A stretch of DNA of 63,987 bases, filler included, from an uncultured Methanosarcinales archaeon (lineage in GTDB: Archaea; Nanobdellota; Nanobdellia; Woesearchaeales; UBA12501), in NCBI GenBank assembly GCA_964397315.1. It is 4 parts of 4 records of this genome, joined end to end, with 100 filler letters (N's around TTAATTAATTAA, not from the genome) between each part and the next. Parts side by side here need not be neighbours in the genome. Positions count along the whole stretch, not along the records: positions 40,985 to 60,807 come from CAYNHV010000023.1; 3 more parts are not named here. The stretch is one strand, 5' to 3'. The notes below the pieces were generated by a model, which saw nothing but the letters and a program-made list of their open reading frames with translations, was not told the DNA's origin and made no database searches. This document shows positions 1 through 63,987 of the stretch, in pieces; the stretch's first letter is position 1, and each line of letters starts with the position of its first letter. The translations under genes and the position numbers were made by a program.

Positions 1-4
1 CTTG

Positions 5-53
5 AGGGTGTGGTTAGGATTTGCTTTATAAGATAATGGTCAAATTTTTATTA
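5..53. repeat. Right end of a MITE-like element (copy of 3091-3138)
   Basis: AGGGTGTGGTTAGGATT(T)GCTTTATAAGATAATGGTCAAATTTTTATTA matches 3091-3138 apart from one indel. Confidence 0.75.
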
Positions 54-124
54 TATGTTCATCTCCTCAGGGCATTTGCTTAACAAGAAACTTTAAATAG
101 AAAGGGAAACACCCCTTAAGAGGC

Positions 125-352
125 ATGGCAAGGAAAATCAACATCCCCACAGAAAAGATAACGTCCTTCTTAAAGCAGGTTCCTGTTCGCCTGAAACAGC
201 TGCCCCCCAGAATAATGCCCTTTCTTAAATCCGTGCCCCAGAGGATAAAAGGGTTTCCCTCAGTTTTCCAGCAAGCCCCAATTGACGAGAAGATAGCATA
301 TTGCGTGGTGGGCGCGGGAGTGCTTTTTATCTTAATGGGCCTTTTGTTGTAA
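125..352 (+). CDS. Small C-terminally membrane-anchored protein with ~11-aa amphipathic repeats
   Basis: TATA-like TTTAAATA upstream; repeats LKQVPVRLKQLPPRI/LKSVPQRI; hydrophobic C-terminus. Confidence 0.6.
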   Translation: MARKINIPTEKITSFLKQVPVRLKQLPPRIMPFLKSVPQRIKGFPSVFQQAPIDEKIAYCVVGAGVLFILMGLLL

Positions 353-439
353 TCTCACGATATGGCTGTTTGCGCTCCAGAAGCAGGGTTCTTGTTCTAC
401 GCGCTTGATAAGGCATAAGACACATCCGCAGCCCCCTGT

Positions 440-1153
440 TTAGATCGCCCCCCTCTGGCACAGCCTTATTATGTGTTTTGCCATCCGTTTCGTGTCAGGC
501 CCTCCCCCTTTCTTAAGGATTTTCTTCTTTTCTGCTATGCTTTGAAGCGTTTCAATGCTGTCATCTCTCCCTTCAACCCCGAAATATCTCTCTATCCTCC
601 CTTTCATGGTTTCAATAATCTCTGCAGCAACCATTTCAGGATCCTCAATCCTTTCAGGGTCAACAGCGCCGATTGCAGCATGGCCTGCCCTCTCTCTTCC
701 AAGGGGGATCAATCCTGGAGTGTCAATCATCATTATCCTGCTGCTTATCCTTAGCTTTTGCATGCCTCTTGTGTGGCCTGCAGCAGGGCTTGTGGAAGCG
801 CTCTTCTTTCCCTTTAATATGTTTATGAGGGTTGACTTGCCTGTGTTGGGGTATCCCACAACGCCCACAACCGCGCTTTTCTTTCCTGCCATTGATTTTA
901 TTCTTCTCATAAGCCTTAATGTGCCCAGCCTGTTCCTTGCGCTTATCCTTACCGAGTTAGGGATTCTCTTCTGGCCCTTCCTGTCCACCAGGTCACACTT
1001 GTTAACCACATAAAGAAACCTCTTCCCCATGCGCTTTATGATAGACTCAAGCCACCTGCTTCTGCTTCCCTCAACATCCCTTGCGTCTATGACTATAAGA
1101 AGTATATCAGACTCTCTTATTACCCCCTCCACTACTCTTGCCGGATTTTTCAT
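440..1153 (-). CDS. Circularly permuted GTPase, YlqF/RbgA family
   Basis: DAR, NKCD (G4), GYPNTGKS (G1), T (G2), DTPG (G3) in permuted order; start moved to MKNPAR. Confidence 0.9.
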   Translation of the reverse strand: MKNPARVVEGVIRESDILLIVIDARDVEGSRSRWLESIIKRMGKRFLYVVNKCDLVDRKGQKRIPNSVRISARNRLGTLRLMRRIKSMAGKKSAVVGVVGYPNTGKSTLINILKGKKSASTSPAAGHTRGMQKLRISSRIMMIDTPGLIPLGRERAGHAAIGAVDPERIEDPEMVAAEIIETMKGRIERYFGVEGRDDSIETLQSIAEKKKILKKGGGPDTKRMAKHIIRLCQRGAI

Positions 1154-1187
1154 TATCAAGAAAAGGCAGGAAGAATAAAATGGGGAA

Positions 1188-1406
1188 TCAGCTTTTAGCG
1201 GCAAGCTTTATGTCCTTTCCCTTGACTGTTTTCCTGCCTGCATGGCTTGCATATCTTACTGCTGAGGCAGCAAGCTCATCTGCCTTTTCCTCAATTATGT
1301 CCTTCAGAGCTGCCTTTGCCCTGTCAGATACCCTGTCAGCTCCTGCATGCTTGAGCACCTTTTCCATAGCTGCCAGAGGCAGCAGTTTTTTGCTAAGGTT
1401 GGTCAT
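1188..1406 (-). CDS. Archaeal histone (HMf family)
   Basis: LPLAAMEKVLK..GADRVS..A..HAGRKTVK..DI histone-fold signature. Confidence 0.95.
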   Translation of the reverse strand: MTNLSKKLLPLAAMEKVLKHAGADRVSDRAKAALKDIIEEKADELAASAVRYASHAGRKTVKGKDIKLAAKS

Positions 1407-1652
1407 GTTTATCCCTCCACCCCTTCTGTCTGACTAGGCTGAGGCTTATTTATAAATATTTTGCTTGCTGGCATGTTGTTCTGCTCGTGAAACCCCTCAA
1501 CCTCTTCTATAAGCCAAATAAGCCAAAAAAGGCGGTTCTGCCTGTTTTTGGGGAAAAAGCTCTTTTATACTGCTTTTTGTCATAAAAGAGCACTGGTCAC
1601 AGGACACTTAAGAGAGATAAGTATTTAAAAGAAGAAGCCATCTTTTTATCTT

Positions 1653-2057
1653 ATGTCTAAAAAAAGCAAGGGCATAAATGCTGAAAGAGAGCTTCTCCAT
1701 AAGTTCTGGGAGAATGGTTTTGTGGCAATGAGGGCGCCTGCATCTGGAGCCATAAAATACCCCTGCCCTGACCTTCTTGTGGCTAATTCAGTGAGAAAGC
1801 TCGCCATAGAATGCAAGTCAACCTGTTCAGACAAGCAGTACATAGCAGAAGCGCAGGTAAGCTCCCTGAAGATGTTTTCAGAGCTTTTGGGCGCAGAGCC
1901 CTGGGTGGCTGTCAGGTTCAACATGAGGAGCCATGAGAGCCAGGGATGGTACTTCATAAGCCTTGATGACCTTAGGGAGACTCAGGGAAAGAATTATGTT
2001 GTGTCCTTGTCTCTTGCAGAGGCAAGAGGATTCCTTTTTGAGGAGATGCTGCGCTGA
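1653..2057 (+). CDS. hjc: Holliday junction resolvase Hjc
   Basis: KG..AEREL, RAPASG, PDL, IECKS motifs. Confidence 0.93.
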   Translation: MSKKSKGINAERELLHKFWENGFVAMRAPASGAIKYPCPDLLVANSVRKLAIECKSTCSDKQYIAEAQVSSLKMFSELLGAEPWVAVRFNMRSHESQGWYFISLDDLRETQGKNYVVSLSLAEARGFLFEEMLR

Positions 2058-2080
2058 GCATGCCTCGCTGAATGCGGCAT

Positions 2081-2929
2081 CTAATGAACCTTAAGAATCT
2101 TCCTGAGTAGAAGGCTGAATATCAGGGAGAACAGGACGTAAGACCAGAACCACCCTATCTCAAGGCCCATAATCTTTATTACTGTAAGATCCTTCTGGTC
2201 CACTGCAATACCCCTCACCACATTGCTGTTCTCCACTTCCTTGATAGGATCAATGTACCTGTTTTCTGATACGAGAACATCCTTAAAATAGGGCTGCCCC
2301 CCTACTGTGAACTCAAGAGTGTGCCTTCCATCTTCCCCCTCAAGCTTCCAGCCTGCGTAATGTATATCTTCATCCTCATCCAGAAATCCTCCGTACCTGG
2401 ATTTAGTGAGGTAGGGATTCCTGAAGAAAAGCTCCTCCCCAGCTTTAATCAGGCTAACATCAGCAGTCCTGCCTGAGAGCAGCGTCACCCCCTCCGGAAC
2501 TTTTATTTCAGCGCTGCTTATGTTTCTGTTCTTGAGAAAAACATAGACATCAAACTTCTCTCCGGGGCTGACAGGATCATACGCCATGTTGCTGAAGAGC
2601 CACCCTATTATCAGTATTATGGGTATGAACGTGACCAGGGTGGGCTTAAGAGAGTGGAGCATGTATTTCATGTTTTTTTCCATTGCTTTCTTCTGCATGG
2701 CCATCATCTTCTCAGGGTCTTTCCTGAACTTCTTCATCTCCTTCTGCATGCCCTTGATATCCCCCTTTAGTGTTTTCATGAGTTCCTGGTCAGTAACCCA
2801 CTTGTACACAAGGGTTATAACCAGAGCAAGGATGAACGCTATGGAGAGAACAGTCCAGAACGGGCCCAGATTGAGAAAGGGGCTTAGAATGGGATCAAGC
2901 AAGAAGTTTAGCGAATCATAAAAGACCAT
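2081..2929 (-). CDS. DUF106/EMC3/TMCO1 (Oxa1-superfamily) membrane protein
   Basis: TM-coiled coil-TM (KPTLVTFIPII), C-terminal GWFWSY..S; typical position downstream of secY. Confidence 0.85.
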   Translation of the reverse strand: MVFYDSLNFLLDPILSPFLNLGPFWTVLSIAFILALVITLVYKWVTDQELMKTLKGDIKGMQKEMKKFRKDPEKMMAMQKKAMEKNMKYMLHSLKPTLVTFIPIILIIGWLFSNMAYDPVSPGEKFDVYVFLKNRNISSAEIKVPEGVTLLSGRTADVSLIKAGEELFFRNPYLTKSRYGGFLDEDEDIHYAGWKLEGEDGRHTLEFTVGGQPYFKDVLVSENRYIDPIKEVENSNVVRGIAVDQKDLTVIKIMGLEIGWFWSYVLFSLIFSLLLRKILKVH

Positions 2930-2957
2930 TTTTTATTCTCCCTGTTTTGGCGAGCGC

Positions 2958-3138
2958 TTTTTATTGAAAATGGCGCAAAGCCATTTTCAAGACTAAAAAT
3001 TTGACCATCTAAAATGCAAATCCGTTAATACCACACCAACAGAAAATACTTCGTATTTTCTTAGTTCCAAAAACAAGTTTTGGAACCTTTAGGGTGTGGT
3101 TAGGATTGCTTTATAAGATAATGGTCAAATTTTTATTA
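2958..3138. mobile_element. MITE/REP-like element with 14-bp terminal inverted repeats and internal hairpins
   Basis: AAAAATTTGACCAT (2995-3008)/ATGGTCAAATTTTT (3121-3134); hairpin GAAAATGGC-GCAAA-GCCATTTTC repeated at 63932-63962; right part repeated at 5-53. Confidence 0.65.
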
Positions 3139-3170
3139 TTATGGTTTAAAGGCTTTTTCTTTTTCTCCAT

Positions 3171-4556
3171 TTATATCTCCATGAACTTTCTCATCATGGG
3201 ATGCATGTCATACATGTGCTGTTTTGCAATCTCCTCATAAAGTCTATAGACAATCATGACTGTTAGCAGCAGCCCTGTGCCGCTCACAAGGGCCCCTGCC
3301 ATATCAGCTATTGCAGCAAGAAACCCTATTGTTATGGCCCCCATCACATTCAGGGGGGAGATGTACCTGTTAAGCACTTTCTCCAGAACTCTCTCGTCCT
3401 TCCTGAAGCCGGGCATCTGCAGGCCCGAGGATATTATCTTTTTTGCCTGGCTCCTCGCGTCCATGCCCGCTGTCTGAACCCAGAACCAGCTGAATATGAC
3501 ACACCCTATAATCATTATGAGCATGTAAACAAAGCCCTGCGCGTAAGGCTTCCACCCTATCAGTAAAGAGCCCTGCCTTATTATCAGCCCCAGCAGGCCT
3601 TCCTGGCCTCCTGGGACAGTGACCCAGCTTACTACAGACTGCGCATCAACATTAAGCCAGTTGCTCAGCAGCCTTGCCCAGAGCTGTATGTTTGCGAGCA
3701 GGGCTGCCACGAGTATCACCGGGATGTTGGATGTGTATATGAACGCGAGAGGCCATCTTACCCCATGCCCCCTCACCCTGCCGAAAGAGAGCGGAATCTC
3801 AACTTTCATGGCCTGAGAGTATACTGCTATAACAAAAACCACTATTGTGGCTGCAATTCCCGCTACCTGCAGCAAGGCCAGTTGCGAGTTCCCTCCTGAA
3901 AGGCTCTGGAGCAGCACAGGAAGCGCACCTGTTGCATACTCCGGGTTTGTTGGTGACTGCAGGGGGCTCAGCGTTGTTATGAAAAGAGCTTTTGAAATTC
4001 CTGCTGCAATGAAAAGGCTCACTCCAGAGCCGAAGCCCCATTTTGACACTATCTCATCCATGAAGAGTATTGCGATGCCTCCCAGGAACATCTGAAAGAT
4101 TAGTATCAATTCTAGATTAAAATAAACCAGGGTGCCCTTTAGCGATTCTGCAGGAGCCAGCCCGCCCATGAAAACGTATATTATTGACTCAAAGAATATG
4201 AAGAATATGGCGAGAAGCTTCTGGACTCCCTGGAATGTTTTCTTGCCCTCTTCTGAGTTGAGGTCAAACTTGATTATTCCGGAACCGTTGAGCAGCTGAA
4301 GAACGATTGATGCTGTGACTATTGGCCCTATCCCCAGTGATACTATGGATCCGAACTCAGCCCCCAGTATCACTGATAGAAATTCAAACTGCTTGAGGGA
4401 GTTCTGGCCCAGGCCGAATAAGGGTATTAAACCAAGGATGAAGAATGTCACGAGGACTATGACCGTCCACTTCAGCTTTTCCTTGAAGGACAGCCTTTTT
4501 TGAGTTGGCCCTTCAACTTCAGGAAGGTTCATCAGAACCTTTCTTAGCATGGACAT
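3171..4556 (-). CDS. secY: Preprotein translocase subunit SecY
   Basis: LGIGPIVTASIVLQLL, GFGSGVSLFI, YTSNIP, SGTGLLL. Confidence 0.98.
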   Translation of the reverse strand: MSMLRKVLMNLPEVEGPTQKRLSFKEKLKWTVIVLVTFFILGLIPLFGLGQNSLKQFEFLSVILGAEFGSIVSLGIGPIVTASIVLQLLNGSGIIKFDLNSEEGKKTFQGVQKLLAIFFIFFESIIYVFMGGLAPAESLKGTLVYFNLELILIFQMFLGGIAILFMDEIVSKWGFGSGVSLFIAAGISKALFITTLSPLQSPTNPEYATGALPVLLQSLSGGNSQLALLQVAGIAATIVVFVIAVYSQAMKVEIPLSFGRVRGHGVRWPLAFIYTSNIPVILVAALLANIQLWARLLSNWLNVDAQSVVSWVTVPGGQEGLLGLIIRQGSLLIGWKPYAQGFVYMLIMIIGCVIFSWFWVQTAGMDARSQAKKIISSGLQMPGFRKDERVLEKVLNRYISPLNVMGAITIGFLAAIADMAGALVSGTGLLLTVMIVYRLYEEIAKQHMYDMHPMMRKFMEI

Positions 4557-4557
4557 T

Positions 4558-5109
4558 TTATTCCTCTAGTACCCCTGTTTTTTGATTATGCTCTTTATCC
4601 TTATGCTGTTTTTGTCCTGCTGTGTCCTGTTCAGCCTTGCTTGAGCGCTCTTCCTTGGCTTTCTCCGCGAGGGCGACATTTCCCCCTGCCTTTTTTATCT
4701 TTTCAACTGCCCGTTCTGAAGCGCAGTCTGCTTTTATGTTCATTTTTTTCGTGACATTTCCTGATCCAAGGAGCTTTCTGAATCCAAGCCTGCTTATATC
4801 AATCTCGTAAGAGCTGGATTTTTCTGCGGCAGTCCCTCTCTGCGCAAACCCTTCAATCTTGTCATTAAGGTATCCAACATTGACCCCCTTCACATCCTTC
4901 CTGCCGGAGTGCGGTTTGAACCCATGCTTTCCAAAGTAAAGCCTGTTCTTCCATATGCTGGGTTTGTTGGTGTCTGCTCTCTTTCCTGTTCCTGCTTTTC
5001 CCCTGCCTCCCCTGTTGCCGGCACCTCTTCTCTTTTTCATTGATCCTCCGCCGTGCGTCTTGGAGCCCCTGTATCTTGTTAATTTCTTTCTTTTGTGGGT
5101 GGCCATCAT
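4558..5109 (-). CDS. rpl15: 50S ribosomal protein uL15
   Basis: RGSKTHGGG..RGAGNRGGRG, KLLGSG; operon position. Confidence 0.96.
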   Translation of the reverse strand: MMATHKRKKLTRYRGSKTHGGGSMKKRRGAGNRGGRGKAGTGKRADTNKPSIWKNRLYFGKHGFKPHSGRKDVKGVNVGYLNDKIEGFAQRGTAAEKSSSYEIDISRLGFRKLLGSGNVTKKMNIKADCASERAVEKIKKAGGNVALAEKAKEERSSKAEQDTAGQKQHKDKEHNQKTGVLEE

Positions 5110-5522
5110 ATCATCCTCTTTACGAGGTCATTTATCCTATCTCCCCTGTATCCAAGGACACCTCCTCTTGAGAAAGGCGCTTTTATGCCTTTCCTCTCAA
5201 ACCCGCCTCTTGGAGGGTGCAGCCTGAAGAAAGGCTTGGTTTTTTTGCCATCCTTAGGGCTCTTCTCTCCTCTTTTATCTATCAGCAGTTTGAGGGTCTC
5301 TTCATTAAGGTCGCCCCAGGTTATGTAATCCTTCACTTTCTTTATCATTCCCGTGTTCTGAGGGGTTTTTTCCAGCACAACGCAGCAGTTCTTCCTTAAC
5401 AGCCTCATCATCTCAAGAGTTTCCCGTATGTCTTTTCTTATGCCTGTCAGGCCTCTCACAAGTATGACTGCTGCCAGCTCCTTGCTTCCGCTTTTTGACT
5501 CCTTTCCAGCTGTCTCACTCAT
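5106..5522 (-). CDS. rpl30: 50S ribosomal protein uL30
   Basis: GMIKKVKDYITWG, FRLHPPRGGF; start at MSETAG. Confidence 0.95.
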   Translation of the reverse strand: MSETAGKESKSGSKELAAVILVRGLTGIRKDIRETLEMMRLLRKNCCVVLEKTPQNTGMIKKVKDYITWGDLNEETLKLLIDKRGEKSPKDGKKTKPFFRLHPPRGGFERKGIKAPFSRGGVLGYRGDRINDLVKRMI

Positions 5523-6372
5523 TTTTAACTGCCCCCTCTGATATCCCCAGGATTTCATTATGGTCAGGCAGGGTTTTTACTTCCATCAGCTTCTTGAGGG
5601 CGTTGAAGCAGGCCACAATGAGGTTTCCCCTGCTTGATGTCTTTCCCTGTGTTTTTGACCACACATCCTTTATGCCTGCCATCTCCAGAATCTTCTTGCA
5701 CTCGCTTTCTATGCAGAGGCCCTTTCCCTTTGGGGCAGGTATCAGCCTGACTTTCACAGAGCCCACCTTTGCCTCTACAGCAAAGGGTATTGAGTGGGGG
5801 CTGCTGCAGCTGCACTGCCACGAGCCGCAACCTCTTCTTATCTTTATGACGTTCAATTTTGCGTTTCTGAAAGCCTTCTCTCTTGCAGGCACTGTCTCCT
5901 TGGCCTTTCCAAAGCCCACACCCACTATGCCATTCTTGTTCCCCACCACTGCGGCTGTTGAGAACTTGGGCTTGTTGCCTTCCTGAGTCTTCTTCTGTGT
6001 CTGCTTGAATACTCTTCTCTGCCCCCCTCCAAATTTTCCTTTTGACTGGCCGAAAAGGAGGAGTTCTGAGGCAAGTTCTGGAAGGAGAAGGTCAACTATC
6101 TCGGGCTCCATTATTCTTGATCCCTCGTCCAGTACCTCCTCTATGTCCGTTATGTCTCCTGTTGTTACCCTTCTTCCTATCCCTGTCTTTGGGGTCCAGC
6201 CCTCTACGCTTTTCTTTTCAGGGGCTTCTTTCAGGAGTTCTTCAGGATCCTTTGGAGTCTCCTCAGATTCTTTGTCCTTTGCAATCTCTGTGCCTTCAGG
6301 GAGATTTCTCTCCTGCTCCTGAACTTCTTTCTTTGCTGCTGTTTCCTCTTCTGATTTCGCGCCTTCCATCAT
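5515..6372 (-). CDS. rps5: 30S ribosomal protein uS5
   Basis: WTPKT.IG, RGCGSW.C.C..PHS, PAPKGKGL; acidic N-terminal extension. Confidence 0.97.
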   Translation of the reverse strand: MMEGAKSEEETAAKKEVQEQERNLPEGTEIAKDKESEETPKDPEELLKEAPEKKSVEGWTPKTGIGRRVTTGDITDIEEVLDEGSRIMEPEIVDLLLPELASELLLFGQSKGKFGGGQRRVFKQTQKKTQEGNKPKFSTAAVVGNKNGIVGVGFGKAKETVPAREKAFRNAKLNVIKIRRGCGSWQCSCSSPHSIPFAVEAKVGSVKVRLIPAPKGKGLCIESECKKILEMAGIKDVWSKTQGKTSSRGNLIVACFNALKKLMEVKTLPDHNEILGISEGAVKNE

Positions 6373-6947
6373 GATCCTCCTGTGATATTCTTCTTTATAC
6401 TCTCAAAATATGCGTTTATGTCCTCTGGTTTGATGTTCTCTTTCCTGTAATGTGAAAACCTGGCATCATCCCCTTTCTCTCCCGACATCTTAAGGACGTC
6501 GCCTATGGCCTTCCCATTTATCTTTTCCTCAGGGGGGGCCATATCCTCGGGAAAAGGAATTTTTAATCCGCTGTCCGCTGCTCCTTTTACAGCAGCGTAT
6601 AATCTTGAACCTTTTGTTGACGAGTGCAAGCCTATATCAACGACAGCCTCTTTTACTCCCTTCTCTGCCGCCTTTTTTCCTGCAAGGAAGCCTGCAAGAT
6701 ATGCTGACGGGATGTTGCCTCCGGATGTCTTAAGGCCGAATTTTTTTAGGTCGTTTGTCCTGGCGCTGACAATAACCTCATCCCCTCCCCGGTTGTATTT
6801 TACAATCTGGACTGTCATGTTCTTCAGGGACTTTCTTATGACAAACCTTGCCTTTCCTGATTTCAGGAGGGATATTCTTTTCCTGTAGTCTGTCCTGCCC
6901 TCCCTTTTTCTTCTGAATCCCACCGAGTATGTGTTTTTACCTTTCAT
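6369..6947 (-). CDS. rpl18: 50S ribosomal protein uL18
   Basis: RRKREGRTDY.KR..LL, N.PSAYL.G. Confidence 0.97.
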   Translation of the reverse strand: MKGKNTYSVGFRRKREGRTDYRKRISLLKSGKARFVIRKSLKNMTVQIVKYNRGGDEVIVSARTNDLKKFGLKTSGGNIPSAYLAGFLAGKKAAEKGVKEAVVDIGLHSSTKGSRLYAAVKGAADSGLKIPFPEDMAPPEEKINGKAIGDVLKMSGEKGDDARFSHYRKENIKPEDINAYFESIKKNITGGS

Positions 6948-7396
6948 TTTTTCTTTATCAGGCCTCTCTCTTCTGCGTATACCTTAATGTGCCTTACATT
7001 CCTGAAAAAGCCGCCCTTGCATTTCCTGTAAAGGTCTCTGTAAACTCCCCCTTCTATGGCGCTCTTTCCCTTGAGCCTTCTGAGCAGCTTTCTTTGCGCC
7101 CTTATCTTGGACATCCATGTCTCTTTCTTGGGCGTTCTCGCTGTTTTCTTTCCCTTTCTGCTTCCCTTGCCCTTTCTTTTTCCCTTGCTCTTCTGCCTCT
7201 GCAGCTGCCTGCTCCTGCCTTTTGACTTGCTTTTCTTGTGCTCAAGCTGTATGGCCCCCTTGCTTATGAGGGCCCTCACATCTGTCTTTGTTATTGCCTC
7301 CTTTATCTCGTCCAGCCTGGTCTCGTCAAACCAGACTCTCTTTGGAGAGCATTTCATAACTTCCGATGCAAGCCGTTTCTGAACTTTCAGGTCCAT
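6944..7396 (-). CDS. rpl19e: 50S ribosomal protein eL19
   Basis: QKRLA..V.KC...RVW, G.GSRKG, W...IR..R. Confidence 0.97.
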   Translation of the reverse strand: MDLKVQKRLASEVMKCSPKRVWFDETRLDEIKEAITKTDVRALISKGAIQLEHKKSKSKGRSRQLQRQKSKGKRKGKGSRKGKKTARTPKKETWMSKIRAQRKLLRRLKGKSAIEGGVYRDLYRKCKGGFFRNVRHIKVYAEERGLIKKK

Positions 7397-7402
7397 TTTT
7401 TA

Positions 7403-8011
7403 TCACGTTTTCTTTGTGAGTATCTTGTCCTTCTCTTTCTTTTTCTCTTCTTTTTTCTCTTTCTCCATCTCTTTTCTCTCTTCTTCAGAGACGGTCTTTT
7501 CTATGTCTTTTTCCTCTTTCTTTTTCTCCTCCTCTGCTTTCTTCTTTTTCTTCTTCTCTTCCTTTTTCTTTTTTCTGGCCTCTTTTTCCTCTTTCTTTTT
7601 CTTCATATCCTCTTCTGTTTTGTTTATGAAAAGCTGGGGGTCCCTTATATTTATGACATATATCCCCTTCTCCAGGGTTTCCTTTAATATTGCAATCTTT
7701 TTCCTTTTTCCTATGGAGGATGAGATGATTATGGCCTGTGTCTTTGGGTCTATGCTGTCAAGGCGGGGGCTTCTCAGGAGCACAACCTCCTTCCCCTGAT
7801 TTTCCTTTCCTCTGACAGCCCTTGGAGAGCCGTATCCGGGGGTTACAACCTTCCTGCGGCCTTTTCTCCTCAGCCTCAGCTTAGACTGGAGGCCTTTTGG
7901 CCGTATCCATTTCCTTTCCAGGCCCTTCTTCTTGTGGGCGCCGCTTCTGATAAAATCAGGCTTTTTTCTCTTTATCAGCTTTCTCTTTTCAAGCAGTTCT
8001 TTCAGGCCCAT
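7403..8011 (-). CDS. rpl32e: 50S ribosomal protein eL32
   Basis: KPDF.R, W.RPKG.QSK.R, GYGSP; long K/E tail. Confidence 0.95.
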   Translation of the reverse strand: MGLKELLEKRKLIKRKKPDFIRSGAHKKKGLERKWIRPKGLQSKLRLRRKGRRKVVTPGYGSPRAVRGKENQGKEVVLLRSPRLDSIDPKTQAIIISSSIGKRKKIAILKETLEKGIYVINIRDPQLFINKTEEDMKKKKEEKEARKKKKEEKKKKKKAEEEKKKEEKDIEKTVSEEERKEMEKEKKEEKKKEKDKILTKKT

Positions 8012-8012
8012 T

Positions 8013-8561
8013 TTATTTCAGTTCCTTTCCCCCTTTCTCTGTTATGTATATGCCGTCCTGGAATATTCTGGCATCCCTGCCCTTGATCCTGGTGAGGAGC
8101 TCTATGTCTGCTGCAGCCTGTCCTGCTGTTTCCTTGTTCACGCCCTCCACGGTGATGGTGTCTCCATCAACCTTCACTTCAGCGCCATCTCTTATCCTGA
8201 CTGTTCTCGGCGTCTTTTCTCCCAGGAAGTTTGATATGCTCAGCTCATTCCCGCTTACTGACACATTCATCGGGAAGTGCCCTGAGCACACTTTCAGCTT
8301 GTATGAGTGGCCTTCTGAAACTCCCTTTATCATGTTTCTAAGGTGGGCCCTGAATGTTCCCATGACTGTCTTCTCCCTCTTTGTTGCGTTTCTTGAGGTA
8401 AGCAATATTGAGCTGTCTTTCTTCTCTATGCTGATTTGGGGGTGTTTCATCTTTCTCTCTGTCTCCCCCTTCTCTCCTCTGATTCGTATGGTGTGGCCTT
8501 CTATCTCGGCGCTGACCCCTTCAGGGATTTCCACTTCCATCTTCAGCTCTTGCAGTTTCAT
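8013..8561 (-). CDS. rpl6: 50S ribosomal protein uL6
   Basis: HFPM.V, NFLGEK, D.RIFQDGIYI; start at MKLQEL. Confidence 0.96.
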   Translation of the reverse strand: MKLQELKMEVEIPEGVSAEIEGHTIRIRGEKGETERKMKHPQISIEKKDSSILLTSRNATKREKTVMGTFRAHLRNMIKGVSEGHSYKLKVCSGHFPMNVSVSGNELSISNFLGEKTPRTVRIRDGAEVKVDGDTITVEGVNKETAGQAAADIELLTRIKGRDARIFQDGIYITEKGGKELK

Positions 8562-8592
8562 TTTATGTCTGTTTTCTTGTTCAGCTTGTTTT

Positions 8593-8982
8593 TCAGTAAC
8601 AGTAAGCCAAAAGCTTCCCTCCAAGACGCTTCTTTTTAGCGTCTTCAAGAGTCATTATTCCTTTTGGCGTGGAGATCATGATATGTCCGAATCCCTTTGC
8701 CACAAGATACCTCTTCTCGTATCTCTCAAAGTCCTCCACCTTGATTGGGTATCTTGGCTTTATGGCTCCGCAGCGGTTTATGTTTCTCAGCAGGTTTATC
8801 CTTATTGCAGGGCCCCTGCCCCCATCCTTTTCCTCAAAACCCCCGATGTAGCCCTTGTCCTTCATTATTTCCAGTATCCTCTTTACCACTTTGGAGGATT
8901 TCACCTCACATTCCTTCTTGGAGGTCTTTTCAGCGTTGAGTATCTTTGAAAGCGCGCTCGCGAGCAGGTCATTCTGTGACAT
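8593..8982 (-). CDS. rps8: 30S ribosomal protein uS8
   Basis: INRCGAIKPR, STPKGIM, GG.LLAY.Y. Confidence 0.97.
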   Translation of the reverse strand: MSQNDLLASALSKILNAEKTSKKECEVKSSKVVKRILEIMKDKGYIGGFEEKDGGRGPAIRINLLRNINRCGAIKPRYPIKVEDFERYEKRYLVAKGFGHIMISTPKGIMTLEDAKKKRLGGKLLAYCY

Positions 8983-8991
8983 TTTTTCCAC

Positions 8992-9222
8992 CTATCTGTA
9001 TTTTTTGAAGCCCAGGCTTTGTGCTGTATCCCTGAAGCACTGCCTGCAGAGGTTAAGCCCATACTTGTCCACATGCCCCCTGATTCTTCCGCATCTCCTG
9101 CATTTCTTTCTGTTGATGCCGCAGCTCCTCTCTTTCGGGGCATTGTGCTTGAGGTACTTGCTTTTCTTCTCTGGCTTTGTATCCAGCTGCTTCAGCATCT
9201 TTCTATAGTCTCCATAGCTCAT
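8992..9222 (-). CDS. rps14: 30S ribosomal protein uS14 (Zn-binding)
   Basis: CRRCG...[12 protein letters not shown]. Confidence 0.96.
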
Positions 9223-9770
9223 TCTTCTTCACCAACCTTTACATTGAATTCTGATTTCATGAAATTTACAGCCTCATCTTTTTTTATCCTGTGTTTTCCA
9301 GGCAGCTTTCTTCTCTCCACTCTCCTTTTTTTGATTCTGAAGCCGGGCCTTTCAAGGGTTATGCATGCCTGAAGCCCCATTATCCCTATCTCAGGGTCGT
9401 ATTTTGCGTCCTTGATATCTATGTACTCATTGATTCCGAAAGCGACATTTCCGTTTTCATCAAAGCAGCTTTCTTCCAGCACATTGGATCTAGCGTCAAG
9501 CAGGCGGGAGATAAGCTCTTTTGCTTTCTTTCCCCTGAGGGTTACCTTGCATCCCACAGGAAGCCCCGGCCGCACGCCCCACGTAGGTATCCTTTTTTTG
9601 CTGGCTATTTTTACCGGAGCCACTCCGCAAAGGTTCTTTATCAGCTTGACCCCCTTGTCAAGAGTGGCCTGGTCCTTGCCGGCACCTATGTTAAGGGTGA
9701 GCTTGCCTACCATGATGCCCCTCATAGCCTTCTCTTCTTTATTTCCCTTGGCAGTCTTTTTTTCTTCCAT
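9219..9770 (-). CDS. rpl5: 50S ribosomal protein uL5
   Basis: [27 protein letters not shown]. Confidence 0.97.
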
Positions 9771-9787
9771 TTTTTCTTTTATCTTTG

Positions 9788-10486
9788 CTAAATCTGGATT
9801 GAGGCTTTGTCGTTTCCTATCACAAATGAGTATTCTTTTGCGGTTTCAATGCTCTTTCCATCCTCTGATTTAAGCTTTATTGAGCCCTCCTTAATCTCTT
9901 CCACCCTGCCTTTCTTGCCTGTGTGGGCCCCGCCTGTAAGGTAGACATAAGCGCCCTTCTCCAGCTTGAAGTGGTCTTTTATCTCCAGGCCCGGCAGGCT
10001 TAGGAGAAGGGTGTCTCCTGTGCTGTAGGCTCTCTTGTCGTCATCTTTGAGGGTGATGTTCTTTGAGTCAAAAAGGTTAAGCTGGACTATGCCTTTCCTG
10101 ATCATGGTCTTGCCTGTTATCTTGCAGGGCTTTAACCCGCTTTCCTCCTTCTTTATTGGGGTTGATTTTATCTCCCCCTTCTCTCCCAGGATTATCCTGT
10201 GGTGCTCTCCTGTTTCAGGTATTGATACCACATCCATCAGGCCCACGGGCATCTTAAGCTCTTTCCTCTTCTTGCCGTCCACCAGCACCTCCTTTCTCTG
10301 GAGTATGTTCTTTGCTTCCCTTCTGGTGTTGGCGCATTTTATGAACTCTTTCATCACTGTCTCCAGGGAAACGCTTCTCTCATGGTCATGCGCTCCGGGA
10401 AGAGGCCTTGTAATCCAGTATGTCTTTTTCCTGTGAAGTTTCCAGCGCCTGGGCATCGCGAGCCTTTTCAAGTGATTTTTGACCAT
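9788..10486 (-). CDS. rps4e: 30S ribosomal protein eS4
   Basis: HLKRL..P..W, P.PGAH, VDGK..PVGLMDV; start at MVKNHL. Confidence 0.96.
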   Translation of the reverse strand: MVKNHLKRLAMPRRWKLHRKKTYWITRPLPGAHDHERSVSLETVMKEFIKCANTRREAKNILQRKEVLVDGKKRKELKMPVGLMDVVSIPETGEHHRIILGEKGEIKSTPIKKEESGLKPCKITGKTMIRKGIVQLNLFDSKNITLKDDDKRAYSTGDTLLLSLPGLEIKDHFKLEKGAYVYLTGGAHTGKKGRVEEIKEGSIKLKSEDGKSIETAKEYSFVIGNDKASIQI

Positions 10487-10490
10487 TTTG

Positions 10491-10922
10491 TTACCTCGTC
10501 TTGTTCTTTGTTCCTTCTTCAGGCTGTTTTTCGGTTTCCTTTTTCCCCTCTTTCGATCTCTTGAACCTTCTCTTGTCATTGAGGTTCAGCTCTGTTATGA
10601 CAAGGTTGGAGGCCTTGATGGGAGGTATCACTTTTGATCCCTCCCCCTTTATTATCTCTATTCCTGTTATGTATGCTGTGGCATTGCTGTGATCCACCCT
10701 GTCAACGCTGCCTGACTGTCCCCTGAATTTTCCCCTTGTCACCTTTACCTTGTCACCGCTGCGCAGGGTTGCGCTTCTGGTGCTGTGCTTTTTCTTAAGC
10801 TCTTTTGACAGGGGGCATCCCATGAGAGCCTGTCTTGTGTGATGGGCAGCGTTGAATGAGTATTTTCTCTGCTTCCTGGGCTGCTTGCTTGATCTCCACT
10901 TCTTTGACCATTCCTTTTTCAT
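10491..10922 (-). CDS. rpl24: 50S ribosomal protein uL24
   Basis: SKQPRKQRK, GD.V.V.RG.F.G..G KOW motif; start at MKKEWS. Confidence 0.96.
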   Translation of the reverse strand: MKKEWSKKWRSSKQPRKQRKYSFNAAHHTRQALMGCPLSKELKKKHSTRSATLRSGDKVKVTRGKFRGQSGSVDRVDHSNATAYITGIEIIKGEGSKVIPPIKASNLVITELNLNDKRRFKRSKEGKKETEKQPEEGTKNKTR

Positions 10923-10951
10923 TCTTATCTCCTGTTTATTATTCGTTTTTT

Positions 10952-11353
10952 TTAAACTATTATGCTGGCTATCTTGGCCACTCCTGCCCACCTGTCGCAA
11001 GCTTCCTTTGATATTGGCCCTTTGAATATTGTTCCCTTTGGATTTCCTTTCTCGTCCTTGACAACCACAGCTGCATTATCCTCAAATTTTATCCTTGTGC
11101 CGTCCGGCCTCCGGTATTCCTTTTTCTGTCTTACTATTACCGCGAAGACGACCTGCTTTCTCATTGCCTGGGTGCCTTTCTTTACTGATGCCAGGATCAG
11201 ATCCCCCACCCCTGCTGCAGGATACCTTCCCTTTACTGTCTTCTGGCCTTTAACCGAGACTATCTTCAGCAGCTTTGCTCCTGAGTTATCGCATGTTGGA
11301 ATGCACGTTCCCTGAGGAAGCGCCCGCGTTATCCTTGCTTTTGAGGCCAGCAT
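10952..11353 (-). CDS. rpl14: 50S ribosomal protein uL14
   Basis: DNSGAK, VRQKKEYRR.DG..IKFEDNA. Confidence 0.98.
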   Translation of the reverse strand: MLASKARITRALPQGTCIPTCDNSGAKLLKIVSVKGQKTVKGRYPAAGVGDLILASVKKGTQAMRKQVVFAVIVRQKKEYRRPDGTRIKFEDNAAVVVKDEKGNPKGTIFKGPISKEACDRWAGVAKIASIIV

Positions 11354-11368
11354 ATTGTTTACCTTCCC

Positions 11369-11815
11369 TTATTTTTCTTTTGTTTTGCCTGATTGATTTT
11401 TCTTTTCAGTTTCCTTCTTTTTGGTTTCTGATGTCCTCTTTTCCTGTTCTGTCTGTTTTTTCTTTTCGTTCTCTTTTGTTTCCTTTTCTTCTTCTGCCTT
11501 TTTTTCCTCTTCTGGAGAGCTTTTATTAACTATGACAAAATGCTTGGTCTTGCTGAGAGGCCTGCACTCTACCAGCAGCACGATATCCCCCTTCTGGGCG
11601 TTTATGCAGGGTGGGTTGTGCGCCTGCACGCTTGTGATCCTTGTTTCATACCTCTCATACTTTGGGAGCCTGTGCTTCCTCTCCCATCTTATTCTGGCTG
11701 TGTGGCGCGCCAGGGCGGACACTACCCTCCCCTTAAGCCTTTTCTTTCTTATCTTCAGCTGCCCGTGAAAAGGGCACTTCTTGTCTTCACAGCCCTGATT
11801 TGAGTCTTTCACCAT
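11369..11815 (-). CDS. rps17: 30S ribosomal protein uS17
   Basis: CED.KCPFHG, KYERYE, ECRPLSKTK.F; K/E tail. Confidence 0.97.
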   Translation of the reverse strand: MVKDSNQGCEDKKCPFHGQLKIRKKRLKGRVVSALARHTARIRWERKHRLPKYERYETRITSVQAHNPPCINAQKGDIVLLVECRPLSKTKHFVIVNKSSPEEEKKAEEEKETKENEKKKQTEQEKRTSETKKKETEKKNQSGKTKEK

Positions 11816-11817
11816 TT

Positions 11818-12081
11818 TCACCTTGCCTTCTTCTTTATCCTCTCTTCTGGTTTTCCCACAATCATTTCACCTTTGATATCCTTGTTCAGGCCGGGGAATC
11901 TCAGCGTTATGTTCTTTTTTATCAGCCTCTTGTCTCCTCTCTCTGTTTTTATTGTGATGCAGTTCCTTGTTTCATCAATTATTTTTCCTTTTATTCCCTT
12001 GTTTGAGCTGTTTTTTGATTCTGAAATCTCTGTATCTAAACCTATCAGCTCCTTTCTTGCAAGCTCCTTCATCTCTTTCAC
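11818..12081 (-). CDS. rnp1: Ribonuclease P protein component 1 (Rpp29/Pop4)
   Basis: ELIGL, GI.G.IIDET.N, G.PEERIK; operon position. Confidence 0.93.
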   Translation of the reverse strand: MKEMKELARKELIGLDTEISESKNSSNKGIKGKIIDETRNCITIKTERGDKRLIKKNITLRFPGLNKDIKGEMIVGKPEERIKKKAR

Positions 12082-12386
12082 TTCACTTCAATTGTTTCAG
12101 GAGCAAAGCCCATCTGAGTCAGCATGGACTTGACTTTCTGTTTGTGGTCTCCCTGAAGCTCTATCTTTCCCTCTTTGGAGGTTCCTCCGCAGGCGAGCTT
12201 GTGCTTCAGGGTTTTCAGCAGGTCTTTGAGGTTTATCTCCTTCTCGTCAATTCCTTCTATCACTGTGTAGTTCTTCCTGAACTTTCTTTTCTCTGTCTTT
12301 ATCACTATCTTTTGCCTTTCTTTTGCTATGGACTCACAAACGCACAAGTCCTTCGGCAACCCGCAAGTTGGGCATACATCAGCCAT
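12078..12386 (-). CDS. sui1: Translation initiation factor SUI1 (aIF1)
   Basis: CP.CGLP..LC.C, LK..LACGGT, IELQGDH. Confidence 0.96.
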   Translation of the reverse strand: MADVCPTCGLPKDLCVCESIAKERQKIVIKTEKRKFRKNYTVIEGIDEKEINLKDLLKTLKHKLACGGTSKEGKIELQGDHKQKVKSMLTQMGFAPETIEVK

Positions 12387-12636
12387 TTCTTTTTGTTCCC
12401 TCCTTGGTTTTTTCTTCTTCTCCAGCGCTTATTTTCTGGAGCTCTTTCTCTCTTAATAAAGTGAGTATCATTGCTATGCTCTTTTTTGTGTCCTTTATCA
12501 GGCCGGGGCTTTTTGGGGTTGTTCCTGTAGCTACCTGGGCATTGAGCTTTATGAGCTCCTTTCTCAGCTCATCCAGCCTCTTGTTGAGTTCACTCTCGCT
12601 CTGGTTCTTCAGCTCCCTTATCTTTCTTACTGACAT
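12379..12636 (-). CDS. rpl29: 50S ribosomal protein uL29
   Basis: ELR.EL.KL.AQ...G..P..PG.I...KK.IA..LT; start at MSVRKI. Confidence 0.92.
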   Translation of the reverse strand: MSVRKIRELKNQSESELNKRLDELRKELIKLNAQVATGTTPKSPGLIKDTKKSIAMILTLLREKELQKISAGEEEKTKEGTKRNG

Positions 12637-13396
12637 CCTCTTCCTCTTCAGGCTTTTTTGTTTCTTTGGCTTTATTTTCCTTGGCTTCATCCTCTTTTTC
12701 CGTGTCTTTTCCCTCTTCTTTACTTTCCTCCCTGCCCCTTTTATCTTCCCTCTTTTTTTCCTTCTTTTCTTCAGCATCAGCGACACCCTCTTCAGTTACA
12801 AGCTCTTTGAGCTTCATGTCATCAGGAAGCTTTGTGGTGGGGGGCATTATGCTCACTTTAATGCCTATGACTCCTGATTTGAGCCTTGATGTGGCGAGGG
12901 CCCTGTTAACCCCGCTTATGGCCAGATCCCCGCATTTTTTAAGGTAGCCCTGGTAGAATCTCCAGGACTTTGCCCTTGTGCTTGGCACTTTCCCTGATAT
13001 GACTATCTCAATTCCAAGAGCCCCTGCTGATGTCGCATCGGTCATTGCCCTGTGGGCAACTCCCTTAAATCTCTGGGGCCCGTATCTCTCAAGTGATGCC
13101 GCTATCCTCTCTGCAACTATCTGGGCATCCAGGTTTATGTTGTCCACTTCGCTTATCTCAATCTGGGGGTTTTCAAGCTTGAATCCTTCCTTGAGCTCCG
13201 CAGTGAGTCTTTTTATGTTCTCGCCTTTTCTTCCCACCACCAGGCCGGGGCGCGAGGCATATATTATTATCTTCTCTCCCAGAGGGGTCTTTTGTATTCT
13301 TGTGTGGCTGTGGCCGCTGTTCTTAAGGTTGCTCGTTATGAACTCCTCAATCTGCAGCTCTTTCATCCTGTCTTCCACAATCTTTCTTTCAATCAT
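12590..13396 (-). CDS. rps3: 30S ribosomal protein uS3
   Basis: KTPLG, RPG.V.GR.G, GALG.EI..SGK; K/E tail overlaps rpl29. Confidence 0.97.
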   Translation of the reverse strand: MIERKIVEDRMKELQIEEFITSNLKNSGHSHTRIQKTPLGEKIIIYASRPGLVVGRKGENIKRLTAELKEGFKLENPQIEISEVDNINLDAQIVAERIAASLERYGPQRFKGVAHRAMTDATSAGALGIEIVISGKVPSTRAKSWRFYQGYLKKCGDLAISGVNRALATSRLKSGVIGIKVSIMPPTTKLPDDMKLKELVTEEGVADAEEKKEKKREDKRGREESKEEGKDTEKEDEAKENKAKETKKPEEEEDVSKKDKGAEEPERE

Positions 13397-14085
13397 TTCT
13401 TTTCCCCTCCCCCGCTTTCAGCCTCTTTTTCCTTGGCGTCCTTATCATCCGTGGGTTTCTGCCCTGCACTTTGTCCTGCATTTTTTGAGGTTTCCTCTTT
13501 TTCCTTGTTTTTATTTTTGTCGTTTTTTTCCCTTTTGCTCTCTGCAGACACCTTGTTCTCTTTATTTGCTTCTTTCTTTTTAATCTTTTTTTCCTGTTCT
13601 TTCTGCTCCTGTTTCTGGGGGCTTTTTTCCTCCTTCTTTGAATCTTCAGCCTCCCCAACCACAATCTCAACGTGCGTTCTCTTTGCCTGCCTGCCCCTGT
13701 GCCTTCCGAACTTCAGTGGGCGCGAGGCTTTTTGTGATGCGATGTGCAGTATTTCCAGTCTGCTGGTGTTGATGCCTTTCTGCTGGCTGTTTGTCTCTGC
13801 TGACTTTAATATTTCAAGTATTGCTTTTGATGCCTTTGAGGGGTATCTTCCCCCAGTCATCTTTCCTCTCCTGTGCCCCACTCCGTCAGTGAATCTTTTG
13901 AAAGGCACAGCTCTTTTTTTTGCTGCAACCTCCTCAAGGGCGCCTTTTGCCTTTGCAACATTCACCCCCCTTATCATGCTGCTAATTTCTATTGCCTGCT
14001 TTGTTGATATAGGGAGGTCTCTCCCTATAGCGCATGACATGCTTTCCCTGTCATATCCCCTGAATGAATACTTTTTGTCTGACAT
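13393..14085 (-). CDS. rpl22: 50S ribosomal protein uL22
   Basis: IS.K...EI, VPFKR, GRYP.KA, THVE; long K/E tail. Confidence 0.96.
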   Translation of the reverse strand: MSDKKYSFRGYDRESMSCAIGRDLPISTKQAIEISSMIRGVNVAKAKGALEEVAAKKRAVPFKRFTDGVGHRRGKMTGGRYPSKASKAILEILKSAETNSQQKGINTSRLEILHIASQKASRPLKFGRHRGRQAKRTHVEIVVGEAEDSKKEEKSPQKQEQKEQEKKIKKKEANKENKVSAESKREKNDKNKNKEKEETSKNAGQSAGQKPTDDKDAKEKEAESGGGEKK

Positions 14086-14109
14086 CTGTCTGCCTCTTAG
14101 CTTGTCCTA

Positions 14110-14493
14110 TTACCTCACGGATATTGCTGCGCTTGATCTTGTAGCTCCGACTCCCGGCGAGCTGTGGGATATCTTTTTCCTTGTGAGCGCGAATTCACCA
14201 AGCCTGTGGCCTATCATCTCCGGAGCTATTGTAACAGGCACGAATTCCTTTCCATTATGCACTTTTATTGTCTTATTGACAAGCTCGGGAAGTATTACCA
14301 TGTCCCTGCAGTGAGTTTCTATATTGTTCTTATTCTTTCTTATCTTTTCCATAAGCGTTTTCTGCTGCTCTGTGAATCCTCTTTTCAATGACCTCCTGCT
14401 TGAGGATGGCAGAAGGGGCATAATCTCATTTAAGCTTAATGCCCTGACTTCCTCCAGAGTCATTCCCATGAATGAAAATTCTTTTTTTGCCAT
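14110..14493 (-). CDS. rps19: 30S ribosomal protein uS19
   Basis: [28 protein letters not shown]. Confidence 0.98.
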
Positions 14494-14500
14494 TTTCTAA

Positions 14501-15211
14501 TCATTTCCTCCCTGTCCTTTTTGGCTTTAGCATTCCAACCTTTCTTCCAGGAGGGGCGTTCCCTGATGTGGGCCTTGCCTTGGATTTTCTGGATGATCGC
14601 GTGCCTCCGAATGGGTGGTCCACTGCATTCTGGGCTGCTCCTGAAACTTTGGGCCACAGCTTGTTCCTTGCTTTTTTCCTGTAAAAATTTCTTCCTGCTT
14701 TCAGGAGGGGCTTTTCAGGCCTGCCTCCTCCAGCGACAACACCTATGCACGCCCTGCATTTAGGGCTGAACCCCTTTTGTTTCTTTGAGGGCAGCTCCAC
14801 CACTATCCTGTCTTTTGTTTTGCTGAGCACTCTGGCAAAAACCCCTGATGATCTCACAAACTTTCCCCCGTCTCCCGGCGTTGCCTCTATATTGTATATG
14901 AGGGTTCCTAAGGGTATATTGTCAAGAGGGAGCACGTTTCCCTGTCCAGTCTCTGCTTCAGGGCCGGAAACCACAGAATCACCCACTTTCATGCCTTCTG
15001 CAGCAAAAGACAGCACATCCTCGCCGTTATCATATCTTATGTGGGTGAGGGGAGCTGAGTGGCCTGGACAGTGGAGTATGTCCACAACCGTTCCATTGAC
15101 GGTCTCCCCGCTGATCAGGTTGTTTTTTGCCCTTCCAAGATACCTGAATGCAGGTGCCCTGTATGTATGGCTTCCCTTTCCTCTTGCTTGCTGTATGAGG
15201 CGCTTTCCCAT
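14501..15211 (-). CDS. rpl2: 50S ribosomal protein uL2
   Basis: MGKR...Q.RG.G, PGDGGK..RSSG, NAVDHPFGG. Confidence 0.98.
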   Translation of the reverse strand: MGKRLIQQARGKGSHTYRAPAFRYLGRAKNNLISGETVNGTVVDILHCPGHSAPLTHIRYDNGEDVLSFAAEGMKVGDSVVSGPEAETGQGNVLPLDNIPLGTLIYNIEATPGDGGKFVRSSGVFARVLSKTKDRIVVELPSKKQKGFSPKCRACIGVVAGGGRPEKPLLKAGRNFYRKKARNKLWPKVSGAAQNAVDHPFGGTRSSRKSKARPTSGNAPPGRKVGMLKPKRTGRK

Positions 15212-15236
15212 TTTCCTTCTTTATGTCTTTCTCAGC

Positions 15237-15497
15237 TCACATTAATCCGAGCTCTGTGGCGATGTCTATTGCCGGATTCTCGTTTGAAAACTTTACATAA
15301 GCCCTCTTCTGGCCCTTCATGTTTATGAATGTGTTGACCTTGTCCACCTTCACATTGAATGTTTTTTCAACAGCATCCTTGATATCCTTTTTTGTGGCTC
15401 CCATATCCACTACAAATATCAGCTTGTTCTCGCTCTCCATGAGCCTTATGGATTTCTCTGTGGAAAGCGGGAATTTTATTGCCTGGTGGGCTTCCAT
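15237..15497 (-). CDS. rpl23: 50S ribosomal protein uL23
   Basis: P..TEK...L.E.EN.L.F.V, K.AYV. Confidence 0.97.
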   Translation of the reverse strand: MEAHQAIKFPLSTEKSIRLMESENKLIFVVDMGATKKDIKDAVEKTFNVKVDKVNTFINMKGQKRAYVKFSNENPAIDIATELGLM

Positions 15498-15503
15498 TTT
15501 TTA

Positions 15504-16520
15504 TCATTCCTTCTTTGACTGTGTTGGCTGCGCTTTTTTTGACTGCGCGCCTTTATTATCGGACTTGCTTTTTTGGGCTGCTTTCCCCCTGCCTGCCTTC
15601 TTTGCTGTTGGTTTTTTCTTTTCAGCAGGCCCCATCTTTTTCTTGTTTTTCTCGCTTTTGTTTTTGCCCTCTTTTTCCTTTTTTGTTTTCTTCTTTGACT
15701 CCCCTTTGTAGTCTGCTGTGAAAAGTTTTTCTTTTGCAAGCCTTTCCATGGCTGCTTCGGTGAATAGTGCCATCCTTCCAACTTGTGTTCCCGGCGCCAG
15801 CATTTCTGCATTGAGGTTCTGCACTTCTGCAGCATCCAGGCCGGGAATGTTGGCAGCGGTTTTTAGGAGGGGGCATTCCCTGGAAACGACTAATAGCGGT
15901 CCTTTTCTTGTCTTGTACTTCCTGCCTCTTGACTTGCCCCTGCCAGCCCTTATCTTAGACCCTGATGTCCTTTTAAGCTCTTTTTCAAGCCCAAGCTTCT
16001 TCAGGCTTTCCAGGAGCTTTTTTGTCTGGCTTATGCCCTCAATCTTGTCTTCTATAATAAAGGGGTATTCCTTTGGAAGTTGGTGCCCTCTTTTCTCCAC
16101 AAGCTCCCTTGTTATTGTTGAGGTGATTGCTGACCTTGTTGCTTTCCTTCTCTCTTTTGTGTTAATTTTTTTCCTGGAGTCCTTAAACTGCTTTGGGGGG
16201 TGGGCTCTCCTTCCCCCTACTGTTCCGGGTGCAAAGGCTCCGACCCAGTACATCTGCACGCCCCTCCTTGTCATCACCTTTCTTGGAACTCTTGATATGC
16301 CATGCCCGTAGCTTCCCCTGTATTTTCTCCTTCTTCTTGACACCTCAGCAGAGGCCCGCATTCCTGCATCAGGCTTTGCGCCGTAAGGCTGCCTTCTGTT
16401 TGCCTGGATGGCCTCCACAGCCCTTTTTATAAGGTCCGGCCTGACCAGCTCGTTAAACTGGGCAGGAAGCTCCTTCTTTCCTGTTATTGTCTTTGTTATG
16501 CTGAGCACGTCAAGTTTCAT
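15504..16520 (-). CDS. rpl4: 50S ribosomal protein uL4
   Basis: RPDLI.RA, GGRRAHPPK, RAG.GK.RGR, LAPG; Lys-rich tail. Confidence 0.97.
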   Translation of the reverse strand: MKLDVLSITKTITGKKELPAQFNELVRPDLIKRAVEAIQANRRQPYGAKPDAGMRASAEVSRRRRKYRGSYGHGISRVPRKVMTRRGVQMYWVGAFAPGTVGGRRAHPPKQFKDSRKKINTKERRKATRSAITSTITRELVEKRGHQLPKEYPFIIEDKIEGISQTKKLLESLKKLGLEKELKRTSGSKIRAGRGKSRGRKYKTRKGPLLVVSRECPLLKTAANIPGLDAAEVQNLNAEMLAPGTQVGRMALFTEAAMERLAKEKLFTADYKGESKKKTKKEKEGKNKSEKNKKKMGPAEKKKPTAKKAGRGKAAQKSKSDNKGAQSKKAQPTQSKKE

Positions 16521-16527
16521 TTTCAGC

Positions 16528-17511
16528 TTACCCCAGGATCACCCTCTGTATTGAGGGCGCATCTTTAGGGATTTTATTGTTCTGCCTTTCTGGAATTGTG
16601 AGCCTTATCATTCTCTTAGATGGCCCTGCAACAGAGCCTTTGAGCAGCAAGAAGGGGTTCTTTACCCTGCCATATCTGGGGAAACCGCCTTTTGGGTTTA
16701 TCTTTTCAATCTCGCTCTCGTCAATCCCTATCTTCATTATCCATTTGTTGTTCTCTTTTCTCTGATGGTATCCTGTCTGGCCTGCATGAGCTATCCTGTA
16801 CATGAAGTGGGCATGGCCTTTCCATCCTCCCAGGCTTCCCGGACCCCTTTTTGTCTTCTCTGACTTGTGAGGCCTTAAGCCTATGCCGAACCTCTTTACA
16901 GGCCCCTGCAGCCCCTTGCCTTTTGTTACAGCATGGGTGTCAACAAGCGCTCCTTCCTTGAATATGTCACCTATCCTTATCTCCTTTCCCAGGATGCTTT
17001 TTGCATACTCCAGTCTCTCCTTGATGCCGCCTCCAACAGCAACCTCAAAAATCTCGGGCTTCTTTTTTCCTATTCCTGTCAGCCTCGGCTGCGTGCACAC
17101 CAGCAGGGTCATGTCATCATAATTCTCTGGGTTGATTTTTTCAAGCTCCTTTTCCTTTGTCTGCTTTGGGAGCCTTATCTTTCTTGACAGGTCCTTTTCA
17201 GAACCCCCTACTATCTCTCCTGCTGTCTTCTTTCCATAAGTGTCTTTCTTGTACAGCTTTACAGAAACCGCCTTTAGAGGGGGGCACTCAAGTATTGTCA
17301 CAGGGCAGGATATGTCCTGGCCCTTTGTCTTGGATGACTTCCTGTTGTCAGTGTATAATACATGGGCCATGCCTGCCTTGTAGCCTGCAAATCCCATTGG
17401 CAGGGATTCTTTCCTGGCTGGCCAGGATCTGACTCTTGCGTACTGCCTTCTAGCCCTCTTCCTGGGCCAGAACTGCATTGACCCTGCTCTTGGCTTTCTT
17501 GTTGTTGGCAT
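16528..17511 (-). CDS. rpl3: 50S ribosomal protein uL3
   Basis: PR.GS..F.PRKRA, GYKAGM, TKGKG.QGPVKRFG. Confidence 0.98.
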   Translation of the reverse strand: MPTTRKPRAGSMQFWPRKRARRQYARVRSWPARKESLPMGFAGYKAGMAHVLYTDNRKSSKTKGQDISCPVTILECPPLKAVSVKLYKKDTYGKKTAGEIVGGSEKDLSRKIRLPKQTKEKELEKINPENYDDMTLLVCTQPRLTGIGKKKPEIFEVAVGGGIKERLEYAKSILGKEIRIGDIFKEGALVDTHAVTKGKGLQGPVKRFGIGLRPHKSEKTKRGPGSLGGWKGHAHFMYRIAHAGQTGYHQRKENNKWIMKIGIDESEIEKINPKGGFPRYGRVKNPFLLLKGSVAGPSKRMIRLTIPERQNNKIPKDAPSIQRVILG

Positions 17512-17964
17512 TTTCTGATTATTCAGCTACCTTACTCTAAATATCTGATATGGCCGTTGAAGAGACTTGAAAAGCTATTCTAAGCTAATAAGGCCTTATT
17601 ACCCTCCCTTGGATAAAAGAAAGCCTATTTGCAAGCCTTTCATTCAGAATGAATCCATTTACCTTTTGATTTTTCTGAAAGACTCTTCTCAGGCTTATTG
17701 GGTTTTCTCTCGCATTCAAACAGCTTCTCGTCTGTTTAAATACGCCGTAAGGTATGTTTGCGGTTTTTTTGGATTATTTATAAAGGTTTTGGTATTGTGG
17801 GTGCTATGGTGGGTCCTCAAGAAGGATATGCTGGAAAACTAAAGAATATCCCACAGAACAATCCCAACGCACGAGGGGGTAAGCAGAGTTAAGCAGGAGT
17901 CAAAGAATAGTCAAAAGACCAGAACAAAAGTTATTTAAATAGGGCTTGCAGGACGCACGTTGTT

Positions 17965-18624
17965 ATGAAAAAACTGATATTGGCCTTTTTATTGCTTGTA
18001 CTAGTGCTTCCTTTGGTAGCAGCCCAGCCTCCATTCAAGGACAATACTCCTCCAGGAAAGAGCAAGGACTCTGGAACAGCTGACAGGACATCCGGGGATT
18101 CAGAAGACACAGGCACCGAGGTGGTCTACGTCAACCAGACAGCTCCTGCCCGGGATGAGGGGCTTAACTGGGAGATGATAGCTGTTGTCATCGCAGTCAT
18201 AGGAACTATAATCGGCTGGTTTATCTCCAGAAGGATGAGAAGTAAGACAGCAAGATATCTTACAGAGATAGACAACATATACAAGCAGAAAAAGAGCAAC
18301 CCGCCTGCCTGCCAGAAGGGCCTGGAGAACATGAGGCAGAAGATTGATGAGGAATTCAAGAAGGGAAGGATAAATGACCAGGCCCTTTCCATTCTTGAGA
18401 AGAGAATTGACAAGTATTCTGGAGAGCTGAAAAGAGGGATCATTGACAGCAGGTTCACCCTGCCAAAAGACCTTGACAGGAAAGTTAAGCATATGCTTTC
18501 TGACGGAATAATAACCTCTGATGAATACAAGAACCTGAAAAATATTCTAAAGAAATCAGAGATGAGTGAGGATGAAAAGGAGAAACTGAGGAGCCTCATG
18601 GAAAGGTGGAAGCAGAAGGAATGA
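17965..18624 (+). CDS. Hypothetical membrane protein (signal peptide + TM + cytoplasmic helical domain)
   Basis: N-terminal signal peptide, TM MIAVVIAVIGTIIGWFI; TATA TTTAAATA upstream. Confidence 0.75.
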   Translation: MKKLILAFLLLVLVLPLVAAQPPFKDNTPPGKSKDSGTADRTSGDSEDTGTEVVYVNQTAPARDEGLNWEMIAVVIAVIGTIIGWFISRRMRSKTARYLTEIDNIYKQKKSNPPACQKGLENMRQKIDEEFKKGRINDQALSILEKRIDKYSGELKRGIIDSRFTLPKDLDRKVKHMLSDGIITSDEYKNLKNILKKSEMSEDEKEKLRSLMERWKQKE

Positions 18625-18665
18625 AAAAAAGATTGCCTCGCTGACCGCCCCGCCTGCTCAGTATA

Positions 18666-20084
18666 TCATTCAGGCCTTCTCTTGCTTGTCTCTTTTTGCT
18701 TTTTTGTTCCTGCTGTTTTCCTGCCCTGGATTTTTGGATTGTTTCCTTTTCTTGTCTTCGTCTGCCTGTTCATGTGCAGCGCCCTTCTCTTTGCATAGTT
18801 TACAGGATTCTTTATCCTTCCGCAGAGATGATCGGGCCTGCATATCCCCATGTCCTTGTAGTATGCATTATTGCTGCAGTTGGGGGGAAGCATGTTCTTG
18901 TTCTGCTGCTTGTGGTATCTCACCTGTCCTTTTGTCACGTTCTCTCTCAGCTCCTCCTTGTTTTTCCTGTTCCACCCCCCTATTCTTTTTTCTATCATGT
19001 CATAATCCCATCCCGCTGATTTCAGGAAGTTGATGAGAGAGAACAGAAATCTTTTCCTCCCGTCCTTGAGGCCCTGGAGGCCTATCTTTATGCAGGGAGG
19101 GAAAAGCTCCTCTGGTATTGCCTCCTGCAACGTTTCAAAATCATCAAAATTCCCTGTTCTCTTATCCCGGGAATCTTTTGCAAGGGCATTCTCCGCCTCC
19201 TTTTCCTTCTCTCTTGCGTGGTCAAACGCCTGTATTATAAGGCGCTCTGCCTCATTGCTCTCAGCAGAGCTCCTGTCCAGAAAAACAAGATCAGAGGGCC
19301 TGACATTCTCTGGTTTTGCGCTTTCTGTGCTGAAATCAAGTATCCTGTCAGGCTCAACAGGCACAGAGACAAGCCCTGATTTTTCATTGAAACAGTAGGG
19401 CATCCTGTACAGGTGCCTGGATGATATGAGGAGGGTGTCTATCTCCAGAAAGCTGAAAGGGTTAAGCACGCCCCCCCTTACAATTTCCTTGAAGCTCTTC
19501 CCTGTTTTTTTCATTATGTTTTCCATGCTGTCTTTTTTCAGTATCTGCTCCCCGAGGTGCCTGCTAATCATTTCCTTGAGATACAAGGCTATCTTTTTGG
19601 GAGCTTCAGGGAAGAGCAAGCGCGTTTCAGTGCCCTGCATCCTCATGGGGAATGCCTCAAAAGGCACTCCTATGTGGAAGCCGTGGTTGCCTGAGAATTT
19701 CACGCTTATTGATCTCACTCCATGATGCCTAAGCGCCTTAACAAGAAGGTCAGCTGCTATGCTGCTGTACTCAAGTATCTTACAGTCAATATCAAGCACA
19801 AGATCCCATCCTGACCTCAGCTGGTCTGTCTCTTCCTTTCTCATTCCGGTGTTCAGGCTGAGGGGATTGTTCCATAACTCCTCTGAGGCATGGAAGGAGG
19901 TGGCTCCCTGTTTTGCCAGCTCAAGAACATCAGAAGGATACTGGATGGTGTCAGGCCTCTTGCCAAATCCTTTGTCCCCAAACTTTATGGCGATTTCCTT
20001 TCTGTATGAATGCTCAGCTATGAGCTTCTGTATCCCCGGCTTTTTGTAATGCATCAGAAGACTGCTTAACGTGAGATTCCCCAT
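18666..20084 (-). CDS. DNA primase, fused PriS (AEP catalytic) + PriL C-terminal Fe-S domain
   Basis: WDLVLDID, SGNHGFH, RHLYRMPY in the N-terminus; FPPCI..PPNC..C..C..NP in the C-terminus. Confidence 0.9.
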   Translation of the reverse strand: MGNLTLSSLLMHYKKPGIQKLIAEHSYRKEIAIKFGDKGFGKRPDTIQYPSDVLELAKQGATSFHASEELWNNPLSLNTGMRKEETDQLRSGWDLVLDIDCKILEYSSIAADLLVKALRHHGVRSISVKFSGNHGFHIGVPFEAFPMRMQGTETRLLFPEAPKKIALYLKEMISRHLGEQILKKDSMENIMKKTGKSFKEIVRGGVLNPFSFLEIDTLLISSRHLYRMPYCFNEKSGLVSVPVEPDRILDFSTESAKPENVRPSDLVFLDRSSAESNEAERLIIQAFDHAREKEKEAENALAKDSRDKRTGNFDDFETLQEAIPEELFPPCIKIGLQGLKDGRKRFLFSLINFLKSAGWDYDMIEKRIGGWNRKNKEELRENVTKGQVRYHKQQNKNMLPPNCSNNAYYKDMGICRPDHLCGRIKNPVNYAKRRALHMNRQTKTRKGNNPKIQGRKTAGTKKQKETSKRRPE

Positions 20085-20176
20085 TTTCCCCTCTCTGTTC
20101 CCTGCTTTTGCTTAATATAAATGTTTTGGAAAAATTATTTAAATACACAACCAGAGCCGATTGTTAGGTTGTTATC

Positions 20177-20548
20177 ATGGGAGGAGATGCAGGAGACATT
20201 GAATTCTGGCTTTCAAGGATAAAAGCCTCAGGAAAACTGGTAATAGTTGAGGGAAAGAAGGACAGGAAAGCCCTCTCTGATTTGGGAGTGGAAAACATCA
20301 TGACAATAAGCAAACCGCTGTACAAGGTGGCTGAGGATGCTGCAGAGAGCAGCAGGGACGTGATAATACTGACTGATTTTGACAGGAAGGGAAAGGAGCT
20401 TTACGGAAAGCTCAAAAAAGACATCATCAAGCAGGGAGCTCGCGTTGACAGCTTTTTCAGGGAATACCTTATGAAAAACACAAGGCTGAGCCACATAGAG
20501 GGCATTTTCAGGTATATACATAACAACCCACCAAACAATGCATCTTAA
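20177..20548 (+). CDS. Small standalone TOPRIM-domain protein
   Basis: IVEGKKD and ILTDFDRKG motifs. Confidence 0.88.
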   Translation: MGGDAGDIEFWLSRIKASGKLVIVEGKKDRKALSDLGVENIMTISKPLYKVAEDAAESSRDVIILTDFDRKGKELYGKLKKDIIKQGARVDSFFREYLMKNTRLSHIEGIFRYIHNNPPNNAS

Positions 20549-20610
20549 CAAAATATTTTTATATGATTGCCTTTCTATTGGCTAATATTAGGATTATGGA
20601 GGTAGAAAAA

Positions 20611-20751
20611 ATGCAGGAAGAAGAACCAACACAACCAGAAGAGCCTAAGGAAGAGCCCTCAGAGGAGCCTCAGGAAGAACCGTCAGAGAAGCCATCTGAA
20701 GAGCCTTCAGATGAAGGCGGTGACTCAGGAGAATCTCCTGAGAGCGAATAA
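20611..20751 (+). CDS. Very acidic low-complexity small protein (EEP repeats)
   Basis: GGAGGT RBS, ATG, (E/S)EEP repeats, T-rich terminator after the stop. Confidence 0.5.
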   Translation: MQEEEPTQPEEPKEEPSEEPQEEPSEKPSEEPSDEGGDSGESPESE

Positions 20752-20823
20752 ATCTTTTTTTTGTTTTATTTTTAGAAGCTGAGCTTTCCACCAGTCTTTG
20801 ACTGGTGGCGTAAAAAACTTATT

Positions 20824-20923
20824 NNNNNNNNNNNNNNNNNNNNNNNNNNNNNNNNNNNNNNNNNNNNTTAATTAATTAANNNNNNNNNNNNNNNNNNNNN
20901 NNNNNNNNNNNNNNNNNNNNNNN
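20824..20923. other. Assembly junction (N + TTAATTAATTAA six-frame-stop linker)
   Basis: N run with the linker at 20868-20879. Confidence 0.97.
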
Positions 20924-21047
20924 AATTTTCGGTTTTTGAAACTACTTTTTAGAAATCATTTGCTTTCGGAGATACTGTGCCTTGCCGGATTTCCCCCGGA
21001 TTTCCCTGGCAAAGGCTTATAAAATGAATGATTGCTCTTTTTGCTGT

Positions 21048-21260
21048 ATGATAATAATATTCACAAGACATTCAGAAAAGAGGATTGAAAAAAGAGGAAT
21101 TCTCAGGCAGGAGGCTCTGGAAGCTGTAAGATATCCTGACAATACAGAAAAGAGGCACAGCAAGCATTATATAAGGAAGAGGCTAGAAAGAGGCACTATA
21201 GAGTTATGCTGCGAGAAGACAGAAAAATATTTAAAGATTATAACCATATATTGGGTGTAA
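21048..21260 (+). CDS. DUF4258-like (RelE-fold) putative toxin
   Basis: IIFTRHSEKR..KRGI, C-terminal IITIYW; paired with the downstream gene. Confidence 0.75.
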   Translation: MIIIFTRHSEKRIEKRGILRQEALEAVRYPDNTEKRHSKHYIRKRLERGTIELCCEKTEKYLKIITIYWV

Positions 21261-21261
21261 G

Positions 21262-21474
21262 ATGGAAATTAATTATGACAAAGAGGCAGATGCACTCTAC
21301 ATAAGATTCAAGGAAGGAAAATTTTCAAAAAACAGAAAAGTGGATGACCTCACTATTATAGACCTTGATGATAAAGGCAATATCCTGGGCATAGAGCTTC
21401 TTGAGGTGAGCAGAAGAATACCTCCTGAATCGCTGGCTGAAGTGCAGGTAAAAGGAATGCCTGCACCTGCATGA
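21262..21474 (+). CDS. DUF2283 family putative antitoxin
   Basis: YDKEADALYI..IDLD..G.ILGIEL signature. Confidence 0.85.
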   Translation: MEINYDKEADALYIRFKEGKFSKNRKVDDLTIIDLDDKGNILGIELLEVSRRIPPESLAEVQVKGMPAPA

Positions 21475-21537
21475 ACACGGAACTCTTCCGGATTTCTCCC
21501 AGCAAGGCTTATAAAAGAATGATTGCTTGTCTTTTCC

Positions 21538-21882
21538 ATGGAAGAGAGCATCCTGCTGAAGGCAGCTGTAATCTGCGGCATAACAGGTGTTATCGCGCTT
21601 TATGTTATTGCAGGCAGCATTGAGCCAGGAGAGACGCAGATAAGCAGGATAACATCAGGAAGAGCTGACGGCGATGTCTCTGTGTCAGGAAAGGTGGTGA
21701 AGATGATGGAAAAGGACAGTTTCATGATAATAGAGCTTGAGAAGGAAGAGAGGATTGATGTGTTCCTTTTCAAGGACTCTCATGTTCCATTGGCTGAGGG
21801 AGATTATGTTGAGGTAAGGGGAACAGTTGATGAGTATGAGGGAGAGAAGGAGATAATAGCTGAAGAGGTGAGGGTGGTCTGA
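21538..21882 (+). CDS. Membrane-anchored OB-fold protein
   Basis: N-terminal TM; GDYVEVRG.V.EY.G..EI OB-fold strands. Confidence 0.75.
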   Translation: MEESILLKAAVICGITGVIALYVIAGSIEPGETQISRITSGRADGDVSVSGKVVKMMEKDSFMIIELEKEERIDVFLFKDSHVPLAEGDYVEVRGTVDEYEGEKEIIAEEVRVV

Positions 21883-21969
21883 TCGGAGGCATTTTTAAGA
21901 GAAACCTTTAAATATTCGTTTTCTTCTTCTTATGTTAAAGAGGTGTTGTAAATAAGAAATATCAATCTA

Positions 21970-23013
21970 ATGCTGGCGGTTTCTCTTTTTGCAGGAATCC
22001 TTATGCTGTCAGGCTGCCTCACTCCACAGACTCCCTCCTCCGAGGAGATCCTGAACAATCCTGATGAGGCAATAGCAGTTTGCGGGGAGATGGAAGAGCC
22101 TGACAAGGGTGACTGTTATCTTGCTGTCTCTTCCAACCTGACACAAGCAGAGCTCTTTGACAAGGCCATGGAATCATGCGGGATGATGGAAGAGCCGGAG
22201 GAATGTTATACAGACCTTCAATCTGCGCTGTCAGATGCCGGCCTTTTTGATAATATGATGGAGCTTTGCGGAAAAGTGGAAGGGCCTGACGGGTGCTATT
22301 ATGATCTTGCGATGGAATCACAGATGATTGCCGCATGCAGGAACATCTCCAGGAAGAGGGAAATGATGGAATGCCTGTTTGAGCTGGCCAGCCAGAACAA
22401 TAATACTGAGGCCTGCAAAGCTATGCCTGATAAGTCCGACAGGGACAACTGCATTTTTGACCTGGCAGAGCAGACAAAATCAGCTGAAATCTGCAGTGAA
22501 ATAGAGAGTGATCTAAAAAGAGGGGGTTGCCTTAGGAGAATGTCTGAAGTATTAAGCCAAACAGATCCTGAAAAGGCATTAGAGTCCTGCGAAAACATGG
22601 CCAGAAAGGATGACTGCTACTGGGATGTGGTCCATAATGTCAAGGCAGGAAACCCTGATGTCGCGCTTACGGCCTGCTCAAGGCTGTCTGCCAATGCGAA
22701 TGACTGCTATTTTAATGTTGTGAGGTCCCTGCTCAGCACTGATGTTGAGAAAGCATTGTCTGTCTGCAGGAGAATGGAATATGACTACCAGAAGAATGAC
22801 TGTTATTTTATGATAGTTGAAACTCCTGAAGTAACTTTGTCTGACCCTGACCTTGCAATAGAAACCTGCGGAGAGTTAACCACTAATGCTGACAGCTGCT
22901 ATGAAACAGCTGCCAAGATAATCTCAGAGGAGGACAAGGAAAAGGCGGTGGAGGCGTGCAGTCACATCACAAACGAAGGTATCAGGGGCGGTTGCGAGCA
23001 GGATTTCGGATGA
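21970..23013 (+). CDS. Putative lipoprotein with tandem Cys-pair (C-x7-10-CY) helical repeats
   Basis: LSGC lipobox; about 11 repeats of A...C..(x)..D.CY. Confidence 0.8.
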   Translation: MLAVSLFAGILMLSGCLTPQTPSSEEILNNPDEAIAVCGEMEEPDKGDCYLAVSSNLTQAELFDKAMESCGMMEEPEECYTDLQSALSDAGLFDNMMELCGKVEGPDGCYYDLAMESQMIAACRNISRKREMMECLFELASQNNNTEACKAMPDKSDRDNCIFDLAEQTKSAEICSEIESDLKRGGCLRRMSEVLSQTDPEKALESCENMARKDDCYWDVVHNVKAGNPDVALTACSRLSANANDCYFNVVRSLLSTDVEKALSVCRRMEYDYQKNDCYFMIVETPEVTLSDPDLAIETCGELTTNADSCYETAAKIISEEDKEKAVEACSHITNEGIRGGCEQDFG

Positions 23014-23195
23014 CTCTCCTGTTTGTTGTGTGATTGATTTGGGTTATAAAACTTTTCTTTTCTTCTGGGTGATTACAAACCTCTCATACTTTCCCTCCCT
23101 GCGGGCTCCTCCAGGCCCCTTTGTTCTGCTGCAGCCGGAGATTCTCCGTTCTCTGCTGGCAAAGGCTTATAAAAAACAGCGCTGCCTTTCATGTG

Positions 23196-24398
23196 ATGTT
23201 TCCTGAGATAATGATTGCGCTGTCTTTGGGCATGCTTCTGGGAATATTCACAGGCCTGACTCCCGGAGTGCACACTAATCTGCTGGCTGTTCTTCTTGTC
23301 TCTGCATCGCCCCTTCTTCTGGCTTATACTGAGGTTCTCGTCCTGGCTGTCTTCATAATAGCGCTTTCTGTCACAAACACTTTTGTTGACGCTATACCAT
23401 CTATATTTCTGGGCGCTCCTGACTCTGACATGGCCCTTGGCGTGCTGCCGGGCCACAGGTATCTCCTCAGGGGCTTCGGCTACATGGCGGTGAAGCTGAC
23501 CCTTATAGGAAGTTTCGGAGCCCTCATACTCAGCATAATAATATTTCCCTTTTCCATACCTCTTGTGAGGTTTGTCTATCCTGTTGTGGAGGGTTACATA
23601 GGGTATATGCTGATTGCTGTTGTGCTGTTCATGATAATGAGGGACAACAAGAAGTTGTGGGCTGTTTTTGTGTTCCTTGCTGCAGGCAGCCTGGGGATTG
23701 TGGTGCTTAACATGAACGGGCTTGAGCAGCCTCTTTTTCCCATGTTGTCCGGAATATTTGGGGTCAGCACTCTGGTCATAAGCCTTCGCGACACATGTTC
23801 CATTCCTGAGCAGAAGACTGAGCAGAGGATAAAGCTGAAGAAGGGCCATGCTGTAAAGGCGCTTCTTTCTGGACAGTTCTCGGGCTTCATAACAGCCGTG
23901 TTTCCCGGGCTGGGGGCTGCGCAGGCAGCGGTCATCTCAATGCAGATCACAAGAAAATTGGGTGACCATGGCTTCATGATTCTTATAGGCAGCATCAACA
24001 CAGTGAATTTTGTTCTTTCCATATCCGCCTTGTACGCCATTGACAAGGCAAGGAACGGAAGCATTGTGGCAATATCAGAGGTGATGGGGGATGTGGGCAT
24101 TAGAGCTTCTATTGTTTTCCTTGCTGCAGCCCTTGTGTCAGGCGCGGTCTCTGTTTATGCCACACTGAGGATTGCAAAAGTCTTCTCCTCCCTGATGACA
24201 AGGGTCAATTACAGGGCGCTTGTGGCCTTTGTGATAATATTCATAGCTCTGCTTGTCATTGTCCTGACAGGCCCGCTTGGTTTTCTTGTGTTGCTGGTCA
24301 GCACTGCTGTAGGCATAATACCTGCTGAGGTAAAGGTTACCAGAACTCACGGCATGGGCTGCCTGCTCCTGCCTGTCATACTTTATTTTATACTCTGA
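23196..24398 (+). CDS. Tripartite tricarboxylate transporter TctA-like permease (DUF112)
   Basis: TGLTPGVH.N, IPSIFLGAP, LPGH..L..G.G motifs; multiple TMs. Confidence 0.85.
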   Translation: MFPEIMIALSLGMLLGIFTGLTPGVHTNLLAVLLVSASPLLLAYTEVLVLAVFIIALSVTNTFVDAIPSIFLGAPDSDMALGVLPGHRYLLRGFGYMAVKLTLIGSFGALILSIIIFPFSIPLVRFVYPVVEGYIGYMLIAVVLFMIMRDNKKLWAVFVFLAAGSLGIVVLNMNGLEQPLFPMLSGIFGVSTLVISLRDTCSIPEQKTEQRIKLKKGHAVKALLSGQFSGFITAVFPGLGAAQAAVISMQITRKLGDHGFMILIGSINTVNFVLSISALYAIDKARNGSIVAISEVMGDVGIRASIVFLAAALVSGAVSVYATLRIAKVFSSLMTRVNYRALVAFVIIFIALLVIVLTGPLGFLVLLVSTAVGIIPAEVKVTRTHGMGCLLLPVILYFIL

Positions 24399-24425
24399 TA
24401 AATTCCTCTGGAAAAACAACAGAAT

Positions 24426-25301
24426 CTATAAAGACCTGGATTCCTTCAAAGACTGGGATTCCTTCATGATCTTTGCTGCTGTGTTCCGGAGGCTGTTTCC
24501 ATAGCAGCATCCTGCTGCGTAACTTCCGCAATTGCTGAACCTGAGTTTCGCTTTTTCCACATCATAGAGGACATCCAACTCCTTGTTTATGATGTCTTCC
24601 TCTTCCATCTTCATCAGCTTTTCTGTTCTCTGGGTTGCTTCATTGAACACATAGTTCAGTATTTTTGGAACATCGCTGTCATCAGAGATTATCTCTGTCC
24701 GCTTTCCCTTGACTGCGGAATACAGCCCCAGAAACACCAGCTCTGCATCTGTCACTATATTGTCAAGCGCATTCTGCTTGGACTCTGTGAGATCATCCCT
24801 GTTCTTTGCTATTGCCATGGTCACAAGGTTTGAGAGGTATACCTTTATTACTTCATTGTGCTCTTCTGTAACATCATCCTTATCTCCTGGAAGGTATGGT
24901 GCTGTCTCTCTCATGTTCCTGTCAAAATCTGAGAGATCCCTGTATAGCGCGCTTTTGAAAGCTTCCTTCCTTTCTTCTAACGAGCCTCTTGCTTCTCCTG
25001 AAACATTGGACTCCATAAACTTGAGAAACTCTTTAACATTCCTATTATCAGAAACCTCTATTGTTCTTATGTATCCCCTGAACTCGTCCTCCACTGAGGG
25101 AGGGAAGAGGGAATTGCTTTCTTCAATCTTTTTCTTAATTGAAGGGCTGTCCAGCGAAGTTATAAGAACATTGGTGTCAGGAAATGATATGCTCTCTCTA
25201 TTGAGAACCCTGCTTATGTCAACTCCAAGAGGGTCATACCGCCCTTCTGGGATTGGATACTGTCCTGTTTCCTGCTTTCTTAAAGATAGTATCTCCCCCA
25301 T
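24426..25301 (-). CDS. Hypothetical protein, PIN-domain-like
   Basis: PDTNVLI ... DAELV ... IISDDSDV acidic motif spacing. Confidence 0.55.
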   Translation of the reverse strand: MGEILSLRKQETGQYPIPEGRYDPLGVDISRVLNRESISFPDTNVLITSLDSPSIKKKIEESNSLFPPSVEDEFRGYIRTIEVSDNRNVKEFLKFMESNVSGEARGSLEERKEAFKSALYRDLSDFDRNMRETAPYLPGDKDDVTEEHNEVIKVYLSNLVTMAIAKNRDDLTESKQNALDNIVTDAELVFLGLYSAVKGKRTEIISDDSDVPKILNYVFNEATQRTEKLMKMEEEDIINKELDVLYDVEKAKLRFSNCGSYAAGCCYGNSLRNTAAKIMKESQSLKESRSL

Positions 25302-25473
25302 ATTAATCACTAAGTGGTGACAATATATACTAATATTTAAATCTTTCTATTATTAACTACCTTTTAGTGATGAATCTTTTGGTATTCTTAATCTCTATAT
25401 ATGAAAATAATTAACTCTCTGGCAACAGCTTTAATCAAAACCTTTATAAACACCCTCAAAAACCCTGAATTCT

Positions 25474-25731
25474 ATGGAAGCGGTCATAGCCAATTTCAGG
25501 AGGGGAAGGACAACCCAGAAGGACAATCACATGATTCTGGAGTCCAGCGGGGTTGACAGCAGGGAGAAGGCTGAAAAGGTTGTGGGAAAGAACGTTGTCT
25601 GGAAAAGCCCTGCAGGAAAGGAGATTAAGGGCAGAATAGCTGCTGCTCATGGCAACAGGGGAGCTGTGAGGGCTGTGTTTGAAAAGGGAATGCCCGGCCA
25701 GAGCATAGGCACAAAGGCAGTTATTGAATAA
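25474..25731 (+). CDS. rpl35ae: 50S ribosomal protein eL33 (L35Ae)
   Basis: G.I...HGN.G.VRA.F..G.PGQ..G. Confidence 0.95.
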   Translation: MEAVIANFRRGRTTQKDNHMILESSGVDSREKAEKVVGKNVVWKSPAGKEIKGRIAAAHGNRGAVRAVFEKGMPGQSIGTKAVIE

Positions 25732-25939
25732 TTCTGTAGCTTTTTAGTTTTTGCAAGTCCAGGTTCCGCCACCTCTTTGGACAGGGTTACTTATAATCAT
25801 AATTCCAGATGCTTCTGTCCCTGGGAGGCTGATATTTTAGTTTTTACAGCTCCAGGTTCCACCCCCCCTTAGAGTTGTTTTTTGTTTATTATATGATTCC
25901 TGGTGCTCCCCTGAGGGATAATAGATTTATGATAATAAC

Positions 25940-26155
25940 TCCTGGTACTTCCCACCCTTACTGCAGAACCAGACAGCGGGCTTACTGCTTCTGCAACAGC
26001 ACAACTTTCCGCTTCTGCCTCCAATAAGCCCGCCCCTTAATTTGCTTGAAGCGCTCTGTGGAGTTGGTGCGATTAGCATATGTGAGGGGGATGTGGGCTG
26101 GATTTGTCCATCTGTAACTGTGATAAGGGCGGTGGTTAAGTCTGGATTAATCAAA
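25940..26155 (-). repeat. ~210-nt dispersed structured repeat, copy A
   Basis: Homologous to 60121-60328 and 60357-60580; internal stem GCGGGCTTA/TAAGCCCGC. Confidence 0.75.
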
Positions 26156-26331
26156 ACACTTAGAAGATGCTCAATTTCGTGGAATTTCGCTGCGCTTAAT
26201 CCCGCTTACACTTGAACAGAGTAATGCCGTTCTGGTGGTTAAGTCTGGATTAACCAAAATACTTAGAGGAGAGTTAATTCGTAGTACTTAGATGCTACAT
26301 AAAAACCTTGCTTCTTAACCTGAGAATTCCC

Positions 26332-26604
26332 TTAAAATACCTTGGCAGCCTTTTTCTCAAAGTCTGAAACCTGCTTCTTGACCCTCTTCACAGCGTCTGA
26401 GAGCGCGTCTCTAGGATCTTTTCCTGTTGTCTCAACAATGAGCTGCGGAACTCCTACAGAAGGGTGCTTTACACTATATGCTGCTGCCTTTACCTTGTCA
26501 TCACTCCACAATTCTTTCCTCAGAATGTTGCACAGTGTTGAATCCTCTCCCTTGACCTCAACCACGAGCCTGTTCTTTGTGTCTTCAAGAATGTTAAGTT
26601 CCAT
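26332..26604 (-). CDS. rpoL: RNA polymerase subunit L (Rpo11)
   Basis: GE..TL.N.L..EL, V..A.Y...HP. Confidence 0.93.
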   Translation of the reverse strand: MELNILEDTKNRLVVEVKGEDSTLCNILRKELWSDDKVKAAAYSVKHPSVGVPQLIVETTGKDPRDALSDAVKRVKKQVSDFEKKAAKVF

Positions 26605-26656
26605 TTGGCCACCTGTAGCGCAGGGATAAAGCATTCATTTATAAATGTTGTTGTAT

Positions 26657-27298
26657 TCAGGTCATGTCAATCCTCTTCTGAGTATTCTCCATTCTCCAGC
26701 AGCCCGCCTTTATCCTGTGTATTCTTCTCCTGTGGAACAGGTGGGAGGCCTTTATGGGCAGGTCATACTCCCAATAATGTGTGGCCTTGAAACCATTATC
26801 CCCTGCAATCTTCTCTATGAAGTCCTTTGAAGTTGCCTTGTGCAGGGAATAAACAACATCAGCTGTCTGGAATGCCTTTAAGAGGAATTCCCTGTCAGCG
26901 TGCTTTGTCTTTGTGCCGAAGGGAGGGTTTTGTATCACAGTGTCAGCCCTCTCGTTGAAGTCATTCACGTCCTGGTGCAGGAATACAGGCTCTCCCATCT
27001 CAGCGAATCTCGCTAGGTTGCTCTTTGCTGTTTCAAGCACGTTCTCGTCAGAGTCAACAAAAAACACCTTTTTTGCCCCGAGTATAAGCGCGCCTATGCC
27101 CAGCAGGCCTGTTCCGCAGCCTAGGTCAGCCACCTTCCTGCCCTCAATGTCATCAAGGAAGTAGGCATTCCAGAGTATTTCAGCCCCTATCTCAGAATCC
27201 ACAGGATACTGCTCTGTTGACACGTCAGGCTCGTCAAAAACATCAAGCTTTGAGAGCTCAACTGCAAGCCGTGCCTTTGAATTAACAAGCGAGGGCAT
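26657..27298 (-). CDS. METTL5-like N6-adenine RNA methyltransferase
   Basis: EQY, DLGCGTG, QNPPFG, YSLH. Confidence 0.88.
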   Translation of the reverse strand: MPSLVNSKARLAVELSKLDVFDEPDVSTEQYPVDSEIGAEILWNAYFLDDIEGRKVADLGCGTGLLGIGALILGAKKVFFVDSDENVLETAKSNLARFAEMGEPVFLHQDVNDFNERADTVIQNPPFGTKTKHADREFLLKAFQTADVVYSLHKATSKDFIEKIAGDNGFKATHYWEYDLPIKASHLFHRRRIHRIKAGCWRMENTQKRIDMT

Positions 27299-27451
27299 GG
27301 TTGAGGATATGCTCCATAAGTATTTAAAACTTGTTATAGCAGGGAGTGTATGTTATCCTGCTGTCATTACTCCCTCTTATGTAACAAACTCCAAGACGAC
27401 AGCTTATGTGTGGATGGGATGAATATCAAGAATTCTTTTAATAATATTAAA

Positions 27452-29389
27452 TCACTGGTCTGCGGCAGCTACTCGCACAGGAGGCTCAGGCACATTAATC
27501 CCTTCAGGATGGTCATTTGAATAAAAAACCCATCTGTCACCCTCCTTTACATATATGCCCATCTTGTATCTTTGCTCAATGTTATTCTGCTGGGTTTGCA
27601 GGATGTTGTTTCCAAACTCAGAAGGGTTATCTATCTCAGAAGGCCAGTTTGTAAGCACATCCTCCCAAACATCCCCATCCTCTGCAGGTGCTGTGGAATC
27701 ATAACCTACAACAAGCTTTAGGTTCGGGAATCTCTCATTAAGTTCGTACAAGACATTTTCACCTTCACTTTCCTCAGGATTCCTGACAGAGTTGCAACTG
27801 CTGGTCATTACGACTTCAACATTATCTGAGCTCTCAATCTCAGATATGTGCATCTCTCCATTCACACCCCATATGCTGTCATCCCCCTCATAGTGATGGC
27901 CTGTGAGCATAAGCACTTCAGTATCTTCCAGATTTACGTTATCAATAAACTTTGCATTAGTGCCCACAAAGTCAATATTGCCATTGGCTCTTGCTCCTTT
28001 AAGAGAAGCGTCCTGGCCATCTTCATAATTGGCGGCAATATGGGTAACTCTCACACCTCCCGGATTCTGGGAAGGAGATACAGTCATAAGATGCTCACAT
28101 TCTCCGGCAGCGAGCTGTGCACTTGTGCAGCTTTCAATATTATCACCCTCCTTTGACACGAACACAATCTCGCCTTCTGAGTTATAATATCCTGCTATAA
28201 AATCTGCATGTATCTCTGATGGATTGCCTTTGCAATACACTCCATCCGAATCCATTGTTATTAGGCCCCCTCTTGGAGGATTGCCTGAAAGCCCGTCATC
28301 ATACACCACATGACTGTTATCATTTATGGGGTTTATGTTTATCATATCCACCCTGCCTTGCTCACTGGTAATCTTTATGTGGCTGTTCTCCGCTGCATCT
28401 ACCTTGAGTTGCATTATCTCATCATCCCCATATAAGTTCTCATGGAAGTGATAGTTGAATCTTATGCAGCTTGTGCCTTCAATGCAATTTCCCTCCCCAG
28501 CCGCATTTACCAGGTACAGGGGCTTGTCAGCCTCAACAGTGAAAGTTTCACCCTCAATGCCCATATGGGTATAACTGCCTTCGTACACCATTATGTTATT
28601 ATCAAAAATTCCTGCCTGGCCGCTGAATCTGCCTACAATTCCCCTTATGCTCTCTGCTGCGTTGCCTTCAGCGCCTGTCACAACACTGCCAGGAGGTCTG
28701 TTTCCTTCAACAATCACATCGGTTCCTGACACATAGGTCATACCATTCATGGAAGTTAGAGTGATATCATTGTCAGAGTAGAACTCATGATCACCCACTC
28801 TGACAGTGCTGCCTAGGATGATAATGTCTGTCCTCTCATGGCTTGCTGCAGAGGCGTCCACTTCCCCTCCATCTATTGTGATAAATCCTTGCTGGTCTCT
28901 TGTCACAGAAGCTCCCGAAACTCTAGGCCCCCCGCTTAGGGTGACGCTGCCATCAGGCCATACTTTTGCCTCAACATCAACAAAAGCATAGGCATCAATA
29001 GTTGTTGATCTGTCTCCTGCAGTGATTATTTTGCTGCCGTCATAACTTTTGATAGATCCTCCCCCATCTGTGAGGCCATGTTTCCTGAACCAGATCTCCT
29101 TTATTTCAGGGTTGTCATTTATGAGTGATGTATCCTCAGCTGCCATATTATCTAGTCTTTCAAATACATCCTCATCGTCGGCAAGCAGTTCAGGATTCTG
29201 TCTTACGACTTCCTTCATATTATTGTCATTAATTACAGATAAATCAGATATATCCCCTCTTTTGATAGCGCCTGCAATGTCTTCTGCTTCCATGCGATTC
29301 ACATAATCTGGATCCTCATAATCAGGCTCTTCTGCGTAAGCGCAGGCCACACTCATAAGGAGGACTAGTAAAAGCAGGCAAAACCTCAT
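27452..29389 (-). CDS. Secreted acidic protein with possible C-terminal His-Cys (clan CD-like) peptidase domain
   Basis: Signal peptide; beta-rich middle; LMLTGHH and VMTSSCNSV motifs. Confidence 0.65.
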   Translation of the reverse strand: MRFCLLLLVLLMSVACAYAEEPDYEDPDYVNRMEAEDIAGAIKRGDISDLSVINDNNMKEVVRQNPELLADDEDVFERLDNMAAEDTSLINDNPEIKEIWFRKHGLTDGGGSIKSYDGSKIITAGDRSTTIDAYAFVDVEAKVWPDGSVTLSGGPRVSGASVTRDQQGFITIDGGEVDASAASHERTDIIILGSTVRVGDHEFYSDNDITLTSMNGMTYVSGTDVIVEGNRPPGSVVTGAEGNAAESIRGIVGRFSGQAGIFDNNIMVYEGSYTHMGIEGETFTVEADKPLYLVNAAGEGNCIEGTSCIRFNYHFHENLYGDDEIMQLKVDAAENSHIKITSEQGRVDMININPINDNSHVVYDDGLSGNPPRGGLITMDSDGVYCKGNPSEIHADFIAGYYNSEGEIVFVSKEGDNIESCTSAQLAAGECEHLMTVSPSQNPGGVRVTHIAANYEDGQDASLKGARANGNIDFVGTNAKFIDNVNLEDTEVLMLTGHHYEGDDSIWGVNGEMHISEIESSDNVEVVMTSSCNSVRNPEESEGENVLYELNERFPNLKLVVGYDSTAPAEDGDVWEDVLTNWPSEIDNPSEFGNNILQTQQNNIEQRYKMGIYVKEGDRWVFYSNDHPEGINVPEPPVRVAAADQ

Positions 29390-30150
29390 CCTGCATCACC
29401 CCACTCATAGCCAATTACAAAGGAGAATACAAGGGGCTCTGGAAGCGATTGATCTTCAAAAACAAGATTAAAGAGCTGATTTGGCTCGGCAAAATCCACA
29501 ATCTCATATGAGAATCCCTCTTCAGCTGCCAGCTCTAAAAGAAAGCTCAGAGGCATTTTGTTGCTCTCCTCTGCCTGTTTTTCTGCTATTGATCCTGCTG
29601 TCTCAAGCACGCTTCTGAGATCAAATTCTACAATCTCAAGGAAATCCTCTATTCTTGTGCTTGATTCTCCCCTGATAATCTCAACAGGGTATTCCATATC
29701 AAATATTACGCTCTCCTCAGCGATTCTTACTCCTGGTTTTATATCCCTCTCCTTTATGGTGTAACCCTTGCGTTTGAATTCTTCAAAATTTTTTATGCAT
29801 TTTGGGAGCTCTGCCTTAACATACGCTGAGAGCTCCTGCTCTACAGTGTGTATGCTTGGATGATTGGAGTGCCCAAAAATATAATAAAAAGGGATTTTCC
29901 TGTTGAGATAATTTTTGTAAGGCTCAGGAACAGAATAATAGCCTCCCTGGCTGCTGATTACATATATGCTGTCAACAGATGTTTTCTCAAAGCACTCCTC
30001 TACAAATATCCTTACAGGACTGCTCTCCAGAGCGCCGCTGCTGTTAGGCTTGTAAGTTTCTTTTACTGAAAGCATATAAACCAGCAATCCGATCATTGCA
30101 AGCAACAGTACCCCCATTATTATGAAAGCAGTTATTTGTCCTTTTTTCAT
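29386..30150 (-). CDS. Class III signal peptide (pilin-like) protein
   Basis: MKKG|QITAFII prepilin-like cleavage motif followed by a TM; domain related to the N-terminus of 56079-59996. Confidence 0.75.
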   Translation of the reverse strand: MKKGQITAFIIMGVLLLAMIGLLVYMLSVKETYKPNSSGALESSPVRIFVEECFEKTSVDSIYVISSQGGYYSVPEPYKNYLNRKIPFYYIFGHSNHPSIHTVEQELSAYVKAELPKCIKNFEEFKRKGYTIKERDIKPGVRIAEESVIFDMEYPVEIIRGESSTRIEDFLEIVEFDLRSVLETAGSIAEKQAEESNKMPLSFLLELAAEEGFSYEIVDFAEPNQLFNLVFEDQSLPEPLVFSFVIGYEWGDAG

Positions 30151-30194
30151 AATAAAAGAAAAAGAAACATACTATTTAAATATTGCTAAAATCC

Positions 30195-30761
30195 TCAGAA
30201 ATAAGCCCCAAGGACCTTGTTCTCCATCTGCCTTATTACAGATGGGTCAATCCTGACAATGTTCTCCCTTACCTGCCTTGCCTTGAAGTAGGGGTTCAGT
30301 TTGAAATAAAGCTTTCCCTCCTTTATCTCTCTTCTGAGCTTCACTCCCTTGTCAAGCATGGAGCTTATGATGTTCCTGCAGTGCTCACTGCTGAAATGCG
30401 TCCTCCCCATTATCTCTTTAAATGAGAGGAATCCCTCCTCATGCATATAAAGCACCAGAAACACCCTCTGCTCCTCAGGCTCCAGGCTTATGCTGTTCCT
30501 CTCATTTATAAGCTCCTTTACCATTGCAGAGACATGGTCCATGCGCTCATTGAGCTTCTCAATCTTCCTGTTAAGCTCTGCCAGGGACTCATGCTGGCTC
30601 TGGATCTCTTCTGTATTCTCATTGATGCTGTCAAGATGGTCCTCAAACTCTTCCTTGACAGTCTTGAAAGAATTCCTTATCCTGGTATCCATCTCTGAAA
30701 TCTCTTTGAAAATCTCTTTTCTCAGACTCTGCACTCCTACCTCTTTTGCCTTCAATGCCAA
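30195..30761 (-). CDS. Coiled-coil + winged-helix hypothetical protein
   Basis: Coiled-coil N-terminus, L..EEQRVFLVLY HTH-like C-terminus; start uncertain (TTG after GGGGTG). Confidence 0.6.
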   Translation of the reverse strand: MALKAKEVGVQSLRKEIFKEISEMDTRIRNSFKTVKEEFEDHLDSINENTEEIQSQHESLAELNRKIEKLNERMDHVSAMVKELINERNSISLEPEEQRVFLVLYMHEEGFLSFKEIMGRTHFSSEHCRNIISSMLDKGVKLRREIKEGKLYFKLNPYFKARQVRENIVRIDPSVIRQMENKVLGAYF

Positions 30762-30905
30762 ACTTACACCCCCATAAAATCCAGAATAATGTGGGTGGTT
30801 GAGGATGCTATTTAAAGATTTTGGTAGTGAAATGATTAGGTTTCCACTTGTACTTTCTGTTATAATTCCAAAAAACATAAAAAGACACTCTCCCCTCATT
30901 GCCTC

Positions 30906-31850
30906 ATGGCAAAAGAGGGTGGAAAAAGGGGCGGGGGGCATGAGTGCATAATCATAGGAGCTGGAATGGCAGGGCTCACAGCAGCCATGTACGCCTCAAG
31001 AAAAGAGATGGGCTTTCTGATCATATCCGAGGATTTCGGCGGCCAGCTCAATGTCTCAGGAGAGGTGGTCAACTATCCAGGCATAGTCAGGACCACAGGG
31101 GCTGAGTTCTCTGAGAAGATGCTTGAGCAAGTGAAGCTCAACAATATTGACATAAAGCAGGAAAAGGTTACAGGCGTTGAGGAGGCAGGAAAAAGCGGCT
31201 TTCTGGTCAGAACAAACAAGGGAGAGTATAAGGCGAGGAGCCTTGTGGTATGCACAGGAGCCAGGGCAAGAAAGCTTGATGTTCCTGGAGAGAAGGAATT
31301 TGCCAACAAGGGAGTCACCTACTGCTCTGTGTGCGACGGCCCCCTGTTCAAGGGAAAGAAGGTGGCTGTGGTTGGAGGAGGCAATTCCGGATTTGAGGCA
31401 GCAGACTTCATGCTCAACATAGCAGAAAGGATCTACATCCTTGACGCTGCAGAAGAGCCAATAGCCCATGAATACCTGCAGAAGAGGATAAAAGGGCATG
31501 ATAAGGTTGAGTACATAAACAAGGCCAAGGTAAAGGAGATAACAGGGGAGGAGTTTGTAAAAGGCCTGAAATATGAGAGAGATGGCAGGGAGCGCGAGCT
31601 TGATGTTGAGGGTGTTATCATAGAGATAGGGAGAGTTCCCAATACAGCGCTGTTTAAAGGCCTTGTGGAGCTTGACGAGCACGGCCACATCAGTATAGAC
31701 TGCTCTGCCCGTACGTCAAAAGAAGGCATATTTGCTGCCGGAGACTGCGCCTCAGGAGAGGAGTACCAGTACTGCATAGCAGCCGGCCAGGGATGCATGG
31801 CCCTGCTCAAGGCTGCAAGGTACCTGGCAAGGAAGGAGTCTGGAGAGTGA
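30906..31850 (+). CDS. trxB: Thioredoxin reductase (FAD/NADPH disulfide reductase)
   Basis: GAG.AG, GVTYCSVCDG, GGGNS, FAAGD. Confidence 0.93.
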   Translation: MAKEGGKRGGGHECIIIGAGMAGLTAAMYASRKEMGFLIISEDFGGQLNVSGEVVNYPGIVRTTGAEFSEKMLEQVKLNNIDIKQEKVTGVEEAGKSGFLVRTNKGEYKARSLVVCTGARARKLDVPGEKEFANKGVTYCSVCDGPLFKGKKVAVVGGGNSGFEAADFMLNIAERIYILDAAEEPIAHEYLQKRIKGHDKVEYINKAKVKEITGEEFVKGLKYERDGRERELDVEGVIIEIGRVPNTALFKGLVELDEHGHISIDCSARTSKEGIFAAGDCASGEEYQYCIAAGQGCMALLKAARYLARKESGE

Positions 31851-32026
31851 TACTTGTGATACTGATTGCTGTCATTATTGCTGTGCTTGCTGTGCTGCTG
31901 GGCTTGGCAGGGCTGTTGGCTGCAGGGAAGTCCGGGAAGGCCTCAAGGGCGCTGCTAATAACAGCAGGGGTGCTGCTTGTGGTGAGCGCGCTGCATTTCG
32001 TGTTCTTTATGTTCTACTTCAGATAA
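31847..32026 (+). CDS. Small two-TM membrane protein
   Basis: GTG start overlapping the trxB stop; two hydrophobic segments. Confidence 0.55.
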   Translation: MILVILIAVIIAVLAVLLGLAGLLAAGKSGKASRALLITAGVLLVVSALHFVFFMFYFR

Positions 32027-32099
32027 TGTGCAGACGTCCTTCATGGCTGGTTATGCCATGCAAAACCTTTAAAAAGGGAGTGTTTATCTTTTGCGCTAA

Positions 32100-32216
32100 G
32101 CCGGTGTAGCTTAGTGGTTAAAGCGCCACGCTCATAAAGTCCATGAGCGATGAGGCTTCGGCCTGTGATTATGGCGTGCTACGTGGAGATCGGGGGTTCA
32201 AGTCCCCTCACCGGCA
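32100..32216 (+). tRNA. tRNA-Met(CAT), elongator type, with 44-nt intron at 37/38 (32137-32180)
   Basis: GCCGGTG/CACCGGC acceptor stem, CCACG/CGTGG anticodon stem, GTTCAAGTC T-loop. Confidence 0.88.
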
Positions 32217-32357
32217 GTTTTTATTCAATTGAGGGGGGTGGGGTGGTCGCGGGGCTAAACGAGCAAAGTGAGTTTATGCCCCGCTTGGCGTTGCATGCCA
32301 GCTGGGCGTAACCAGCTGCGGCAGGGTTCAAGTCCCCTCACCGGCAGTTTTCTTAAA

Positions 32358-33011
32358 ATGAAAAGAATAACCACAAAAGACGGCTCAGTGACTTTCCACA
32401 ATCCTGCTTATGAAGAGGCTTATCATTCTCTCACAGGAGCAAGGGAAGAGGCTGTAAAGAAGTATGCAGAGCCGTGCAGGATAGCAGAGCTGTCCAGGGA
32501 GAAGGGAGGTATTAATGTGCTTGATGTCTGCTTTGGCTTGGGATACAACTCTGCTGCTGCGGTTGACGCTGCTCTTGCGGCAAACCCCTCCTGCAGGATA
32601 AGGATAACCGGACTGGAGAATGACCAGGGAATACTTGACGAGACAGTGAATATTGACGCGGACTTCAAAAGCTACAGCATAATGAAAGAGGCTGCAGCAA
32701 AACACAGGACAAGGGGCAATGTTGAGATTAACATCCTCTTGGGCGATGCAAGGGAAAAGATAAGGGAGATTGATGAGAAAGAAAGTTTTGATGCTGTCTT
32801 TCTTGACCCCTTCTCTCCGAAAAAATGCCCTGAGCTGTGGAGTGAGAATTTCTTCGCTGACATACGCAGGCTGATGAGAGAAGGCGCGATAATGGCAACA
32901 TATTCCTGCGCAAAAAGCGTGAGGGAGAGCATGAGGAAAGCGGGCTTTGAAGTTAGGGACGGCCCTGTTGTTGGAAGATGGGCGCCAGGTACTATTGCAA
33001 TAAATGGATAA
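32358..33011 (+). CDS. MnmC/MnmD-like SAM-dependent tRNA methyltransferase
   Basis: T.DGS.T, E.YHS..GA.EEA, DVCFGLGYN, LDPFSP..CPELW. Confidence 0.85.
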   Translation: MKRITTKDGSVTFHNPAYEEAYHSLTGAREEAVKKYAEPCRIAELSREKGGINVLDVCFGLGYNSAAAVDAALAANPSCRIRITGLENDQGILDETVNIDADFKSYSIMKEAAAKHRTRGNVEINILLGDAREKIREIDEKESFDAVFLDPFSPKKCPELWSENFFADIRRLMREGAIMATYSCAKSVRESMRKAGFEVRDGPVVGRWAPGTIAING

Positions 33012-33020
33012 AAAGAAGAA

Positions 33021-33228
33021 CGCCAGCGCCCGGAGATTCAGCCAAAGACTTTCTTTCCCTGGCATTTGAACCGGGATATGCCTAAGCAAACCCGCTCTCG
33101 AGGCGGGCGCAATTTCCTGTGCTTAGCTCGGGGCGGGTCACGCGGAAACGGAGTTCCTTCCCATGGTGGGGAGGCCGTTTGCGTTGCGATCGTAGCGAAC
33201 AAAGCAAACCAGGTTATGCGACGCTGGC
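33021..33228 (-). tRNA. tRNA-Ser(CGA) with two non-canonical introns (D-loop 20/21, 33114-33207; T-loop 59/60, 33035-33064)
   Basis: GCCAGCG/CGCTGGC acceptor stem, CCCGC-CTCGAGA-GCGGG anticodon arm, variable arm; both introns form 3-4-3 BHB motifs. Confidence 0.88.
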
Positions 33229-33288
33229 ATTATAAACCTGCACAATAACTGTCTTTTCTGCCTGACTTAAAAATTTTTCCAGAAAAAG

Positions 33289-34467
33289 CTATTCCCTGAT
33301 GACTGACACTATCCTCACGGCCATGCCTGCAACAAACGACACCACTGCTCCTGCTATGAGGTAATTCATGTAATAGTTCCTGCCTGTGAAGTACAGCGCC
33401 AGGCTTGCGGCCAGCAGCGCAAAGGCCAGCACTATTAACACATTTGCTGCAGTTAATATGCTGAACCCCCTCTTCCCTTCAGGCTTTCCCCTGAGCTTTG
33501 CCACTTTTGCGTCCAGGGCCTTGACATCCCTGTTGAGCTTGCTGTTCTCTTTAACCTCATTGCCCAGCTCCTTGAGCCTTTCCTCCATGTCATTCATTCT
33601 TGAGCTTAGCTCTTCTGCCTGCTGCTCAAAATAGGCCTTGCTCAGCTTGTCCTTTCTTATCTGTTTTATCTCCTTGTTGAGTGTTTTCAGGTCCTCGACA
33701 TCATCCTTGATGCTGTCAAACTCCCTGTTCACATCCCTCAGAATCTCGCTCATCTGGCTCCTGCTCACAAGACTCTTCTGCTCCTCCCTTGCCTTGTTCA
33801 GCCCCTCCATGAGCTTGGCCATCCTCTTGCCGGATTCCTTCCTCTCGGATTCAACAATCTTTTTTACATCCTCTTTCAGGCCCGCCTGTTTTGCGTTCAC
33901 CTTGTCGTCCTGCTCTTTTACCTTCCTGTCTGTCTCTTTCCTGAGCTTTTCAGCTATCTCATCAACTATCTCCCCTCCTTTTTTTCCGTACAGCTCTATC
34001 CTGTCCGTCATTCGGTTGATTTCCGCGCTCATCTCTTTTGCGAACTGCTTCAGCCTCGCTTCTGTTACAGCAGACCTGCTGGTCTTTTCCGTGAGGTCTG
34101 CCTGGTTTTTCAGCTCGTCAAGCCTTTCGTTAATGTTCTGCTTCTCTGCTTCAAACTTGTCCCTGTCCACAAGCTTCTCGTTTATCTTTTTCAGCTGCTC
34201 TTCAGCCCTGTCCAGCCTCTTGATGTCCTCCTTGACATCAGCTATCTTTATCTTCAGGGCATTGAGCTTGTCCACTGTGACAAAGTCTTTCCTGGAATCA
34301 TCCATCTTCTTCTTGGCTTCTGCCAGGGAGTTCTGGAAAAGATGCAGCTTCTCATTTACATCATCCATGTCCTTTTTTATGGCGCTGAAAGAATTCTTAA
34401 GTATCTCATTTAGCTCTTCAATATTCCTGGCCCTTGTCTGTTCAGCCTTTCCCTTTTTGGCCATCAT
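33289..34467 (-). CDS. Long coiled-coil protein with two C-terminal TMs
   Basis: Heptad K/E-rich sequence; C-terminal hydrophobic hairpin. Confidence 0.75.
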   Translation of the reverse strand: MMAKKGKAEQTRARNIEELNEILKNSFSAIKKDMDDVNEKLHLFQNSLAEAKKKMDDSRKDFVTVDKLNALKIKIADVKEDIKRLDRAEEQLKKINEKLVDRDKFEAEKQNINERLDELKNQADLTEKTSRSAVTEARLKQFAKEMSAEINRMTDRIELYGKKGGEIVDEIAEKLRKETDRKVKEQDDKVNAKQAGLKEDVKKIVESERKESGKRMAKLMEGLNKAREEQKSLVSRSQMSEILRDVNREFDSIKDDVEDLKTLNKEIKQIRKDKLSKAYFEQQAEELSSRMNDMEERLKELGNEVKENSKLNRDVKALDAKVAKLRGKPEGKRGFSILTAANVLIVLAFALLAASLALYFTGRNYYMNYLIAGAVVSFVAGMAVRIVSVIRE

Positions 34468-34562
34468 CCACCCCTGACAGTTCAGAGGAGCCAAGGATAT
34501 ATAAATATTACGGTTGTTTTAGCACTTTGGAGTAGAAATAGAACACTGGCCAGAGAATCTTC

Positions 34563-34925
34563 TTAAGAGGGCTGTCTCCTGCTGTCAGAGTCCTGTTTTT
34601 TTCTCCCTGCTTTCTTCGGAATCATGAAGCGCATGTAATTCCTGCAGTTCTCGCAGTAGTATATGACCCTGCCCTTCTGGTTTCTTACCCTCGCATTAGC
34701 GCCAGGCCTCAGGTATTTATAGCAGTGCCTGCAGAACTTCCTCTTCAGCTCAGGAGGGATTCTTACCTTGTACTTCATGCTTATCCTCCTTGCGAGCTGC
34801 ACATACCTGTCAGCAAGGTCAGGCCTCTCATCAAATATCCTGTCAGCCTGCGCGAAGAGCTGCTGTATCCTTTCCCTGGCTATTCTTGTCTGGTCTGCGG
34901 GCTTTTTGCGGTGCTTGCGTTTCAT
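34563..34925 (-). CDS. rnp4: Ribonuclease P protein component 4 (Rpp21)
   Basis: IARERI..LF..A, RYV.LA, FC..C..L.PG, C..C. Confidence 0.93.
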   Translation of the reverse strand: MKRKHRKKPADQTRIARERIQQLFAQADRIFDERPDLADRYVQLARRISMKYKVRIPPELKRKFCRHCYKYLRPGANARVRNQKGRVIYYCENCRNYMRFMIPKKAGRKKQDSDSRRQPS

Positions 34926-35018
34926 TAAAGGCTCTAATAAGGGATTCTGTTTAAATTTTTATCGCCTCTAGCCAGGTGCACCGCAAACAATATAAACCCC
35001 CTGACTGACATCAGGGGT

Positions 35019-36296
35019 ATGGGGTGGCTGGATTCCATATTCAGGAAAAAGAAAAAAGAGCCTGAGACAGTTAATGTTGAGCTCAAGAGGCTTTCTGAGT
35101 GGTTTGATGAGAGGGCAGAGCCTCTTCTTGAGAGCATAAAGGATGACATAAAATCAAAGCTTAAGCAGATAAACAAGACTGCGGAAGAGGCAAGGGAGAA
35201 CAGCAGGATCCTGAAGAGCGCGAGGCTGAAGAACGAGAACATTCCTGACAGGGCAATGCAGGTCATGCAGGGCAACAGGGACGCTTACATAAAGGCGGTC
35301 AGTCTCTTTCTTGACCAGCTCAAGACACCTTCATCAGTCACCATAGGCAGCATAAATGATTTCCTGACCAGGTTTGAGGAGAACCTTGACCATTTCACAA
35401 AAACATCCTCAAGGAGCTATTACGTGCTCCAGGAATTCTTCGGCAAGGAATCAGGGGTGATAGCCCAGAACATAAAGAGGATTGACGCCATTGCAAGAAG
35501 CCTTCTGGATAATGATTACAGGAAGATAAACTCAATAAGGGAGAAGATAGGGGAGATAGATGACTTTCTTGAGATGAGAAAGAACGCTGCGGACCAGATA
35601 GAGGATGAGATGGCCAACTACAACTCAATAAAAGCAGCATACCAGGAGACGCAGGACAGGATAGACAAGATTGAGCAGAGCAGGGATTACAGGGAGCTCA
35701 GAGAGCTGGAAAAGGAGAAAAAAGGCGTGGAAGAGCAGATAAAAGCAAACGAGGAAGGGCTCAAAAACCTTCTCTCCCCTCTTGAGAAGTCAATGAAGAA
35801 ATACTCAAAGATGGCTGCCGAGGGAGAGCACCTCCTTAATGATTATCTTGAGTCCCCTGTTGAGGCGCTGTTGAAAGACAGTTCTCTCAGGATACTTGAG
35901 GTTCTCAAGAAAATGAAGGAGGCTGTCAGCTCCGGCCAGCTTGACCTCAAGGAAAAAAAGAAAGAAAAAACCCTTGAGGCGATAGACAGCATAACCTCGG
36001 ACAGGCTGAACGAGTACGCGGCAAAGCACAAAGAGCTTAAAGACTCTCTTGACAAGCTGAAGAAAAGAGAAAGCATAAACACCGCCGCGCAGAAGCTCAG
36101 TGAGCTGCAGTACAAGCTCTCCCATCTGAAGGGGCAGCTTGACAGGTCCGCCAGCCAGATTGAGAAGCTGAAGAAGCAGATGGAGAAGTCAGACCTCAGG
36201 GAAAAGCTCTCTGAGATTGAGAATGAGGTAAAGGATGTTCTTTCAGTAAGGCTGAAGGTAAGGTGGAAGAATGAGGACGCGCAAAAAACTGCTTAA
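35019..36296 (+). CDS. Coiled-coil hypothetical protein
   Basis: 425-aa ORF with host-like codon usage, helical K/E-rich sequence. Confidence 0.75.
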   Translation: MGWLDSIFRKKKKEPETVNVELKRLSEWFDERAEPLLESIKDDIKSKLKQINKTAEEARENSRILKSARLKNENIPDRAMQVMQGNRDAYIKAVSLFLDQLKTPSSVTIGSINDFLTRFEENLDHFTKTSSRSYYVLQEFFGKESGVIAQNIKRIDAIARSLLDNDYRKINSIREKIGEIDDFLEMRKNAADQIEDEMANYNSIKAAYQETQDRIDKIEQSRDYRELRELEKEKKGVEEQIKANEEGLKNLLSPLEKSMKKYSKMAAEGEHLLNDYLESPVEALLKDSSLRILEVLKKMKEAVSSGQLDLKEKKKEKTLEAIDSITSDRLNEYAAKHKELKDSLDKLKKRESINTAAQKLSELQYKLSHLKGQLDRSASQIEKLKKQMEKSDLREKLSEIENEVKDVLSVRLKVRWKNEDAQKTA

Positions 36297-36429
36297 TCCT
36301 CTGCTGGGGATAGCTCTGATAATCGTGGGGGTTCTTCTCTCAATGGATTTCATACTCAGGTTTGCTGTGGCAGCTCTCGGCATTTTTCTCATAATAATCG
36401 GCATGAGCCTTCTCACAAGGAAATGGTAG
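36271..36429 (+). CDS. Small two-TM protein (52 aa, below the ORF-track cutoff)
   Basis: MRTRKKLLNPLLGIALIIVGVLL...IIIGMSLLTRKW. Confidence 0.55.
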   Translation: MRTRKKLLNPLLGIALIIVGVLLSMDFILRFAVAALGIFLIIIGMSLLTRKW

Positions 36430-36463
36430 CAAAGAGGCAGTTCAAGAAAAGAGGCAGTTCAAG

Positions 36464-37639
36464 ATGGCGCACAAGTTTGATGCAAGACACCTCAGCCTTG
36501 TTGATCACGGGCTTGCGGAAACAAAAGCTGTGGTGACAATAAAGTCAAAGGTTGACGGCTCTGGGAAAGGGGCATTGTATTACTCAGGATACTCAATAGA
36601 GGATCTGGCTGACAAGTCAACATTTGAGGAGGTGTGTTTTCTTCTTCTCAATGACAGGCTTCCCTCAAAAAAAGAGCTTGAGAGGCTGAGGAGGGAGCTT
36701 GCGGAAAATAGGGGCCTGAGCAGGGAGACCCTAGGGATAATAAAAAAAGTCAGGGGCGACGAGCCCATGGCAGCATTGCGGACTGCTGTATCAGCACTCT
36801 CTGCATCATCTGCATCAGCAAAAGGCGTTGAAGATGATGATGAGAACAAGGCAAAGGATCTCATAGCAAAGCTTCCCTCCATTGTTGCAGCCATACACAG
36901 GGCAAGAAAAGGGCTGGAAATTGCTGAGCCTGACACATCCCTCAGCACAGCAGCAAGCTTCCTGCACATGCTCACAGGAAAGAGGCCCTTGGATGAGGAC
37001 GCAAGGCTGCTTGACATACTTCTCATGGTGATGGCTGACCATGGCATGAACGCGTCCACCTTTGCAGCAAGAGTGGTGGCCTCAACAGGCTCTGATATTT
37101 ACTCTGCAATAACCGCTGCAATAGGAGCTCTGAAGGGGCATCTTCACGGGGGGGCTAATGAGGAGGCAATGAAGATGATCGGCGCTCTGGCAGGGAAGCT
37201 TGAGGGCTCTGATGACCTGAAAAAGGATGCTGAAGAATGGGTCAGCTCCCGCCTCAGGAAGGGCAGAAAGATTATGGGGGTGGGGCACAGGGTATACACA
37301 GGAGGAGACCCAAGGGCAAGGATACTCAGGAAGAAGATAACCGAGATTCTCGGAGAGGACAACAGGATGCTTGTCATAGCAGATGCAATAGACAGTTTCA
37401 TGCAGAAAGAAAAAGGGCTTAGCGCGAATATGGACCTTTACTCAGGGATACTCTACTCAAGGCTGGGCATACCTGAGGAGCTTTTCACTCTCATGTTTGC
37501 GATGTCCAGGATAGCGGGATGGACCTCCCATGTGCTTGAACAGAGGGTGAACAACAAGCTGATCAGGCCCAGAGGTGTTTATGTTGATGAGGTCAGGCCT
37601 GTAGGCAGGAGGTATGCTCCTGTTGGAGAAAGGCAGTAA
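36464..37639 (+). CDS. gltA: Citrate synthase / 2-methylcitrate synthase
   Basis: DHGMNASTF, LHGGANE, MG.GHRVY..GDPRA, N.D.Y, LIRP. Confidence 0.92.
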   Translation: MAHKFDARHLSLVDHGLAETKAVVTIKSKVDGSGKGALYYSGYSIEDLADKSTFEEVCFLLLNDRLPSKKELERLRRELAENRGLSRETLGIIKKVRGDEPMAALRTAVSALSASSASAKGVEDDDENKAKDLIAKLPSIVAAIHRARKGLEIAEPDTSLSTAASFLHMLTGKRPLDEDARLLDILLMVMADHGMNASTFAARVVASTGSDIYSAITAAIGALKGHLHGGANEEAMKMIGALAGKLEGSDDLKKDAEEWVSSRLRKGRKIMGVGHRVYTGGDPRARILRKKITEILGEDNRMLVIADAIDSFMQKEKGLSANMDLYSGILYSRLGIPEELFTLMFAMSRIAGWTSHVLEQRVNNKLIRPRGVYVDEVRPVGRRYAPVGERQ

Positions 37640-37665
37640 GACCCAGGCAGGTGTGTTTTCTTTGC

Positions 37666-38841
37666 TCAGAACAACTCAGCATTATCCTCAAGCGCCTTTA
37701 TGCCGGGCAGCTCCTTTCCCTCAAGGAATTCTATTGAGGCCCCCCCTCCTGTGCTGACATGAGTCATCTTGTCCTCAAGACCCCACTTCCTTATTGCCTC
37801 TGCTGTGTCTCCTCCGCAGATAACAACTGTCTTGTCAGCCCCTGCAAGGTACTTTGCAATCTCTCTTGTTCCCTTTGAGAACTTCTCTATCTCAAAAACA
37901 CCCATGGGGCCGTTCCATATGACAGTCTTTGCCTCAGAGAGCTTTTTCTTGAAATAGCCTATTGACTCAGGCCCTATGTCGAGGCCCATCATCTCAAAGG
38001 GGATGTCTGCCACTCCCGCCACTTTTGTCTCAGCATCCTCTGACTTCCTTTCCGCCACTACAAAGTCGCTGGGCAGGATTATCTTGTCCTCATAATCAGC
38101 GAGAAGGTATTTTGATGAGTAAACATGCTCCTCGTCAACCTTGCTCTTTCCCACCTCAAATCCCTTTGACTTTAGAAAGGTAAAGACTACAGCCCCTCCG
38201 AATATGGTGAAGTCAAGCCTCTCTATCATGTTCTTCATGAGGTCAAGCTTTCCCTCCACTTTTGCAAAGCCGAACAGGGCTGCGGCAGGCCTCTCAGGAT
38301 GGAGTATGCTTTTCAGGTGCTTTATCTCATACTCAAGGAGCTTTCCCGCGCAGGAGGGCAGGAATCTAGGCACGCCAACTACAGAGGCGTGCGCCCTGTG
38401 GGATGTTCCGAAAGCATCATTCACGAATATCTCGCCGTACTTTGACAGGGCCTTTGCAAACTCCTCATTGTTCTCCTTCTCTGCCTTGTGGAACCTCAGG
38501 TTTTCAAGAAGGATTATCCTTTCATCCTCAGGAGGTGTCTCGTCAATGCAGTCATTAAGCTTTAGCAGCGGCTTTCCCAGAAGCTCTGAAAGCCTGTCAG
38601 CCACCCTGTCCATCTTCAGCCCGTCAACAATCTCTCCCTTCGGCCTTCCCAGATGGCTCATCAGGACTATCTGCTTTGCTCCCTTGTCAAGCAGGTGCTT
38701 TATTGTGGGCAGTGTCTTTCTTATCTTCCAGTCATCCAGGACATTACCCTTGTCACCAAGGGGCACGTTGAAGTCGCACCTTACAAGCACCTTCTTGTCT
38801 TTGAAATCAAAATCCTCAAGTACCTTGTGCATTTCGCTCAC
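37666..38841 (-). CDS. pgk: Phosphoglycerate kinase
   Basis: DFNVP, SHLGRP, LENLRF, NDAFG..HRAHAS, WNGPMG, STGGGA. Confidence 0.97.
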   Translation of the reverse strand: MSEMHKVLEDFDFKDKKVLVRCDFNVPLGDKGNVLDDWKIRKTLPTIKHLLDKGAKQIVLMSHLGRPKGEIVDGLKMDRVADRLSELLGKPLLKLNDCIDETPPEDERIILLENLRFHKAEKENNEEFAKALSKYGEIFVNDAFGTSHRAHASVVGVPRFLPSCAGKLLEYEIKHLKSILHPERPAAALFGFAKVEGKLDLMKNMIERLDFTIFGGAVVFTFLKSKGFEVGKSKVDEEHVYSSKYLLADYEDKIILPSDFVVAERKSEDAETKVAGVADIPFEMMGLDIGPESIGYFKKKLSEAKTVIWNGPMGVFEIEKFSKGTREIAKYLAGADKTVVICGGDTAEAIRKWGLEDKMTHVSTGGGASIEFLEGKELPGIKALEDNAELF

Positions 38842-38912
38842 CTCTTTTTGGGTTTATGTGCTGCAAAACCCCTTTGTTTATTTATTTTTTGGAATATATC
38901 CTTGATGATGGA

Positions 38913-39073
38913 GGGACATTCGCTTTGCTCAGTCCCACGAACTGCCTGTAATCTTAAAATAATGACCCCAAGGGGATTCTGAACGAGCGTCACCACTACC
39001 CTCGGAAGCGAAGCTGGTGGGACATTCGCTTTGCTCAGTCCCACGAACTGCCTGTAATCTTAAAATAATGACC
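38913..39073. repeat. tRNA-associated hairpin mini-element with duplicated tRNA-Arg 3' end (~55-bp tandem duplication)
   Basis: GGGACATTCGCTTTGCTCAGTCCC...AATAATGACC occurs twice; core homologous to 54752-54819. Confidence 0.7.
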
Positions 39074-39242
39074 NNNNNNNNNNNNNNNNNNNNNNNNNNN
39101 NNNNNNNNNNNNNNNNNNNNNNNNNNNNNNNNNNNNNNNNNNNNNNNNNNNNNNNNNNNNNNNNNNNNNNNNNCCAAGGGGATTCGAACCCCTACCGACC
39201 GGGCCGAAACCGGTAGCACTATCCTGGTTATGCTATGGGGCC
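39069..39242 (-). tRNA. tRNA-Arg(TCG); 3' acceptor strand interrupted by a 100-N scaffold gap (39074-39173)
   Basis: GGCCCCA..., ACCGG-TTTCGGC-CCGGT anticodon arm, GGTTCGAATCC; GACC|CCAAGGGG joins seamlessly across the gap. Confidence 0.85.
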
Positions 39243-39427
39243 TTGTGTTTTCGGGTTGTATTTTTTTAGTGGTGCGTACGGTTGAGTGTGGCGAAACCGT
39301 ACCCGCTTTTGCGTGCCAGCTGGGCGTAACCAGCTGTTCTGGTTATGCTATGGGGCCTTTGGTGTTTATAAAACCATCTCTTTTATAAATATAGCCCTAA
39401 GATAAAGCCTCATTCATCTGCAAAGAA

Positions 39428-39589
39428 TCACTCTTCCTTCTTCTTTAATGGGTGCTCTCCCTGGCCGACCCAGATGTAATCATCTTCAGGAGACCTGGGT
39501 TTCCTGTGCCTTGTGATATAATAGTAGGCTCCGAAGCCTATGAGCCCCAGCGCAACCAATACAATTATTACTATCACATAAGGATTCAA
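39428..39589 (-). CDS. Small single-TM protein (53 aa)
   Basis: GGGGTGA RBS, TTG start, hydrophobic N-terminus. Confidence 0.5.
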   Translation of the reverse strand: MNPYVIVIIVLVALGLIGFGAYYYITRHRKPRSPEDDYIWVGQGEHPLKKKEE

Positions 39590-39616
39590 TATGTCACCCC
39601 AGTTTTTCAGGCAGGA

Positions 39617-39898
39617 TTACTTCCTTCCGAGTGTGATCTCAATAGTGCTTACCCTTACCTGCTTTCCTTCCTTGTTCTCGAACTCTTCTGAGTCAATCTT
39701 TATGTCCTTGGGCTCCACTTTTCCTTCCAGGAATCTCTTTGCAGCAACTTCAGCCACGTCAACGCCCCGGCTTATGAATTTTCCCCTTGCCTTTATCACA
39801 ACACTGTCAGCGTTTTTTGTGGTGAACTGCATCACTACGCCTGTCACATAATTCATGAAAGGCTTGTTCCCTATAAACACAGAGTTGTCTTGTGCCAT
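39617..39898 (-). CDS. albA: DNA/RNA-binding protein Alba
   Basis: IG.KP.MNYV, KARG..IS..VDVAE, VS.IEI. Confidence 0.96.
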   Translation of the reverse strand: MAQDNSVFIGNKPFMNYVTGVVMQFTTKNADSVVIKARGKFISRGVDVAEVAAKRFLEGKVEPKDIKIDSEEFENKEGKQVRVSTIEITLGRK

Positions 39899-39924
39899 TC
39901 TTCCACCTCCCTCTGTTCAGCTGT

Positions 39925-40116
39925 CTATGCCGCCTCTTTCCTCTTCAGCCTCGTAACATATCCCGCTATGATGTTCCTTATCTTTTGCGAAGGGAATTCC
40001 ATGAACTTCTCTGCCAGCTTTTTGTTCTCTTCAAAGTCCTCTGTAAACTCGTCTCCGTGAGCGCCTATGAGCTCCTTCACTTTCCTCTTTACCAGCTTTG
40101 TTTTTATCCTTCCCAT
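39925..40116 (-). CDS. rps17e: 30S ribosomal protein eS17
   Basis: MGRIKT, F..DFE.NK, RN.IAGY.T. Confidence 0.96.
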   Translation of the reverse strand: MGRIKTKLVKRKVKELIGAHGDEFTEDFEENKKLAEKFMEFPSQKIRNIIAGYVTRLKRKEAA

Positions 40117-40326
40117 AATCCCCCTTGAAATCTGTGTTGGGCCATCCAATAAGGAATTGATTTATAAATCTTTTGGAAAAAGCAGAGCTTTCAGAGGGGG
40201 CATCAGGCCGGCCTGAGCCAGGAATTACTACAGGGGAGGGGTTGAAAACGAAACCTTTATATATTTGTATATTAACTCTGAATCTCATCCTGATTAATTT
40301 GATAATCAATATGGAGGGGCGCGAAT

Positions 40327-40743
40327 ATGGCAGGATTTTTTTCAAAAATAAGAGAGAGAATGTCAGGTTCTGATGACTTTGAGATACCCAATGAGATTGA
40401 TGAGGGTTATGTGGAGCTGTCCACAGAGGGTGATGAGGGCTCCCAGTCAAAGATAACAGTCAGGCCTTTTGTGCTTGAGGACTTCGGAGACGTGAAGAAC
40501 GTGCTTGACTCCCTCAGGGAAGGGTATACTGTAGCTCTTGTTAACATAAAGCCTCTCAAGGACAAGGATCTTGTTGAGCTGAAGAGGGCTGTCAGCAAGC
40601 TCAAGAAGACTGCTGACGCTATTGAGGGTGACATTGCAGGATTCGGAGAGGACTGGATATGCCTCTGCCCTTCTTTTGCGCAGATACACAGGGAACAGCA
40701 GAAGAAGAAGGAAGTGCAGGACGTTAATCCCGAAGAGTTCTGA
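40327..40743 (+). CDS. sepF: Cell division protein SepF
   Basis: L..G...LVNI..L, ELKRA..KLK....I.GDIAG. Confidence 0.85.
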   Translation: MAGFFSKIRERMSGSDDFEIPNEIDEGYVELSTEGDEGSQSKITVRPFVLEDFGDVKNVLDSLREGYTVALVNIKPLKDKDLVELKRAVSKLKKTADAIEGDIAGFGEDWICLCPSFAQIHREQQKKKEVQDVNPEEF

Positions 40744-40884
40744 TTAGATTATTTATGTTTTTTATGCGCTTTTGATTTTTCTGTCTTAAGTTTATTATCC
40801 TAATAGCTCATGATACTCCCTTTTGGAGAAATGTGTTCCTGCTGGCTTTTCATGGTAATTCCCACCCTTGGGTAGACGATATTT

Positions 40885-40984
40885 NNNNNNNNNNNNNNNN
40901 NNNNNNNNNNNNNNNNNNNNNNNNNNNNTTAATTAATTAANNNNNNNNNNNNNNNNNNNNNNNNNNNNNNNNNNNNNNNNNNNN
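40885..40984. other. Assembly junction (N + TTAATTAATTAA linker)
   Basis: N run with the linker at 40929-40940. Confidence 0.97.
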
Positions 40985-41039
40985 TCACGAGGAGAATTTT
41001 TTCGAGGAAATTGAACTTCCCTTAAGCCCGATGTTAGTT
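40985..41039 (+). repeat. attC-like site 1 (right half only, truncated by the contig end)
   Basis: ...CTTAAGCCCGAT-GTTAGTT, same right end as sites 5 and 6. Confidence 0.7.
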
Positions 41040-41088
41040 GCAATTATTTTCAAGGGCTAAAAATGAGAAGGGGGGACAATTTCAAGAA

Positions 41089-41718
41089 TTACTTTATTGC
41101 TTCAATATCAAATGCTTTCATTTCATCAAAATATATAGTTGGTTTGATCTTAAATTGAGAAAATTTAGATAATATTTGTTTAATTTCTTTTTTAGAAAAA
41201 TAGTGATGAGCCATATGTGGATCATCTTCCATGCCGCCTAAAAAAGTATTTGCTTCAATTTCCTTACCTCTTCCATAACTTGCATCTTTAATTGACATAA
41301 ACTCAGTTACGAGCATGCCTTTAGGTTTAAGAATTCTATATATTTCATCAACTGCTTCTTGATTATCTTTTAATAATCCATGACTTAGAACAAAAATACA
41401 AATTATTGCATCAAAATAATTGTCTGGATAAAAAGTGTGCTTTATATCTGCTACTTTGTAATTAATAGTGCGTAAGCCAATTTTTTCAGCTTTCTTTTTA
41501 GTAATTGATATGCCTGTTTTAGATGCATCTAATGCATAAACTAAAAAGCCTTCTTGAGCAAAGAATAAAGTATTTCTACCAGTCCCAGATCCTAAATCTA
41601 AAATCTTTTTGTATTTATGTTCTCTAAAAATCTGAGCATACTTTTTAATTCGGGGTATTATCTTAGGATACAAATCCCCATGCTTTTTATAAACTATTTC
41701 CCAACCTTCTTCTTTCAT
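41089..41718 (-). CDS. Class I SAM-dependent methyltransferase (cassette 1)
   Basis: ILDLGSGTGR, DAS, FDAI, IYRILKP.G. Confidence 0.9.
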   Translation of the reverse strand: MKEEGWEIVYKKHGDLYPKIIPRIKKYAQIFREHKYKKILDLGSGTGRNTLFFAQEGFLVYALDASKTGISITKKKAEKIGLRTINYKVADIKHTFYPDNYFDAIICIFVLSHGLLKDNQEAVDEIYRILKPKGMLVTEFMSIKDASYGRGKEIEANTFLGGMEDDPHMAHHYFSKKEIKQILSKFSQFKIKPTIYFDEMKAFDIEAIK

Positions 41719-41906
41719 ATAAAATGTTTAATATTTAAAACATTAATAAATGTTACTAAAATTCTTGAAATGAAATTGTCCCCCTGTTATTGTTGGTTCT
41801 TGATAGTCGCTATTCGCTCTTTTGATAGAACACCCTTGAAAATAACTCTTCGGGATTTTTTGCTTCGCAAAAATCGTTGCACTATCCCTCGGTCACTTCG
41901 TGACGC

Positions 41907-42030
41907 AACTAACAGCGATTAAAACTCCGCTCACTTGCAGTTCGCTACGCCCTTCGGTTTTGTGGGTTGCCTCAAAACCTACGGGGAAATAAATCCTTCG
42001 GATTTACTTCTCTTAATCGCGATGTTAGTT
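41907..42030 (+). repeat. attC-like site 2 (124 bp)
   Basis: AACTAAC-AGCGATTAA ... TTAATCGC-GAT-GTTAGTT paired ends with internal CTTCG hairpins. Confidence 0.85.
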
Positions 42031-42162
42031 TCAATTTTTTCGGGGGCTATAAAGATAATGGGGCACACTCTTGATAGTGCTACGCACTCTATTCTTTAAC
42101 TAAATGAATTTGGGAAATCTAGAAGAAATACTAAAAAAATAGTGGGCTAAAATAAGAAGAAA

Positions 42163-42630
42163 TTAGGACAATTTCTCTTTATCCAATAATTGCTTTAACT
42201 TTTGTAATGCTACTTTATTATTCTCCCATTTTAACAAGCTTAATGCTTTATCAAATCGAACCCATTCAAAAGTTTCATGTTCTGGATAAATGTTATTATG
42301 AATAGATATTGATAAGTTTGGATTAACTTCAAAACCAAACACATATTCAGTAATAGTGGGTATTGGTTCTCCTGTAAGATAATGTTTGTTTATCTCAAAG
42401 AGATCCACATTTTCAATGACTCTAGTAATATTTTCTTTTTTAATGCTTGCTTCTTCTAATAGTTCTCTATATGCCGCGTCTAGTTTTGAGTTATCGCTTT
42501 TTTCTAACCCGCCACATGGAGGTTGCCAGAATCCACCTTTTTCTGGAATCCTTTTTAATAAAAGGAACTCAAAAAAACCTTTATTTTTTCTAAACACAAT
42601 ACATTCTATTCGCGTAGTTCTCATTTTCAT
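42163..42630 (-). CDS. NUDIX hydrolase (NudB/dATP pyrophosphohydrolase-like; cassette 2)
   Basis: LLLKR, FWQ..GG.E.....AA.RELLEE Nudix box, EH..FEW. Confidence 0.9.
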   Translation of the reverse strand: MKMRTTRIECIVFRKNKGFFEFLLLKRIPEKGGFWQPPCGGLEKSDNSKLDAAYRELLEEASIKKENITRVIENVDLFEINKHYLTGEPIPTITEYVFGFEVNPNLSISIHNNIYPEHETFEWVRFDKALSLLKWENNKVALQKLKQLLDKEKLS

Positions 42631-43826
42631 TTAACTCCTGACAATTTACAATATGTACTCCCTTCTGGATTTAATTGCCCATATAATTCCATTTCTAATG
42701 TAAATCCTGAACATTTTTTTCCATAATCAATACATTGATCACATCTTTCTTTAAATTGCTTGCTATTTTGTCTAATTGTCTGAAGTCTTTTGTTATATCT
42801 CCAAACATTTAAGAGAGAATACCTTTCAGAAACAATATTTCCTAGAACCAATTCATCTCTTAATTGTGGATTTACATATAATACACAACCTCCAGCATAT
42901 AAATCCCCATTTGACATTATATTAAATCTAGTAAATCCATCTGAACCTCCTTCCATTAAACCAAATTGTTCTGAATTAATGGAGTTTTCTCTCAAACTAC
43001 TGCCTCTGGTCCTAACTTCTAAATTAGGATATTCAGCTTTCAATTCATCCACTTTAATCATAAAAACGCTTAATTCATCATAATCTAAGAGTTTATCTTT
43101 TATTTTTGAAGCTCTACCAATCGGTCTTGGATGAAAGAAACTTATATCATAACAAAATTCATTCGCAAAATCTAAAAGTTTTCTTACGTCTTCTTCATTA
43201 ATTAAAGAAGTAACTACGGAATTTATGGTAACTCTACAACCAGCATAACTTAATTGCTTAATTGATTCTGTTGCTTTGTCAAATGTTCCTTTGCCTCTAA
43301 TATAATTATTTCCCTCCCTAAAACCATCAAGACTAATACTAACTTCATCTGGATTTATTTCAATTAATTTTTCTAAGGTATTTTGGGTATATAAACCATT
43401 TGAGTTTAATGAGATTGTTAATCCGATTTCTTTTGCTCGTTTTAATATTGTATCCCATCCTTCTTTAAGGGTTGGTTCACCTCCGCTAAAACGGACATCA
43501 AATACTGAGTCATTACTTAATCCTTCAATAACTTTTATTGATTGTTCTAAACTTAGTTCATCATTTAATGGAACCCCAGAATTATTTAGACAAGTCTTGC
43601 ACCGAAGATTACAGGCGGCAGTTAAATCAAAATAAACTCTTATCGGAGAATATATTATTGATGTGTCTTTAAAAAATGGCTGATTATCAAATTCGATTAT
43701 GGCGTTATTTTTCTTGAATTTTAAAAAATCTTCATTTAGTAAAAAGAAATGTTCAAAACTATTTGGATCAAATATGGTCTTTCCAAATGTTTCATTTCTG
43801 GATTTAACTTGCTTTTTTTCTTTCAT
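42627..43826 (-). CDS. Radical SAM protein with degenerate SPASM domain (cassette 2)
   Basis: CNLRCKTC, SGGEP, SLDG; C-terminal CDQC-x6-C. Confidence 0.9.
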   Translation of the reverse strand: MKEKKQVKSRNETFGKTIFDPNSFEHFFLLNEDFLKFKKNNAIIEFDNQPFFKDTSIIYSPIRVYFDLTAACNLRCKTCLNNSGVPLNDELSLEQSIKVIEGLSNDSVFDVRFSGGEPTLKEGWDTILKRAKEIGLTISLNSNGLYTQNTLEKLIEINPDEVSISLDGFREGNNYIRGKGTFDKATESIKQLSYAGCRVTINSVVTSLINEEDVRKLLDFANEFCYDISFFHPRPIGRASKIKDKLLDYDELSVFMIKVDELKAEYPNLEVRTRGSSLRENSINSEQFGLMEGGSDGFTRFNIMSNGDLYAGGCVLYVNPQLRDELVLGNIVSERYSLLNVWRYNKRLQTIRQNSKQFKERCDQCIDYGKKCSGFTLEMELYGQLNPEGSTYCKLSGVK

Positions 43827-44261
43827 TGAATGATGTTCTCATTTCTAAATAATTCCATTTCATATTCAAGTTCTTTTTTTTGATTTAGCCCTATGTATTG
43901 CATTTTTAACGATATACAATCCACTACTAGTTATATCTAAGCCTCTTCCATACCCATATCTTAAGGAATTTCTTGCACAATATTTTGGATTAGAGAATCT
44001 TCCAGACAATTCATAAAATCTTGCTATTGCGGATTCCCCTTTAATAAGTCCTAATTCGCATGGTGCTTCAAACATATACTCCATAAGAGCCGAATAATGC
44101 GATTGCCCAACATCAGAAGGATAAAATTTTGCCAATAATTCAGGATAAAACTCTAACACGTTTGTTTCCAATAATTCAAAATGATTAGCAATTTTAGATT
44201 TAATTTGTTCTCTTTTATTCCAACCATCTGGTTTTATTATAAATAAAGTTTTTTCTATCAT
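43823..44261 (-). pseudogene. ndk: Nucleoside diphosphate kinase-like, frameshifted in an A8 run near the 3' end
   Basis: TLFIIKPDG, S.R..YG, NAIH; removing one A gives SKKELEYEMELF...Q* with an ATGA overlap to the next gene. Confidence 0.75.
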
Positions 44262-44262
44262 T

Positions 44263-45456
44263 TTAATAAATACAATATGGATTTTTGTGTTCTGGATTTT
44301 TCTCTCTATAAAATTCCATTTCTATACTTGCTCCGGGACATTTTACATTCTTTTCGGGACATTTTAAACAAGATTCCTGTAATCTTAAACTTATTTCTCT
44401 AAATTCTTTTAATTTAGGAGAATTTCTCCAAATATCTAATAAGCTATAATCTTCTTCTTTGATATTACCTAAATAAAAATCAGGTCTCAAATGCGGAGTA
44501 TAACCTCCAGGCCAGATGGATCCATTAGGTAACAAATTAAACCTTGTAAAACCATCAGGACCTCCCATTTTTAATCCTACGCTCGATGTAACATCAGAAG
44601 ATATTGAATTAACTACCATAACTTTAGATCCATGTAAGATTCTCATCTGCGAATATTTCGGTTTAAGTTTTTCAATTTTTTCATCAAACTCATGTAACTC
44701 TTCGTAGGAAATTACCTGGTCTAAAATTCCAAGTGCTCTACCTGCTGTTCTCATATAAAAGAAATTGATTTCTTCAACAAATCTTCCAGCTAAGTCCAAA
44801 ATTTCTTCAAGATTGTTAGCAGCTCCTTTAGTTAAAACTGTGTTTATTCTTAAATGAGCGCCTTGTTTATGGAGATCTTCGAGTGTCTTAACAGTTCTTT
44901 CGTAGTTTCCTTTACCCCTTATATAATCATGAAAATCCTGACCTCCATCAATGCTAATAGTTATTTGTTCTAAATCCAAACTTGCTAATTGATCAATAGT
45001 TTTTTCAGGATTTCTATAAACTCCATTAGTGTTCAAAGATACAGAAAAACCCAAATCTTTTGCATAACTTAATATTTCAAACCAATCAGGTCTTGCAGTA
45101 ACTTCTCCCCCGCTAAATCTAATATCAAAAACATTGTCATTCCTTAACCCATCTAAAGTTTTTGTTATTTCTTCAGTAGTCATTTCATCAGATTTAGCTT
45201 TTCCAGACTGATTAAAACAGGTTTTGCATCTAAGAAGACAAGCAGAAGTCAACTCAAAATAAATTCTTATAGGAGAATAAATTATATCATCTGGTGCTTC
45301 GGACAAATCCGCAGTCCATTTTTCAAAATCTTCAACCTCTATATCTGAAAATTTCAAATCATCTGCACTTGATAAAAATTTATGGCGCATTCTAACTTTA
45401 TCAAAGAGAGTATATCCAAACTTTTCATCACGTAAAATAAACCTTTTAGCACTCAT
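44263..45456 (-). CDS. Radical SAM protein with degenerate SPASM domain (cassette 2; paralog of 42627-43826)
   Basis: CLLRCKTC, SGGE, SIDG; C-terminal CLKC-x6-C. Confidence 0.9.
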   Translation of the reverse strand: MSAKRFILRDEKFGYTLFDKVRMRHKFLSSADDLKFSDIEVEDFEKWTADLSEAPDDIIYSPIRIYFELTSACLLRCKTCFNQSGKAKSDEMTTEEITKTLDGLRNDNVFDIRFSGGEVTARPDWFEILSYAKDLGFSVSLNTNGVYRNPEKTIDQLASLDLEQITISIDGGQDFHDYIRGKGNYERTVKTLEDLHKQGAHLRINTVLTKGAANNLEEILDLAGRFVEEINFFYMRTAGRALGILDQVISYEELHEFDEKIEKLKPKYSQMRILHGSKVMVVNSISSDVTSSVGLKMGGPDGFTRFNLLPNGSIWPGGYTPHLRPDFYLGNIKEEDYSLLDIWRNSPKLKEFREISLRLQESCLKCPEKNVKCPGASIEMEFYREKNPEHKNPYCIY

Positions 45457-45710
45457 TACTACTAATAAATAACAACAAATATATAAAGATTTTGTTTAAA
45501 AATATAAATAATTTCAGGAATAGAAATTAACTACTCTTCTTCGCCCCAAAACCCCTACGAATAGCAGTAAAGATTTCCCCAATTATAGATGTAAAATAAC
45601 GAGTGTGCCCCTTGATGTATGTTCTAGATGGTCGCTATTCGCTCCAAAGATTGAACGCCCCCGAAAAAACTTTTCGGACGAAATTTTCCCACACTTCGTA
45701 TGGGAAAAGA

Positions 45711-45840
45711 AACTAACAGGAATTTAACGGTTCGCAGGGTCGGCTTCGCCTAAAACGCCAAGCGTTTTCCTCTGCTCTCCCAAATTCAAAATTTGTGGGT
45801 TGCCTCAAATTTTGAACTTCGTTAAATTCCTCAGTTATAT
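45711..45840 (+). repeat. attC-like site 3 (130 bp)
   Basis: AACTAAC-AGGAATTTAACG ... CGTTAAATTCCTCA-GTTATAT. Confidence 0.85.
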
Positions 45841-45902
45841 TCAATTATTTTTCAGCCCCTAAATAGAAATCTTTATGAACTTTAATATATAATCTTATTA
45901 TT

Positions 45903-46163
45903 ATGAGTGATTTTGAAAAAAGGCTTAATGCAATTGAGCAAAGAAACAAGAAAGTTGAATCAGATAAAGCTTGGGAAACAAGCTGGTCAAGAAAAATAAT
46001 AATAGCCGTTTTAACTTACGCCACAATAGTATTATTTTTCTTTGTTGCTCAATTGCCAAAACCATTCATTAATTCTATTGTTCCAACAGCTGGTTTTGTT
46101 CTTTCAACATTATCCTTGCCTTTTTTCAAAAAAATATGGTTGAAGTATGGGGCTAAAAAATAA
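45903..46163 (+). CDS. Small two-TM membrane protein (cassette 3)
   Basis: RN.KVE.DKAWETSW.R followed by 2 TMs; own TATA box. Confidence 0.8.
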   Translation: MSDFEKRLNAIEQRNKKVESDKAWETSWSRKIIIAVLTYATIVLFFFVAQLPKPFINSIVPTAGFVLSTLSLPFFKKIWLKYGAKK

Positions 46164-46214
46164 CTCTGAAATTTCCCTTCGGGACGTTGCACTAAAATTC
46201 AGCCCTAACGGGGA

Positions 46215-46240
46215 ATATAACAGGAATTCCGAGGTTATGC
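46215..46240 (+). repeat. Minimal attC-like site 4 (26 bp)
   Basis: ATATAAC-AGGAATTCCGAG-GTTATGC. Confidence 0.7.
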
Positions 46241-46378
46241 TCAATTTTGATTTTTCTGGATTGTTTTTGAAAGATTCTTGACGGCAGCAACAACAAGGGA
46301 TTCATACACGGTCAGCCTTCGCTTCGCTCAGTCTGCCCTATTCGCAAAGGAAAAAACCCCACTGCGCAGGGTGAAAGA

Positions 46379-46490
46379 GCATAACAGGGCTTAAACGGTT
46401 CGAAACGACCGCCTCCGGCTATTTTGCCAAGCAAAATTCGTTCCTCCCCCAAATTTGCTACGCAAATCTCGCTTACGCCCGATGTTATGC
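46379..46490 (+). repeat. attC-like site 5 (112 bp)
   Basis: GCATAAC-AGGGCTTAA ... TTACGCCCGAT-GTTATGC. Confidence 0.85.
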
Positions 46491-46564
46491 TCAATTCAGA
46501 AAAAATGGTGGATGTAATTTGCGATTAGATAGTTTTTTATAATAGCTTTGTATTAATTCATTAA

Positions 46565-46945
46565 ATGGATACAAACCAACCCCAAAATCTCACCAAAAAA
46601 ACAGCAATGAAAAGATTCCTAATAATTTTAGTTGGCACAATTATCTTTGCTTTAGTATTTGTATATTTACAACATGGCAGAATTCAAAGTACTATTTTAA
46701 TTGCTTTTGCAATCGTCGTTCCTATCATGATAATAAGTGCAATAGTTGGTTTTAAGTATCGCGATTCGATTGCAAATCTTAAAAATAAGTTATGGTACTT
46801 CCTTCTAATTATTGGAATACTGATGGCAATAATCAATTTAGTATTGGTTTTTTTGGAAGGAAGCAATTTTAATTATTATCTTCAGATTGGGATTGGTTTG
46901 ATGTTTGTAATTTACTCTATCTACAAGATAAAAAACACCCCATAA
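46565..46945 (+). CDS. Four-TM membrane protein (cassette 5)
   Basis: 126 aa, four hydrophobic segments, TTTTTATAATA promoter. Confidence 0.8.
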   Translation: MDTNQPQNLTKKTAMKRFLIILVGTIIFALVFVYLQHGRIQSTILIAFAIVVPIMIISAIVGFKYRDSIANLKNKLWYFLLIIGILMAIINLVLVFLEGSNFNYYLQIGIGLMFVIYSIYKIKNTP

Positions 46946-47014
46946 TAACATTTTTTCTGAACTCGAAATTTTTGCCTCCGGCATCGTTGCACTAAAATTC
47001 AGCCCTAACGGAGA

Positions 47015-47039
47015 GCATAACAGGGCCCCGATGTTAGTT
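47015..47039 (+). repeat. Minimal attC-like site 6 (25 bp)
   Basis: GCATAAC-AGGGCCCCGAT-GTTAGTT. Confidence 0.7.
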
Positions 47040-47058
47040 GTAATTTGTAATCTAAAAC

Positions 47059-47550
47059 CTAGCTATAATCATAATGTAATTTTTCAAGAAGAGTATATAA
47101 TTTCCTATCCACAGAAATGCATAATTCTAGTTTATCATCAAAAGACATAGAAGAATATCCTTCGGTTTCTGGAAAAGGATTGATTGTTAAATCATTTCTA
47201 TTTAGAACTATATTCAATCTCATTAATCCAACTCCTGCATGAGTTCCCCAACAATTCAATCCCAATTTATTATGTCTTTTATGCCAATCATATTCTTCTT
47301 CTGAAAAAGAATATCTTAAATTATGCATTTCTTGATGAACATTAGTTCCCATATCAATTGGATAAGTTCCTAACAAATAATATTCTAATCTAGAAACTAT
47401 TTCTGTTGCGTTTCCATTAATTATTCCCGCTACATTAGGAACTTCTCTATATGTTGGTTCAAAAAACTGAAACGAATATTTTTCTTCAAAATGTTTAATC
47501 CATTTTGCATGTGCAGTTTTTTGTTCTGGAACTAATGTCTTCATATTCAT
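47059..47550 (-). CDS. Hypothetical protein (cassette 6)
   Basis: 163-aa AT-rich ORF filling the cassette, own TATA box. Confidence 0.75.
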   Translation of the reverse strand: MNMKTLVPEQKTAHAKWIKHFEEKYSFQFFEPTYREVPNVAGIINGNATEIVSRLEYYLLGTYPIDMGTNVHQEMHNLRYSFSEEEYDWHKRHNKLGLNCWGTHAGVGLMRLNIVLNRNDLTINPFPETEGYSSMSFDDKLELCISVDRKLYTLLEKLHYDYS

Positions 47551-47670
47551 ATATTACGGAAATTATATGCTCATTATAAAGCTTTTGACGGTTTTAGATT
47601 ACAAACTCTTCGGGATTTTTTCACTTCGTGAAAAACCACTTGCAGTTATCCCTCGGTCACTTCGTGACAC

Positions 47671-47695
47671 AACTAACAGGAATCCGATGTTACTC
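47671..47695 (+). repeat. Minimal attC-like site 7 (25 bp), array terminus
   Basis: AACTAAC-AGGAATCCGAT-GTTACTC; GC content returns to host level immediately after. Confidence 0.7.
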
Positions 47696-47696
47696 C

Positions 47697-48152
47697 TCAA
47701 AGGAATCTGCTCATTATGCTGAGGTCCTCACCATCCACGAAGTGGCTCCTGAGAAGTCCTTCCTCTTCAAATCCTGTAGAGGTGTAGAATTTTTTGTACT
47801 CCTGGAATGTCAGCGCGTGCAGCTTTCTTATGCCTCTCTTCCTGGAAATCTCAATGATGCTCTCAAGAATCTCCCTTCCATTACCTTTCCCCCTGTGCCG
47901 GGGCCACACAACCAGGTCTCTTATCTCTGCTGTGCCGCTCACATCAGTGATGAGAGAGACAGTCCCTATCCTTTCCCCTCCTTTCATGTAGATAAAGAAC
48001 TCATCATTATTTATCTCTTTCTTGTGCCCCTGCTTAAGGTAATCCTCAGCCCACTTTTTGTCATACTGCGGAGCTCCCCTCTCCCTCCAGTACTCTGCAA
48101 GAAGCTCTGCAGCTTCGCTCTCATCCTCAGGTTTAAGTCTTTCCAGGGCCAT
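47697..48152 (-). CDS. GNAT family acetyltransferase
   Basis: LVV.P.HRGKG.G, FY...GF..EG. Confidence 0.9.
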   Translation of the reverse strand: MALERLKPEDESEAAELLAEYWRERGAPQYDKKWAEDYLKQGHKKEINNDEFFIYMKGGERIGTVSLITDVSGTAEIRDLVVWPRHRGKGNGREILESIIEISRKRGIRKLHALTFQEYKKFYTSTGFEEEGLLRSHFVDGEDLSIMSRFL

Positions 48153-48238
48153 GCAAAACCCTTAAAAAGACTCATATAAAAATATAGCGGACAAGACCTT
48201 CCGATATATTTATTAAACATTCCCCCTCCTGCTGTAAT

Positions 48239-49396
48239 ATGCGCATGCCCGACTACAGGGGAGGGAGCCTTGTGAACCTGATGAGTTCGATCTCCCGGGC
48301 TCTTGGAGGGAAATCAAGTTACAGCCAGCTGAAGCAGCTGCCTTCAAGCAAGTTAAAGAACTCAAGGAATATCATCCTGATTGTCCTGGACGGCATTGGT
48401 TATGAGTATATTAAAGAGAAAGGCAAGAAAACCGTTTTTCAGGAACATCTTAAAGGAGTTATCACATCTGTATTCCCCTCAACTACAGCCTCTGCAATAA
48501 CGACCATCCTGTCAGGATTAGCACCACAACAACACGCCATAACAGGCTGGTTTGTGCACCTCAAGGAGATAGGGGCTGTGACCGCAATCCTGCCTTTTGT
48601 TACAAGGGCAGGGGGCCAATCTCTCGCCAAAGCAGGTGTAAGGAAGAGAGACATTATGGATTTCAAAAGATTTGAAGACGGTCTTAAGGCTGCCTCCTGT
48701 AATGTGACCACGCAGAACATAAAGAGGGATGAATTAAAAGACGGCACCAGCAAAAGAACAAGCGTTCTGGGTTATACAAATTTAAGGGGGTTCTTCTCGC
48801 AAATAAAAAAAGCAGTCAGGTCCAGCAATAAGAGAAAATTTGTTTACGCCTACTGGCCAGGGTTTGACGCAATAGCCCACCAGGAAGGGGTAAGGAGCAG
48901 AAAGGCAGAGGATCATTTCAGGCAGATCAGTAAAGAGCTGGGCTCATTTGTTGAGGGCATGAGGGGCACGAACACAACCATTATTATAACCTCTGATCAT
49001 GGGATGATTGACACCAGCGGTAAAAGAACAATCCGCTTGGAAGACCACCCCGGGCTAAAAGAATGTTTGACACTTCCCCTCTGCGGAGAGCCCCGCGCAG
49101 CGTATTGCTATGTTCATCCGTCCAAGACCAAGCAGTTTGAGAGGTATGTAAGAAAAAAGCTTGGGAAATGCTGCCGTCTGTACAGGAGCGAGGAACTCGT
49201 CAAAAGGAACTTTTTTGGGTTATACAAGAGGAATCCCAGGCTGAACGACCGCATTGGAGACTACACAATAATCATGAAGCATGATTATATCATAAAGGAC
49301 AGGCTTCCCGGAGAGGAGGAGAGGATTCTAGCGGGCAATCATGGAGGGCTCAGCAAAGAGGAGATGCTTGTTCCTCTTGCAGTAATCAATCTATAA
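48239..49396 (+). CDS. Alkaline phosphatase superfamily / nucleotide pyrophosphatase
   Basis: VLDGIG, FPSTT, D..AH, SDHG, HGG.S..EM.VP. Confidence 0.9.
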   Translation: MRMPDYRGGSLVNLMSSISRALGGKSSYSQLKQLPSSKLKNSRNIILIVLDGIGYEYIKEKGKKTVFQEHLKGVITSVFPSTTASAITTILSGLAPQQHAITGWFVHLKEIGAVTAILPFVTRAGGQSLAKAGVRKRDIMDFKRFEDGLKAASCNVTTQNIKRDELKDGTSKRTSVLGYTNLRGFFSQIKKAVRSSNKRKFVYAYWPGFDAIAHQEGVRSRKAEDHFRQISKELGSFVEGMRGTNTTIIITSDHGMIDTSGKRTIRLEDHPGLKECLTLPLCGEPRAAYCYVHPSKTKQFERYVRKKLGKCCRLYRSEELVKRNFFGLYKRNPRLNDRIGDYTIIMKHDYIIKDRLPGEEERILAGNHGGLSKEEMLVPLAVINL

Positions 49397-49455
49397 CAAG
49401 GGTTAACACGCCTCTTATGCAGCAGTCCTGAGAGACCAGGACCATAACACACAGC

Positions 49456-50721
49456 TCATGTCCCCTCCTGCCAGCTGGCCATGTACTTCTTCTGCTCCTC
49501 TGTCATCTCATCAATCCTCAGCCCCATTGCCTCAAGCTGCAGCCCTGCTATTGTGTCATCAATCTCCTCTGGAAGCTGAATAACCTCCACAGGCAGATTT
49601 CCCTTGTTTTTAACGCAGTACTCAACAGCAAGAGCCTGGCCGCAGAAAGATGTGCTCATTACCTCAGATGGGTGGCCTTCTGCTGCTGCAAGGTTCACGA
49701 GCCTTCCCTCGCCTGCAACAAACAGCTTTTTTCCGTCAACAATGTACTCGTCAAGGAAGGGCCTCACTTTTCTTTTTCCTGAAGCAAGCTCACCAAGCCC
49801 TTTTAGGTCTATCTCTATGTCAAAATGGCCTGAATTCGCGAGTATAGCCCCGTCTTTCATCTGCTTCATGTGCTCTGTCCTTATGGCATGCTTGTTTCCT
49901 GTCAGGGTGCAGAATATGTCTCCTATCCTGCATGCATCCTCCATCTTCATAACCCTGAATCCGTCATATGCTGCCTGCAGGGCGCAGAAATTATCCACTT
50001 CAGTGACTACGACATTCGCGCCCATGCCTTTTGCCCTCATTGCAAAGCCTTTGCCGCAGCTTCCATAGCCTGCAACCACCACTGTTTTTCCGGCAAACAG
50101 CACATTTGAGGCTCTTATTATGCCGTCAACAGTTGACTGGCCTGTGCCGTAGTAATTGTCTAAAAGGTGCTTTGTCTTGTTGTCATTGACCGCTATCATG
50201 GGGTATTTCAGGGCATTGTCCTTCTGCATTGCCTTGAGCCTTATTATTCCTGTTGTTGTTTCCTCACACCCCCCTATTATCTCAGGTATGAGGTCAGTGT
50301 GCTTCTGGTGTATCTCTGACACAAGGTCGCAGCCGTCATCTATTGTTATGTTGGGCCTGAATGATATCACATTACTGAGGTACCTGTAATAGTCCTCGTC
50401 TGTCTCTCCCTTGTATGCCCATACACTGACTCCATCCTCTGCAAGGGCTGCTGCCACATCATCCTGTGTTGAGAGGGGGTTGCAGCCTGTTATTGCCACA
50501 GAGGCGCCCCCTGCAATAAGTGTCCTTACAAGAACTGCTGTCTCTTTTGTAACATGCAGTGCCAATCCCACCTTCACTCCCTCAAGGGGCTTTTCCTGCT
50601 CAAACCTCTTCTTTATCTCCATTAATGCCCCCATGTGGCTCTCTGCTATCTCAATGTTCATCCTGCCCTGTCCTGCAATGCTCATGTCCTTTACCTCATA
50701 ATTGTCTCCAGTATCCATCAT
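49456..50721 (-). CDS. ahcY: Adenosylhomocysteinase
   Basis: CNPLSTQD, EETTTG, DN.YGTGQS, GRLVNL..A.GHP. Confidence 0.97.
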   Translation of the reverse strand: MMDTGDNYEVKDMSIAGQGRMNIEIAESHMGALMEIKKRFEQEKPLEGVKVGLALHVTKETAVLVRTLIAGGASVAITGCNPLSTQDDVAAALAEDGVSVWAYKGETDEDYYRYLSNVISFRPNITIDDGCDLVSEIHQKHTDLIPEIIGGCEETTTGIIRLKAMQKDNALKYPMIAVNDNKTKHLLDNYYGTGQSTVDGIIRASNVLFAGKTVVVAGYGSCGKGFAMRAKGMGANVVVTEVDNFCALQAAYDGFRVMKMEDACRIGDIFCTLTGNKHAIRTEHMKQMKDGAILANSGHFDIEIDLKGLGELASGKRKVRPFLDEYIVDGKKLFVAGEGRLVNLAAAEGHPSEVMSTSFCGQALAVEYCVKNKGNLPVEVIQLPEEIDDTIAGLQLEAMGLRIDEMTEEQKKYMASWQEGT

Positions 50722-50973
50722 AACCACCTTCTGCGCCAGGAATACCGCACTATTATATAATTTTCCAGGCTATTACCGGACATTGTCCATCAAATCTTCC
50801 AATGTTCCGGACAAAAAACAAAATATTTAAATATATGCTGGACATACCCTCTGAAAGGAGACAGAACCATTGAGCCATACTTCTTCATGGCTCTGAGGGG
50901 TGGTAGGTTCATATGACACTCATCGCCATATGATACTTGTTGGCGCAAGTAATCATCCCTTGGAGCCTAAAAA

Positions 50974-51405
50974 ATGAAACTTGACGGAAAAGACCATGCC
51001 ATCATATCCCTACTTAAGGAGAACTCCAGGCTGTCAGTCAGGGAAATCGGCAAGAAAACAGGCCTCAGGCCGTCCACGGTGCATGACAGGATAAGAAAGC
51101 TGGTCAAGAACAACATAATAGAAAAGTTCACCCTCAAGCTGAACAACAGGGCTGTGGGAGAGAATTTCATTGTTTTCATGCTCGTCGCAGGAAAGCCAAC
51201 AGAGTATGTGGGAGAGACAATGCTGGGCCACAGGAACATAAAGGAGGTGTTCGGCATAACAGGGGAGTATGACATGATATTCAAGCTTAAGTTCAGGGAT
51301 GTTGAGGAGTTCAACGATTTTGTGATAAAATTCAGGAAGCAGAACAGGAACGTGACAAAAACAATGACAATGGTCGCCACAGCCACGCTCAAGGAGGAAT
51401 TGTGA
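50974..51405 (+). CDS. Lrp/AsnC family transcriptional regulator
   Basis: LD..D..I...L..N.R HTH; GITGEYD RAM domain. Confidence 0.92.
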   Translation: MKLDGKDHAIISLLKENSRLSVREIGKKTGLRPSTVHDRIRKLVKNNIIEKFTLKLNNRAVGENFIVFMLVAGKPTEYVGETMLGHRNIKEVFGITGEYDMIFKLKFRDVEEFNDFVIKFRKQNRNVTKTMTMVATATLKEEL

Positions 51406-51529
51406 GAGAAAACTACAATGCAAGACTGGAGCTGACATACAAAAGGCCTGGCAAAGATACTCGGCAGGGAAGAGACAACAAAGGGAATCAGGAAAAAATA
51501 TAAAAAGAGAAGAGCATGGCAGGATAAGA

Positions 51530-52099
51530 ATGAACAAGGGCTTAAGAGCAGCAGCAATAGCAGGCATCGTCTATCTTGTGTTATTCCTGCCCCTCCTCTT
51601 TCTTAAATCCATGGGCAAGGTGGGAGGAGGCATACCTAACGGAATGCTTGTGGTTTTTCTTGCTATCGCGCTTGCAGAGCTTGCAGCCGGAGTGGTATTC
51701 ATAAGAGGGTTTGTAATCATGGGAGGAAAGCTCAAAAGGGATTTCCTGAGGATAATGGCGTGGATAGCGCTTGTAATAACAACCCTCCTGTCAGGCTATG
51801 ACATGATAAGCATACTTCACCAGGAAGCAGCAAGCCCCACAGCAGGGATAATCATGCTTTTCATTTTTGGAGTTGTGGGGGTGTTATTCGGGGCCTCCCT
51901 GCTGCCTCTCAAGAAAAGATTCGGAAAGCTCGCCACTTCCGCGGGAGTAATGGAGATCATCTCCGGCGCAGCTGCAGTGACCATACTCCTTTCAATAATA
52001 ACAATCCTGCTTTACATACCTTTGGGCATAGTTAAGGTTATTCTTCTTTTCAGGGCCTCTGAAAAGTTCAAGCAACAAAAATCCGCAGCTCACGGTTAA
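51530..52099 (+). CDS. Multi-pass membrane protein
   Basis: About six TM segments. Confidence 0.75.
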   Translation: MNKGLRAAAIAGIVYLVLFLPLLFLKSMGKVGGGIPNGMLVVFLAIALAELAAGVVFIRGFVIMGGKLKRDFLRIMAWIALVITTLLSGYDMISILHQEAASPTAGIIMLFIFGVVGVLFGASLLPLKKRFGKLATSAGVMEIISGAAAVTILLSIITILLYIPLGIVKVILLFRASEKFKQQKSAAHG

Positions 52100-52190
52100 T
52101 AGGCTAAAGGTTTCAAAAAGCTAAGCTTTTTGGAACACCAAAAATTGAAGATTTTTGATTCCCACGGCTTTAAGCAGCCGCTTTTGGCAG

Positions 52191-52260
52191 GCGGATTTCT
52201 GGAACTTTTAAAAGCCTTCATCTCCGCACCAAAGTGCGGAGCTTCCGGCTTATTAAAAGT
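52191..52260. repeat. 70-bp REP-like palindromic repeat, copy 1
   Basis: 68/70 identical to 56005-56074; CTCCGCAC-NAAA-GTGCGGAG hairpin. Confidence 0.8.
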
Positions 52261-52291
52261 GACTGCCGCCTTCCCCCTATGATAGAGCCTA

Positions 52292-54265
52292 CTAAAAGAG
52301 GTGCCTGAAGAAAAGAAGTATCCTCTGGATAAAAGAGACATCCACAAGGGAAATCTCAATCTTTTCAGAATCAGAATATTTCCTGCCCCTTGCATCCTCA
52401 TAGGAGAGGTTCATGTGTATTGGGTTTTTTCCCTCCTGCAATCCGCTTCCCTTAAGCTCCAGCTCGTATTCCTTCCCCTCCTCAAGCATGCCATAATCGT
52501 ATTCCCTTTCAAGCCCTGCACCATAAACCCCCACTAGGGCATTATGGGCTGGAGCTTCAGAGGCCTTGTCCAGGCTGAACCTGACACTAAACTCATCCCC
52601 ATACCCGACCTCTGCCGGAAACTCAACATCACCTATGCTGAACTCAGGAGATGGAATGCCCTCAAAGGCTATCTCCCTGCTCTTTGAAACCCTCTCATTA
52701 CTGATGTAAAGAGAGAGCTCATTCCTTCCCTTCTCTACATTCTCTATTGTGAATGTGAAATTCTTCTGCTGAGTTATGCCGAGATGAGAGGCAGCGCACC
52801 TGCCGGCAAGGCATATGCTAAGATTCCTGAAGAATATATTGCCCACATTTCTTATGCTGCATTCTATGGAAGGGGACTCGTAAGTGTAATACCTGTCTGA
52901 ATAATTAGTGCAGGACACCTCAAGGTTGCCAGCGTAGGCTTTCTCATGCCTTTTCCTTGATGCAGATGCTGACTTCCGAGCCTCCTCAAGCGAGATCATG
53001 CTCCCCTCCCCCATTGAGCTGAATGAGCCCCCTGAGGTTGCATTGTCAAGCGTGAAAACCTCATAGGGAAATGTGTATATGTAATCCCTGTCAAGGCCCC
53101 CCTGAACCTTTACGATCCAGCTTGCCTCCTTCACCTCACCTGGCCTGAGAAGGACATGCTTCTTTTCCGCGCCAAGAATGTCAAGCCTGCTGGTCCTGGA
53201 TATCCTAATGTCCTTGGAAACATAATAATCCTTAAGGTTGGTTATCCTGGCTTTTATCACATTATAGGAGCTGAAGCCAGTCTCATCCTCCATAACATCT
53301 GATTCTATTGAAACCTCATGGCCTTTCTCATCCCCTATCTCAAGCACACCTATCTGCGTCTCAAGATCATTAAGATCAAGGGATACACCCCCCTCTGCCT
53401 TCCACTGGTAGGTTGAGGTTATCTTCTCAGCGTCACTTGATATTGAAGTCACAATGTGAGTGGGGTCCACCCAGCCATACTCGCCGTATGTCACGTCATA
53501 AGGCACCCAGCCGTAACCAGGAAAATAGACTTCAGCCCAGCCATGAGGCCCCCAGTTGTCCGCTATCTGGGGGGAATTAGTGTATGATATTCCAGCCACG
53601 AACCTCGCAGGTATGCCCAGGGATCTCAACATTGATATGAAAAGAGAGGTTATCTCATCACAAACGCCTTCCCTGTTCTCAAGCACCCAGCTTGACTTCT
53701 GGGAAGCCTCAGCAGTGATGGTGGAGAAATTATAAGATATATTTGTGTTCACCCACACTGCAATGCTGTCCACAACATCCATAAGGTCATCCTTTCCTGA
53801 GGCTATATCAGAGGCTGTGTTTATTATGTTCTCATCTATGTCTATTATCTCAGCGGGCAGAGTGTATTTTCTTGCCTCATCAGGAATGTTTTCCAGGGGG
53901 AATCTTATTTTCCCTGACACCCTCACTGGATCATTCTCCACCTTCACGATGGAATCCATGTCTATGAAAAGCCTTGACTGGCTGGGCTTGTCCCACCTGA
54001 AGACTGCTGTCTCACCAATGCTTTCTGGCTCAGGGGAGAAATCAGTCTTTCTGATGGCCTGCCCTGCTGTTTCCTTGGGAAAAAAGGATATGTTGGCTGT
54101 TATGAAGTCAATCTTTGGAGAGGGGCTTAAGGAGACCACCTCCAGCTCGGTTGACAGCCTAACATCAAGAAGCATATGCCCGCTGTTGTAGAATCTGGAT
54201 TCCTCAATGCCGTGGCAGACAGGCAGTATAAGAAGCATGAGTATGAGGAGGATTGCTTTTTTCAT
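52292..54265 (-). CDS. Secreted transglutaminase-like protein
   Basis: Signal peptide from MKKAIL; GVCDE, HGWAEVY, W.PYD.T Cys-His-Asp triad. Confidence 0.88.
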   Translation of the reverse strand: MKKAILLILMLLILPVCHGIEESRFYNSGHMLLDVRLSTELEVVSLSPSPKIDFITANISFFPKETAGQAIRKTDFSPEPESIGETAVFRWDKPSQSRLFIDMDSIVKVENDPVRVSGKIRFPLENIPDEARKYTLPAEIIDIDENIINTASDIASGKDDLMDVVDSIAVWVNTNISYNFSTITAEASQKSSWVLENREGVCDEITSLFISMLRSLGIPARFVAGISYTNSPQIADNWGPHGWAEVYFPGYGWVPYDVTYGEYGWVDPTHIVTSISSDAEKITSTYQWKAEGGVSLDLNDLETQIGVLEIGDEKGHEVSIESDVMEDETGFSSYNVIKARITNLKDYYVSKDIRISRTSRLDILGAEKKHVLLRPGEVKEASWIVKVQGGLDRDYIYTFPYEVFTLDNATSGGSFSSMGEGSMISLEEARKSASASRKRHEKAYAGNLEVSCTNYSDRYYTYESPSIECSIRNVGNIFFRNLSICLAGRCAASHLGITQQKNFTFTIENVEKGRNELSLYISNERVSKSREIAFEGIPSPEFSIGDVEFPAEVGYGDEFSVRFSLDKASEAPAHNALVGVYGAGLEREYDYGMLEEGKEYELELKGSGLQEGKNPIHMNLSYEDARGRKYSDSEKIEISLVDVSFIQRILLFFRHLF

Positions 54266-54289
54266 CTTACCACTTTTTGAATGGAAAAA

Positions 54290-54414
54290 CGCCGCGGCTG
54301 GGACTTTCAGGCGCAGGCCCCGCCTAACGCTCTTTGAACCCAGATATCCCGAAGGAAACCAGATTTCTGCGCATGATAGCAATCTGGCGCAGTACCAGGT
54401 TGTGCCACCGCGGC
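54290..54414 (-). tRNA. tRNA-Ser(GCT) with two introns (37/38, 54365-54376; T-loop 59/60, 54304-54332)
   Basis: GCCGCGG/CCGCGGC acceptor stem, CCAGA/TCTGG anticodon stem, variable arm TCC-TTCG-GGA, BHB central helices TTGC/GCAG and TTCA/TGAA. Confidence 0.88.
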
Positions 54415-54638
54415 AATAAATTGCTTTGCTCTGAAGCCGCTTAAGCATTACCAGCAGCTATTCGGGCCATTCCGAGCAAAGCGAGGATATGGCCCTTGAT
54501 GGCCGGGTCAAGGAAGAAGACCCTTGAGCTGGTTGTGCCACCGCGGCAATAAGGCTTCTGCTTGCAACCCTATTTTTATAGTTTTCCCTTAAAAAAACCA
54601 AAAAGATTTATAAATGGGTTGCTGTTTGGCCATGGTAT

Positions 54639-54729
54639 AGCGAGGTGGGGCAGTCAGGAGTGCCCGACGGGCTCATAATCCTCTTGTTGGGAGACCCGTA
54701 GGTCGGTGGTTCAAATCCACCCCTCGCTA
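54639..54729 (+). tRNA. Initiator tRNA-Met(CAT) with 16-nt intron (54678-54693)
   Basis: A1:T72 pair, GGG/CCC anticodon stem, BHB CTCA/TGGG. Confidence 0.92.
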
Positions 54730-54751
54730 TGCTAATGCTCTCAGATTTTTT

Positions 54752-54840
54752 CGTGGGACTAAAGCTTTAGCTTTATGTCCCACCGGGTTCGCTTCCGAGG
54801 GTAGTGGTGACGCTCTTCTAAATCCACCCCTCGCTATGCT
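54752..54840 (+). repeat. tRNA-associated hairpin mini-element followed by a 21-bp duplication of the tRNA-iMet 3' end
   Basis: GTGGGAC...GTCCCAC-TTCGCTTCCGAGGGTAGTGGTGACGCTC shared with 38983-39044 (reverse complement); 54820-54840 = 54713-54733. Confidence 0.8.
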
Positions 54841-54873
54841 CACCCTCTAGTGTTTTAAAAGACTCTTCCAGAA

Positions 54874-55179
54874 TCAGCTTTTCTTGAATCTTTTCCTTAT
54901 CTGGTTCTCCAGCTTGTTATAGACCTTGTGAAGTGTTCTTGCAATGTCCCAGTCCTCATACTCAGCCTCAAAAATCCTGGTGGGGGCGGAAACCTTTGCC
55001 TTTATTAGATATCTCTTCTGCCTGCCCTCTGAGTCAAATGTTTTCACGTGAAGCTCTACAGAGGTTATATTCTGGAGCTCCCTCTGAATCTTTCCGTAAT
55101 ACTCAGAGGACAGCTTGTCCACCACCCGCTTTTCTTCAGGGCTTAACTCATTAACTCCCTTGTATTGTATCTGCTCCAT
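54874..55179 (-). CDS. Standalone HPF/RaiA-like ribosome hibernation domain protein
   Basis: Fold pattern LHVK...G...RY.I...V, WD....L..V..KLE.QI. Confidence 0.6.
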   Translation of the reverse strand: MEQIQYKGVNELSPEEKRVVDKLSSEYYGKIQRELQNITSVELHVKTFDSEGRQKRYLIKAKVSAPTRIFEAEYEDWDIARTLHKVYNKLENQIRKRFKKS

Positions 55180-55301
55180 AAGTGTTGTTCTCTCATGTGA
55201 GTTTAAATATTTTTTGATAATACACAGAGGATAACAGGATTTGAACAGGGCAGCACAATGCAGCGCTTTTTTCAATAACTTTAAATAAGAAACCAGCAGA
55301 C

Positions 55302-55970
55302 ATGAGAAGAATGGCTTTGATAGCTGGAATTGAGGAAGCGGGAAGGGGCCCTGTGATAGGCCCGATGGTCATGGCAGGGGTGCTTATAGACAGCGAGCAT
55401 GAGGAAACTCTTTCATTGAATGGTGTTAAGGATTCAAAGAAGCTCAGCCCAGCGCAGCGCGAGAGGGTTTTTGAATACCTGCAGGAAGCGGCGAAGAGCA
55501 TAAAGATAATAATAATAGAGCCTCATGTGATTGATTTCTATGTTGAGTCAGAGAATAAGAACCTGAACTGGCTTGAGGCTGACAAGACAGTGGAGATAAT
55601 AGACAGCCTGAAGCCTGATGCTGCATTCATTGACTGCCCGAGCAACAACATCAACGCGTATTCCAACTACCTTAGGTCAAGAATATCCCACAAGGCAGAG
55701 CTGCACTGCTCTCACAAGGCTGACGAGCGATATCCTGTTGTCGGCGCCGCCTCAATAATAGCCAAGGTCACAAGGGACAGGGAGATAAAAAGAATAAAAA
55801 AGAGTGTGGGAGATGACTTTGGATCAGGATATCCTTCTGACCCTGCGACAAGAAGATTCCTTGAGGAGAACTGGAGCAGGTTTCCCGAAATCTTCAGGCA
55901 CAGCTGGAGCTCGTACAAGGCTTTCTCAGAAAAGAAGTCCCAGAGCAGGCTGGGGGACTTTAAGAAGTAA
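55302..55970 (+). CDS. rnhB: Ribonuclease HII
   Basis: GIEEAGRGPV.GP, DSKKL, KAD, AASI.AKV.RD, GSGYPSD. Confidence 0.93.
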   Translation: MRRMALIAGIEEAGRGPVIGPMVMAGVLIDSEHEETLSLNGVKDSKKLSPAQRERVFEYLQEAAKSIKIIIIEPHVIDFYVESENKNLNWLEADKTVEIIDSLKPDAAFIDCPSNNINAYSNYLRSRISHKAELHCSHKADERYPVVGAASIIAKVTRDREIKRIKKSVGDDFGSGYPSDPATRRFLEENWSRFPEIFRHSWSSYKAFSEKKSQSRLGDFKK

Positions 55971-56004
55971 AAAAAATCCGCAGCTTAAGCAGAGTTTTTG
56001 AAAA

Positions 56005-56074
56005 GCGGATTTTTGGAACTTTTAAAAGCCTTCATCTCCGCACTAAAGTGCGGAGCTTCCGGCTTATTAAAAGT
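56005..56074. repeat. 70-bp REP-like palindromic repeat, copy 2
   Basis: Matches 52191-52260. Confidence 0.8.
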
Positions 56075-56078
56075 AACA

Positions 56079-59000
56079 TCACTTGAGGAACCTGAACTCC
56101 GCTTTCCCGGTTGCTTCACTGCCGTGCTTGTCAGTGCACTTGACATAATAGGTGTATTCCTTTCCCTCATCAAGCTCTGGCAGGTCTGCCTTAAAGCTCC
56201 TGTACCCTGTCTTGCTCATCGTAAGGTATGAGTAGGGGTTGTCATTATAACCGCACTGCACCTCATTCTTCACTATGTCCTCGGTTATCTTCAGGGACAG
56301 GACCGCGTCCTCCGAGCTTATGACTCCTGAAGGGGAGATGTTAATTATCTTCAGCTCTTCTGCCTTGTTCAGAACATATTCAAAGCTTTTCTTGTTTATG
56401 TTTCTTGCGCTGGTGTTTTCCTCTCTGGCTTTTATGATATAATGGTGGGTTCTTCCGGTTATGTTCCTCTCAGAGCTGTTGCTGCATGATATGCTTATGT
56501 TTGTCTCGCGGCCTGCAAGCTCAACATGCTTTCCGCACAGAGTATATTCATCTCCTGAAGCGCACTGCAGGGGGGTGTTGTTCCGGGAGCTGTTGATGTT
56601 CATGCTGCACTCGGCATCCGCTCTTGTGTAAATGCGTATGTCAACCCCGCTCATGTTCAGCTCAACAGTGTCCGCTCCTGAAAGGGCTTCTTCAAAGGTG
56701 ATATTCACGCTCCTGTTACCAGCCTTAGCCCTTTCAGGATTTCCATCCACAAGCTTGTTTTCCTCCCCCCTTATTATTCTGAGAGTGTAATTGCCTATTC
56801 TCCTGTCAAACTGGGTTGGCGGCTTCAGCAGCCCTGTACACTTGTAAATGCCCAGCTCTTTCCTGTCTGAAGGCTTGCAGGCTCCGAGCCTCTGCATCTT
56901 CTCAAAGCTGATGTCATCAAGAGAGTGCCTGAATTCCTTCCTGTCATCAGTGTATATGCTGAGCTCAACTTCAGATGTGTTTATGTCAAGCCTGATGATG
57001 TCAAGCATTCCCTCCTGAATTCCCACAGAGGAGCTGTTGATGATAACATAATCTGACAGGCTGGCGTTGGTCTCGTTTGCTTCGCTGTTAATTTCGCTTT
57101 CTGGTTTTAAGGATGCTGATGAGGTATTTGACTCCATTATCTCAAGAGAGAACTCCTCTGTCTGGGGCGGGTGGTCCGCGCACCTTATGAATATCCTGTT
57201 CTTTGAGTAAGGCACTTCAAACTCTCCCCTGCACTCATAAGTTCCTCCTGCGGCAGGGCTGAGCTGGTAGCTGCCTGCAGGGCATGATAAGGAGTTGTTC
57301 ATGTGCTCATAATCAGTGTCAAGATAGCTGAATCTGCACTCAGCAGGCTCGTCAAGGTACAGCCTTGATTCTATGCGCTCAAGAGAGGGGCTTATCCTGC
57401 TGTTGTTGGCAGGCACTGTCTGTATGAATCTCGGAGGCTCGCTGTCCTCATAACCATAATCCACAGTAAACTTGAGAAATATCTGGTTCTTGTTCCTGTT
57501 TCCTGCCCTGTCAGTGCAGTCAAAGAAAAGATAGTAGCCGCCCTTGTCAAACTGCTTCAGCAGGGCCCTTACCACAAGGTCAACATTATAGGCTGCCCGG
57601 TCAAGCATCTCGGATATGCTGTTCACCTTGGGCATGAGCTGTTCTGTGATGTCAGCTCCGGTGAGCTTGTTATATGCTTCAATGCCTGGGCCTAGGTTTT
57701 TCATGAGAGAGTCCATTGCCTGCCTGGCATTGTAGAACAATTCAAGAACCCCTCCTGATGAGCTCAGGTTTACTGCATCCATTATTTTCTCGGGAACCTC
57801 AAGCTTGGGAGGTATTCTTATTGTCATGTTGTGCTTCTCCCTGAACACAGAGTCACCCAGCATTACAGTCTGGAGGCTGTAATCCTCAATCCTGGGGCTT
57901 AAGCTGACAGTGCATCTTACCTCCTCGCTTGCTTTCACCCCAAAAGTAAATGGCTTGTGGGGCTTTACAGGCTCAATTATCCTGTAGCCATGGTAAGAGC
58001 CAAGAGTTGAGGACTCCAGGCTGTACTCAGGAGGTATTGCATCCTTGTCAATCTCAACAACCGGGCGGGAGAAATCAACTATTGACGCTCTCCTGCAGAC
58101 AGGAACTCCTTCCTTCATCTCAAATATGCATTCCGAGCTTATGCTCCTGCATCTGTACTCAGAGCAGGGCCTTGAGGGATCCTCAGAGCACTTGCTGCAG
58201 TCGCCCTTCTCAGGAGGAACCCAGAGCCTGCAGATTGAGAAATCCCTGATTTTAGGAATCCTGTGGCTTAAGAAAGGGTTTGAGTAGGAGCTTGGATTAA
58301 GCCCTGAGAGCTGGCTGAAGAAGTTTGACAGCGAGCTTATGAAGAGGGGCATTGTTCCTGCGCTGGATTTCGGAGAGCTCAGAACATCACTCATTGCTTT
58401 CTGGAATCCAAGCGTGAGTTTCCAGCCTGTGCCGTTAGGCAGAGGATTCCTGTTGAGGCCCCCAGGAGGATATGCGCTTTCATTCACTTTCTTCAGCATG
58501 TCTGTCTCATAAAATCCACCTTCTGAGAGCTGGTCATTGATGTTCCTGTAATTGCCGCAGTCGCCCTGTGAATAACAGTATTCTGCTGCGCTGTCAAGCC
58601 AGGGCTGGGGGCAGCTAAGCCCGTTGCATTCCTTCTCCTGATTTCCTCTCAGGCATATGTCAGCCCCCTCATTCTCCCAGAACCTCAGGCCAGGAGGAAC
58701 CTCAGGAATGCATTTGCCCTCTGTCTCAAGCGAGGAGTCCCAGTAACAATCCCTGTGTCTCTCGTCCTCGCAGCAGGTTTTTGTGTCGCATTCAAAGCAT
58801 GTATGCCACCTGTTCTCCCTGCAGACTGCTTCTGATGTTCTGTTCTCTGTCCTTTCTGTGCAAAGCTCTTCCCTGTAATCCCTGCACCCCTCTGTGTAGA
58901 TTGTGCCGTTTATGCAGCTGAGCTTGTAATGCCTTGAGCCCACATAATCCATGCCCTCTCCTGTTATGGTATCATAAGAGCACCATGACTCGCCGTGCTC

Positions 59001-59996
59001 CCTTCCTGCCTCAGGACAGTCAAGGCACCCTTCTCCGGAGCAGGGGTCTTTCGGCTCGTAAGAGTAAGAGCAGCTGCACTCAATGTTAGGGTTGTATTCT
59101 CCCTGGAGCTCTATGCACCTGAGAGGGTCTGTGTTCTTGAAGCACATTCCGCTCTCCCTGTCCATGCAGCACCCGTAATAGTGCTTTTTTTCGCCCACAA
59201 AGCTTCCTGCAGTGGGGAATGACTGCCGGGCAAACTGAAACTTGTAGCCGTTCTTCTCAAGAGTATAGACTGTGTCAGGATAAGGCCTGCGCTTTTGTAT
59301 GAGAACATCCGCGCCGTTCTCAGCCATCCACTTGTCCTTGTTGAAGCTGCCATGGGTTATCTCGCTGTTCACTATGCTCTCTGCAAGGTAGTAAAGCCTT
59401 CCCAGGGGATAATCCATGGTTGAGGAGAATTCCTTGACGCTTGTCGTGCTCTCTCCCTGCACGAATCTCACAGGATAATTGAGATTAACTACAACGTCGT
59501 CCTTTGCTATCTCCACATCAACCTCCATGTTTCCTGTCTTTATCTCGTCAGCGAACCTGCTGAAAGGGGACATGTCAATGCACCCTTCCAGCCTTGTTTT
59601 TATCTCCCTGGAAAGCTCGTATTCCATGGCTGATCTTGTCAGCATTGAGTTAACACAGGCATAATCAATCTCAAAGCCTTCTGTGTAGCACAGGTAGCTT
59701 ACCCGCGTCCTGTTGTAGTACATTGAGCTGGACTCCATGGGATAGAGGGTTCCGCCGTGCATTCCAATGTCCAGCACAGGCTCTTCTGATTCCTGCGCAA
59801 TGCAGTTTCTCACGTATGAGCTGAAAGCAGATTCAATATCAGGCCGTCCAAGCTCGCCTTTCTTGAGCTCAAGGGGCTGTTTTGCTGAGATGTATATGAC
59901 ATAGGAGGTAGCTGAGAGAAGAAGCAGGACCACAATCCCTATGATTATAAAAGGAGTTATCTGTGCGCGGGTGCAGAACCTCTTTTTTAAAGCCAT
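56079..59996 (-). CDS. Large Cys-rich surface protein with class III signal peptide
   Basis: RA|QITPFII followed by a TM; Cys-rich modules; Ig-like C-terminal repeats (C.D..GN). Confidence 0.8.
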   Translation of the reverse strand: MALKKRFCTRAQITPFIIIGIVVLLLLSATSYVIYISAKQPLELKKGELGRPDIESAFSSYVRNCIAQESEEPVLDIGMHGGTLYPMESSSMYYNRTRVSYLCYTEGFEIDYACVNSMLTRSAMEYELSREIKTRLEGCIDMSPFSRFADEIKTGNMEVDVEIAKDDVVVNLNYPVRFVQGESTTSVKEFSSTMDYPLGRLYYLAESIVNSEITHGSFNKDKWMAENGADVLIQKRRPYPDTVYTLEKNGYKFQFARQSFPTAGSFVGEKKHYYGCCMDRESGMCFKNTDPLRCIELQGEYNPNIECSCSYSYEPKDPCSGEGCLDCPEAGREHGESWCSYDTITGEGMDYVGSRHYKLSCINGTIYTEGCRDYREELCTERTENRTSEAVCRENRWHTCFECDTKTCCEDERHRDCYWDSSLETEGKCIPEVPPGLRFWENEGADICLRGNQEKECNGLSCPQPWLDSAAEYCYSQGDCGNYRNINDQLSEGGFYETDMLKKVNESAYPPGGLNRNPLPNGTGWKLTLGFQKAMSDVLSSPKSSAGTMPLFISSLSNFFSQLSGLNPSSYSNPFLSHRIPKIRDFSICRLWVPPEKGDCSKCSEDPSRPCSEYRCRSISSECIFEMKEGVPVCRRASIVDFSRPVVEIDKDAIPPEYSLESSTLGSYHGYRIIEPVKPHKPFTFGVKASEEVRCTVSLSPRIEDYSLQTVMLGDSVFREKHNMTIRIPPKLEVPEKIMDAVNLSSSGGVLELFYNARQAMDSLMKNLGPGIEAYNKLTGADITEQLMPKVNSISEMLDRAAYNVDLVVRALLKQFDKGGYYLFFDCTDRAGNRNKNQIFLKFTVDYGYEDSEPPRFIQTVPANNSRISPSLERIESRLYLDEPAECRFSYLDTDYEHMNNSLSCPAGSYQLSPAAGGTYECRGEFEVPYSKNRIFIRCADHPPQTEEFSLEIMESNTSSASLKPESEINSEANETNASLSDYVIINSSSVGIQEGMLDIIRLDINTSEVELSIYTDDRKEFRHSLDDISFEKMQRLGACKPSDRKELGIYKCTGLLKPPTQFDRRIGNYTLRIIRGEENKLVDGNPERAKAGNRSVNITFEEALSGADTVELNMSGVDIRIYTRADAECSMNINSSRNNTPLQCASGDEYTLCGKHVELAGRETNISISCSNSSERNITGRTHHYIIKAREENTSARNINKKSFEYVLNKAEELKIINISPSGVISSEDAVLSLKITEDIVKNEVQCGYNDNPYSYLTMSKTGYRSFKADLPELDEGKEYTYYVKCTDKHGSEATGKAEFRFLK

Positions 59997-60120
59997 GGCA
60001 GTTATTTGTTAAAGAAGGTATATAAAAGTTGTGCTATAAAACAGGACAGAATCATCTCCATGCATTGCCACCGCCATGTTTAGATCAAGGCGCGATAGGG
60101 TTCATGTAAAACTGGTAATC

Positions 60121-60328
60121 TCTCCAGGATTTACCACCTCCCTCTTTAGAGTTACAATCGCTTCGCCCGCCTCCCACCCATATACACAACTTGAGAGCAC
60201 CAACCTAGCCAGAGCGCACCCCAGCATATTACTGGGCTGGCTTATTAGAGGCAGGAGCTGGGAGTTGTGCTTTTCCAGAAGGTGTAAGCCTGCTAAGTGG
60301 TTCTGCAGAAAGGGTGGGAAGTACTATG
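60121..60328 (+). repeat. ~210-nt dispersed structured repeat, copy B
   Basis: CCAGAGCGC...GGCTTATTAGAGGCAGGAGCTGGGAGTTGTGC...GTAAGCC...AAGGGTGGGAAGTAC. Confidence 0.75.
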
Positions 60329-60356
60329 ATTAAAAGCCCCCCCACCCCCTAAATAT

Positions 60357-60580
60357 TTTGATTAATCCAGACCTGACCTCCGCCCCCAGCCGCATTTACA
60401 TATGGATAAAGCCCTCCCGCCACCCCCCCACATATGCTAATTGCACAAACACCAACCAGAGCGCACCTGAGCAAATTACTGGGCAGGGCTTATTAGAGGC
60501 AGGAGCTGGGAGTTGTGCAGACTTAGAAGAAAGTAACCTGCTGTTTGGTTGTGGAATAAGGGAGGGAATCACCATGAGGG
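60357..60580 (+). repeat. ~210-nt dispersed structured repeat, copy C
   Basis: TTTTGATTAATCCAGAC start identical to copy A; same core as copy B. Confidence 0.75.
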
Positions 60581-60807
60581 CCCGGCAAAAACAGACATGA
60601 CCGAGGTTGGTGCGAAATTCCTAATATTTATATATAAACCAGTATTCTGCTTAGAAAAGGGTGGTTGGGACAGAGCCCCTGTGAGGAGGTGACCCAACCA
60701 TGAAATGTAAAAGGAAGAAAAGAGCCGGATATTATAAATATTACGAAAGAGCGTATGTGCATAGCTAATAATTCTTAGATTTTTATCAATTATATCCTTT
60801 AGTACAA

Positions 60808-60907
60808 NNNNNNNNNNNNNNNNNNNNNNNNNNNNNNNNNNNNNNNNNNNNTTAATTAATTAANNNNNNNNNNNNNNNNNNNNNNNNNNNNNNNNNNNNN
60901 NNNNNNN
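60808..60907. other. Assembly junction (N + TTAATTAATTAA linker)
   Basis: N run with the linker at 60852-60863. Confidence 0.97.
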
Positions 60908-60974
60908 CATACGGCTTCAGAGATTTAGAGTATTTTAAGCTGAAAATACTCCAAACATGCGGCTTAATGAATCA

Positions 60975-61148
60975 TCAAAATGGCTGAAGAGCCAGATTAT
61001 TAAATCCAGATTTTTTAGTCTGAGAGTACTTAAGATTTACACCAAACCATTTCTTTGCGTATCTTATTTTTGCATTTATACCATGAGCCAGAACTCCATC
61101 AAAATCAAGGCCAATGTTTATGTTTTTCGCAATATGCTCATTTCTCAC
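60975..61148 (-). pseudogene. Truncated HAD-family phosphatase (motif I only)
   Basis: GTG start overlapping the kinase stop; IGLDFDGVL motif; stops after 57 aa. Confidence 0.55.
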
Positions 61149-61752
61149 TCTTCACAGCCTCACAGCTAATATTTATCATGCTCTCTTTATTGTTGCAATT
61201 ATAAAGCTTGACAGCATTGTTCTTCCTGTCAAATCTTATTATCCTCCTGCTCTTCAGCTCTGTCTCATCAAGGGGTTCAAACTGGGTGTTCATTATGCTG
61301 TACTGCTTCCACTCGCACAAGATATTGTCCCATATATTGTGATCTTTTTTCCTCTCATCAAGCATACTCTTTATCTCTTTCTCGTCATCAAACTCAACCC
61401 ACAGGATGATAAGACCTGACTTCTCTTTTCTGCAAAGCTCATAAACCCATTCCCTTCTCTTCCTGTTGTGGAATGTGGCATCAAGTATTGGAATGTAGCC
61501 TGCGGAGATGGATCTTGCTGCCAGCTTGCACATTGCCCTGTAAGAGTCGTCTTTCTCTCTTCTTGTTTTTTCTATTCTCTCATCTATAAGCTCTTCAGGG
61601 TTTTTCAGGACTTTGTCTCCTTTCCCGTATCTTGTGGCAACAGACTTGATTATCTCTGCTTTAATCCCTTTTTTCTCAAGAGCTTCCTTAATTTTAGCTG
61701 CTGCTGTTGACTTTCCTGCCAAGGGCAGGCCGTGTATCATGAGGATATCCAT
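61138..61752 (-). CDS. P-loop kinase (AAA_33 family)
   Basis: HGLPLAGKST, ILDATF. Confidence 0.85.
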   Translation of the reverse strand: MDILMIHGLPLAGKSTAAAKIKEALEKKGIKAEIIKSVATRYGKGDKVLKNPEELIDERIEKTRREKDDSYRAMCKLAARSISAGYIPILDATFHNRKRREWVYELCRKEKSGLIILWVEFDDEKEIKSMLDERKKDHNIWDNILCEWKQYSIMNTQFEPLDETELKSRRIIRFDRKNNAVKLYNCNNKESMINISCEAVKSEK

Positions 61753-61825
61753 CCTGGTTAGGGCTTATAGGGAATATATAAATTTTTATATGTGTGTATG
61801 CCGGTTATTTCAGAAATTTAACATC

Positions 61826-62836
61826 TTACTGCTTCAAAATCCCCTTAAGAAATCCTGCAGCATAGAGAAAGTGCTGCATTGGCAGCAGGAAGAGGCTTGT
61901 CATTGAGTAGGCCAGCCTTGTCCTCTGCATTACGCTTATAGCTGTCATTATGTCTGCTGCAGCATACATTCCAAGAATGAATGCAAGGCTCATTAGCGCG
62001 CCAATGCTGTAGAAAGAGGCTATGATCAGCCCCACAAGGACAACAAGCGCAGCTGAGGGCATGAAACCATACCATCTTGTGCTGATGAACTCCTTTTCAG
62101 GGTGCTTCCTGAATATTTTTGCTGTTGCCTCTCCATACTTGAACATCCTTCTTATGAATCCTTTCAGGCTGTTTGTCCTGTGGTGCCAGACTATTGCATC
62201 AGGTGTTGCCAGAAACCTCACCCCTTTTTTTGCAAGCCTGTAGTTGAGCTCTCCGTCCTGGCCAACCATGAGGCTCTCATCCTGTTTCTCTTTCTTCCAG
62301 AGCTCTCTCCTGTACATTGCATTGCATGTCGGAAGCGATGGCACTATCTGCTCCTCCCTAACTATCGCAACCTGTGCAGAGCCCCCTCCTCCAATGAGTG
62401 TCTGCTCCATTGCCCCTATTGTCTTTGCCAGCTTGTTGTCTGACTTTGGCACGAGATTGAGGCCGCCTATAACCCCTATATCCTTCTCATCCTTCTGAAC
62501 CTGCTCCATTCTCTCCACAAGAGTTCTAATCCATTTCTTTTCAGCGACGCAGTCAGCGTCTGTGAAGGCAAGATATTTTGCTTTGCTGCTGGCCTTTGAA
62601 ACGCCGAGATTCCGGTTTGCTGCAGCGCCTGCCTTGCTTGACCGCAGCACTTTTACCATTCCCTTGTATGTTTTTAATGCCTTCCTGACCCCCTCAGTCA
62701 CGTTCTTGTCTGTCACGATTATTATCTCGCGCCTGTTTTTTGGGTAGTCAAGCTCAAGAAGAGAGGCTATGCATGCTGTTATGTACCTGTACTCGTTTTT
62801 CACAGGCACTATTATGGATACAAAAGGCACCATCAT
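61826..62836 (-). CDS. Glycosyltransferase family 2
   Basis: VSIIVP..NE, FTDAD, C-terminal TMs. Confidence 0.92.
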   Translation of the reverse strand: MMVPFVSIIVPVKNEYRYITACIASLLELDYPKNRREIIIVTDKNVTEGVRKALKTYKGMVKVLRSSKAGAAANRNLGVSKASSKAKYLAFTDADCVAEKKWIRTLVERMEQVQKDEKDIGVIGGLNLVPKSDNKLAKTIGAMEQTLIGGGGSAQVAIVREEQIVPSLPTCNAMYRRELWKKEKQDESLMVGQDGELNYRLAKKGVRFLATPDAIVWHHRTNSLKGFIRRMFKYGEATAKIFRKHPEKEFISTRWYGFMPSAALVVLVGLIIASFYSIGALMSLAFILGMYAAADIMTAISVMQRTRLAYSMTSLFLLPMQHFLYAAGFLKGILKQ

Positions 62837-62893
62837 TGGTTTTTAACCCTCATGTTTATATAAAATTTGCGATAACCCTAATGTCGGCGGTGC

Positions 62894-63925
62894 TTACTGG
62901 CAGGATTTGTCAAGCTTCCTGTATGTGTTGATTATCTTTTCCCTTATTCCCAGCGGCAGCAGGAATATGCTTTTTTCTGCAATAGTGAAGGCAAGGCCCA
63001 GAAGGCATCCTGGCAGGCTCTTTATTCTGATGAGAACACTGCATGGTCTGAACTTTTTTTTGTATCCCATTTCCTCCCCTGTTTTTCCGCATATGCACTC
63101 TGCTGTTCTCACTTCTCCACTGCTCATCCCCTTTTTCCAGATTCCTGCTCTTCCGGGGTCTACTGGCGAGGAAAGCTTTTTTGTCCACTCAAAGACGTGC
63201 TTTGGATTCTTGTGGAATTCAAGCATTGTCCTGTCATATCCTATTCCCAGGAATGAGCACACCCTCTTCAGCTCTTTCTCAGGCTTTTCCAGAAGGTCTT
63301 CAAATCTCAGTAACATTGTCCTTCCAGGATGCTTCTCTGCAATCCCCAGTATGCGCTTGTTATAGTCCTTCCACCTCCTTGCAAGGCCCGCTGTGCTGTT
63401 AAGGTCAAAGCTCACCTTCTTGAAAGAGAGTATGTTGTCCCTGTAATCCCTTGTCATGCATACAAACCTTGCTTTTGGGAATATGCTCATGAGCTCTTCA
63501 ATGAAAAGGGTGTAGGTAGGGTTCTTGTCTCCCAGAAGAAGGGCGTCTTTTTTCCTCTCTGCTTCTGCCTGGTTTGAGTATACAATCATGCATCTCTCAG
63601 CAAAGCCCTTTCTGCTGTCCGTCTCCAGCAGCTCCTTTTTCAGCTTCTTCCTGTCAAGGCTCCACCACTGGGAGAGCCTTCTTTCCTTCCAGAGGTCATT
63701 GTAGAATTCAAGCGAATCCTTTTTGTTCCATGCTTTCTTTCTCCTGTACTTCCTGTGAAGGTTCATGACAAACATTCCTTCAGGAGCCACGCACACCCCT
63801 GGGTGGGTGTTGAGCATGGACTGCAGAAGCCAGGTGCCTGACCTTCCCCTACCCACTATGAAGAACAATCCCTTCCCTTTCCTGCTGCTCTTGTTCCCCG
63901 CCTTTTTAGCTTTTTTGCGCTTCAT
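62894..63925 (-). CDS. Sulfotransferase family protein
   Basis: VG.GRSGT (5'-PSB), DKNP, RD.RD...S (3'-PB), FEDL. Confidence 0.9.
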   Translation of the reverse strand: MKRKKAKKAGNKSSRKGKGLFFIVGRGRSGTWLLQSMLNTHPGVCVAPEGMFVMNLHRKYRRKKAWNKKDSLEFYNDLWKERRLSQWWSLDRKKLKKELLETDSRKGFAERCMIVYSNQAEAERKKDALLLGDKNPTYTLFIEELMSIFPKARFVCMTRDYRDNILSFKKVSFDLNSTAGLARRWKDYNKRILGIAEKHPGRTMLLRFEDLLEKPEKELKRVCSFLGIGYDRTMLEFHKNPKHVFEWTKKLSSPVDPGRAGIWKKGMSSGEVRTAECICGKTGEEMGYKKKFRPCSVLIRIKSLPGCLLGLAFTIAEKSIFLLPLGIREKIINTYRKLDKSCQ

Positions 63926-63931
63926 TCTCGG

Positions 63932-63962
63932 TTTTTATTGAAAATGGCGCAAAGCCATTTTC
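63932..63962. repeat. 31-bp hairpin repeat identical to 2958-2988
   Basis: TTTTTATTGAAAATGGCGCAAAGCCATTTTC. Confidence 0.8.
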
Positions 63963-63987
63963 CAGTGGGTTTAAAGAAAATCCCGAC

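Follow-up and report, generated by a model that had tools for sequence, protein, structure and literature searches.

The three homologous blocks examined here rather likely represent a family of composite small interspersed repeats specific to one lineage, non-coding DNA of the BOX/BIME kind. The family probably behaves as modular, selfish repeated DNA. It has the features of a composite repeat: regular modules with a variable number of tails, dispersal between genes, and confinement to one clade. The blocks lie in a 63,987-nucleotide stretch of DNA, the window, which is composed of contigs C21, C22 and C23 and a part of C59, fused via N...TTAATTAATTAA...N linkers at window positions 20824-20923, 40885-40984 and 60808-60907. 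The source genome (G000) is a 1.47-Mb Woesearchaeota-type MAG, a small DPANN genome that is 93% complete, and its contigs were also found in three DNA runs from one microbial-mat study; a search for sequencing runs gave these three and none of RNA. The range 25940-60580, which a preliminary description of the window gave for the repeat, is not a single physical stretch, as N linkers separate the contigs inside it.

Profile matches placed all three blocks within about 15 nt of the positions given in the preliminary description, but its count of three copies was a large underestimate, since the genome contains 103 profile matches, 54 of them near full length. Copy A has a core of about 240 nt on the minus strand at 25926..26162 (C22:5003-5239; model positions 1-238; nhmmer E=1.3e-69). 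The repeated DNA, which extends over C22:4861-5373, runs 142 nt past this core and is also present elsewhere in the genome, as determined by BLAST searches of the remaining sequence. This minus-strand downstream part (25784..25925) is built of degenerate tail-like units, in which a G-rich motif followed by CCWGGA was recognised by eye; the tail profile scored only the first unit. On the other side of the core, the upstream module of copy A (26163..26296, minus strand) consists of a conserved flank class of about 70 nt, common to several other loci, and a second partial head. The latter, at 26234-26269 (C22:5311-5346; repeat I12), is an incomplete fourth copy that covers part of the 5' end.

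Copies B and C form a head-to-tail pair on the plus strand. Copy B spans 60108..60333 (C23:19124-19349; nhmmer E=1.2e-56) and ends at model position 228, and copy C begins 16 nt later and spans 60350..60591 (C23:19366-19607). Repeated DNA continues downstream of copy C at 60592..60654, also on the plus strand, within a total repeat extent of C23:19117-19670, and the contig ends about 150 nt beyond it. The whole pair is homologous to C9:15103-15760, copy C being 96% identical to C9:15515-15736, and the homology between these two loci ends within the first tail motif. An independent repeat search of the window found the same blocks as repeats I4 (107 nt, 81%), D6 (91 nt, 75%), I8, I10 and I12. 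At the two window loci, Tandem Repeats Finder had no result, as the units have diverged too far. A gapped 24-base family motif is present in two of the three window copies, with 0.00 occurrences expected from 100 shuffles.

Throughout G000, the repeats occupy 74 loci of at least 100 nt, with matches on 40 of the 61 contigs. Repeated DNA at these loci amounts to 32,480 bp, which is 2.2% of the genome. Set beside the 162 kb of other spacer, these 32.5 kb correspond to about one sixth of the spacer DNA as a whole. The order of modules within a locus is fixed: zero to two extra C-rich heads, the ~240-nt core, and then one or more G-rich tails. There are one to five tails per locus, at a median spacing of 46 nt (range 36-70, n=56), and their motif partly matches that of the heads in reverse complement. 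Nearly all of the 57 head and 151 tail profile matches adjoin a core on the same strand, the exceptions being two small orphans, and no locus has modules on both strands (0/74). Seven pairs of cores are arranged head to tail with a fixed junction, leaving 10-16 nt between the matches. The 5' flanks sort into a few conserved classes, and many copies are truncated at the 5' end or broken up by another element. The family carries a nested, site-specific second element, a younger hairpin-string element for which the repeat is the specific landing site.

None of the 74 loci lies inside an ORF-based gene proxy, so all are intergenic. The copies are situated within long contigs among ordinary archaeal genes, for instance rpoL and L35Ae. 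At the 52 loci with two neighbouring genes, the four possible classes of gene orientation are represented 15, 14, 13 and 10 times. The strand of the element is related neither to the local gene strand nor to GC skew (Mann-Whitney p 0.87 and 0.86). Neighbouring loci nevertheless tend to share orientation (28 same versus 13 different, reached in 80 of 5000 shuffles), and contig C1 (155 kb) carries nine loci that all face the same way. Matches are found within 300 nt of 27 of the 122 contig ends.

Conservation along the core is highly uneven. At least 95% conservation was found in 69 of 238 columns and less than 60% in 55, and gamma-distributed rates describe the alignment better than equal rates by 603 log-likelihood units. 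The pattern recurs in a second genome, G007, a related Woesearchaeote that is 87% complete. Per-column diversity in the two genomes is correlated (rho 0.55), and 58 columns are conserved in both, against 31.2 expected, with the same base in all 58. We infer that the 60-70 nearly invariant positions are recognised as primary sequence rather than in the form of RNA helices, and that constraint acts on sequence and not on structure. About 60 strongly conserved positions over about 80 loci in two genomes are more than junk DNA requires. The linkage of variable columns decays from r2 0.167 at 1-3 nt to 0.02, its null value, at distances above 100 nt. We used this decay as the measure of mosaicism in preference to the four-gamete figure of 84%, which is inflated at this divergence by recurrent changes.

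Such constraint could also mean that the repeats are DNA sites used by the host, that is, motif arrays for a chromosomal protein, involved for example in nucleoid organisation, segregation or transcription boundaries, and kept by selection at each locus. This explanation is possible, but we regard it as unlikely. It would account for the near invariance of about a quarter of the columns in some 54 copies with the same bases in G007, for strong conservation across loci and genomes, for intergenic placement independent of gene orientation, for the arrangement of short motifs in arrays, and for the shared orientation of neighbouring loci. It is weakened by the wide variation of loci in module number and truncation, by the separate clades formed by the copies of each genome, and by the failure of this analysis to find a candidate binding protein. 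Singleton variants in G000 are, moreover, not depleted at columns conserved in G007 (39 in 87 such columns versus 42 in 133), although saturation biases this comparison and makes it ambiguous, because recurrent changes mask private mutations at this divergence.

A profile model gave 90 matches in G000, 18 in G007 and none in 15 further members of the family, among them four congeners, so that two of 17 family genomes bear the element. This absence makes an essential chromosomal function unlikely unless it is very young. No match at E<=1e-5 was found in 150 other genomes of the order. In a scan of 185,579 species genomes, the family motif hit only the record of G007 and one 38-nt chance match. 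Motif scans of JGI metagenome contigs and IMG/VR viral contigs gave no matches; the second pattern used in these scans was controlled by its detection in two of the three window copies. The orthologues of the rpoL-L35Ae spacer in genomes G001 and G003 are without the element. In a tree of copies, ten from G007 form one clade (100/99) apart from 54 copies of G000, and G007 also has tandem pairs and extra tails. Three genes of G007 are 76-83% identical to those of G000, compared with 69-77% for genomes labelled as the same genus. In these genes G007 is therefore at least as close as the congeners, and a single origin within a small clade, instead of transfer, may account for the distribution.

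The preliminary description suggested a structured RNA family with conserved, covarying stems. The complementary segments that it named as stems are present: their 25 pairs show standard pairing in 79.3% of cells across 37 copies, and sliding the partner by 1-3 columns lowers this to 37-52%. The claimed covariation was not borne out, an outcome that the preliminary description had itself named as refuting its proposal. The 25 pairs score 0.095, against a shuffled mean of 0.104, and 475 of 500 shuffles reach at least that value. When the 3' letters were dealt among copies, 498 of 500 shuffles paired at least as well. Only two cells have changed on both sides, and pairs 157-205 and 160-202 are unpaired in 27 and 20 of the 37 copies, respectively. 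The ends of the repeat are partly complementary, as described, through a short C-rich/G-rich complement, but the match is weak, with 73.9% of cells paired. The inverted similarity of the ends contains five invariant C-G pairs together with variable ones; in helix 1, which joins the ends, three of nine pairs never vary and four are unpaired in at least 16 of 37 copies.

Searches unconstrained by the proposed stems gave a similar picture. RNAalifold on 37 copies returned -8.27 kcal/mol with a covariation term of -0.04 and no compensatory change in 14 pairs. A scan of all column pairs on either strand yielded only helices of 4-5 bp with at most two covarying pairs each. The folding energy of 16 of the 54 copies, each compared with 25 shuffles, is no better than that of shuffled sequence (mean z -0.54 sense and -0.46 antisense). 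Rfam 15 at gathering score matched only tRNAs in the window, and at E<=1 it had no matches at five loci holding at least nine copies. The repeat is thus not a known RNA family.

Signals of transcription are similarly sparse. A promoter-type 7-mer precedes 15 of 54 copies and a T5 run follows six of 54 within 150 nt, and no promoter or terminator consistent across the 54 copies was found. The invariant block GGGCTTAT resembles two promoter-like repeats in the window; we rejected it as a promoter, as GGCTTAT is not enriched upstream of genes in G000 (21 occurrences versus 17.9 expected). Multi-copy non-coding RNA genes, acting through a conserved fold or a conserved single-stranded sequence, would be compatible with the in-register pairing, the strongly conserved sequence blocks, the intergenic position, and a G+C content above that of other spacers (45.0% versus 40.4%; genes, 46.4%). 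The lack of covariation, of excess folding, and of promoter and terminator signals leaves the RNA reading unsupported, the frequent 5' truncation and interruption of copies also speaks against it, and we consider it distinctly unlikely.

The conservation is likewise not that of a protein. Indels break the reading frame between copies, as previously described: the alignments contain frequent single-base indels, and no long ORF extends over any copy. Some copies are stop-free over their full length on the antisense strand (84 codons), and spurious ORFs within elements cluster as "paralogues". These open frames differ from copy to copy and remain within the element, reaching at most about 166 codons, and we rejected a protein-coding origin. 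A decayed gene family, for which the stop-free copies and clustering ORFs would speak, or an assembly or binning artefact is hardly credible, given the frames and indels and the recurrence of the same contigs, with copies inside them, in three DNA runs.

The other earlier proposal, an aged MITE, holds in the broad sense of a repeat element, because the family does not code for protein, has many copies, lies strictly between genes and is limited to one lineage. It does not hold for a textbook MITE, because the repeat is not AT-rich or strongly paired, no target-site duplication was seen, and its ends are only weakly complementary. PMC3049150 gives AT-richness, terminal inverted repeats, a tightly paired fold and target-site duplications as MITE hallmarks. 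The G+C and folding values above disagree with the first and third of these. The repeat shares with archaeal MITEs, as characterised in a census (PMC11602168), a small size, non-coding nature, multiple copies and a mostly intergenic location. The same census counts "a Woesearchaea genome", at 105 MITEs per Mb, among the densest in archaea, so repeat-rich Woesearchaeota are already on record.

By eye, no target-site duplication was visible at 31 loci where the outermost head and tail motifs could be placed, with the true termini uncertain; the flanks at these loci are still repeated DNA, and the real ends may therefore lie elsewhere. Spacers of relatives are too diverged for alignment with G000. 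In a 16.5-kb stretch with four loci, contigs of the three DNA runs stop at each element, their joints are inter-copy chimeras, and no clean empty site was bridged.

The check for a cognate transposase proposed in the preliminary description produced no candidate linked to the element in searches of G000. An arrangement of head, ORF and tail is absent from the G000 assembly, and no TnpB, reverse transcriptase or IS110 enzyme was found in this genome; a missing IS with matching ends is conceivable because the genome is only 93% complete. G000 encodes three large tyrosine recombinases, none of which was detected in G007, at 87% completeness. The only multi-copy ORFs near elements, located beside three related copies and considered as transposases, were rejected, as they encode Cys-rich surface-protein paralogues.

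G000 and G007 each have one Y1_Tnp gene. Movement of the repeat as a single-strand, non-autonomous element of the IS200/IS605 type by the single Y1 (HUH) transposase of G000 would account for the missing inverted repeats and target duplications, for tandem insertions on the same strand and for the local bias in strand, as exemplified by the co-directional loci on C1. Y1 genes occur in five of the 17 family genomes, including both that bear the element and none of the four congeners, but this co-occurrence is based on two genomes only. The core has no subterminal hairpins or excess folding, and the strand of the element follows neither gene strand nor GC skew. In neither G000 nor G007 does an element occur within about 1.5 kb of the Y1 gene. 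The gene's flanking hairpins are part of another repeat, found at about six further places, and have nothing in common with the element. Mobilisation by Y1 is hence very unlikely in our assessment.

The organisation of the family resembles those of several known repeats. BOX of Streptococcus pneumoniae has a boxA-(boxB)n-boxC build comparable to head-core-(tail)n, occurs likewise in many intergenic copies, and likewise hardly occurs beyond one species and its closest relative, a distribution taken as a sign of parasitic DNA in PMC3049150. BOX differs, according to the same paper, in having terminal inverted repeats resembling those of an IS (ISSpn2) and extensive secondary structure. The present repeat has weak inverted similarity and folds like shuffled sequence, and searches yielded no IS whose ends resemble its own. 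BOX is bacterial and the present repeat archaeal; the likeness is drawn from organisation, and no sequence relationship is expected. BIME/REP and NIME of enterobacteria and Neisseria, named in PMC3049150, are similarly regular, intergenic, high-copy mosaics of short motifs. BIMEs are built of palindromic units of about 35 nt in alternating orientation, whereas here the modules keep to one strand and the 240-nt core is not palindromic. A link between REP and RAYT is known.

A longer conserved segment followed by short repeats on one strand also recalls a CRISPR leader and its array. The tail units, however, are spaced about 46 nt from start to start with only about 10-20 nt between motifs, and the loci number about 74. 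A CRISPR array was rejected because the units are diverged and the short inter-motif stretches are shared among loci.

We hypothesize that the composite repeat multiplied in G000 and, separately, in one related genome, inserting only between genes and in any orientation. Copies would exchange short stretches via recombination or gene conversion, and the nearly invariant positions are most likely DNA sites for a protein by which the element is copied or recombined. Selfish propagation is the most likely mode, any use by the host being secondary. It is also conceivable, if doubtful, that the loci are arrays of non-coding cassettes bounded by a conserved G-rich site of about 18 nt, GGGNGGGAAG...CCWGGA, and inserted and reshuffled there by a site-specific recombinase or a single-strand mechanism. 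The cores may then correspond to long cassettes of about 245 nt and the tails to short ones of about 46 nt, and the arrays may constitute archaeal mobile DNA that has neither inverted repeats nor target duplications.

For annotation, the family is a warning that complementary segments in a few copies are no basis for calling conserved, GC-richer spacers RNA genes. Its interruption of the assembly at contig ends limits MAG quality for this lineage. As a composite interspersed repeat under strong sequence constraint and no structure constraint, it provides a clean archaeal case. The repeat together with its nested second element could help to trace how repeats spread where transposases are very few. 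The genome of this DPANN archaeon is small and streamlined, yet a single non-coding family accounts for a fraction of it as large as that given above.

The main repeat is abundant in its own genome, G000. The three homologous blocks of the preliminary description are real by sequence reading, alignments and a repeat search. nhmmer places the core copies A, B and C at window positions 25926–26162 (−), 60108–60333 (+) and 60350–60591 (+), respectively. The count of three, however, falls far short of the abundance of the repeat, which could not be seen from the window: nhmmer seeded with the three blocks and run for three rounds on G000 at E≤1e-3 returned 98, 105 and 103 matches. The near-full-length set of 54 copies (model positions ≤12 to ≥225, lengths 201–281 nt) has a mean pairwise identity of 71.7%, ranging from 56.7 to 92.6%. 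Clustered matches form 74 loci of at least 100 nt, none of which mixes strands (0/74). The element loci contain 32,480 bp of DNA that is repeated elsewhere, which is 2.2% of G000, and an element match is found no more than 300 nt from 27 of the 122 contig ends.

The G000 assembly contains 61 contigs with a total of 1,471,575 bp, has 45.7% G+C, and is 93% complete. Its sequence is present in three DNA runs of a single microbial-mat study. BLAST against G000 identifies the four window pieces as contigs C21, C22, C23 and part of C59, joined by linkers of the form N...TTAATTAATTAA...N, which the repeat search places at window positions 20824–20923, 40885–40984 and 60808–60907. An additional gap of 100 N lies inside C22 (39074–39173). 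Distances across these points are therefore not physical, and the range 25940–60580 of the preliminary description spans separate contigs, with copy A on C22 and copies B and C near the end of C23. The window holds three Rfam tRNAs, at 32100–32216 (+), 54639–54729 (+) and 39169–39242 (−), two of which are intron-bearing (117 and 91 nt), in keeping with an archaeon. The sole tRNA called by ARAGORN in bacterial mode is tRNA-Met at 54638–54730. Repeats D12, I9 and I18 adjoin the window tRNAs. Many CT-rich low-complexity direct repeats (D2–D4, D13, D15–D20) occupy window positions 7400–15700, and probably reflect Lys/Glu-rich coding sequence read on its antisense strand.

The 240-nt core, with its invariant block GGGCTTAT, is just the middle of a modular locus, as shown by alignment of the flanks. 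Nearly every core is followed downstream by more copies of its last ~36 nt, the tails, which are composed of a G-rich GGGNGGG, about ten bases, CCWGGA, and an A-rich end, and have a median spacing of 46 nt. The C-rich head, in part the reverse complement of the tail, consists of TCCWG, about seven bases, and CCNCCNCCC. Profiles match 151 tails and 57 heads in G000, nearly all adjoining a core on the same strand. The upstream flanks sort into a few conserved classes, two of which look to us, from their sequence, like internally deleted element copies. Seven head-to-tail pairs, copies B and C among them, have 10–16 nt separating the matches, and the first member ends at model position 228 in all seven. 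The B–C pair is homologous over its full length to C9:15103–15760, and the homology stops within the first tail motif. Fixed junctions, arrays on a single strand and the loss of homology at the tail motif suggest, as our boldest reading, that units may be joined at this motif.

At least seven copies of the main element contain a second repeat, a string of perfect hairpins. The inserts are 173–176 nt long at C1:38501–38675, C2:70094–70266, C9:15168–15340, C25:16327–16499 and C8:40168–40340, and 113–114 nt long at C3:110305–110417 and C33:5208–5321. They share one site at model position ~66, CC(C/G)CC | CTCC, without a target duplication. The hairpin repeat is younger than the main element, and its copies are recent, independent, site-specific insertions, since the mean identity of the inserts is 97.9%, versus 75.2% for the host element copies around them. 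Such insertions would be in the style expected of IS200/IS605-type elements.

The element had been proposed to be a structured RNA family or an aged MITE. It is not a known RNA: Rfam gave no match at the gathering score, nor, with the limit relaxed to E≤1, in five loci that together include nine or more copies. A conserved fold has no support. RNAalifold of 37 copies (33 from G000 and four from G007, another Woesearchaeote that carries the element) over 262 columns gives −8.27 kcal/mol, with a covariation term of −0.04 and compensatory changes in 0 of 14 pairs. The complementarity of the stems in the preliminary description stands, as their 25 pairs in three helices form in 79.3% of cells, against 37–52% in slid controls. 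Their covariation does not: when the 3′ letters were shuffled among copies, pairing was at least as good in 498 of 500 trials. Both sides changed in just two cells, and several of the pairs fail to form in the majority of copies. When every pair of columns was scanned on each strand, only helices of 4–5 bp emerged, with no more than two covarying pairs. For the 16 copies folded out of the 54, the energy is not lower than that of dinucleotide shuffles (mean z −0.54 and −0.46 for the two strands). Promoter words of G000 are of the TTTATAT/TTAAATA type and lie ~33 nt upstream of start codons; such a word occurs upstream of 15/54 copies, and 6/54 are followed within 150 nt by a T5 run. Every test run of the element as a folded RNA came out against it. 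Elsewhere in the window, the 82-nt direct repeat D7 (52182–52263 and 55996–56077, 93% identical) holds a CTCCGCAC...GTGCGGAG hairpin followed by the TATA-like GGCTTATTAAAAG, and ends like ...AAAGGCTTATAAAA occur at 20984, 21476 and 23134 (repeat D9). Both D7 and D9 may be repeated promoter regions.

Conservation of the core resides in its primary sequence and is very uneven, with 69 of 238 columns at least 95% conserved and 55 below 60%. A gamma rate model (alpha 0.74) improves on equal rates by 603 log-likelihood units. Per-column diversity is correlated between G000 and G007 (rho 0.55, 220 columns); the two genomes have 58 conserved columns in common, versus 31.2 expected, with an identical base in 58/58. 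Linkage of variable columns decays from an r2 of 0.167 at 1–3 nt to 0.02, the null value, for distances above 100 nt, which shows that the copies do not fall into a small number of clonal subfamilies. Either short-tract exchange has made them mosaics, or they have become independently saturated at unconstrained sites, two alternatives that a singleton-variant test does not separate. About a quarter of the core positions are under selection for sequence, with mosaics and saturation alike. The selection acts either on each copy, through a host function, or on multiplying lineages, through cis-acting sites.

The gene context was evaluated with 1,429 ORF-based gene proxies covering 88% of G000. 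None of the 74 element loci lies within a gene proxy. The four orientation classes of the 52 loci with two neighbours (15, 14, 13 and 10) are near the expectation from G000 spacer types, so the element has no tie to gene 5′ or 3′ ends. Copy A is flanked by rpoL and L35Ae, two convergent genes, and copies B and C are upstream of, and divergent from, the gene for a 1,305-residue Cys-rich protein. Neither GC skew nor the strand of local genes is related to the element strand. Neighboring loci share their orientation in 28 cases and differ in 13, a bias matched by 80 of 5000 label shuffles, and all nine loci of the 155-kb contig C1 point in one direction. Large Cys-rich, probably secreted proteins adjoin elements at window 56079–59996 (−) and in the extracted stretches L079 (4299–5375 and 5413–6615) and L081 (1010–2812); their Pfam matches are solely to Cys-repeat families (Stig1, Dicty_CTDC, MopE motif). 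A two-gene block of Cys-rich paralogues is found on C16, C48 and C61, with closely related element copies beside each, an arrangement that points to a segmental duplication.

Among 40 relatives searched by BLAST, the element is present in G007 alone, which is classified in the same family as G000. A sequence-only covariance model matches 90 times in G000 and 18 times in G007, and not at all in the 15 further family genomes searched, four of them congeners (76–91% complete); under stricter filters, it also lacks a match at E≤1e-5 in a sample of 150 other genomes from across the order. The family motif, compared with 185,579 species represented by one genome each, matches seven G007 contigs and one bacterial MAG, where the 38-nt match is due to chance. 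The orthologous rpoL–L35Ae spacers of the congeners G001 (~500 nt) and G003 (~370 nt) contain other sequence and no element. These spacers carry other lineage-specific repeats: a ~50-nt duplicate of the L35Ae end with several hairpins in G001 (L050:1753–2321), and, in G003 (L049:1104–1531), a long inverted repeat whose arms are G/C-rich. In a tree of 64 copies, the ten from G007 form one clade (100/99); each genome thus amplified its own set. Three genes of G007 are 76–83% identical to those of G000, versus 69–77% for the 'same-genus' genomes. G007 may therefore be the nearest relative of G000, and the distribution requires no more than one origin within a small clade.

No target duplication is seen by eye next to the outermost head and tail motifs of 31 loci, and the G000 assembly contains no long element sharing the ends of the repeat. 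TnpB, a reverse transcriptase and an IS110 enzyme are not detectable in the 93%-complete genome. G000 encodes a single IS200-like Y1 (HUH) transposase of 136 residues (L051:1462–1872, corresponding to C20:6920–7330). Its gene is flanked by G/C-stem hairpins of a different repeat, the downstream one of which recurs exactly at about six other places, and no copy of the element is nearby. By our reading of its sequence, the ORF just upstream appears ISL3-like. Within the family, 5 of 17 genomes have a Y1 gene, both carriers of the element among them, numbers too small to mean much. G000 has four tyrosine recombinases; no counterpart of the three large ones was detected in G007.

Composite small interspersed repeats include BOX (boxA-(boxB)n-boxC), BIME and NIME, and the element is likewise 'composite' by the terms of Croucher et al. 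(PMC3049150). Those authors took it as an indication of parasitic DNA when a repeat is restricted to a single species and the closest relative of that species, and the element shows this restriction. It differs from a MITE in most of the hallmarks that they list (PMC3049150). A prokaryotic MITE census gives 105 MITEs per Mb for 'a Woesearchaea genome' (PMC11602168). No published description of the family was found in open-access text. On present evidence the element is not a new kind of system; it is best regarded as a new Woesearchaeote family within the composite interspersed repeats. It is of moderate interest for the genome biology of DPANN archaea and for MAG assembly.

Follow-up and report, generated by a model that had tools for sequence, protein, structure and literature searches.

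How does the same short, ORF-less sequence come to lie behind two different tRNA genes, each time followed by a second copy of that gene's own 3′ end? The initial annotation had noticed this behind tRNA-iMet and tRNA-Arg in the window, by which we mean the whole stretch of 63,987 nucleotides (filler included) analyzed here; it consists of joined MAG contigs, and the two sites lie on separate ones. A non-autonomous element that targets T-arms and duplicates its target had been proposed. We arrive at a different reading, a tentative one whose chances we place somewhat below even: the element, here called E, together with a carried gene end would form a non-autonomous integrative cassette, mobilized in trans or through homologous recombination.

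The shared block belongs to a family of structured elements

The repeated block is real: the 28-mer common to both sites occurs exactly twice in the window, at 38985-39012 (−) and 54788-54815 (+), with no match of any kind in 100 shuffles, and twice in the whole 1.47-Mb genome. The block represents one subfamily of E, a structured element of about 65 bases composed of hairpin 1, a conserved linker and hairpin 2. The family is much broader than had been claimed; using two covariance models, R1 and R2, for detection, we obtained 20 matches in this genome. Both stems covary strongly. In an alignment of 57 copies, which was fitted to the covariance model and is not independent of it, 94% of the paired cells were in agreement with pairing, against 33-53% with the partners slid, and 16 of 17 stem pairs showed compensatory changes; the observed values were reached in 0 of 500 shuffles. 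RNAalifold, run independently on 8 copies, gave compensatory changes in 10 of 17 pairs. Judged from these alignments, the structure of E is under selection, since stem pairing and compensatory changes exceed the slid and shuffled controls. Near E copies, Rfam 15 matched only tRNA and rRNA models, and no known RNA family for E itself. Solo copies have no terminal inverted repeats; at nine loci, E-like units form inverted pairs, in which the hairpin-2 ends face outward and the units are some 10 nt apart.

Copies of E in the window adjoin tRNA genes

The window holds four full copies and one partial copy, all adjoining tRNA genes, and the four full copies adjoin the three tRNAs called by Rfam, which agrees with the strong tRNA link first described. 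At the tRNA-iMet gene (CAT; 54638-54730, +; called by ARAGORN, and by Rfam at 54639-54729 with 51.6 bits), a target gene with an anticodon-loop intron, the gene-attached copy of the repeat, X, runs from the T-loop to the 3′ end and on through 4 nt of trailer (54713-54733, +). A spacer that is T-rich at its end and unconserved between copies (54734-54749, +) leads to E, with hairpin 1, linker and hairpin 2 (54750-54815, +; R1 76.3 bits, R2 65.4 bits). The displaced copy, X′ (54820-54840, +), is an exact 21-nt repeat of X, starts 4 nt (TTCT) past hairpin 2 and runs on into the native downstream flank. Comparison of empty and filled loci, as the initial annotation had suggested, showed iMet sites without the insertion in three congeners.

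Beyond the two copies already described, both of which are present, three more were found. Behind the elongator tRNA-Met, which has an intron (32100-32216, +; Rfam 62.4 bits), lies an E of another subfamily (32246-32318, +; R2 50.7 bits), followed by a 28-nt X′ with the T-arm, 3′ end and trailer of tRNA-Met (32324-32351, +; first copy 32194-32221). The second is a divergent E-like unit, of the "F" type on the other strand (54458-54526, +), read from the sequence and the family alignment, with no R2 match. Its hairpin-2 end faces a displaced 17-nt 5′ stub of tRNA-Ser(GCT) with a TATA box upstream (54531-54547, −; exact repeat of 54398-54414). The gene itself would be a putative tRNA-Ser(GCT) with two introns, in the anticodon loop and the T-loop (54290-54414, −), as read by eye; neither ARAGORN nor Rfam calls it. 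The third lies upstream of and antisense to tRNA-Arg (39273-39336, +; R2 40.7 bits, E-value 2.3e-7), next to a displaced 19-nt 5′ stub of that gene, up to the D-loop and preceded by TATA-like boxes (39339-39357, −; exact repeat of 39224-39242).

The tRNA-Arg gene (TCG; 39169-39242, −; ARAGORN/Rfam) is cut by a 100-N scaffold gap (39074-39173). The E on its 3′ side (38985-39047, −; 83.1 bits) is part of a 106-nt unit and is followed by X′ (38913-38979, −; partial model match 38903-38941). A copy of the tRNA 3′ end thus follows E at both sites as first described, 21 nt long at tRNA-iMet; at tRNA-Arg it is longer than claimed, 67 nt, and takes in the 3′ end, the trailer and the 5′ part of hairpin 1, that is, a partial further unit.

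Scaffold gaps lie exactly at three loci (tRNA-Arg, a tRNA-Val on another contig, and L107), as would be expected if the duplications were misjoins at repeats in the MAG. We checked the Arg region in contigs from three public runs of one study. One contig bridges the gap without adding a base, so that tRNA-Arg is intact. The 106-nt unit recurs across the runs and appears as cyclic unitigs of 136 nt (106 + k-1) at 14-21x, against flanks at 4-9x; this depth, 2.4-4 times that of the flanks, indicates about three copies. The cyclic unitigs fit a tandem array and free circles equally well; the site is probably a tandem array. Tandem units, of which gaps are an expected effect, are also present in the assembled sequence of other loci. 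The iMet junctions were found in contigs of all three runs, and the architecture of E was found again in MAGs and metagenome contigs of other projects, which excludes misassembly as a general cause. An assembly artefact is therefore extremely improbable.

Direct repeats of variable length accompany E

An upstream direct repeat (score at least 26) was detected for 48 of 74 E copies; the reversed-sequence control gave 2 of 74. Of the 48 repeats, 43 begin within 6 nt of hairpin 2. The sequence copied behind hairpin 2 has its source 0-159 nt upstream and is 15 to ~125 nt long. The spacer between X and E (median 26 nt, range 0-159 nt) is unconserved even among near-identical E copies, and the stretch from X to E holds no gene remnants. 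Among the 26 copies without a repeat are 9 inverted pairs, 3 intronic copies and 3 in a dispersed longer repeat.

The junction in the T-loop holds for many copies, which join tRNA 3′ ends from that loop, but restriction to T-arms, or to tRNAs at all, does not. Other copies lie at tRNA 5′ ends from the D-loop (with E antisense), in an anticodon loop or at the 3′ ends of protein genes; further ones are in an iteron-like array or inside other elements. Both orientations relative to the gene occur. Repeats at tRNA 5′ ends take in untranscribed upstream promoter DNA. Of 60 other E loci, 20 have an Rfam tRNA no more than 130 nt from the copy, and tRNA-Ser(GCT) was targeted in two species with different E subfamilies and junctions.

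A MITE-like non-autonomous transposon that recognizes tRNA arms could leave such repeats as target-site duplications from staggered cuts. Direct repeats flanking each element, inverted pairs resembling those of MITEs, and E copies nested in other E copies (L051, L091, L078) speak for it, as does the composite at L091, which is inserted in another copy with only ~3 nt repeated at the junctions. However, the repeats have no fixed or narrow length; the unconserved spacer sets the first repeat apart from E, which leaves no defined element directly flanked by the repeats; the two repeat copies differ by synonymous or compensatory changes at four loci; and no transposase (Y1_Tnp, TnpB domain) is common to E-carrying genomes among five of the genus. 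We consider this transposon unlikely, and target duplication as the mechanism is probably wrong, given the repeat lengths, the spacer and the differing histories of the copies at those four loci. MITEs, REP/REPIN and the PATEs of IS200/IS605 resemble E in being short, ORF-less, hairpin-forming and multi-copy, with inverted pairs and mutual insertion; the repeats of E, in contrast, are long, variable and set off from it by the spacer. IS200/IS605 elements are not known to make a target duplication. A REP/RAYT element or IS200/IS605 PATE was rejected, since Y1 (HUH) transposase and TnpB are not common to the genus and duplications are the rule for E.

The gene-attached copy appears to be the incoming one

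Four loci, with short sequences, bear on which copy is native. At L078 (GAPDH), the same 14 residues are encoded by both copies, with 7 codon differences; in the displaced one, the gene end has agg, att, gtg and tga in common with relatives, and the orthologous site is empty in this genome. At L065, the final 30 nt of the repeat contain 7 differences, every one synonymous. At L088, the C5-A68 mismatch of the present tRNA-Phe would be repaired by the stub. At L070, the 5′ stub pairs with the 3′ stub and neither pairs with the present tRNA-Ser; a second, older 3′ stub follows. These loci indicate that the displaced copy would be the native end and that the gene-attached copy would have arrived with E. 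Plain homologous exchange between species with an old insertion could yield the same pattern of foreign and native copies, leaving the first insertion unaccounted for.

E is found in 12 of 17 genomes of the family; of 150 others sampled in the order, 5 carry it (6 of 151 in the order-level sample with this genome counted in), a patchy spread at both levels. Together with the nested copies, the empty iMet sites and the differing insertions at tRNA-Ser(GCT), this spread speaks for mobility. Such patchiness, together with congeners whose orthologous sites are empty, is at odds with a module of the host, acting as RNA or DNA in the leaders and trailers of pre-tRNAs (a motif for processing, termination or protein binding, for instance), with repeats that come from local replication slippage or gene conversion initiated at the hairpins. 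Slippage should duplicate the whole of X-spacer-E, not X alone, and differences that are only synonymous do not agree with slippage followed by neutral decay; nested copies and the use of both orientations also count against such a module. In its favor are the strong covariation, a sequence kept between genera (two of them have an identical 28-mer), the existence of tandem arrays, and orthologous sites occupied in several species, where X equals X′ inside each species and differs between species. On balance, a host module seems very unlikely.

Search for an enzyme or a parent element

No recombinase, integrase or transposase was found near the iMet or Arg site (Pfam, 18 neighboring ORFs), as the initial annotation had held for integrases. 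The matching HUH transposase, integrase or reverse transcriptase for which it had suggested looking did not emerge as a linked gene either: among five genomes of the genus, RVT_1 occurs in one and Y1_Tnp in one (on contig C20 of this genome), none has the TnpB nuclease domain, and the only recombinase common to all five is a XerA-like tyrosine recombinase of ~300 aa. No full-length, gene-carrying version of E was found.

Integrase crossovers reportedly fall in T- and anticodon loops (Williams, 2002). As described in passages of PMC3293823, archaeal integrative elements rebuild tRNA genes, leave direct repeats and pass on attP/attB mismatches; this parallel speaks for the cassette reading. A gene rebuilt from the element copy with the native end displaced as a repeat is seen at four loci only, L078, L065, L088 and L070. 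Copies of E could also be relics of larger integrated viruses or plasmids, with E as the attP-proximal arm and the body since deleted: the rebuilt gene, the direct repeat and the tRNA-loop junctions match the archaeal attL/attR described there, and the genome has three extra integrases, one of which adjoins a tRNA called tRNA-Val by ARAGORN. Against such relics, the spacers are uniformly tiny (maximum 159 nt) and hold no gene remnants; E gave no match in IMG/VR (3 patterns) or in plasmid and phage collections; R1 has no match on either integrase-bearing contig, and the single R2 match, on one of them, is 1.4 kb from an integrase, within a tRNA intron and not at an attachment site; and the 3′ end of the integrase-adjacent tRNA has no copy of at least 15 nt elsewhere in the genome. 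We regard a viral or plasmid origin of this kind as decidedly improbable.

Elements of the SSV1 and pNOB8 types, with tyrosine integrases, share with E the inheritance of mismatches between incoming and resident sequences and the use of protein-gene ends, according to the same passages (PMC3293823). Unlike them, E has no integrase or any ORF; its insert is ~65 nt plus a spacer of 0-159 nt, with a covarying two-hairpin structure as the conserved part; its repeat varies from 15 to 125 nt; and it shows antisense D-loop junctions and frequent tandem arrays. The duplication made by casposons is fixed at ~14-15 bp, and a protein-gene 3′ end is also used by them. Casposons, which insert at tRNA-gene 3′ ends with target duplication (PMC5137440, in part), resemble E in that choice of site and differ in being large and encoding Cas1.

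Copies of E as tRNA introns

Three E copies make up the bulk of tRNA introns, at position 37/38, in the D-loop and in the T-loop: L036 (H4, h5, h'6), a tRNA on contig C2 and a tRNA-Ala on contig C8. In two, the bulge-helix-bulge (BHB) motif is complete, and in the third both bulges and the helix between them are present; the BHB of the tRNA-Ala was assigned by hand. For the two intronic copies of this genome, in silico removal turned the ARAGORN result from "0 genes" into tRNA calls. The window's own E copies show no BHB with two 3-nt bulges and a 4-bp helix.

These introns, their removal restoring tRNA calls, and the position of junctions in loops might suggest a route through RNA, in which E, as a mobile BHB intron, becomes ligated into loop-cut RNAs and is then reverse-transcribed and recombined into the genome. 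Yet four of the five genus genomes have no RVT_1 reverse transcriptase, the repeats include untranscribed promoter DNA 5′ of tRNAs, and a scan for BHB motifs splicing X to X′ did no better than palindrome expectation, so that this route has a low probability. Split tRNA halves of the Nanoarchaeum type were rejected as well, since every stub in the window has an intact gene next to it and the X-to-X′ scan gave no signal above chance.

Transposition of tRNA introns has been proposed in Thermoproteales. E resembles archaeal BHB introns in that related sequences occur at different tRNA positions, with BHB geometry in three copies; it differs in that most copies lie outside the mature gene, in leaders or trailers beside a spare gene end, and also at protein genes. 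A 2026 preprint on Asgard archaea describes the route of intron arrival as still open (10.64898/2026.10.13.758758). The tRNA-disruption model for Caldiarchaeum (Sugahara et al. 2012; PMC3293823, in part) likewise has an insert between a tRNA fragment and the full gene, intron gain from the incoming copy, and stubs that may scatter later. There, the insert is 1.8 kb, encodes a recombinase and occupies one locus, whereas E is gene-less, occurs at dozens of loci and several gene types, and is itself the bulk of three introns.

Proposed mechanism and implications

We propose the following scheme for the integrative cassette. The incoming unit would be X-spacer-E, with E as the conserved structured end, joined to a copy of the host gene end and a short trailer. 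The cassette would recombine with the resident homologous gene; the incoming copy would rebuild the gene, and the resident end would be displaced to the stub X′ right behind hairpin 2, the E-side join tending toward the loop of a target hairpin (T-, D- or anticodon loop). We infer both the arrival of X together with E and the action of recombination in trans. Since the finished X-spacer-E-X′ has two homology arms to one target, it could spread into naive relatives by ordinary homologous recombination, form tandem arrays and receive later rounds on top. Where the far copy is used by the gene and a BHB is available, E and the decayed near copy would be spliced out as a tRNA intron.

Several points weigh against the cassette reading. 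Double-stranded circles of 100-250 bp, the size of a free unit, are small for site-specific recombination, and repeats of 15-21 nt are poor substrates for homologous recombination. In addition, 26 of 74 copies lack a repeat, the search for a gene-carrying version and the viral, plasmid and phage collections gave nothing, no recombinase is linked, and the scheme offers no explanation for the pick-up of a new gene's end.

A further step, possible but rather doubtful, is that these archaea gain introns and stubs of tRNA genes, and perhaps split genes, by way of E. A gene-less cassette with a spare gene end would enter the loops of tRNA arms, and the copy that is kept would decide whether the outcome is a harmless insert in the leader or trailer or a new BHB intron in the D-, anticodon or T-loop. 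If this is true, E would be a separate class of mobile element, which moves by carried homology and a structured end and has no enzyme of its own. Because some of its copies became tRNA introns, this gene-less family in tiny Woesearchaeal archaea may show how tRNA introns arise.

Copies of the element in the window

The window is drawn from an MAG of 1.47 Mb (61 contigs, 93% complete), and features on the two sides of its separators (N44, 12 letters and N44 at 20824-20923, 40885-40984 and 60808-60907) lack the physical linkage that the window suggests. The initial annotation had reported that the same mini-element follows tRNA-iMet and tRNA-Arg, each time with a duplicated tRNA 3' end. Our analysis confirms this observation at two sites that belong to different contigs. 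The 28-mer shared by the two elements occurs twice in the window (never in 100 shuffles) and twice in the whole genome. At tRNA-iMet, a 21-nt block running from the T-loop onward plus 4 nt is found again 4 nt past the element, and the block repeated at tRNA-Arg(TCG) measures 67 nt and extends into hairpin 1 of the element.

With the second of two covariance models of the element (hereafter E; hairpin 1, a linker and hairpin 2, about 65 nt without an ORF), four full copies and one partial copy were detected in the window, all adjoining three tRNAs called by Rfam. The full copies lie after tRNA-Met (32246-32318, with its repeat at 32194-32221 and 32324-32351), after tRNA-Arg (38985-39047), upstream of tRNA-Arg and antisense to it (39273-39336), and after tRNA-iMet (54750-54815). 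A 19-nt 5' stub of tRNA-Arg bearing TATA-like boxes is located at 39339-39357. A fourth tRNA of the window, recognized by eye, is a tRNA-Ser(GCT) with two introns at 54290-54414 (minus strand); its 5' stub, 17 nt long and with a TATA box, is located at 54531-54547, and between the two lies F, a divergent E-like unit (54458-54526). Of additional note, genes for Alba, ribosomal protein S17e and SepF were identified by eye or Pfam near the tRNA-Arg site and are consistent with an archaeal source. At 42627-45456, a gene resembling nucleoside-diphosphate kinase sits between two radical-SAM/SPASM proteins, and a NUDIX hydrolase adjoins them, on a contig (C23) whose GC content, 42%, is below that of most of the genome.

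The possibility that these arrangements are assembly artefacts was examined with contigs from three public sequencing runs, which belong to a single study of a microbial mat. The junctions at tRNA-iMet are present in all three runs, as loose ends of longer contigs. A 100-N scaffold gap (39074-39173, inside contig C22) interrupts tRNA-Arg, and one contig spans it with no extra base. The 106-nt unit at tRNA-Arg appears in the three runs as 136-nt unitigs with a depth of 14-21 against 4-9 in the flanks; since 136 nt equals the period plus k-1, these represent a cyclic path. In run X3 the depth was 17.5 for the repeat part, 14.3 for the element part and about 5 for the flanks. The site therefore holds roughly three units, in tandem or partly as free circles, and the contigs fit both. 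Scaffold gaps are found at three element loci, and such loci break assemblies; that the duplications are artefacts of assembly is nevertheless a reading to which we assign a negligible probability.

Structure and distribution of the element

A two-hairpin consensus built from 8 copies showed compensatory changes in 10 of 17 pairs. Among 57 aligned copies, 94% of cells pair, compared with 33-53% when the partners are slid, both-side changes occur in 16 of the 17 pairs, and none of 500 shuffles reached the observed values; the alignment was itself fitted to the covariance model, which tempers these pairing figures. The hairpin 2 loop and the hairpin 1 apex keep similar short motifs while the stems vary. 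No curated Rfam family fits E. That such a structured unit is a module of host RNA seems to us improbable.

Matches to the 28-mer with up to 3 mismatches are confined to the family (5 of 17 genomes, including this one), and a scan of a 401-genome sample of the order matched this genome only. Searches of contig collections gave four loci on genome contigs and three on metagenome contigs. In relatives within the family the block follows tRNA-Glu, tRNA-Ser and a protein-gene 3' end, of which 60 nt are repeated, and metagenome contigs add a tRNA-Gly locus and an iteron-like array. In the latter (L011), the spaced repeats around the copy share GTTGTCGG and look like plasmid or viral iterons or an origin region. 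The covariance models later showed that the 28-mer scan had underestimated the spread. The first model, from 8 copies, matched 12 of 17 family genomes at E <= 0.1, with 10 places in this genome. The second gave 20 hits in this genome at E <= 0.01. Across 151 genomes sampled evenly from the order, it matched six at E <= 1e-6: two from this family, counting this genome, and four that represent one further family apiece, with the same architecture in the other-family genomes. Three patterns of the element gave no match in IMG/VR, and plasmid and phage collections likewise contained no match to the E patterns. Literature searches of main article texts returned no description of such an element.

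Organization of the loci and their targets

On the element strand, the typical order is the gene with its attached end, a spacer, E, a displaced copy of the gene end (the stub) and the flank. A direct repeat was found in 48 of 74 copies (local score >= 26), against 2 of 74 when the downstream sequence was reversed, and in 43 of these 48 it begins within 6 nt of hairpin 2. Its aligned length ranges from 15 to more than 110 nt (median 25.5), and the spacer from 0 to 159 nt (median 26); in the longest case, the last 41 codons of a gene are repeated over 125 nt. The stub commonly starts with 3-5 matched bases, followed by a 1-nt insertion or mismatch and then a long perfect block, as in GTTC-N-AAATCC against the T-loop GTTCAAATCC.

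By eye, the targets fall into several kinds. At tRNA genes, the repeated end is either the 3' end, starting in the T-loop or taking in the T-arm entire, or the 5' end, which then reaches to the D-loop and includes promoter DNA further upstream, with E antisense to the gene. Other targets are the 3' ends of protein genes (GAPDH and, recognized by eye, an SRP54 homologue among them), one hairpin located downstream of a gene, and further copies of E. An Rfam-called tRNA lies within 130 nt of a copy, or around it, at 20 of 60 loci, a count that misses several intron-rich tRNAs obvious by eye. The 20 matches in this genome divide into 10 at or in tRNA genes, 2 at protein-gene ends, 1 partial extra unit at the tRNA-Arg site and 7 within a longer dispersed repeat, as part of which these 7 probably spread. 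The dispersed repeat (C1:97433, C11:33496, C11:26264, C7:808, C25:16164, C19:27661 and C3:69648) is at least 250 nt long, with highly similar upstream sequence and a Shine-Dalgarno-like AGGAGG after each E; it may represent leader sequence of a family of paralogous genes that spread with E inside the leader. At one locus (L033), a weak match about 1 kb upstream is a candidate for a distant first copy, from which a 267-aa membrane ORF separates the element. The view that the copies are relics of larger elements is, in our judgement, quite unlikely.

Which copy of the repeat is incoming

Four loci bear on the direction of duplication. At the GAPDH gene of a congener (L078), the peptide encoded by the final 14 codons is identical to that of the displaced copy, with 7 codons differing, including TCA versus AGC; agg, att, gtg and tga of the displaced copy are common to relatives, and the gene-attached copy has AT-richer codons. 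The orthologous GAPDH site in this genome is empty. At L065, the repeat has one difference in its first 95 nt and 7, all synonymous, in its last 30 nt. At L088, the tRNA-Phe gene now in place carries a C5-A68 mismatch; with the displaced stub the pair would be C5-G68, and the stub has its own, different and self-consistent T-stem. L070 has the order promoter, 5' stub, F-type unit, full tRNA-Ser(CGA), E, 3' stub, E and older 3' stub; here GCCACGA of the 5' stub pairs with TCGTGGC of the first 3' stub, not with the present gene (GCCAGAA/TTCTGGC). The ortholog of the tRNA-Glu site was not found in this genome by blastn.

From these sequence comparisons, the stubs look native, and the gene-attached ends and spacers look imported. 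This pattern fits badly with target-site duplication and with slippage. The mechanism proposed in the initial annotation, an element that targets T-arms and duplicates its target, is only partly right, and a transposon making long target-site duplications we regard as unlikely. An imported gene end with a displaced native end is the behavior of integrative elements, as described in a report on Caldiarchaeum (PMC3293823). We tentatively favor the reading that E is a gene-less integrative cassette with a structured end. Since both arms match one target, this pattern would also result if a naive relative took up an existing allele (attached end, spacer, E and stub) by ordinary homologous exchange; the evidence from the four loci accordingly bears on spread, and not on the first capture of a new target.

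Introns and inverted pairs

Most of the intron sequence in three tRNAs consists of an E copy, in each case antisense to the tRNA. In a tRNA-Ala(CGC) (L036), a 120-nt intron at 37/38 has a full hBHBh' (bulge-helix-bulge, BHB) motif, and the interrupted gene scores 50.6 bits in Rfam. A tRNA on contig C2 of this genome has a 93-97-nt D-loop intron with BHB geometry (H4, h3-5, h'5-7). The third is a 105-nt T-loop intron of tRNA-Ala(TGC) in the 16S-23S spacer on contig C8, whose BHB was read by hand: the outer helix is the T-stem, the central helix TTCG/CGAA and the bulges AA|A and AG|T, and the inner helix is weak. A permissive BHB scan of this region yielded noise only. The same tRNA-Ala (C8:2500-2900, L055) has another E with a 5' stub upstream, and was missed by ARAGORN and the full-length Rfam model. 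When the segments were removed in silico, ARAGORN went from "0 genes" to tRNA-Ala(TGC) on C8 and to a tRNA with a second intron on C2. The start of a T-loop intron in tRNA-Gly (L013) looks, from its sequence, like a decayed copy of the gene's own 3' end. ARAGORN, run with introns allowed, called no more than 21 tRNAs in a genome that is 93% complete, and almost all of these bear introns; non-canonical or multiple introns probably hide many other tRNA genes.

We also considered splicing from the attached end to the stub. A BHB scan gave hits in 17 of 74 locus-orientations, not above expectation, and the idea was rejected because such a scan amounts to finding palindromes within a direct repeat.

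Aligned F copies are E-like on the opposite strand, with a hairpin bearing the same kind of apex, a linker and a second hairpin. At nine loci, F and E stand head to head about 10 nt apart with their hairpin 2 ends outward, and these pairs lack long repeats. Some of them are lodged in the loops of hairpins; in L051 and L091 the pair interrupts a further copy, always at one set position of its hairpin 2; and in L064 it lies within a BHB intron. The BHB motif of L064 is strong (H4, h8, h'4, with an outer helix of 8 bp) in an RNA without an Rfam match, and is the sole strong case; the rest are weak. In relatives, L064, L068, L076 and L087 contain further repeated structured sequence, a long hairpin starting GGCAACAACAATGGCGCAG, which in L064 is bounded by the strong BHB motif.

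Candidate enzymes

Pfam searches of 18 neighboring ORFs returned housekeeping genes only, in agreement with the earlier statement that no integrase is nearby. Among five genomes of the genus, a XerA-like tyrosine recombinase of about 300 aa is present in all, three more integrases in this genome only, RVT_1 in one and the TnpB nuclease domain in none. An HUH transposase (Y1_Tnp), named by the initial annotation as a possible partner, is present in this genome only. No autonomous partner of E was found among these enzyme classes in the five genomes. A route at the RNA level has, in our estimate, a slim chance.

Two tyrosine integrases of about 400 aa with C-terminal zinc-ribbon motifs are encoded at C2:75018-76421 and on C36, a contig of 35% GC, and one of them begins just past a tRNA called tRNA-Val(CAC) by ARAGORN. 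They probably belong to an integrated element in one case and to a contig of plasmid or viral origin in the other. E is absent at their borders, and the integrase-adjacent tRNA on C2 has no second 3'-end copy of 15 nt or more, so that no attR was found.

Discussion

How archaeal tRNA genes came by introns in unusual places, by stubs and by split halves is an old question. A 2026 census of Asgard tRNA genes leaves the route of intron arrival open (10.64898/2026.10.13.758758), and the 2012 Caldiarchaeum model concerns one locus with a 1.8-kb recombinase-bearing insert (PMC3293823). Here one recognizable element is visible in all stages: it adjoins intact genes whose stubs are fresh, overlies older stubs, is nested in other copies, forms tandem arrays and makes up the body of introns at three tRNA positions. 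For annotation, promoter-bearing stubs may pass for genes, and ARAGORN probably undercalls tRNAs in this genome. Since one element is found in all stages, the question can be tested through RNA sequencing and through comparison of complete Woesearchaeal genomes.

Follow-up and report, generated by a model that had tools for sequence, protein, structure and literature searches.

Nested cargo-enclosing stems and a covarying junction module in integron-like gene cassettes of DPANN archaea

Xer-dependent integrating elements (IMEX) include the CTX phage, in which folded single-stranded DNA mimics dif. The cassettes described here resemble IMEX in that the elements accumulate in tandem at one chromosomal place and in that an Xer-type recombinase lacking the IntI insertion would have a folded-ssDNA site as its substrate, but they contain no phage or replication genes, are tiny and numerous, and have an attC-like core (AAC/GTT with the R'/R'' swap) rather than a recognised dif. 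Clusters of attC sites have been reported in archaea (Ghaly et al., 2022; PMC9668308), and Data S1 of that paper, in its accessible part, lists Nanoarchaeota attC clusters without IntI. The array in the present window (the whole 63,987-nt stretch of DNA analysed, filler included) was similar to those of integrons in its tandem cassettes bounded by AAC...GTT inverse cores, in the complementarity of the first bases of a cassette to its own R'', in the R stem, unpaired spacer and L stem of its long sites, and in its bottom-strand folding bias; as in integrons, a divergent tyrosine recombinase gene adjoined the first cassette in five related loci. Unlike integron cassettes, however, these cassettes enclosed their cargo in two nested stems at a fixed 10-nt offset, possessed a covarying junction module outside R'', made heavy use of GNA mini-hairpins, included many short sites without an L stem, and held cargo in both orientations, up to a four-gene operon. 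The one class 1 integron array that was checked contained no such arms. An earlier note on this DNA had placed both the arms and the module outside the standard attC description, and neither was found in a literature search or in the accessible part of the archaeal-integron paper (PMC9668308). The observation was confirmed, in that the arms and modules are real and widespread features and the cassette variant is apparently undescribed.

The array occupied positions 40985-47697 of the window, the preceding linker and N run ending at 40984; all features are given on the plus strand unless stated otherwise. At its left end the contig start truncated a long attC, leaving the 3' half (L'-R'; 40985-41033, with the G of R' at 41033 and a junction motif match at 41018-41045), and this was followed by cassette c1 (41034-42024, 991 nt), whose cargo was identified by Pfam as a minus-strand class I methyltransferase (41089-41718), and by c2 (42025-45834, 3810 nt), which carried four minus-strand genes (NUDIX, radical SAM/SPASM, NDK-like and radical SAM/SPASM). 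Cassette c3 (45835-46234, 400 nt) held a plus-strand 86-aa ORF (45903-46163) without a Pfam match, and the sixth cassette, c3b (46235-46484), had a long attC (R'' at 46377-46385), no ORF and no arms, its best arm score being 6. A plus-strand ORF for a membrane-like protein of 126 aa (46565-46945) was found in c4 (46485-47033, 549 nt), and a minus-strand 163-aa ORF (47059-47550), again without a Pfam match, in c5 (47034-47689, 656 nt). The array end coincided with the short attC of c5 (47669-47697; R'' 47669-47677, G of R' at 47689) and abutted the stop codon of a minus-strand GNAT gene of host GC content (47697-48152). Folding of the long attC of c1 (41905-42032), composed of R'' (41905-41913), L'', central hairpins, L' and R' (42024-42032), yielded a 10-bp R stem, a 2-nt bulge and an 8-bp L stem; that of c2 spanned 45709-45842 (R'' 45709-45717, R' 45834-45842). 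The short sites of c3 (46213-46242) and c4 (47013-47041) consisted of R'' (46213-46221 and 47013-47021), a spacer of 12 and 11 nt, respectively, and R' (46234-46242 and 47033-47041), and that of c3 had no real L stem. In three of the six attCs of the window the folds revealed no real L stem, which counts against the recombination scaffold proposed below: exactly the sites with the best-developed module lack a canonical two-monomer attC substrate.

All seven inverted-repeat pairs reported from the initial inspection were recovered. The outer left arms of c1 (41044-41056), c2 (42035-42047) and c4 (46495-46507) were complementary at 13/13 positions to right arms at 41833-41845, 45657-45669 and 46949-46961, respectively, and those of c5 (47044-47059 with 47590-47605) at 16/16. 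In c3 (45845-45859 with 46149-46163) the pairing was 14/15, the sole mismatch, C.A on the top strand, being G.T on the bottom strand, and the right arm overlapped the last codons and stop of the ORF. In all five armed cassettes the left arm started exactly 10 nt past the G|TT crossover, and CTC or CTT (CTT in c2) came directly after the right arm. Inside the outer pair lay a nested one, 41071-41084 with 41771-41784 in c1 (14/14) and 42060-42070 with 45601-45611 in c2 (11 bp, of which 42061-42070/45601-45610 had been noted as 10/10). Between the inner and outer right arms, c1 had an inner module with a small hairpin and TTGATAG repeats (41785-41832) and c2 a homologous one (45612-45656); both contained GTCGCTATTCGCTC, as had been noted, at 41806-41819 and 45631-45644, and two matches to it occurred in none of 100 shuffles. 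The region of the c1 inner module was 77% identical to 45616-45667 over 52 nt. Despite this homology of their right ends, the arms of c1 and c2 differed by paired substitutions, and such compensating changes between homologous arms argue for selection on pairing.

The survey of prevalence covered the window and 80 related loci, with cassettes defined independently of the arms by an exact 9-nt R'/R'' complement. In 49 cassettes the first 9 nt were exactly complementary to the cassette's own R'' (9/9 in c1), which is the cassette logic of a circular intermediate. Arms were present in 34 of these 49 cassettes, as opposed to 1 of 47 control windows inside cargo, and 15 had no arms scoring 11 or more; because all the loci were gathered by one junction motif, this prevalence holds for this attC family only. 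Of 61 junctions in other genomes that had 1 kb or more of downstream sequence, 24 were followed by a complement scoring at least 11, compared with 4 of 60 upstream controls, and at a score of at least 13 the counts were 20 and 0. Plain counting was a weak test: the 6.7-kb array contained 6 inverted repeats of at least 13 nt, the remaining 57 kb of the window 12, and Markov shuffles of the array a mean of 1.5 and a maximum of 6. The position-anchored tests were decisive, and the arm pairing is neither due to chance nor local to this array. Across 46 armed cassettes from 32 loci and the window, the pairing was conserved and the arm sequence variable, just as the earlier note had proposed from five cassettes; the offset was 10 nt in 38 of the 46, and CTC, CTT or CTG directly followed the right arm in 39. 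The nested stem had been noted in c1 and c2. Its presence there was verified, but it is not restricted to them: an inner stem scoring at least 9 was found in 30 of 38 cassettes, against 130 of 1370 cross-cassette pairings, so that nesting is the rule.

Adjacent to the outer right arm, the junction module of c1 (41846-41904) comprised the helix P1 (GGGA/TCCC), two triloop hairpins and the motif CGTTGCACT, as indicated by the covariance model (match at 41846-41913, E=0.0014) and by folding. The modules of c3 (46164-46212; match at 46164-46221, 72.7 bits, E=7e-14) and c4 (46962-47012; match at 46962-47021, 60.6 bits) were likewise detected, and sequence comparison and folding assigned that of c5 (47606-47668) to the c1 subtype. 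In c2 folding gave a reduced module of two hairpins (45670-45708), a type also present in the related loci L029, L069 and L016. The resemblances pointed out in the earlier note proved to be close, 41883-41915 being 97% identical to 47647-47679 (c1/c5) and 46185-46224 being 93% identical to 46985-47024 (c3/c4). The covariance model gave 34 matches in 324 kb, all 34 on the strand of the junction and, within the window, confined to the array; no Rfam family matched the cassette structures. That the module is a covarying structure was substantiated by P1, which was compensatory at 9/9 pairs with 92% of cells paired, as counted on an alignment that had itself been fitted to the structure of the model; its covariation score was 0.545, compared with 0.18 in shuffles (none of 500 reached 0.545) and 0.04-0.15 with slid partners. 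P1 itself was without strand bias (G.T cells, 6 top and 5 bottom).

Unrelated cargo in either orientation was found within one and the same set of outer arm, spacer, inner arm and inner module. In three backbone families the cargo proteins had no significant similarity to one another (best E 0.024 over 21 aa) and lay in both orientations, and among the cassettes cargo ran on the plus strand in 29 cases and on the minus strand in 17. Furthermore, locus L058 contained empty cassettes, whose arms closed loops of 70 and 37 nt; the fold of one empty cassette had z = -3.9 on the bottom strand and -4.1 on the top relative to 200 shuffles. Rather than being private to each gene, the arms therefore form the stem of a hairpin whose loop holds the gene, and they are part of a reusable non-coding backbone that runs from the outer stem through the inner stem and the small hairpin modules to the attC. 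This agreed with the suggestion that the gene is looped out, and the arm stem, module hairpins and attC stem all appeared when the circularised junctions of 5/5 window cassettes were folded computationally as DNA; a whole-cassette fold in the array, as originally envisaged, is inseparable from the fold in the excised circle because the two are topologically identical.

Several features indicated which strand folds. Within the array, the motif CTTCG, the top-strand form of the CGAAG loops that had been read on the bottom strand, had 19 copies compared with 1 of its complement; elsewhere in the window the two numbered 17 and 13. A bottom-strand GAA loop was present in 58 triloop hairpins against 6, 55 of the 58 (TTC on the top strand) having a C-G closing pair, and an additional 31 triloops were GCA on the bottom strand. 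According to the accessible portions of the literature, C-G-closed GNA triloops are very stable mini-hairpins as DNA, less stable as RNA, and poorly bound by SSB (PMC13037366; PMC3201870). Moreover, approximately 10 single mismatches in the arms and R stems, each independent, were G.T on the bottom strand and none was G.T on the top, and the bottom strand was the more stable in 27 of 30 junction folds. Where the initial reading had left ssDNA and RNA side by side, the triloop register, wobbles and fold energies thus favoured DNA, the bottom strand of which would be single-stranded while folding.

Beyond the anatomy, conservation, covariation and strand bias demonstrated above, we give somewhat better than even chances to the view that the arms and modules constitute one conserved non-coding scaffold of DPANN (Nanoarchaeota-type) integron-like cassettes that aids recombination through a bottom-strand ssDNA fold. 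In the proposed structure, both cassette ends would fold into a multi-helix junction, in which the outer stem of 13-18 bp would begin 10 nt from the crossover, the inner stem would usually come next, past an internal loop containing a small hairpin, and the cargo gene or genes would form the terminal loop of the long hairpin. Between the outer stem and R'', P1 of the junction module would close two or three mini-hairpins with GAA/GCA triloops, and the attC proper would be the R''/R' stem (9 bp) plus the L stem where present. Such a scaffold would exclude the cargo from the fold, join the cassette ends and keep the R''/R' stem fast-folding, the GNA mini-hairpins may hinder opening by single-strand-binding protein, and a tyrosine recombinase could then act regardless of cargo length or sequence. 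This role would apply to the excised single-stranded circle prior to integration; in the array, the scaffold would set the two flanking crossover sites of a cassette side by side. Okazaki fragments of archaea are short, and the array-state version is disfavoured because folding a 0.3-3.6-kb cassette would need long ssDNA. The scaffold may reveal how DPANN archaeal cassettes move and are built.

It is also conceivable, if unlikely, that the module and arms serve as an sso/ssi-like single-strand initiation signal and not in recombination itself, the mini-hairpin cluster on the excised circle recruiting a primase or polymerase for complementary-strand synthesis. The structure is indeed strand-specific, non-coding and multi-hairpin, and its clustered C-GAA-G/GCA triloops, presumably in ssDNA, are reminiscent of the GNA mini-hairpins at phage G4 priming sites, plasmid ssiA and phage N4 hairpin promoters, as covered in the accessible part of PMC13037366, although here the mini-hairpins are part of a gene-cassette recombination-site scaffold. 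The fixed 10-nt crossover spacing and the coaxial placement by the R''/R' stem better suit a recombination-site role, the cassettes had no linked replication gene, and enclosure of the cargo by two nested stems would be left unexplained. Alternatively, the arms might be a scar of cassette making, left when genes were inserted into the hairpin loop of an empty backbone whose split stem is now functionless. The short loops of the empty cassettes, the sharing of one backbone by unrelated cargo in both orientations, and the identical modules found beside different arms are in line with this; we nevertheless regard it as quite doubtful, as judged from the near-perfect pairing (4 isolated mismatches in 46 arms) and the compensating changes between the c1 and c2 arms, and the loci yielded no loaded relative of the empty backbone from L058. 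It is compatible with the recombination scaffold, as it accounts for the origin of the arms and not their upkeep.

A role in RNA or transcription, either as stems for cassette processing or protection or as T-rich two-way terminators insulating the cassettes, appeared improbable. On the top strand T-rich left arms are common, so that right arms are correspondingly T-rich on the bottom strand, and many loops are TTCG on the top strand; however, the hairpins were in the triloop register and not that of the UUCG tetraloop, only 2 of which with a 3-bp stem were found against the 58 triloops, and wobbles in the arms and R stems lay on the bottom strand irrespective of gene orientation. The two-way cargo, the enclosure of the cargo's own upstream region by the arms, the 13-18 nt of exact complementarity, which is unnecessary for T-run termination, and the lack of an Rfam match all speak against it as well. 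Far less credible still would be terminal inverted repeats of a gene-carrying transposon or MITE inserted into an attC-bearing site. Inverted repeats do flank a segment that carries a gene, but their sequences differ widely among cassettes where a transposase requires conserved ends, their position relative to R' is fixed, the flanks (..AA left, CTC.. right) disclosed no target duplication, and the cassettes carried no transposase.

As to the enzyme acting on the proposed recombination scaffold, the window contained no recombinase gene. The suspicion of a distinct recombination system gained some support from the related loci, where the five array-adjacent recombinases were Xer-like and lacked the IntI-specific insertion. 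The neighbouring Xer-like recombinase would be the acting enzyme; it is one member of a large and uniform family of proteins of approximately 275 aa, and could instead be a housekeeping Xer located beside the array for other reasons. In 5/5 loci with a recombinase within 2 kb, its gene was divergent from the first cassette, and that first cassette was armed in all five.

The array was located at 40985-47690 of the window, where a G+C content of 29-37% over 6.7 kb, as opposed to 41-52% in the rest of the window, makes the cassettes look foreign to the host genome. Pfam searches of the window identified ribosomal proteins of archaeal type, together with a histone, Alba, and Hjc. The window is made up of contigs of an archaeal genome bin, joined by N44-TTAATTAATTAA-N44 linkers (20824-20923, 40885-40984, and 60808-60907), and a 100-N scaffold gap is also present at 39074-39173; since the second linker runs up to 40984, the array contig begins at 40985 and the array is truncated there on its left side. 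Each cassette is bordered by a core R' (GTT..) and an inverse core R'' (..AAC), which gives six junctions in the window, and the GTT cores bounding the six cassettes (c1 to c5 and the ORF-less c3b) were found at 41033, 42024, 45834, 46234, 46484, 47033, and 47689. The L'-R' junction motif occurred three times in the window versus zero times in shuffled sequences. In addition, the first nine bases of every cassette were complementary to its own R'' (9/9 in all six), which is, on sequence grounds, the signature of a putative circular intermediate. At 47689-48152, a GNAT acetyltransferase gene of host composition, encoded on the minus strand, has as its stop codon the TTA of the last core (G at 47689), and thus the array finishes exactly at the gene end. 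Cassette c2 (42025-45834) carries four minus-strand genes, assigned by Pfam to a NUDIX hydrolase, two radical SAM/SPASM enzymes, and an NDK-like protein; it is unusually large for a cassette, yet both stems still enclose it.

The long attC sites of c1 and c2 possess an 8-bp L stem set off from the R stem by a 2-nt bulge. The short sites belonging to c3, c4, and c5 (46213-46242, 47013-47041, and 47669-47697; approximately 29 nt each), which represent three of the six window attCs, consist of R'', an 11-12-nt spacer, and R', with an L stem that is absent or limited to 2-3 bp. Comparable short sites were readable past R'' in the printed sequences of three related loci from other genomes (L069, L044, and L010).

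The earlier note had described inverted repeats enclosing the cargo of the window cassettes, with a nested second pair in c1 and c2, and all of the claimed pairs were found where it had placed them: four outer arm pairs were perfect (13, 13, 13, and 16 bp), one matched at 14/15 positions, and the two nested pairs matched at 14/14 and 10/10. Likewise, the 14-mer described as shared had exactly two occurrences, and the two pairs of modules described as similar were 97% and 93% identical. In all five armed window cassettes, the left arm started exactly 10 nt past the crossover, the left end being laid out as TT, six variable bases, AA, and the arm, and the right end as the arm, CTC or CTT, the module, and R''; no arms were found in the ORF-less cassette (46235-46484). 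The homologous arms of c1 and c2 differ by paired substitutions, a pattern that indicates selection for pairing. As the plain number of inverted repeats of at least 13 nt discriminated poorly (6 in the 6.7-kb array versus 12 in the other 57 kb, with a shuffle maximum of 6), position-anchored tests were used instead.

Species-representative genomes were scanned with one L'-R' junction motif, on which all prevalence figures for the related loci rest, and at least 120 stretches were obtained, 80 of them with 2-kb flanks. According to the taxon labels of the records, the matches listed were mostly Woese-, Pace-, and Nanoarchaeota bins with a few ultra-small bacteria, and a few of them are probably due to chance. 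A single cassette end (41785-42060) had no blastn match in plasmids or phages. The best ungapped complement was then sought for the 26 nt past each junction, with upstream windows as controls; among the matches listed, a score of at least 11 was reached in 24 of 61 downstream windows versus 4 of 60 controls, and a score of at least 13 in 20 of 61 versus 0 of 60. With cassettes defined independently of the arms by an exact 9-nt R'/R'' complement, 49 were recovered from the window and the loci among the matches listed, 34 of which had arms, as compared with 1 of 47 control windows inside cargo. Addition of the 8-of-9 class brought the armed cassettes in the window and among the matches listed to 46; in this set the arm offset was 10 nt in 38 and the right arm was followed by CTC, CTT, or CTG in 39, and an inner stem scoring at least 9 was present in 30 of 38 cassettes versus 130 of 1370 cross-cassette pairings. 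An assembly artefact was rejected, because the same architecture recurred, among the matches listed, in 32 loci that had been assembled independently and in different studies. The class 1 integron control, a single array of about six cassettes, was thin: exact 7-mer R'/R'' matching recovered just one real cassette (arm score 5), and all inverted repeats of the array were therefore listed instead, which revealed none of at least 13 nt and none of 11-12 nt adjoining a core site. The junction motif was also seen, among the matches listed, in five bins labeled as bacteria (L016, L032, L080, L011, and L017; Peribacteria, Dojkabacteria, Parcubacteria, Zapsychrus, and Bdellovibrionales being the labels concerned), with armed cassettes in L011, L016, L017, and L032 and none in L080; this distribution could reflect either cross-domain sharing or mis-binning.

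The module lying between the outer right arm and R'' is 40-70 nt long and begins with its closing helix P1, inside which lie a conserved motif resembling CGTTGCACT and a hairpin with a triloop; a second hairpin follows. RNAalifold analysis of ten sequences identified compensatory changes at 6 of the 9 P1 pairs. Because P1 fell in differing registers when all module subtypes were aligned with MAFFT, a covariance model was built from one subtype alone (ten sequences). With E limited to 0.01, the model matched 34 times in 324 kb (the window and loci among the matches listed); all 34 matches lay on the junction strand, and those in the window were confined to the array. Other subtypes exist among the matches listed, and the c1/c5 subtype was poorly matched by the model (E=0.0014 for c1; c5 unlisted at E up to 0.01). 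In an alignment of 31 distinct sequences fitted to the model's own structure, P1 showed both-side changes at 9/9 pairs with 92% of the cells paired, and its covariation score of 0.545 exceeded those of shuffles (0.18; 0 of 500 reached the observed value) and of slid partners (0.04-0.15). The covariation that the earlier note had ascribed to the module was thus borne out in this larger, structure-fitted alignment.

Among the matches listed, nearly identical modules adjoined quite different arms, and the arms fell into families. In three arm families, the same backbone carried, in either orientation, cargo proteins without significant similarity; this backbone consists, on the left, of the outer arm, an A-rich spacer, and a G-rich inner arm and, on the right, of the complementary inner arm, a small TTGATA-containing hairpin, and the complementary outer arm. 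The longest ORF between the arms was on the plus strand in 29 cases and on the minus strand in 17, again among the matches listed. Furthermore, the related locus L058 contains gene-less cassettes (40-296 and 297 to approximately 400) with the full scaffold and no ORF, together with a second copy of one of them at 2016-2126. The loops closed by their arms measure 70 and 37 nt, and one of these cassettes displayed a fold z of about -4 on either strand; a search for a gene-loaded relative of this empty backbone among the matches listed returned only its own two copies. The shared backbones and the empty cassettes together imply that the arms form the stem of a reusable backbone's long hairpin, with the gene or genes as its terminal loop.

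The strand on which such folding would take place was assessed by counting triloop hairpins (3-bp stem) in the right ends of 46 cassettes among the matches listed, a total of 12.2 kb. Triloops reading TTC on the top strand (GAA on the bottom) numbered 58 versus 6 with GAA on top, and 55 of the 58 were closed by C-G; a further 31 had TGC on top (GCA on the bottom), and UUCG-type tetraloops numbered 2. GNA triloops with C-G closure are reported to be DNA mini-hairpins of extraordinary stability, more stable than their RNA counterparts and poorly bound by SSB, and to be present at single-strand initiation sites (PMC13037366, PMC3201870). Our reading of the conserved TTGCAC, TTGCAG, and CTGCGC motifs is that they would be GCA mini-hairpins on the bottom strand. 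In addition, single mismatches in the arms and R stems were bottom-strand G.T in approximately 10 independent cases and top-strand G.T in none, and computed junction folds were better for the bottom strand in 27 of 30 (mean 2.55 kcal/mol), both among the matches listed; the wobble test on P1 gave no strand bias. A search of the whole window with Rfam 15 at gathering level detected three tRNAs only, and at E up to 1 the array gave two chance-level matches under gathering scores, both within coding sequence. The triloops, wobble mismatches, fold energies, and lack of an Rfam family favor folding of the scaffold as bottom-strand single-stranded DNA, the state in which integron attC sites likewise recombine, and we infer that the DNA would be single-stranded when it folds. 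The earlier note had proposed folding as either single-stranded DNA or RNA; these observations favor the former, and an RNA structure was rejected.

As for a recombinase co-occurring with the module, which the earlier note had also raised, none was detected in the window by Pfam, and a Xer-like enzyme was identified in five related loci. Among the matches listed, L009, L045, L046, L062, and L079 each have a tyrosine recombinase gene (product of 257-296 aa) no more than 2 kb from a junction; in all five, the gene is divergent from the first cassette, the first cassette is armed, and the best family is XerA_Arch. The recombinase family is large and uniform (approximately 275 aa); among solved structures, Pyrococcus XerA is the best relative, and across its entire length. 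An IntI-specific domain is thought to define integron integrases. The integron-integrase model TIGR02249, compared with the five recombinases within the 2-kb flanks, matched two stretches only, both under the cut-off. In L062, residues 180-202 oppose residues 180-245 of VchIntIA (Vibrio IntI4, 2a3v), approximately 43 residues being missing where the IntI-specific domain lies. Alignment to plasmid-borne IntI1 showed 33% identity, with the aligned stretch longer by about 49 codons. In the L046 recombinase (649-1419, minus strand), the C-terminus is divergent and no catalytic tyrosine is aligned; the gene may be frameshifted or decayed. The first-cassette start site in these five loci reads ..AAT-N4-GTTA.. 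at 70-260 nt from the recombinase start codon, and may correspond to an attI or to the chromosomal dif. A published archaeal survey, in its accessible parts, reports six IntIs in 75 archaeal bins and no IntI in the Nanoarchaeota rows of its Data S1 (PMC9668308).

The anatomy of the scaffold, its conservation and covariation, and its strand bias were all directly observed, and the best reading of them is that the arms and modules constitute a mobility scaffold, enlarged and defined by its structure, in cassettes resembling those of integrons. As in integron cassettes, AAC/GTT cores are present and the left end of each cassette pairs with its own R''. Integron cassettes are usually, if not strictly, promoterless single genes in one orientation; those described here differ in carrying cargo in both orientations (29 plus, 17 minus) and, in c2, four genes. 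A complete integron, moreover, has an IntI with the additional IntI-specific domain next to attI, whereas the recombinases adjacent to the present arrays, within 2-kb flanks, are devoid of it. Elements that exploit Xer/dif (IMEX) integrate at the chromosomal dif via the host Xer recombinase; the array-adjacent recombinase is likewise Xer-like, and the ..AAT-N4-GTTA.. site is a candidate dif. Mechanistically, the nested stems would extrude the cargo, and the mini-hairpin modules together with the R''/R' stem would form a junction presenting the crossover site on single-stranded DNA, on which the Xer-like enzyme would presumably act.

A transposon with terminal inverted repeats, or a MITE, would likewise enclose its cargo between repeats and was rejected, because the arms differ between cassettes and the flanking AA and CTC do not constitute a target-site duplication. 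Intrinsic terminators are short, local GC-rich hairpins with a T run found genome-wide. Such elements are also hairpin-forming, but the arms here lie 0.26-3.6 kb apart among the matches listed and the window module matches were confined to the array, so that arms and modules are not ordinary terminators occurring outside arrays, an objection that the earlier note had itself anticipated. Rival readings would have the same structures prime synthesis of the complementary strand, persist as a scar from the loading of cargo, or work in RNA or as insulators.

Under the mobility-scaffold reading, the arrays represent a natural cassette family with an extra conserved, covarying single-stranded DNA scaffold, in which a reusable backbone is separate from the exchangeable cargo; this bears on the origin of integron cassettes and on mobility determinants beyond the attC hairpin. 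The association of the scaffold with a recombinase lacking the IntI-defining domain also bears on the origin of integrons from Xer-like enzymes. A further, rather doubtful extension would be that DPANN archaea and some ultra-small bacteria possess in these arrays a second kind of integron, of Xer type. Its recombinase, which lacks the IntI insertion, would have as its substrate a large single-stranded DNA scaffold that folds by itself, in place of a bare attC hairpin, and its new cassettes would be made by gene loading into the terminal loop of an empty backbone's long hairpin. If true, this Xer-type system would be related to the integron ancestor or else a parallel invention, and would provide the first concrete, testable route for gene-cassette creation. 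Given the empty backbones and the identical backbones with unrelated genes, the dependence of recombination on the scaffold and hairpin-tip loading are both directly testable. Cassette finders based on attC alone will misjudge such arrays, which the accessible parts of the literature list so far as attC clusters without an integrase. As the earlier note had supposed, arms and module appear to lie outside the standard attC description: the open full-text literature, subscription journals excepted, yielded no description of them or of a Xer-type array (including the accessible parts of PMC9668308, PMC8138268, and PMC8371274).

Elsewhere in the window, the tRNA matches at 32100-32216 and 54639-54729 span 117 and 91 nt versus a 71-position model, and probably carry introns.
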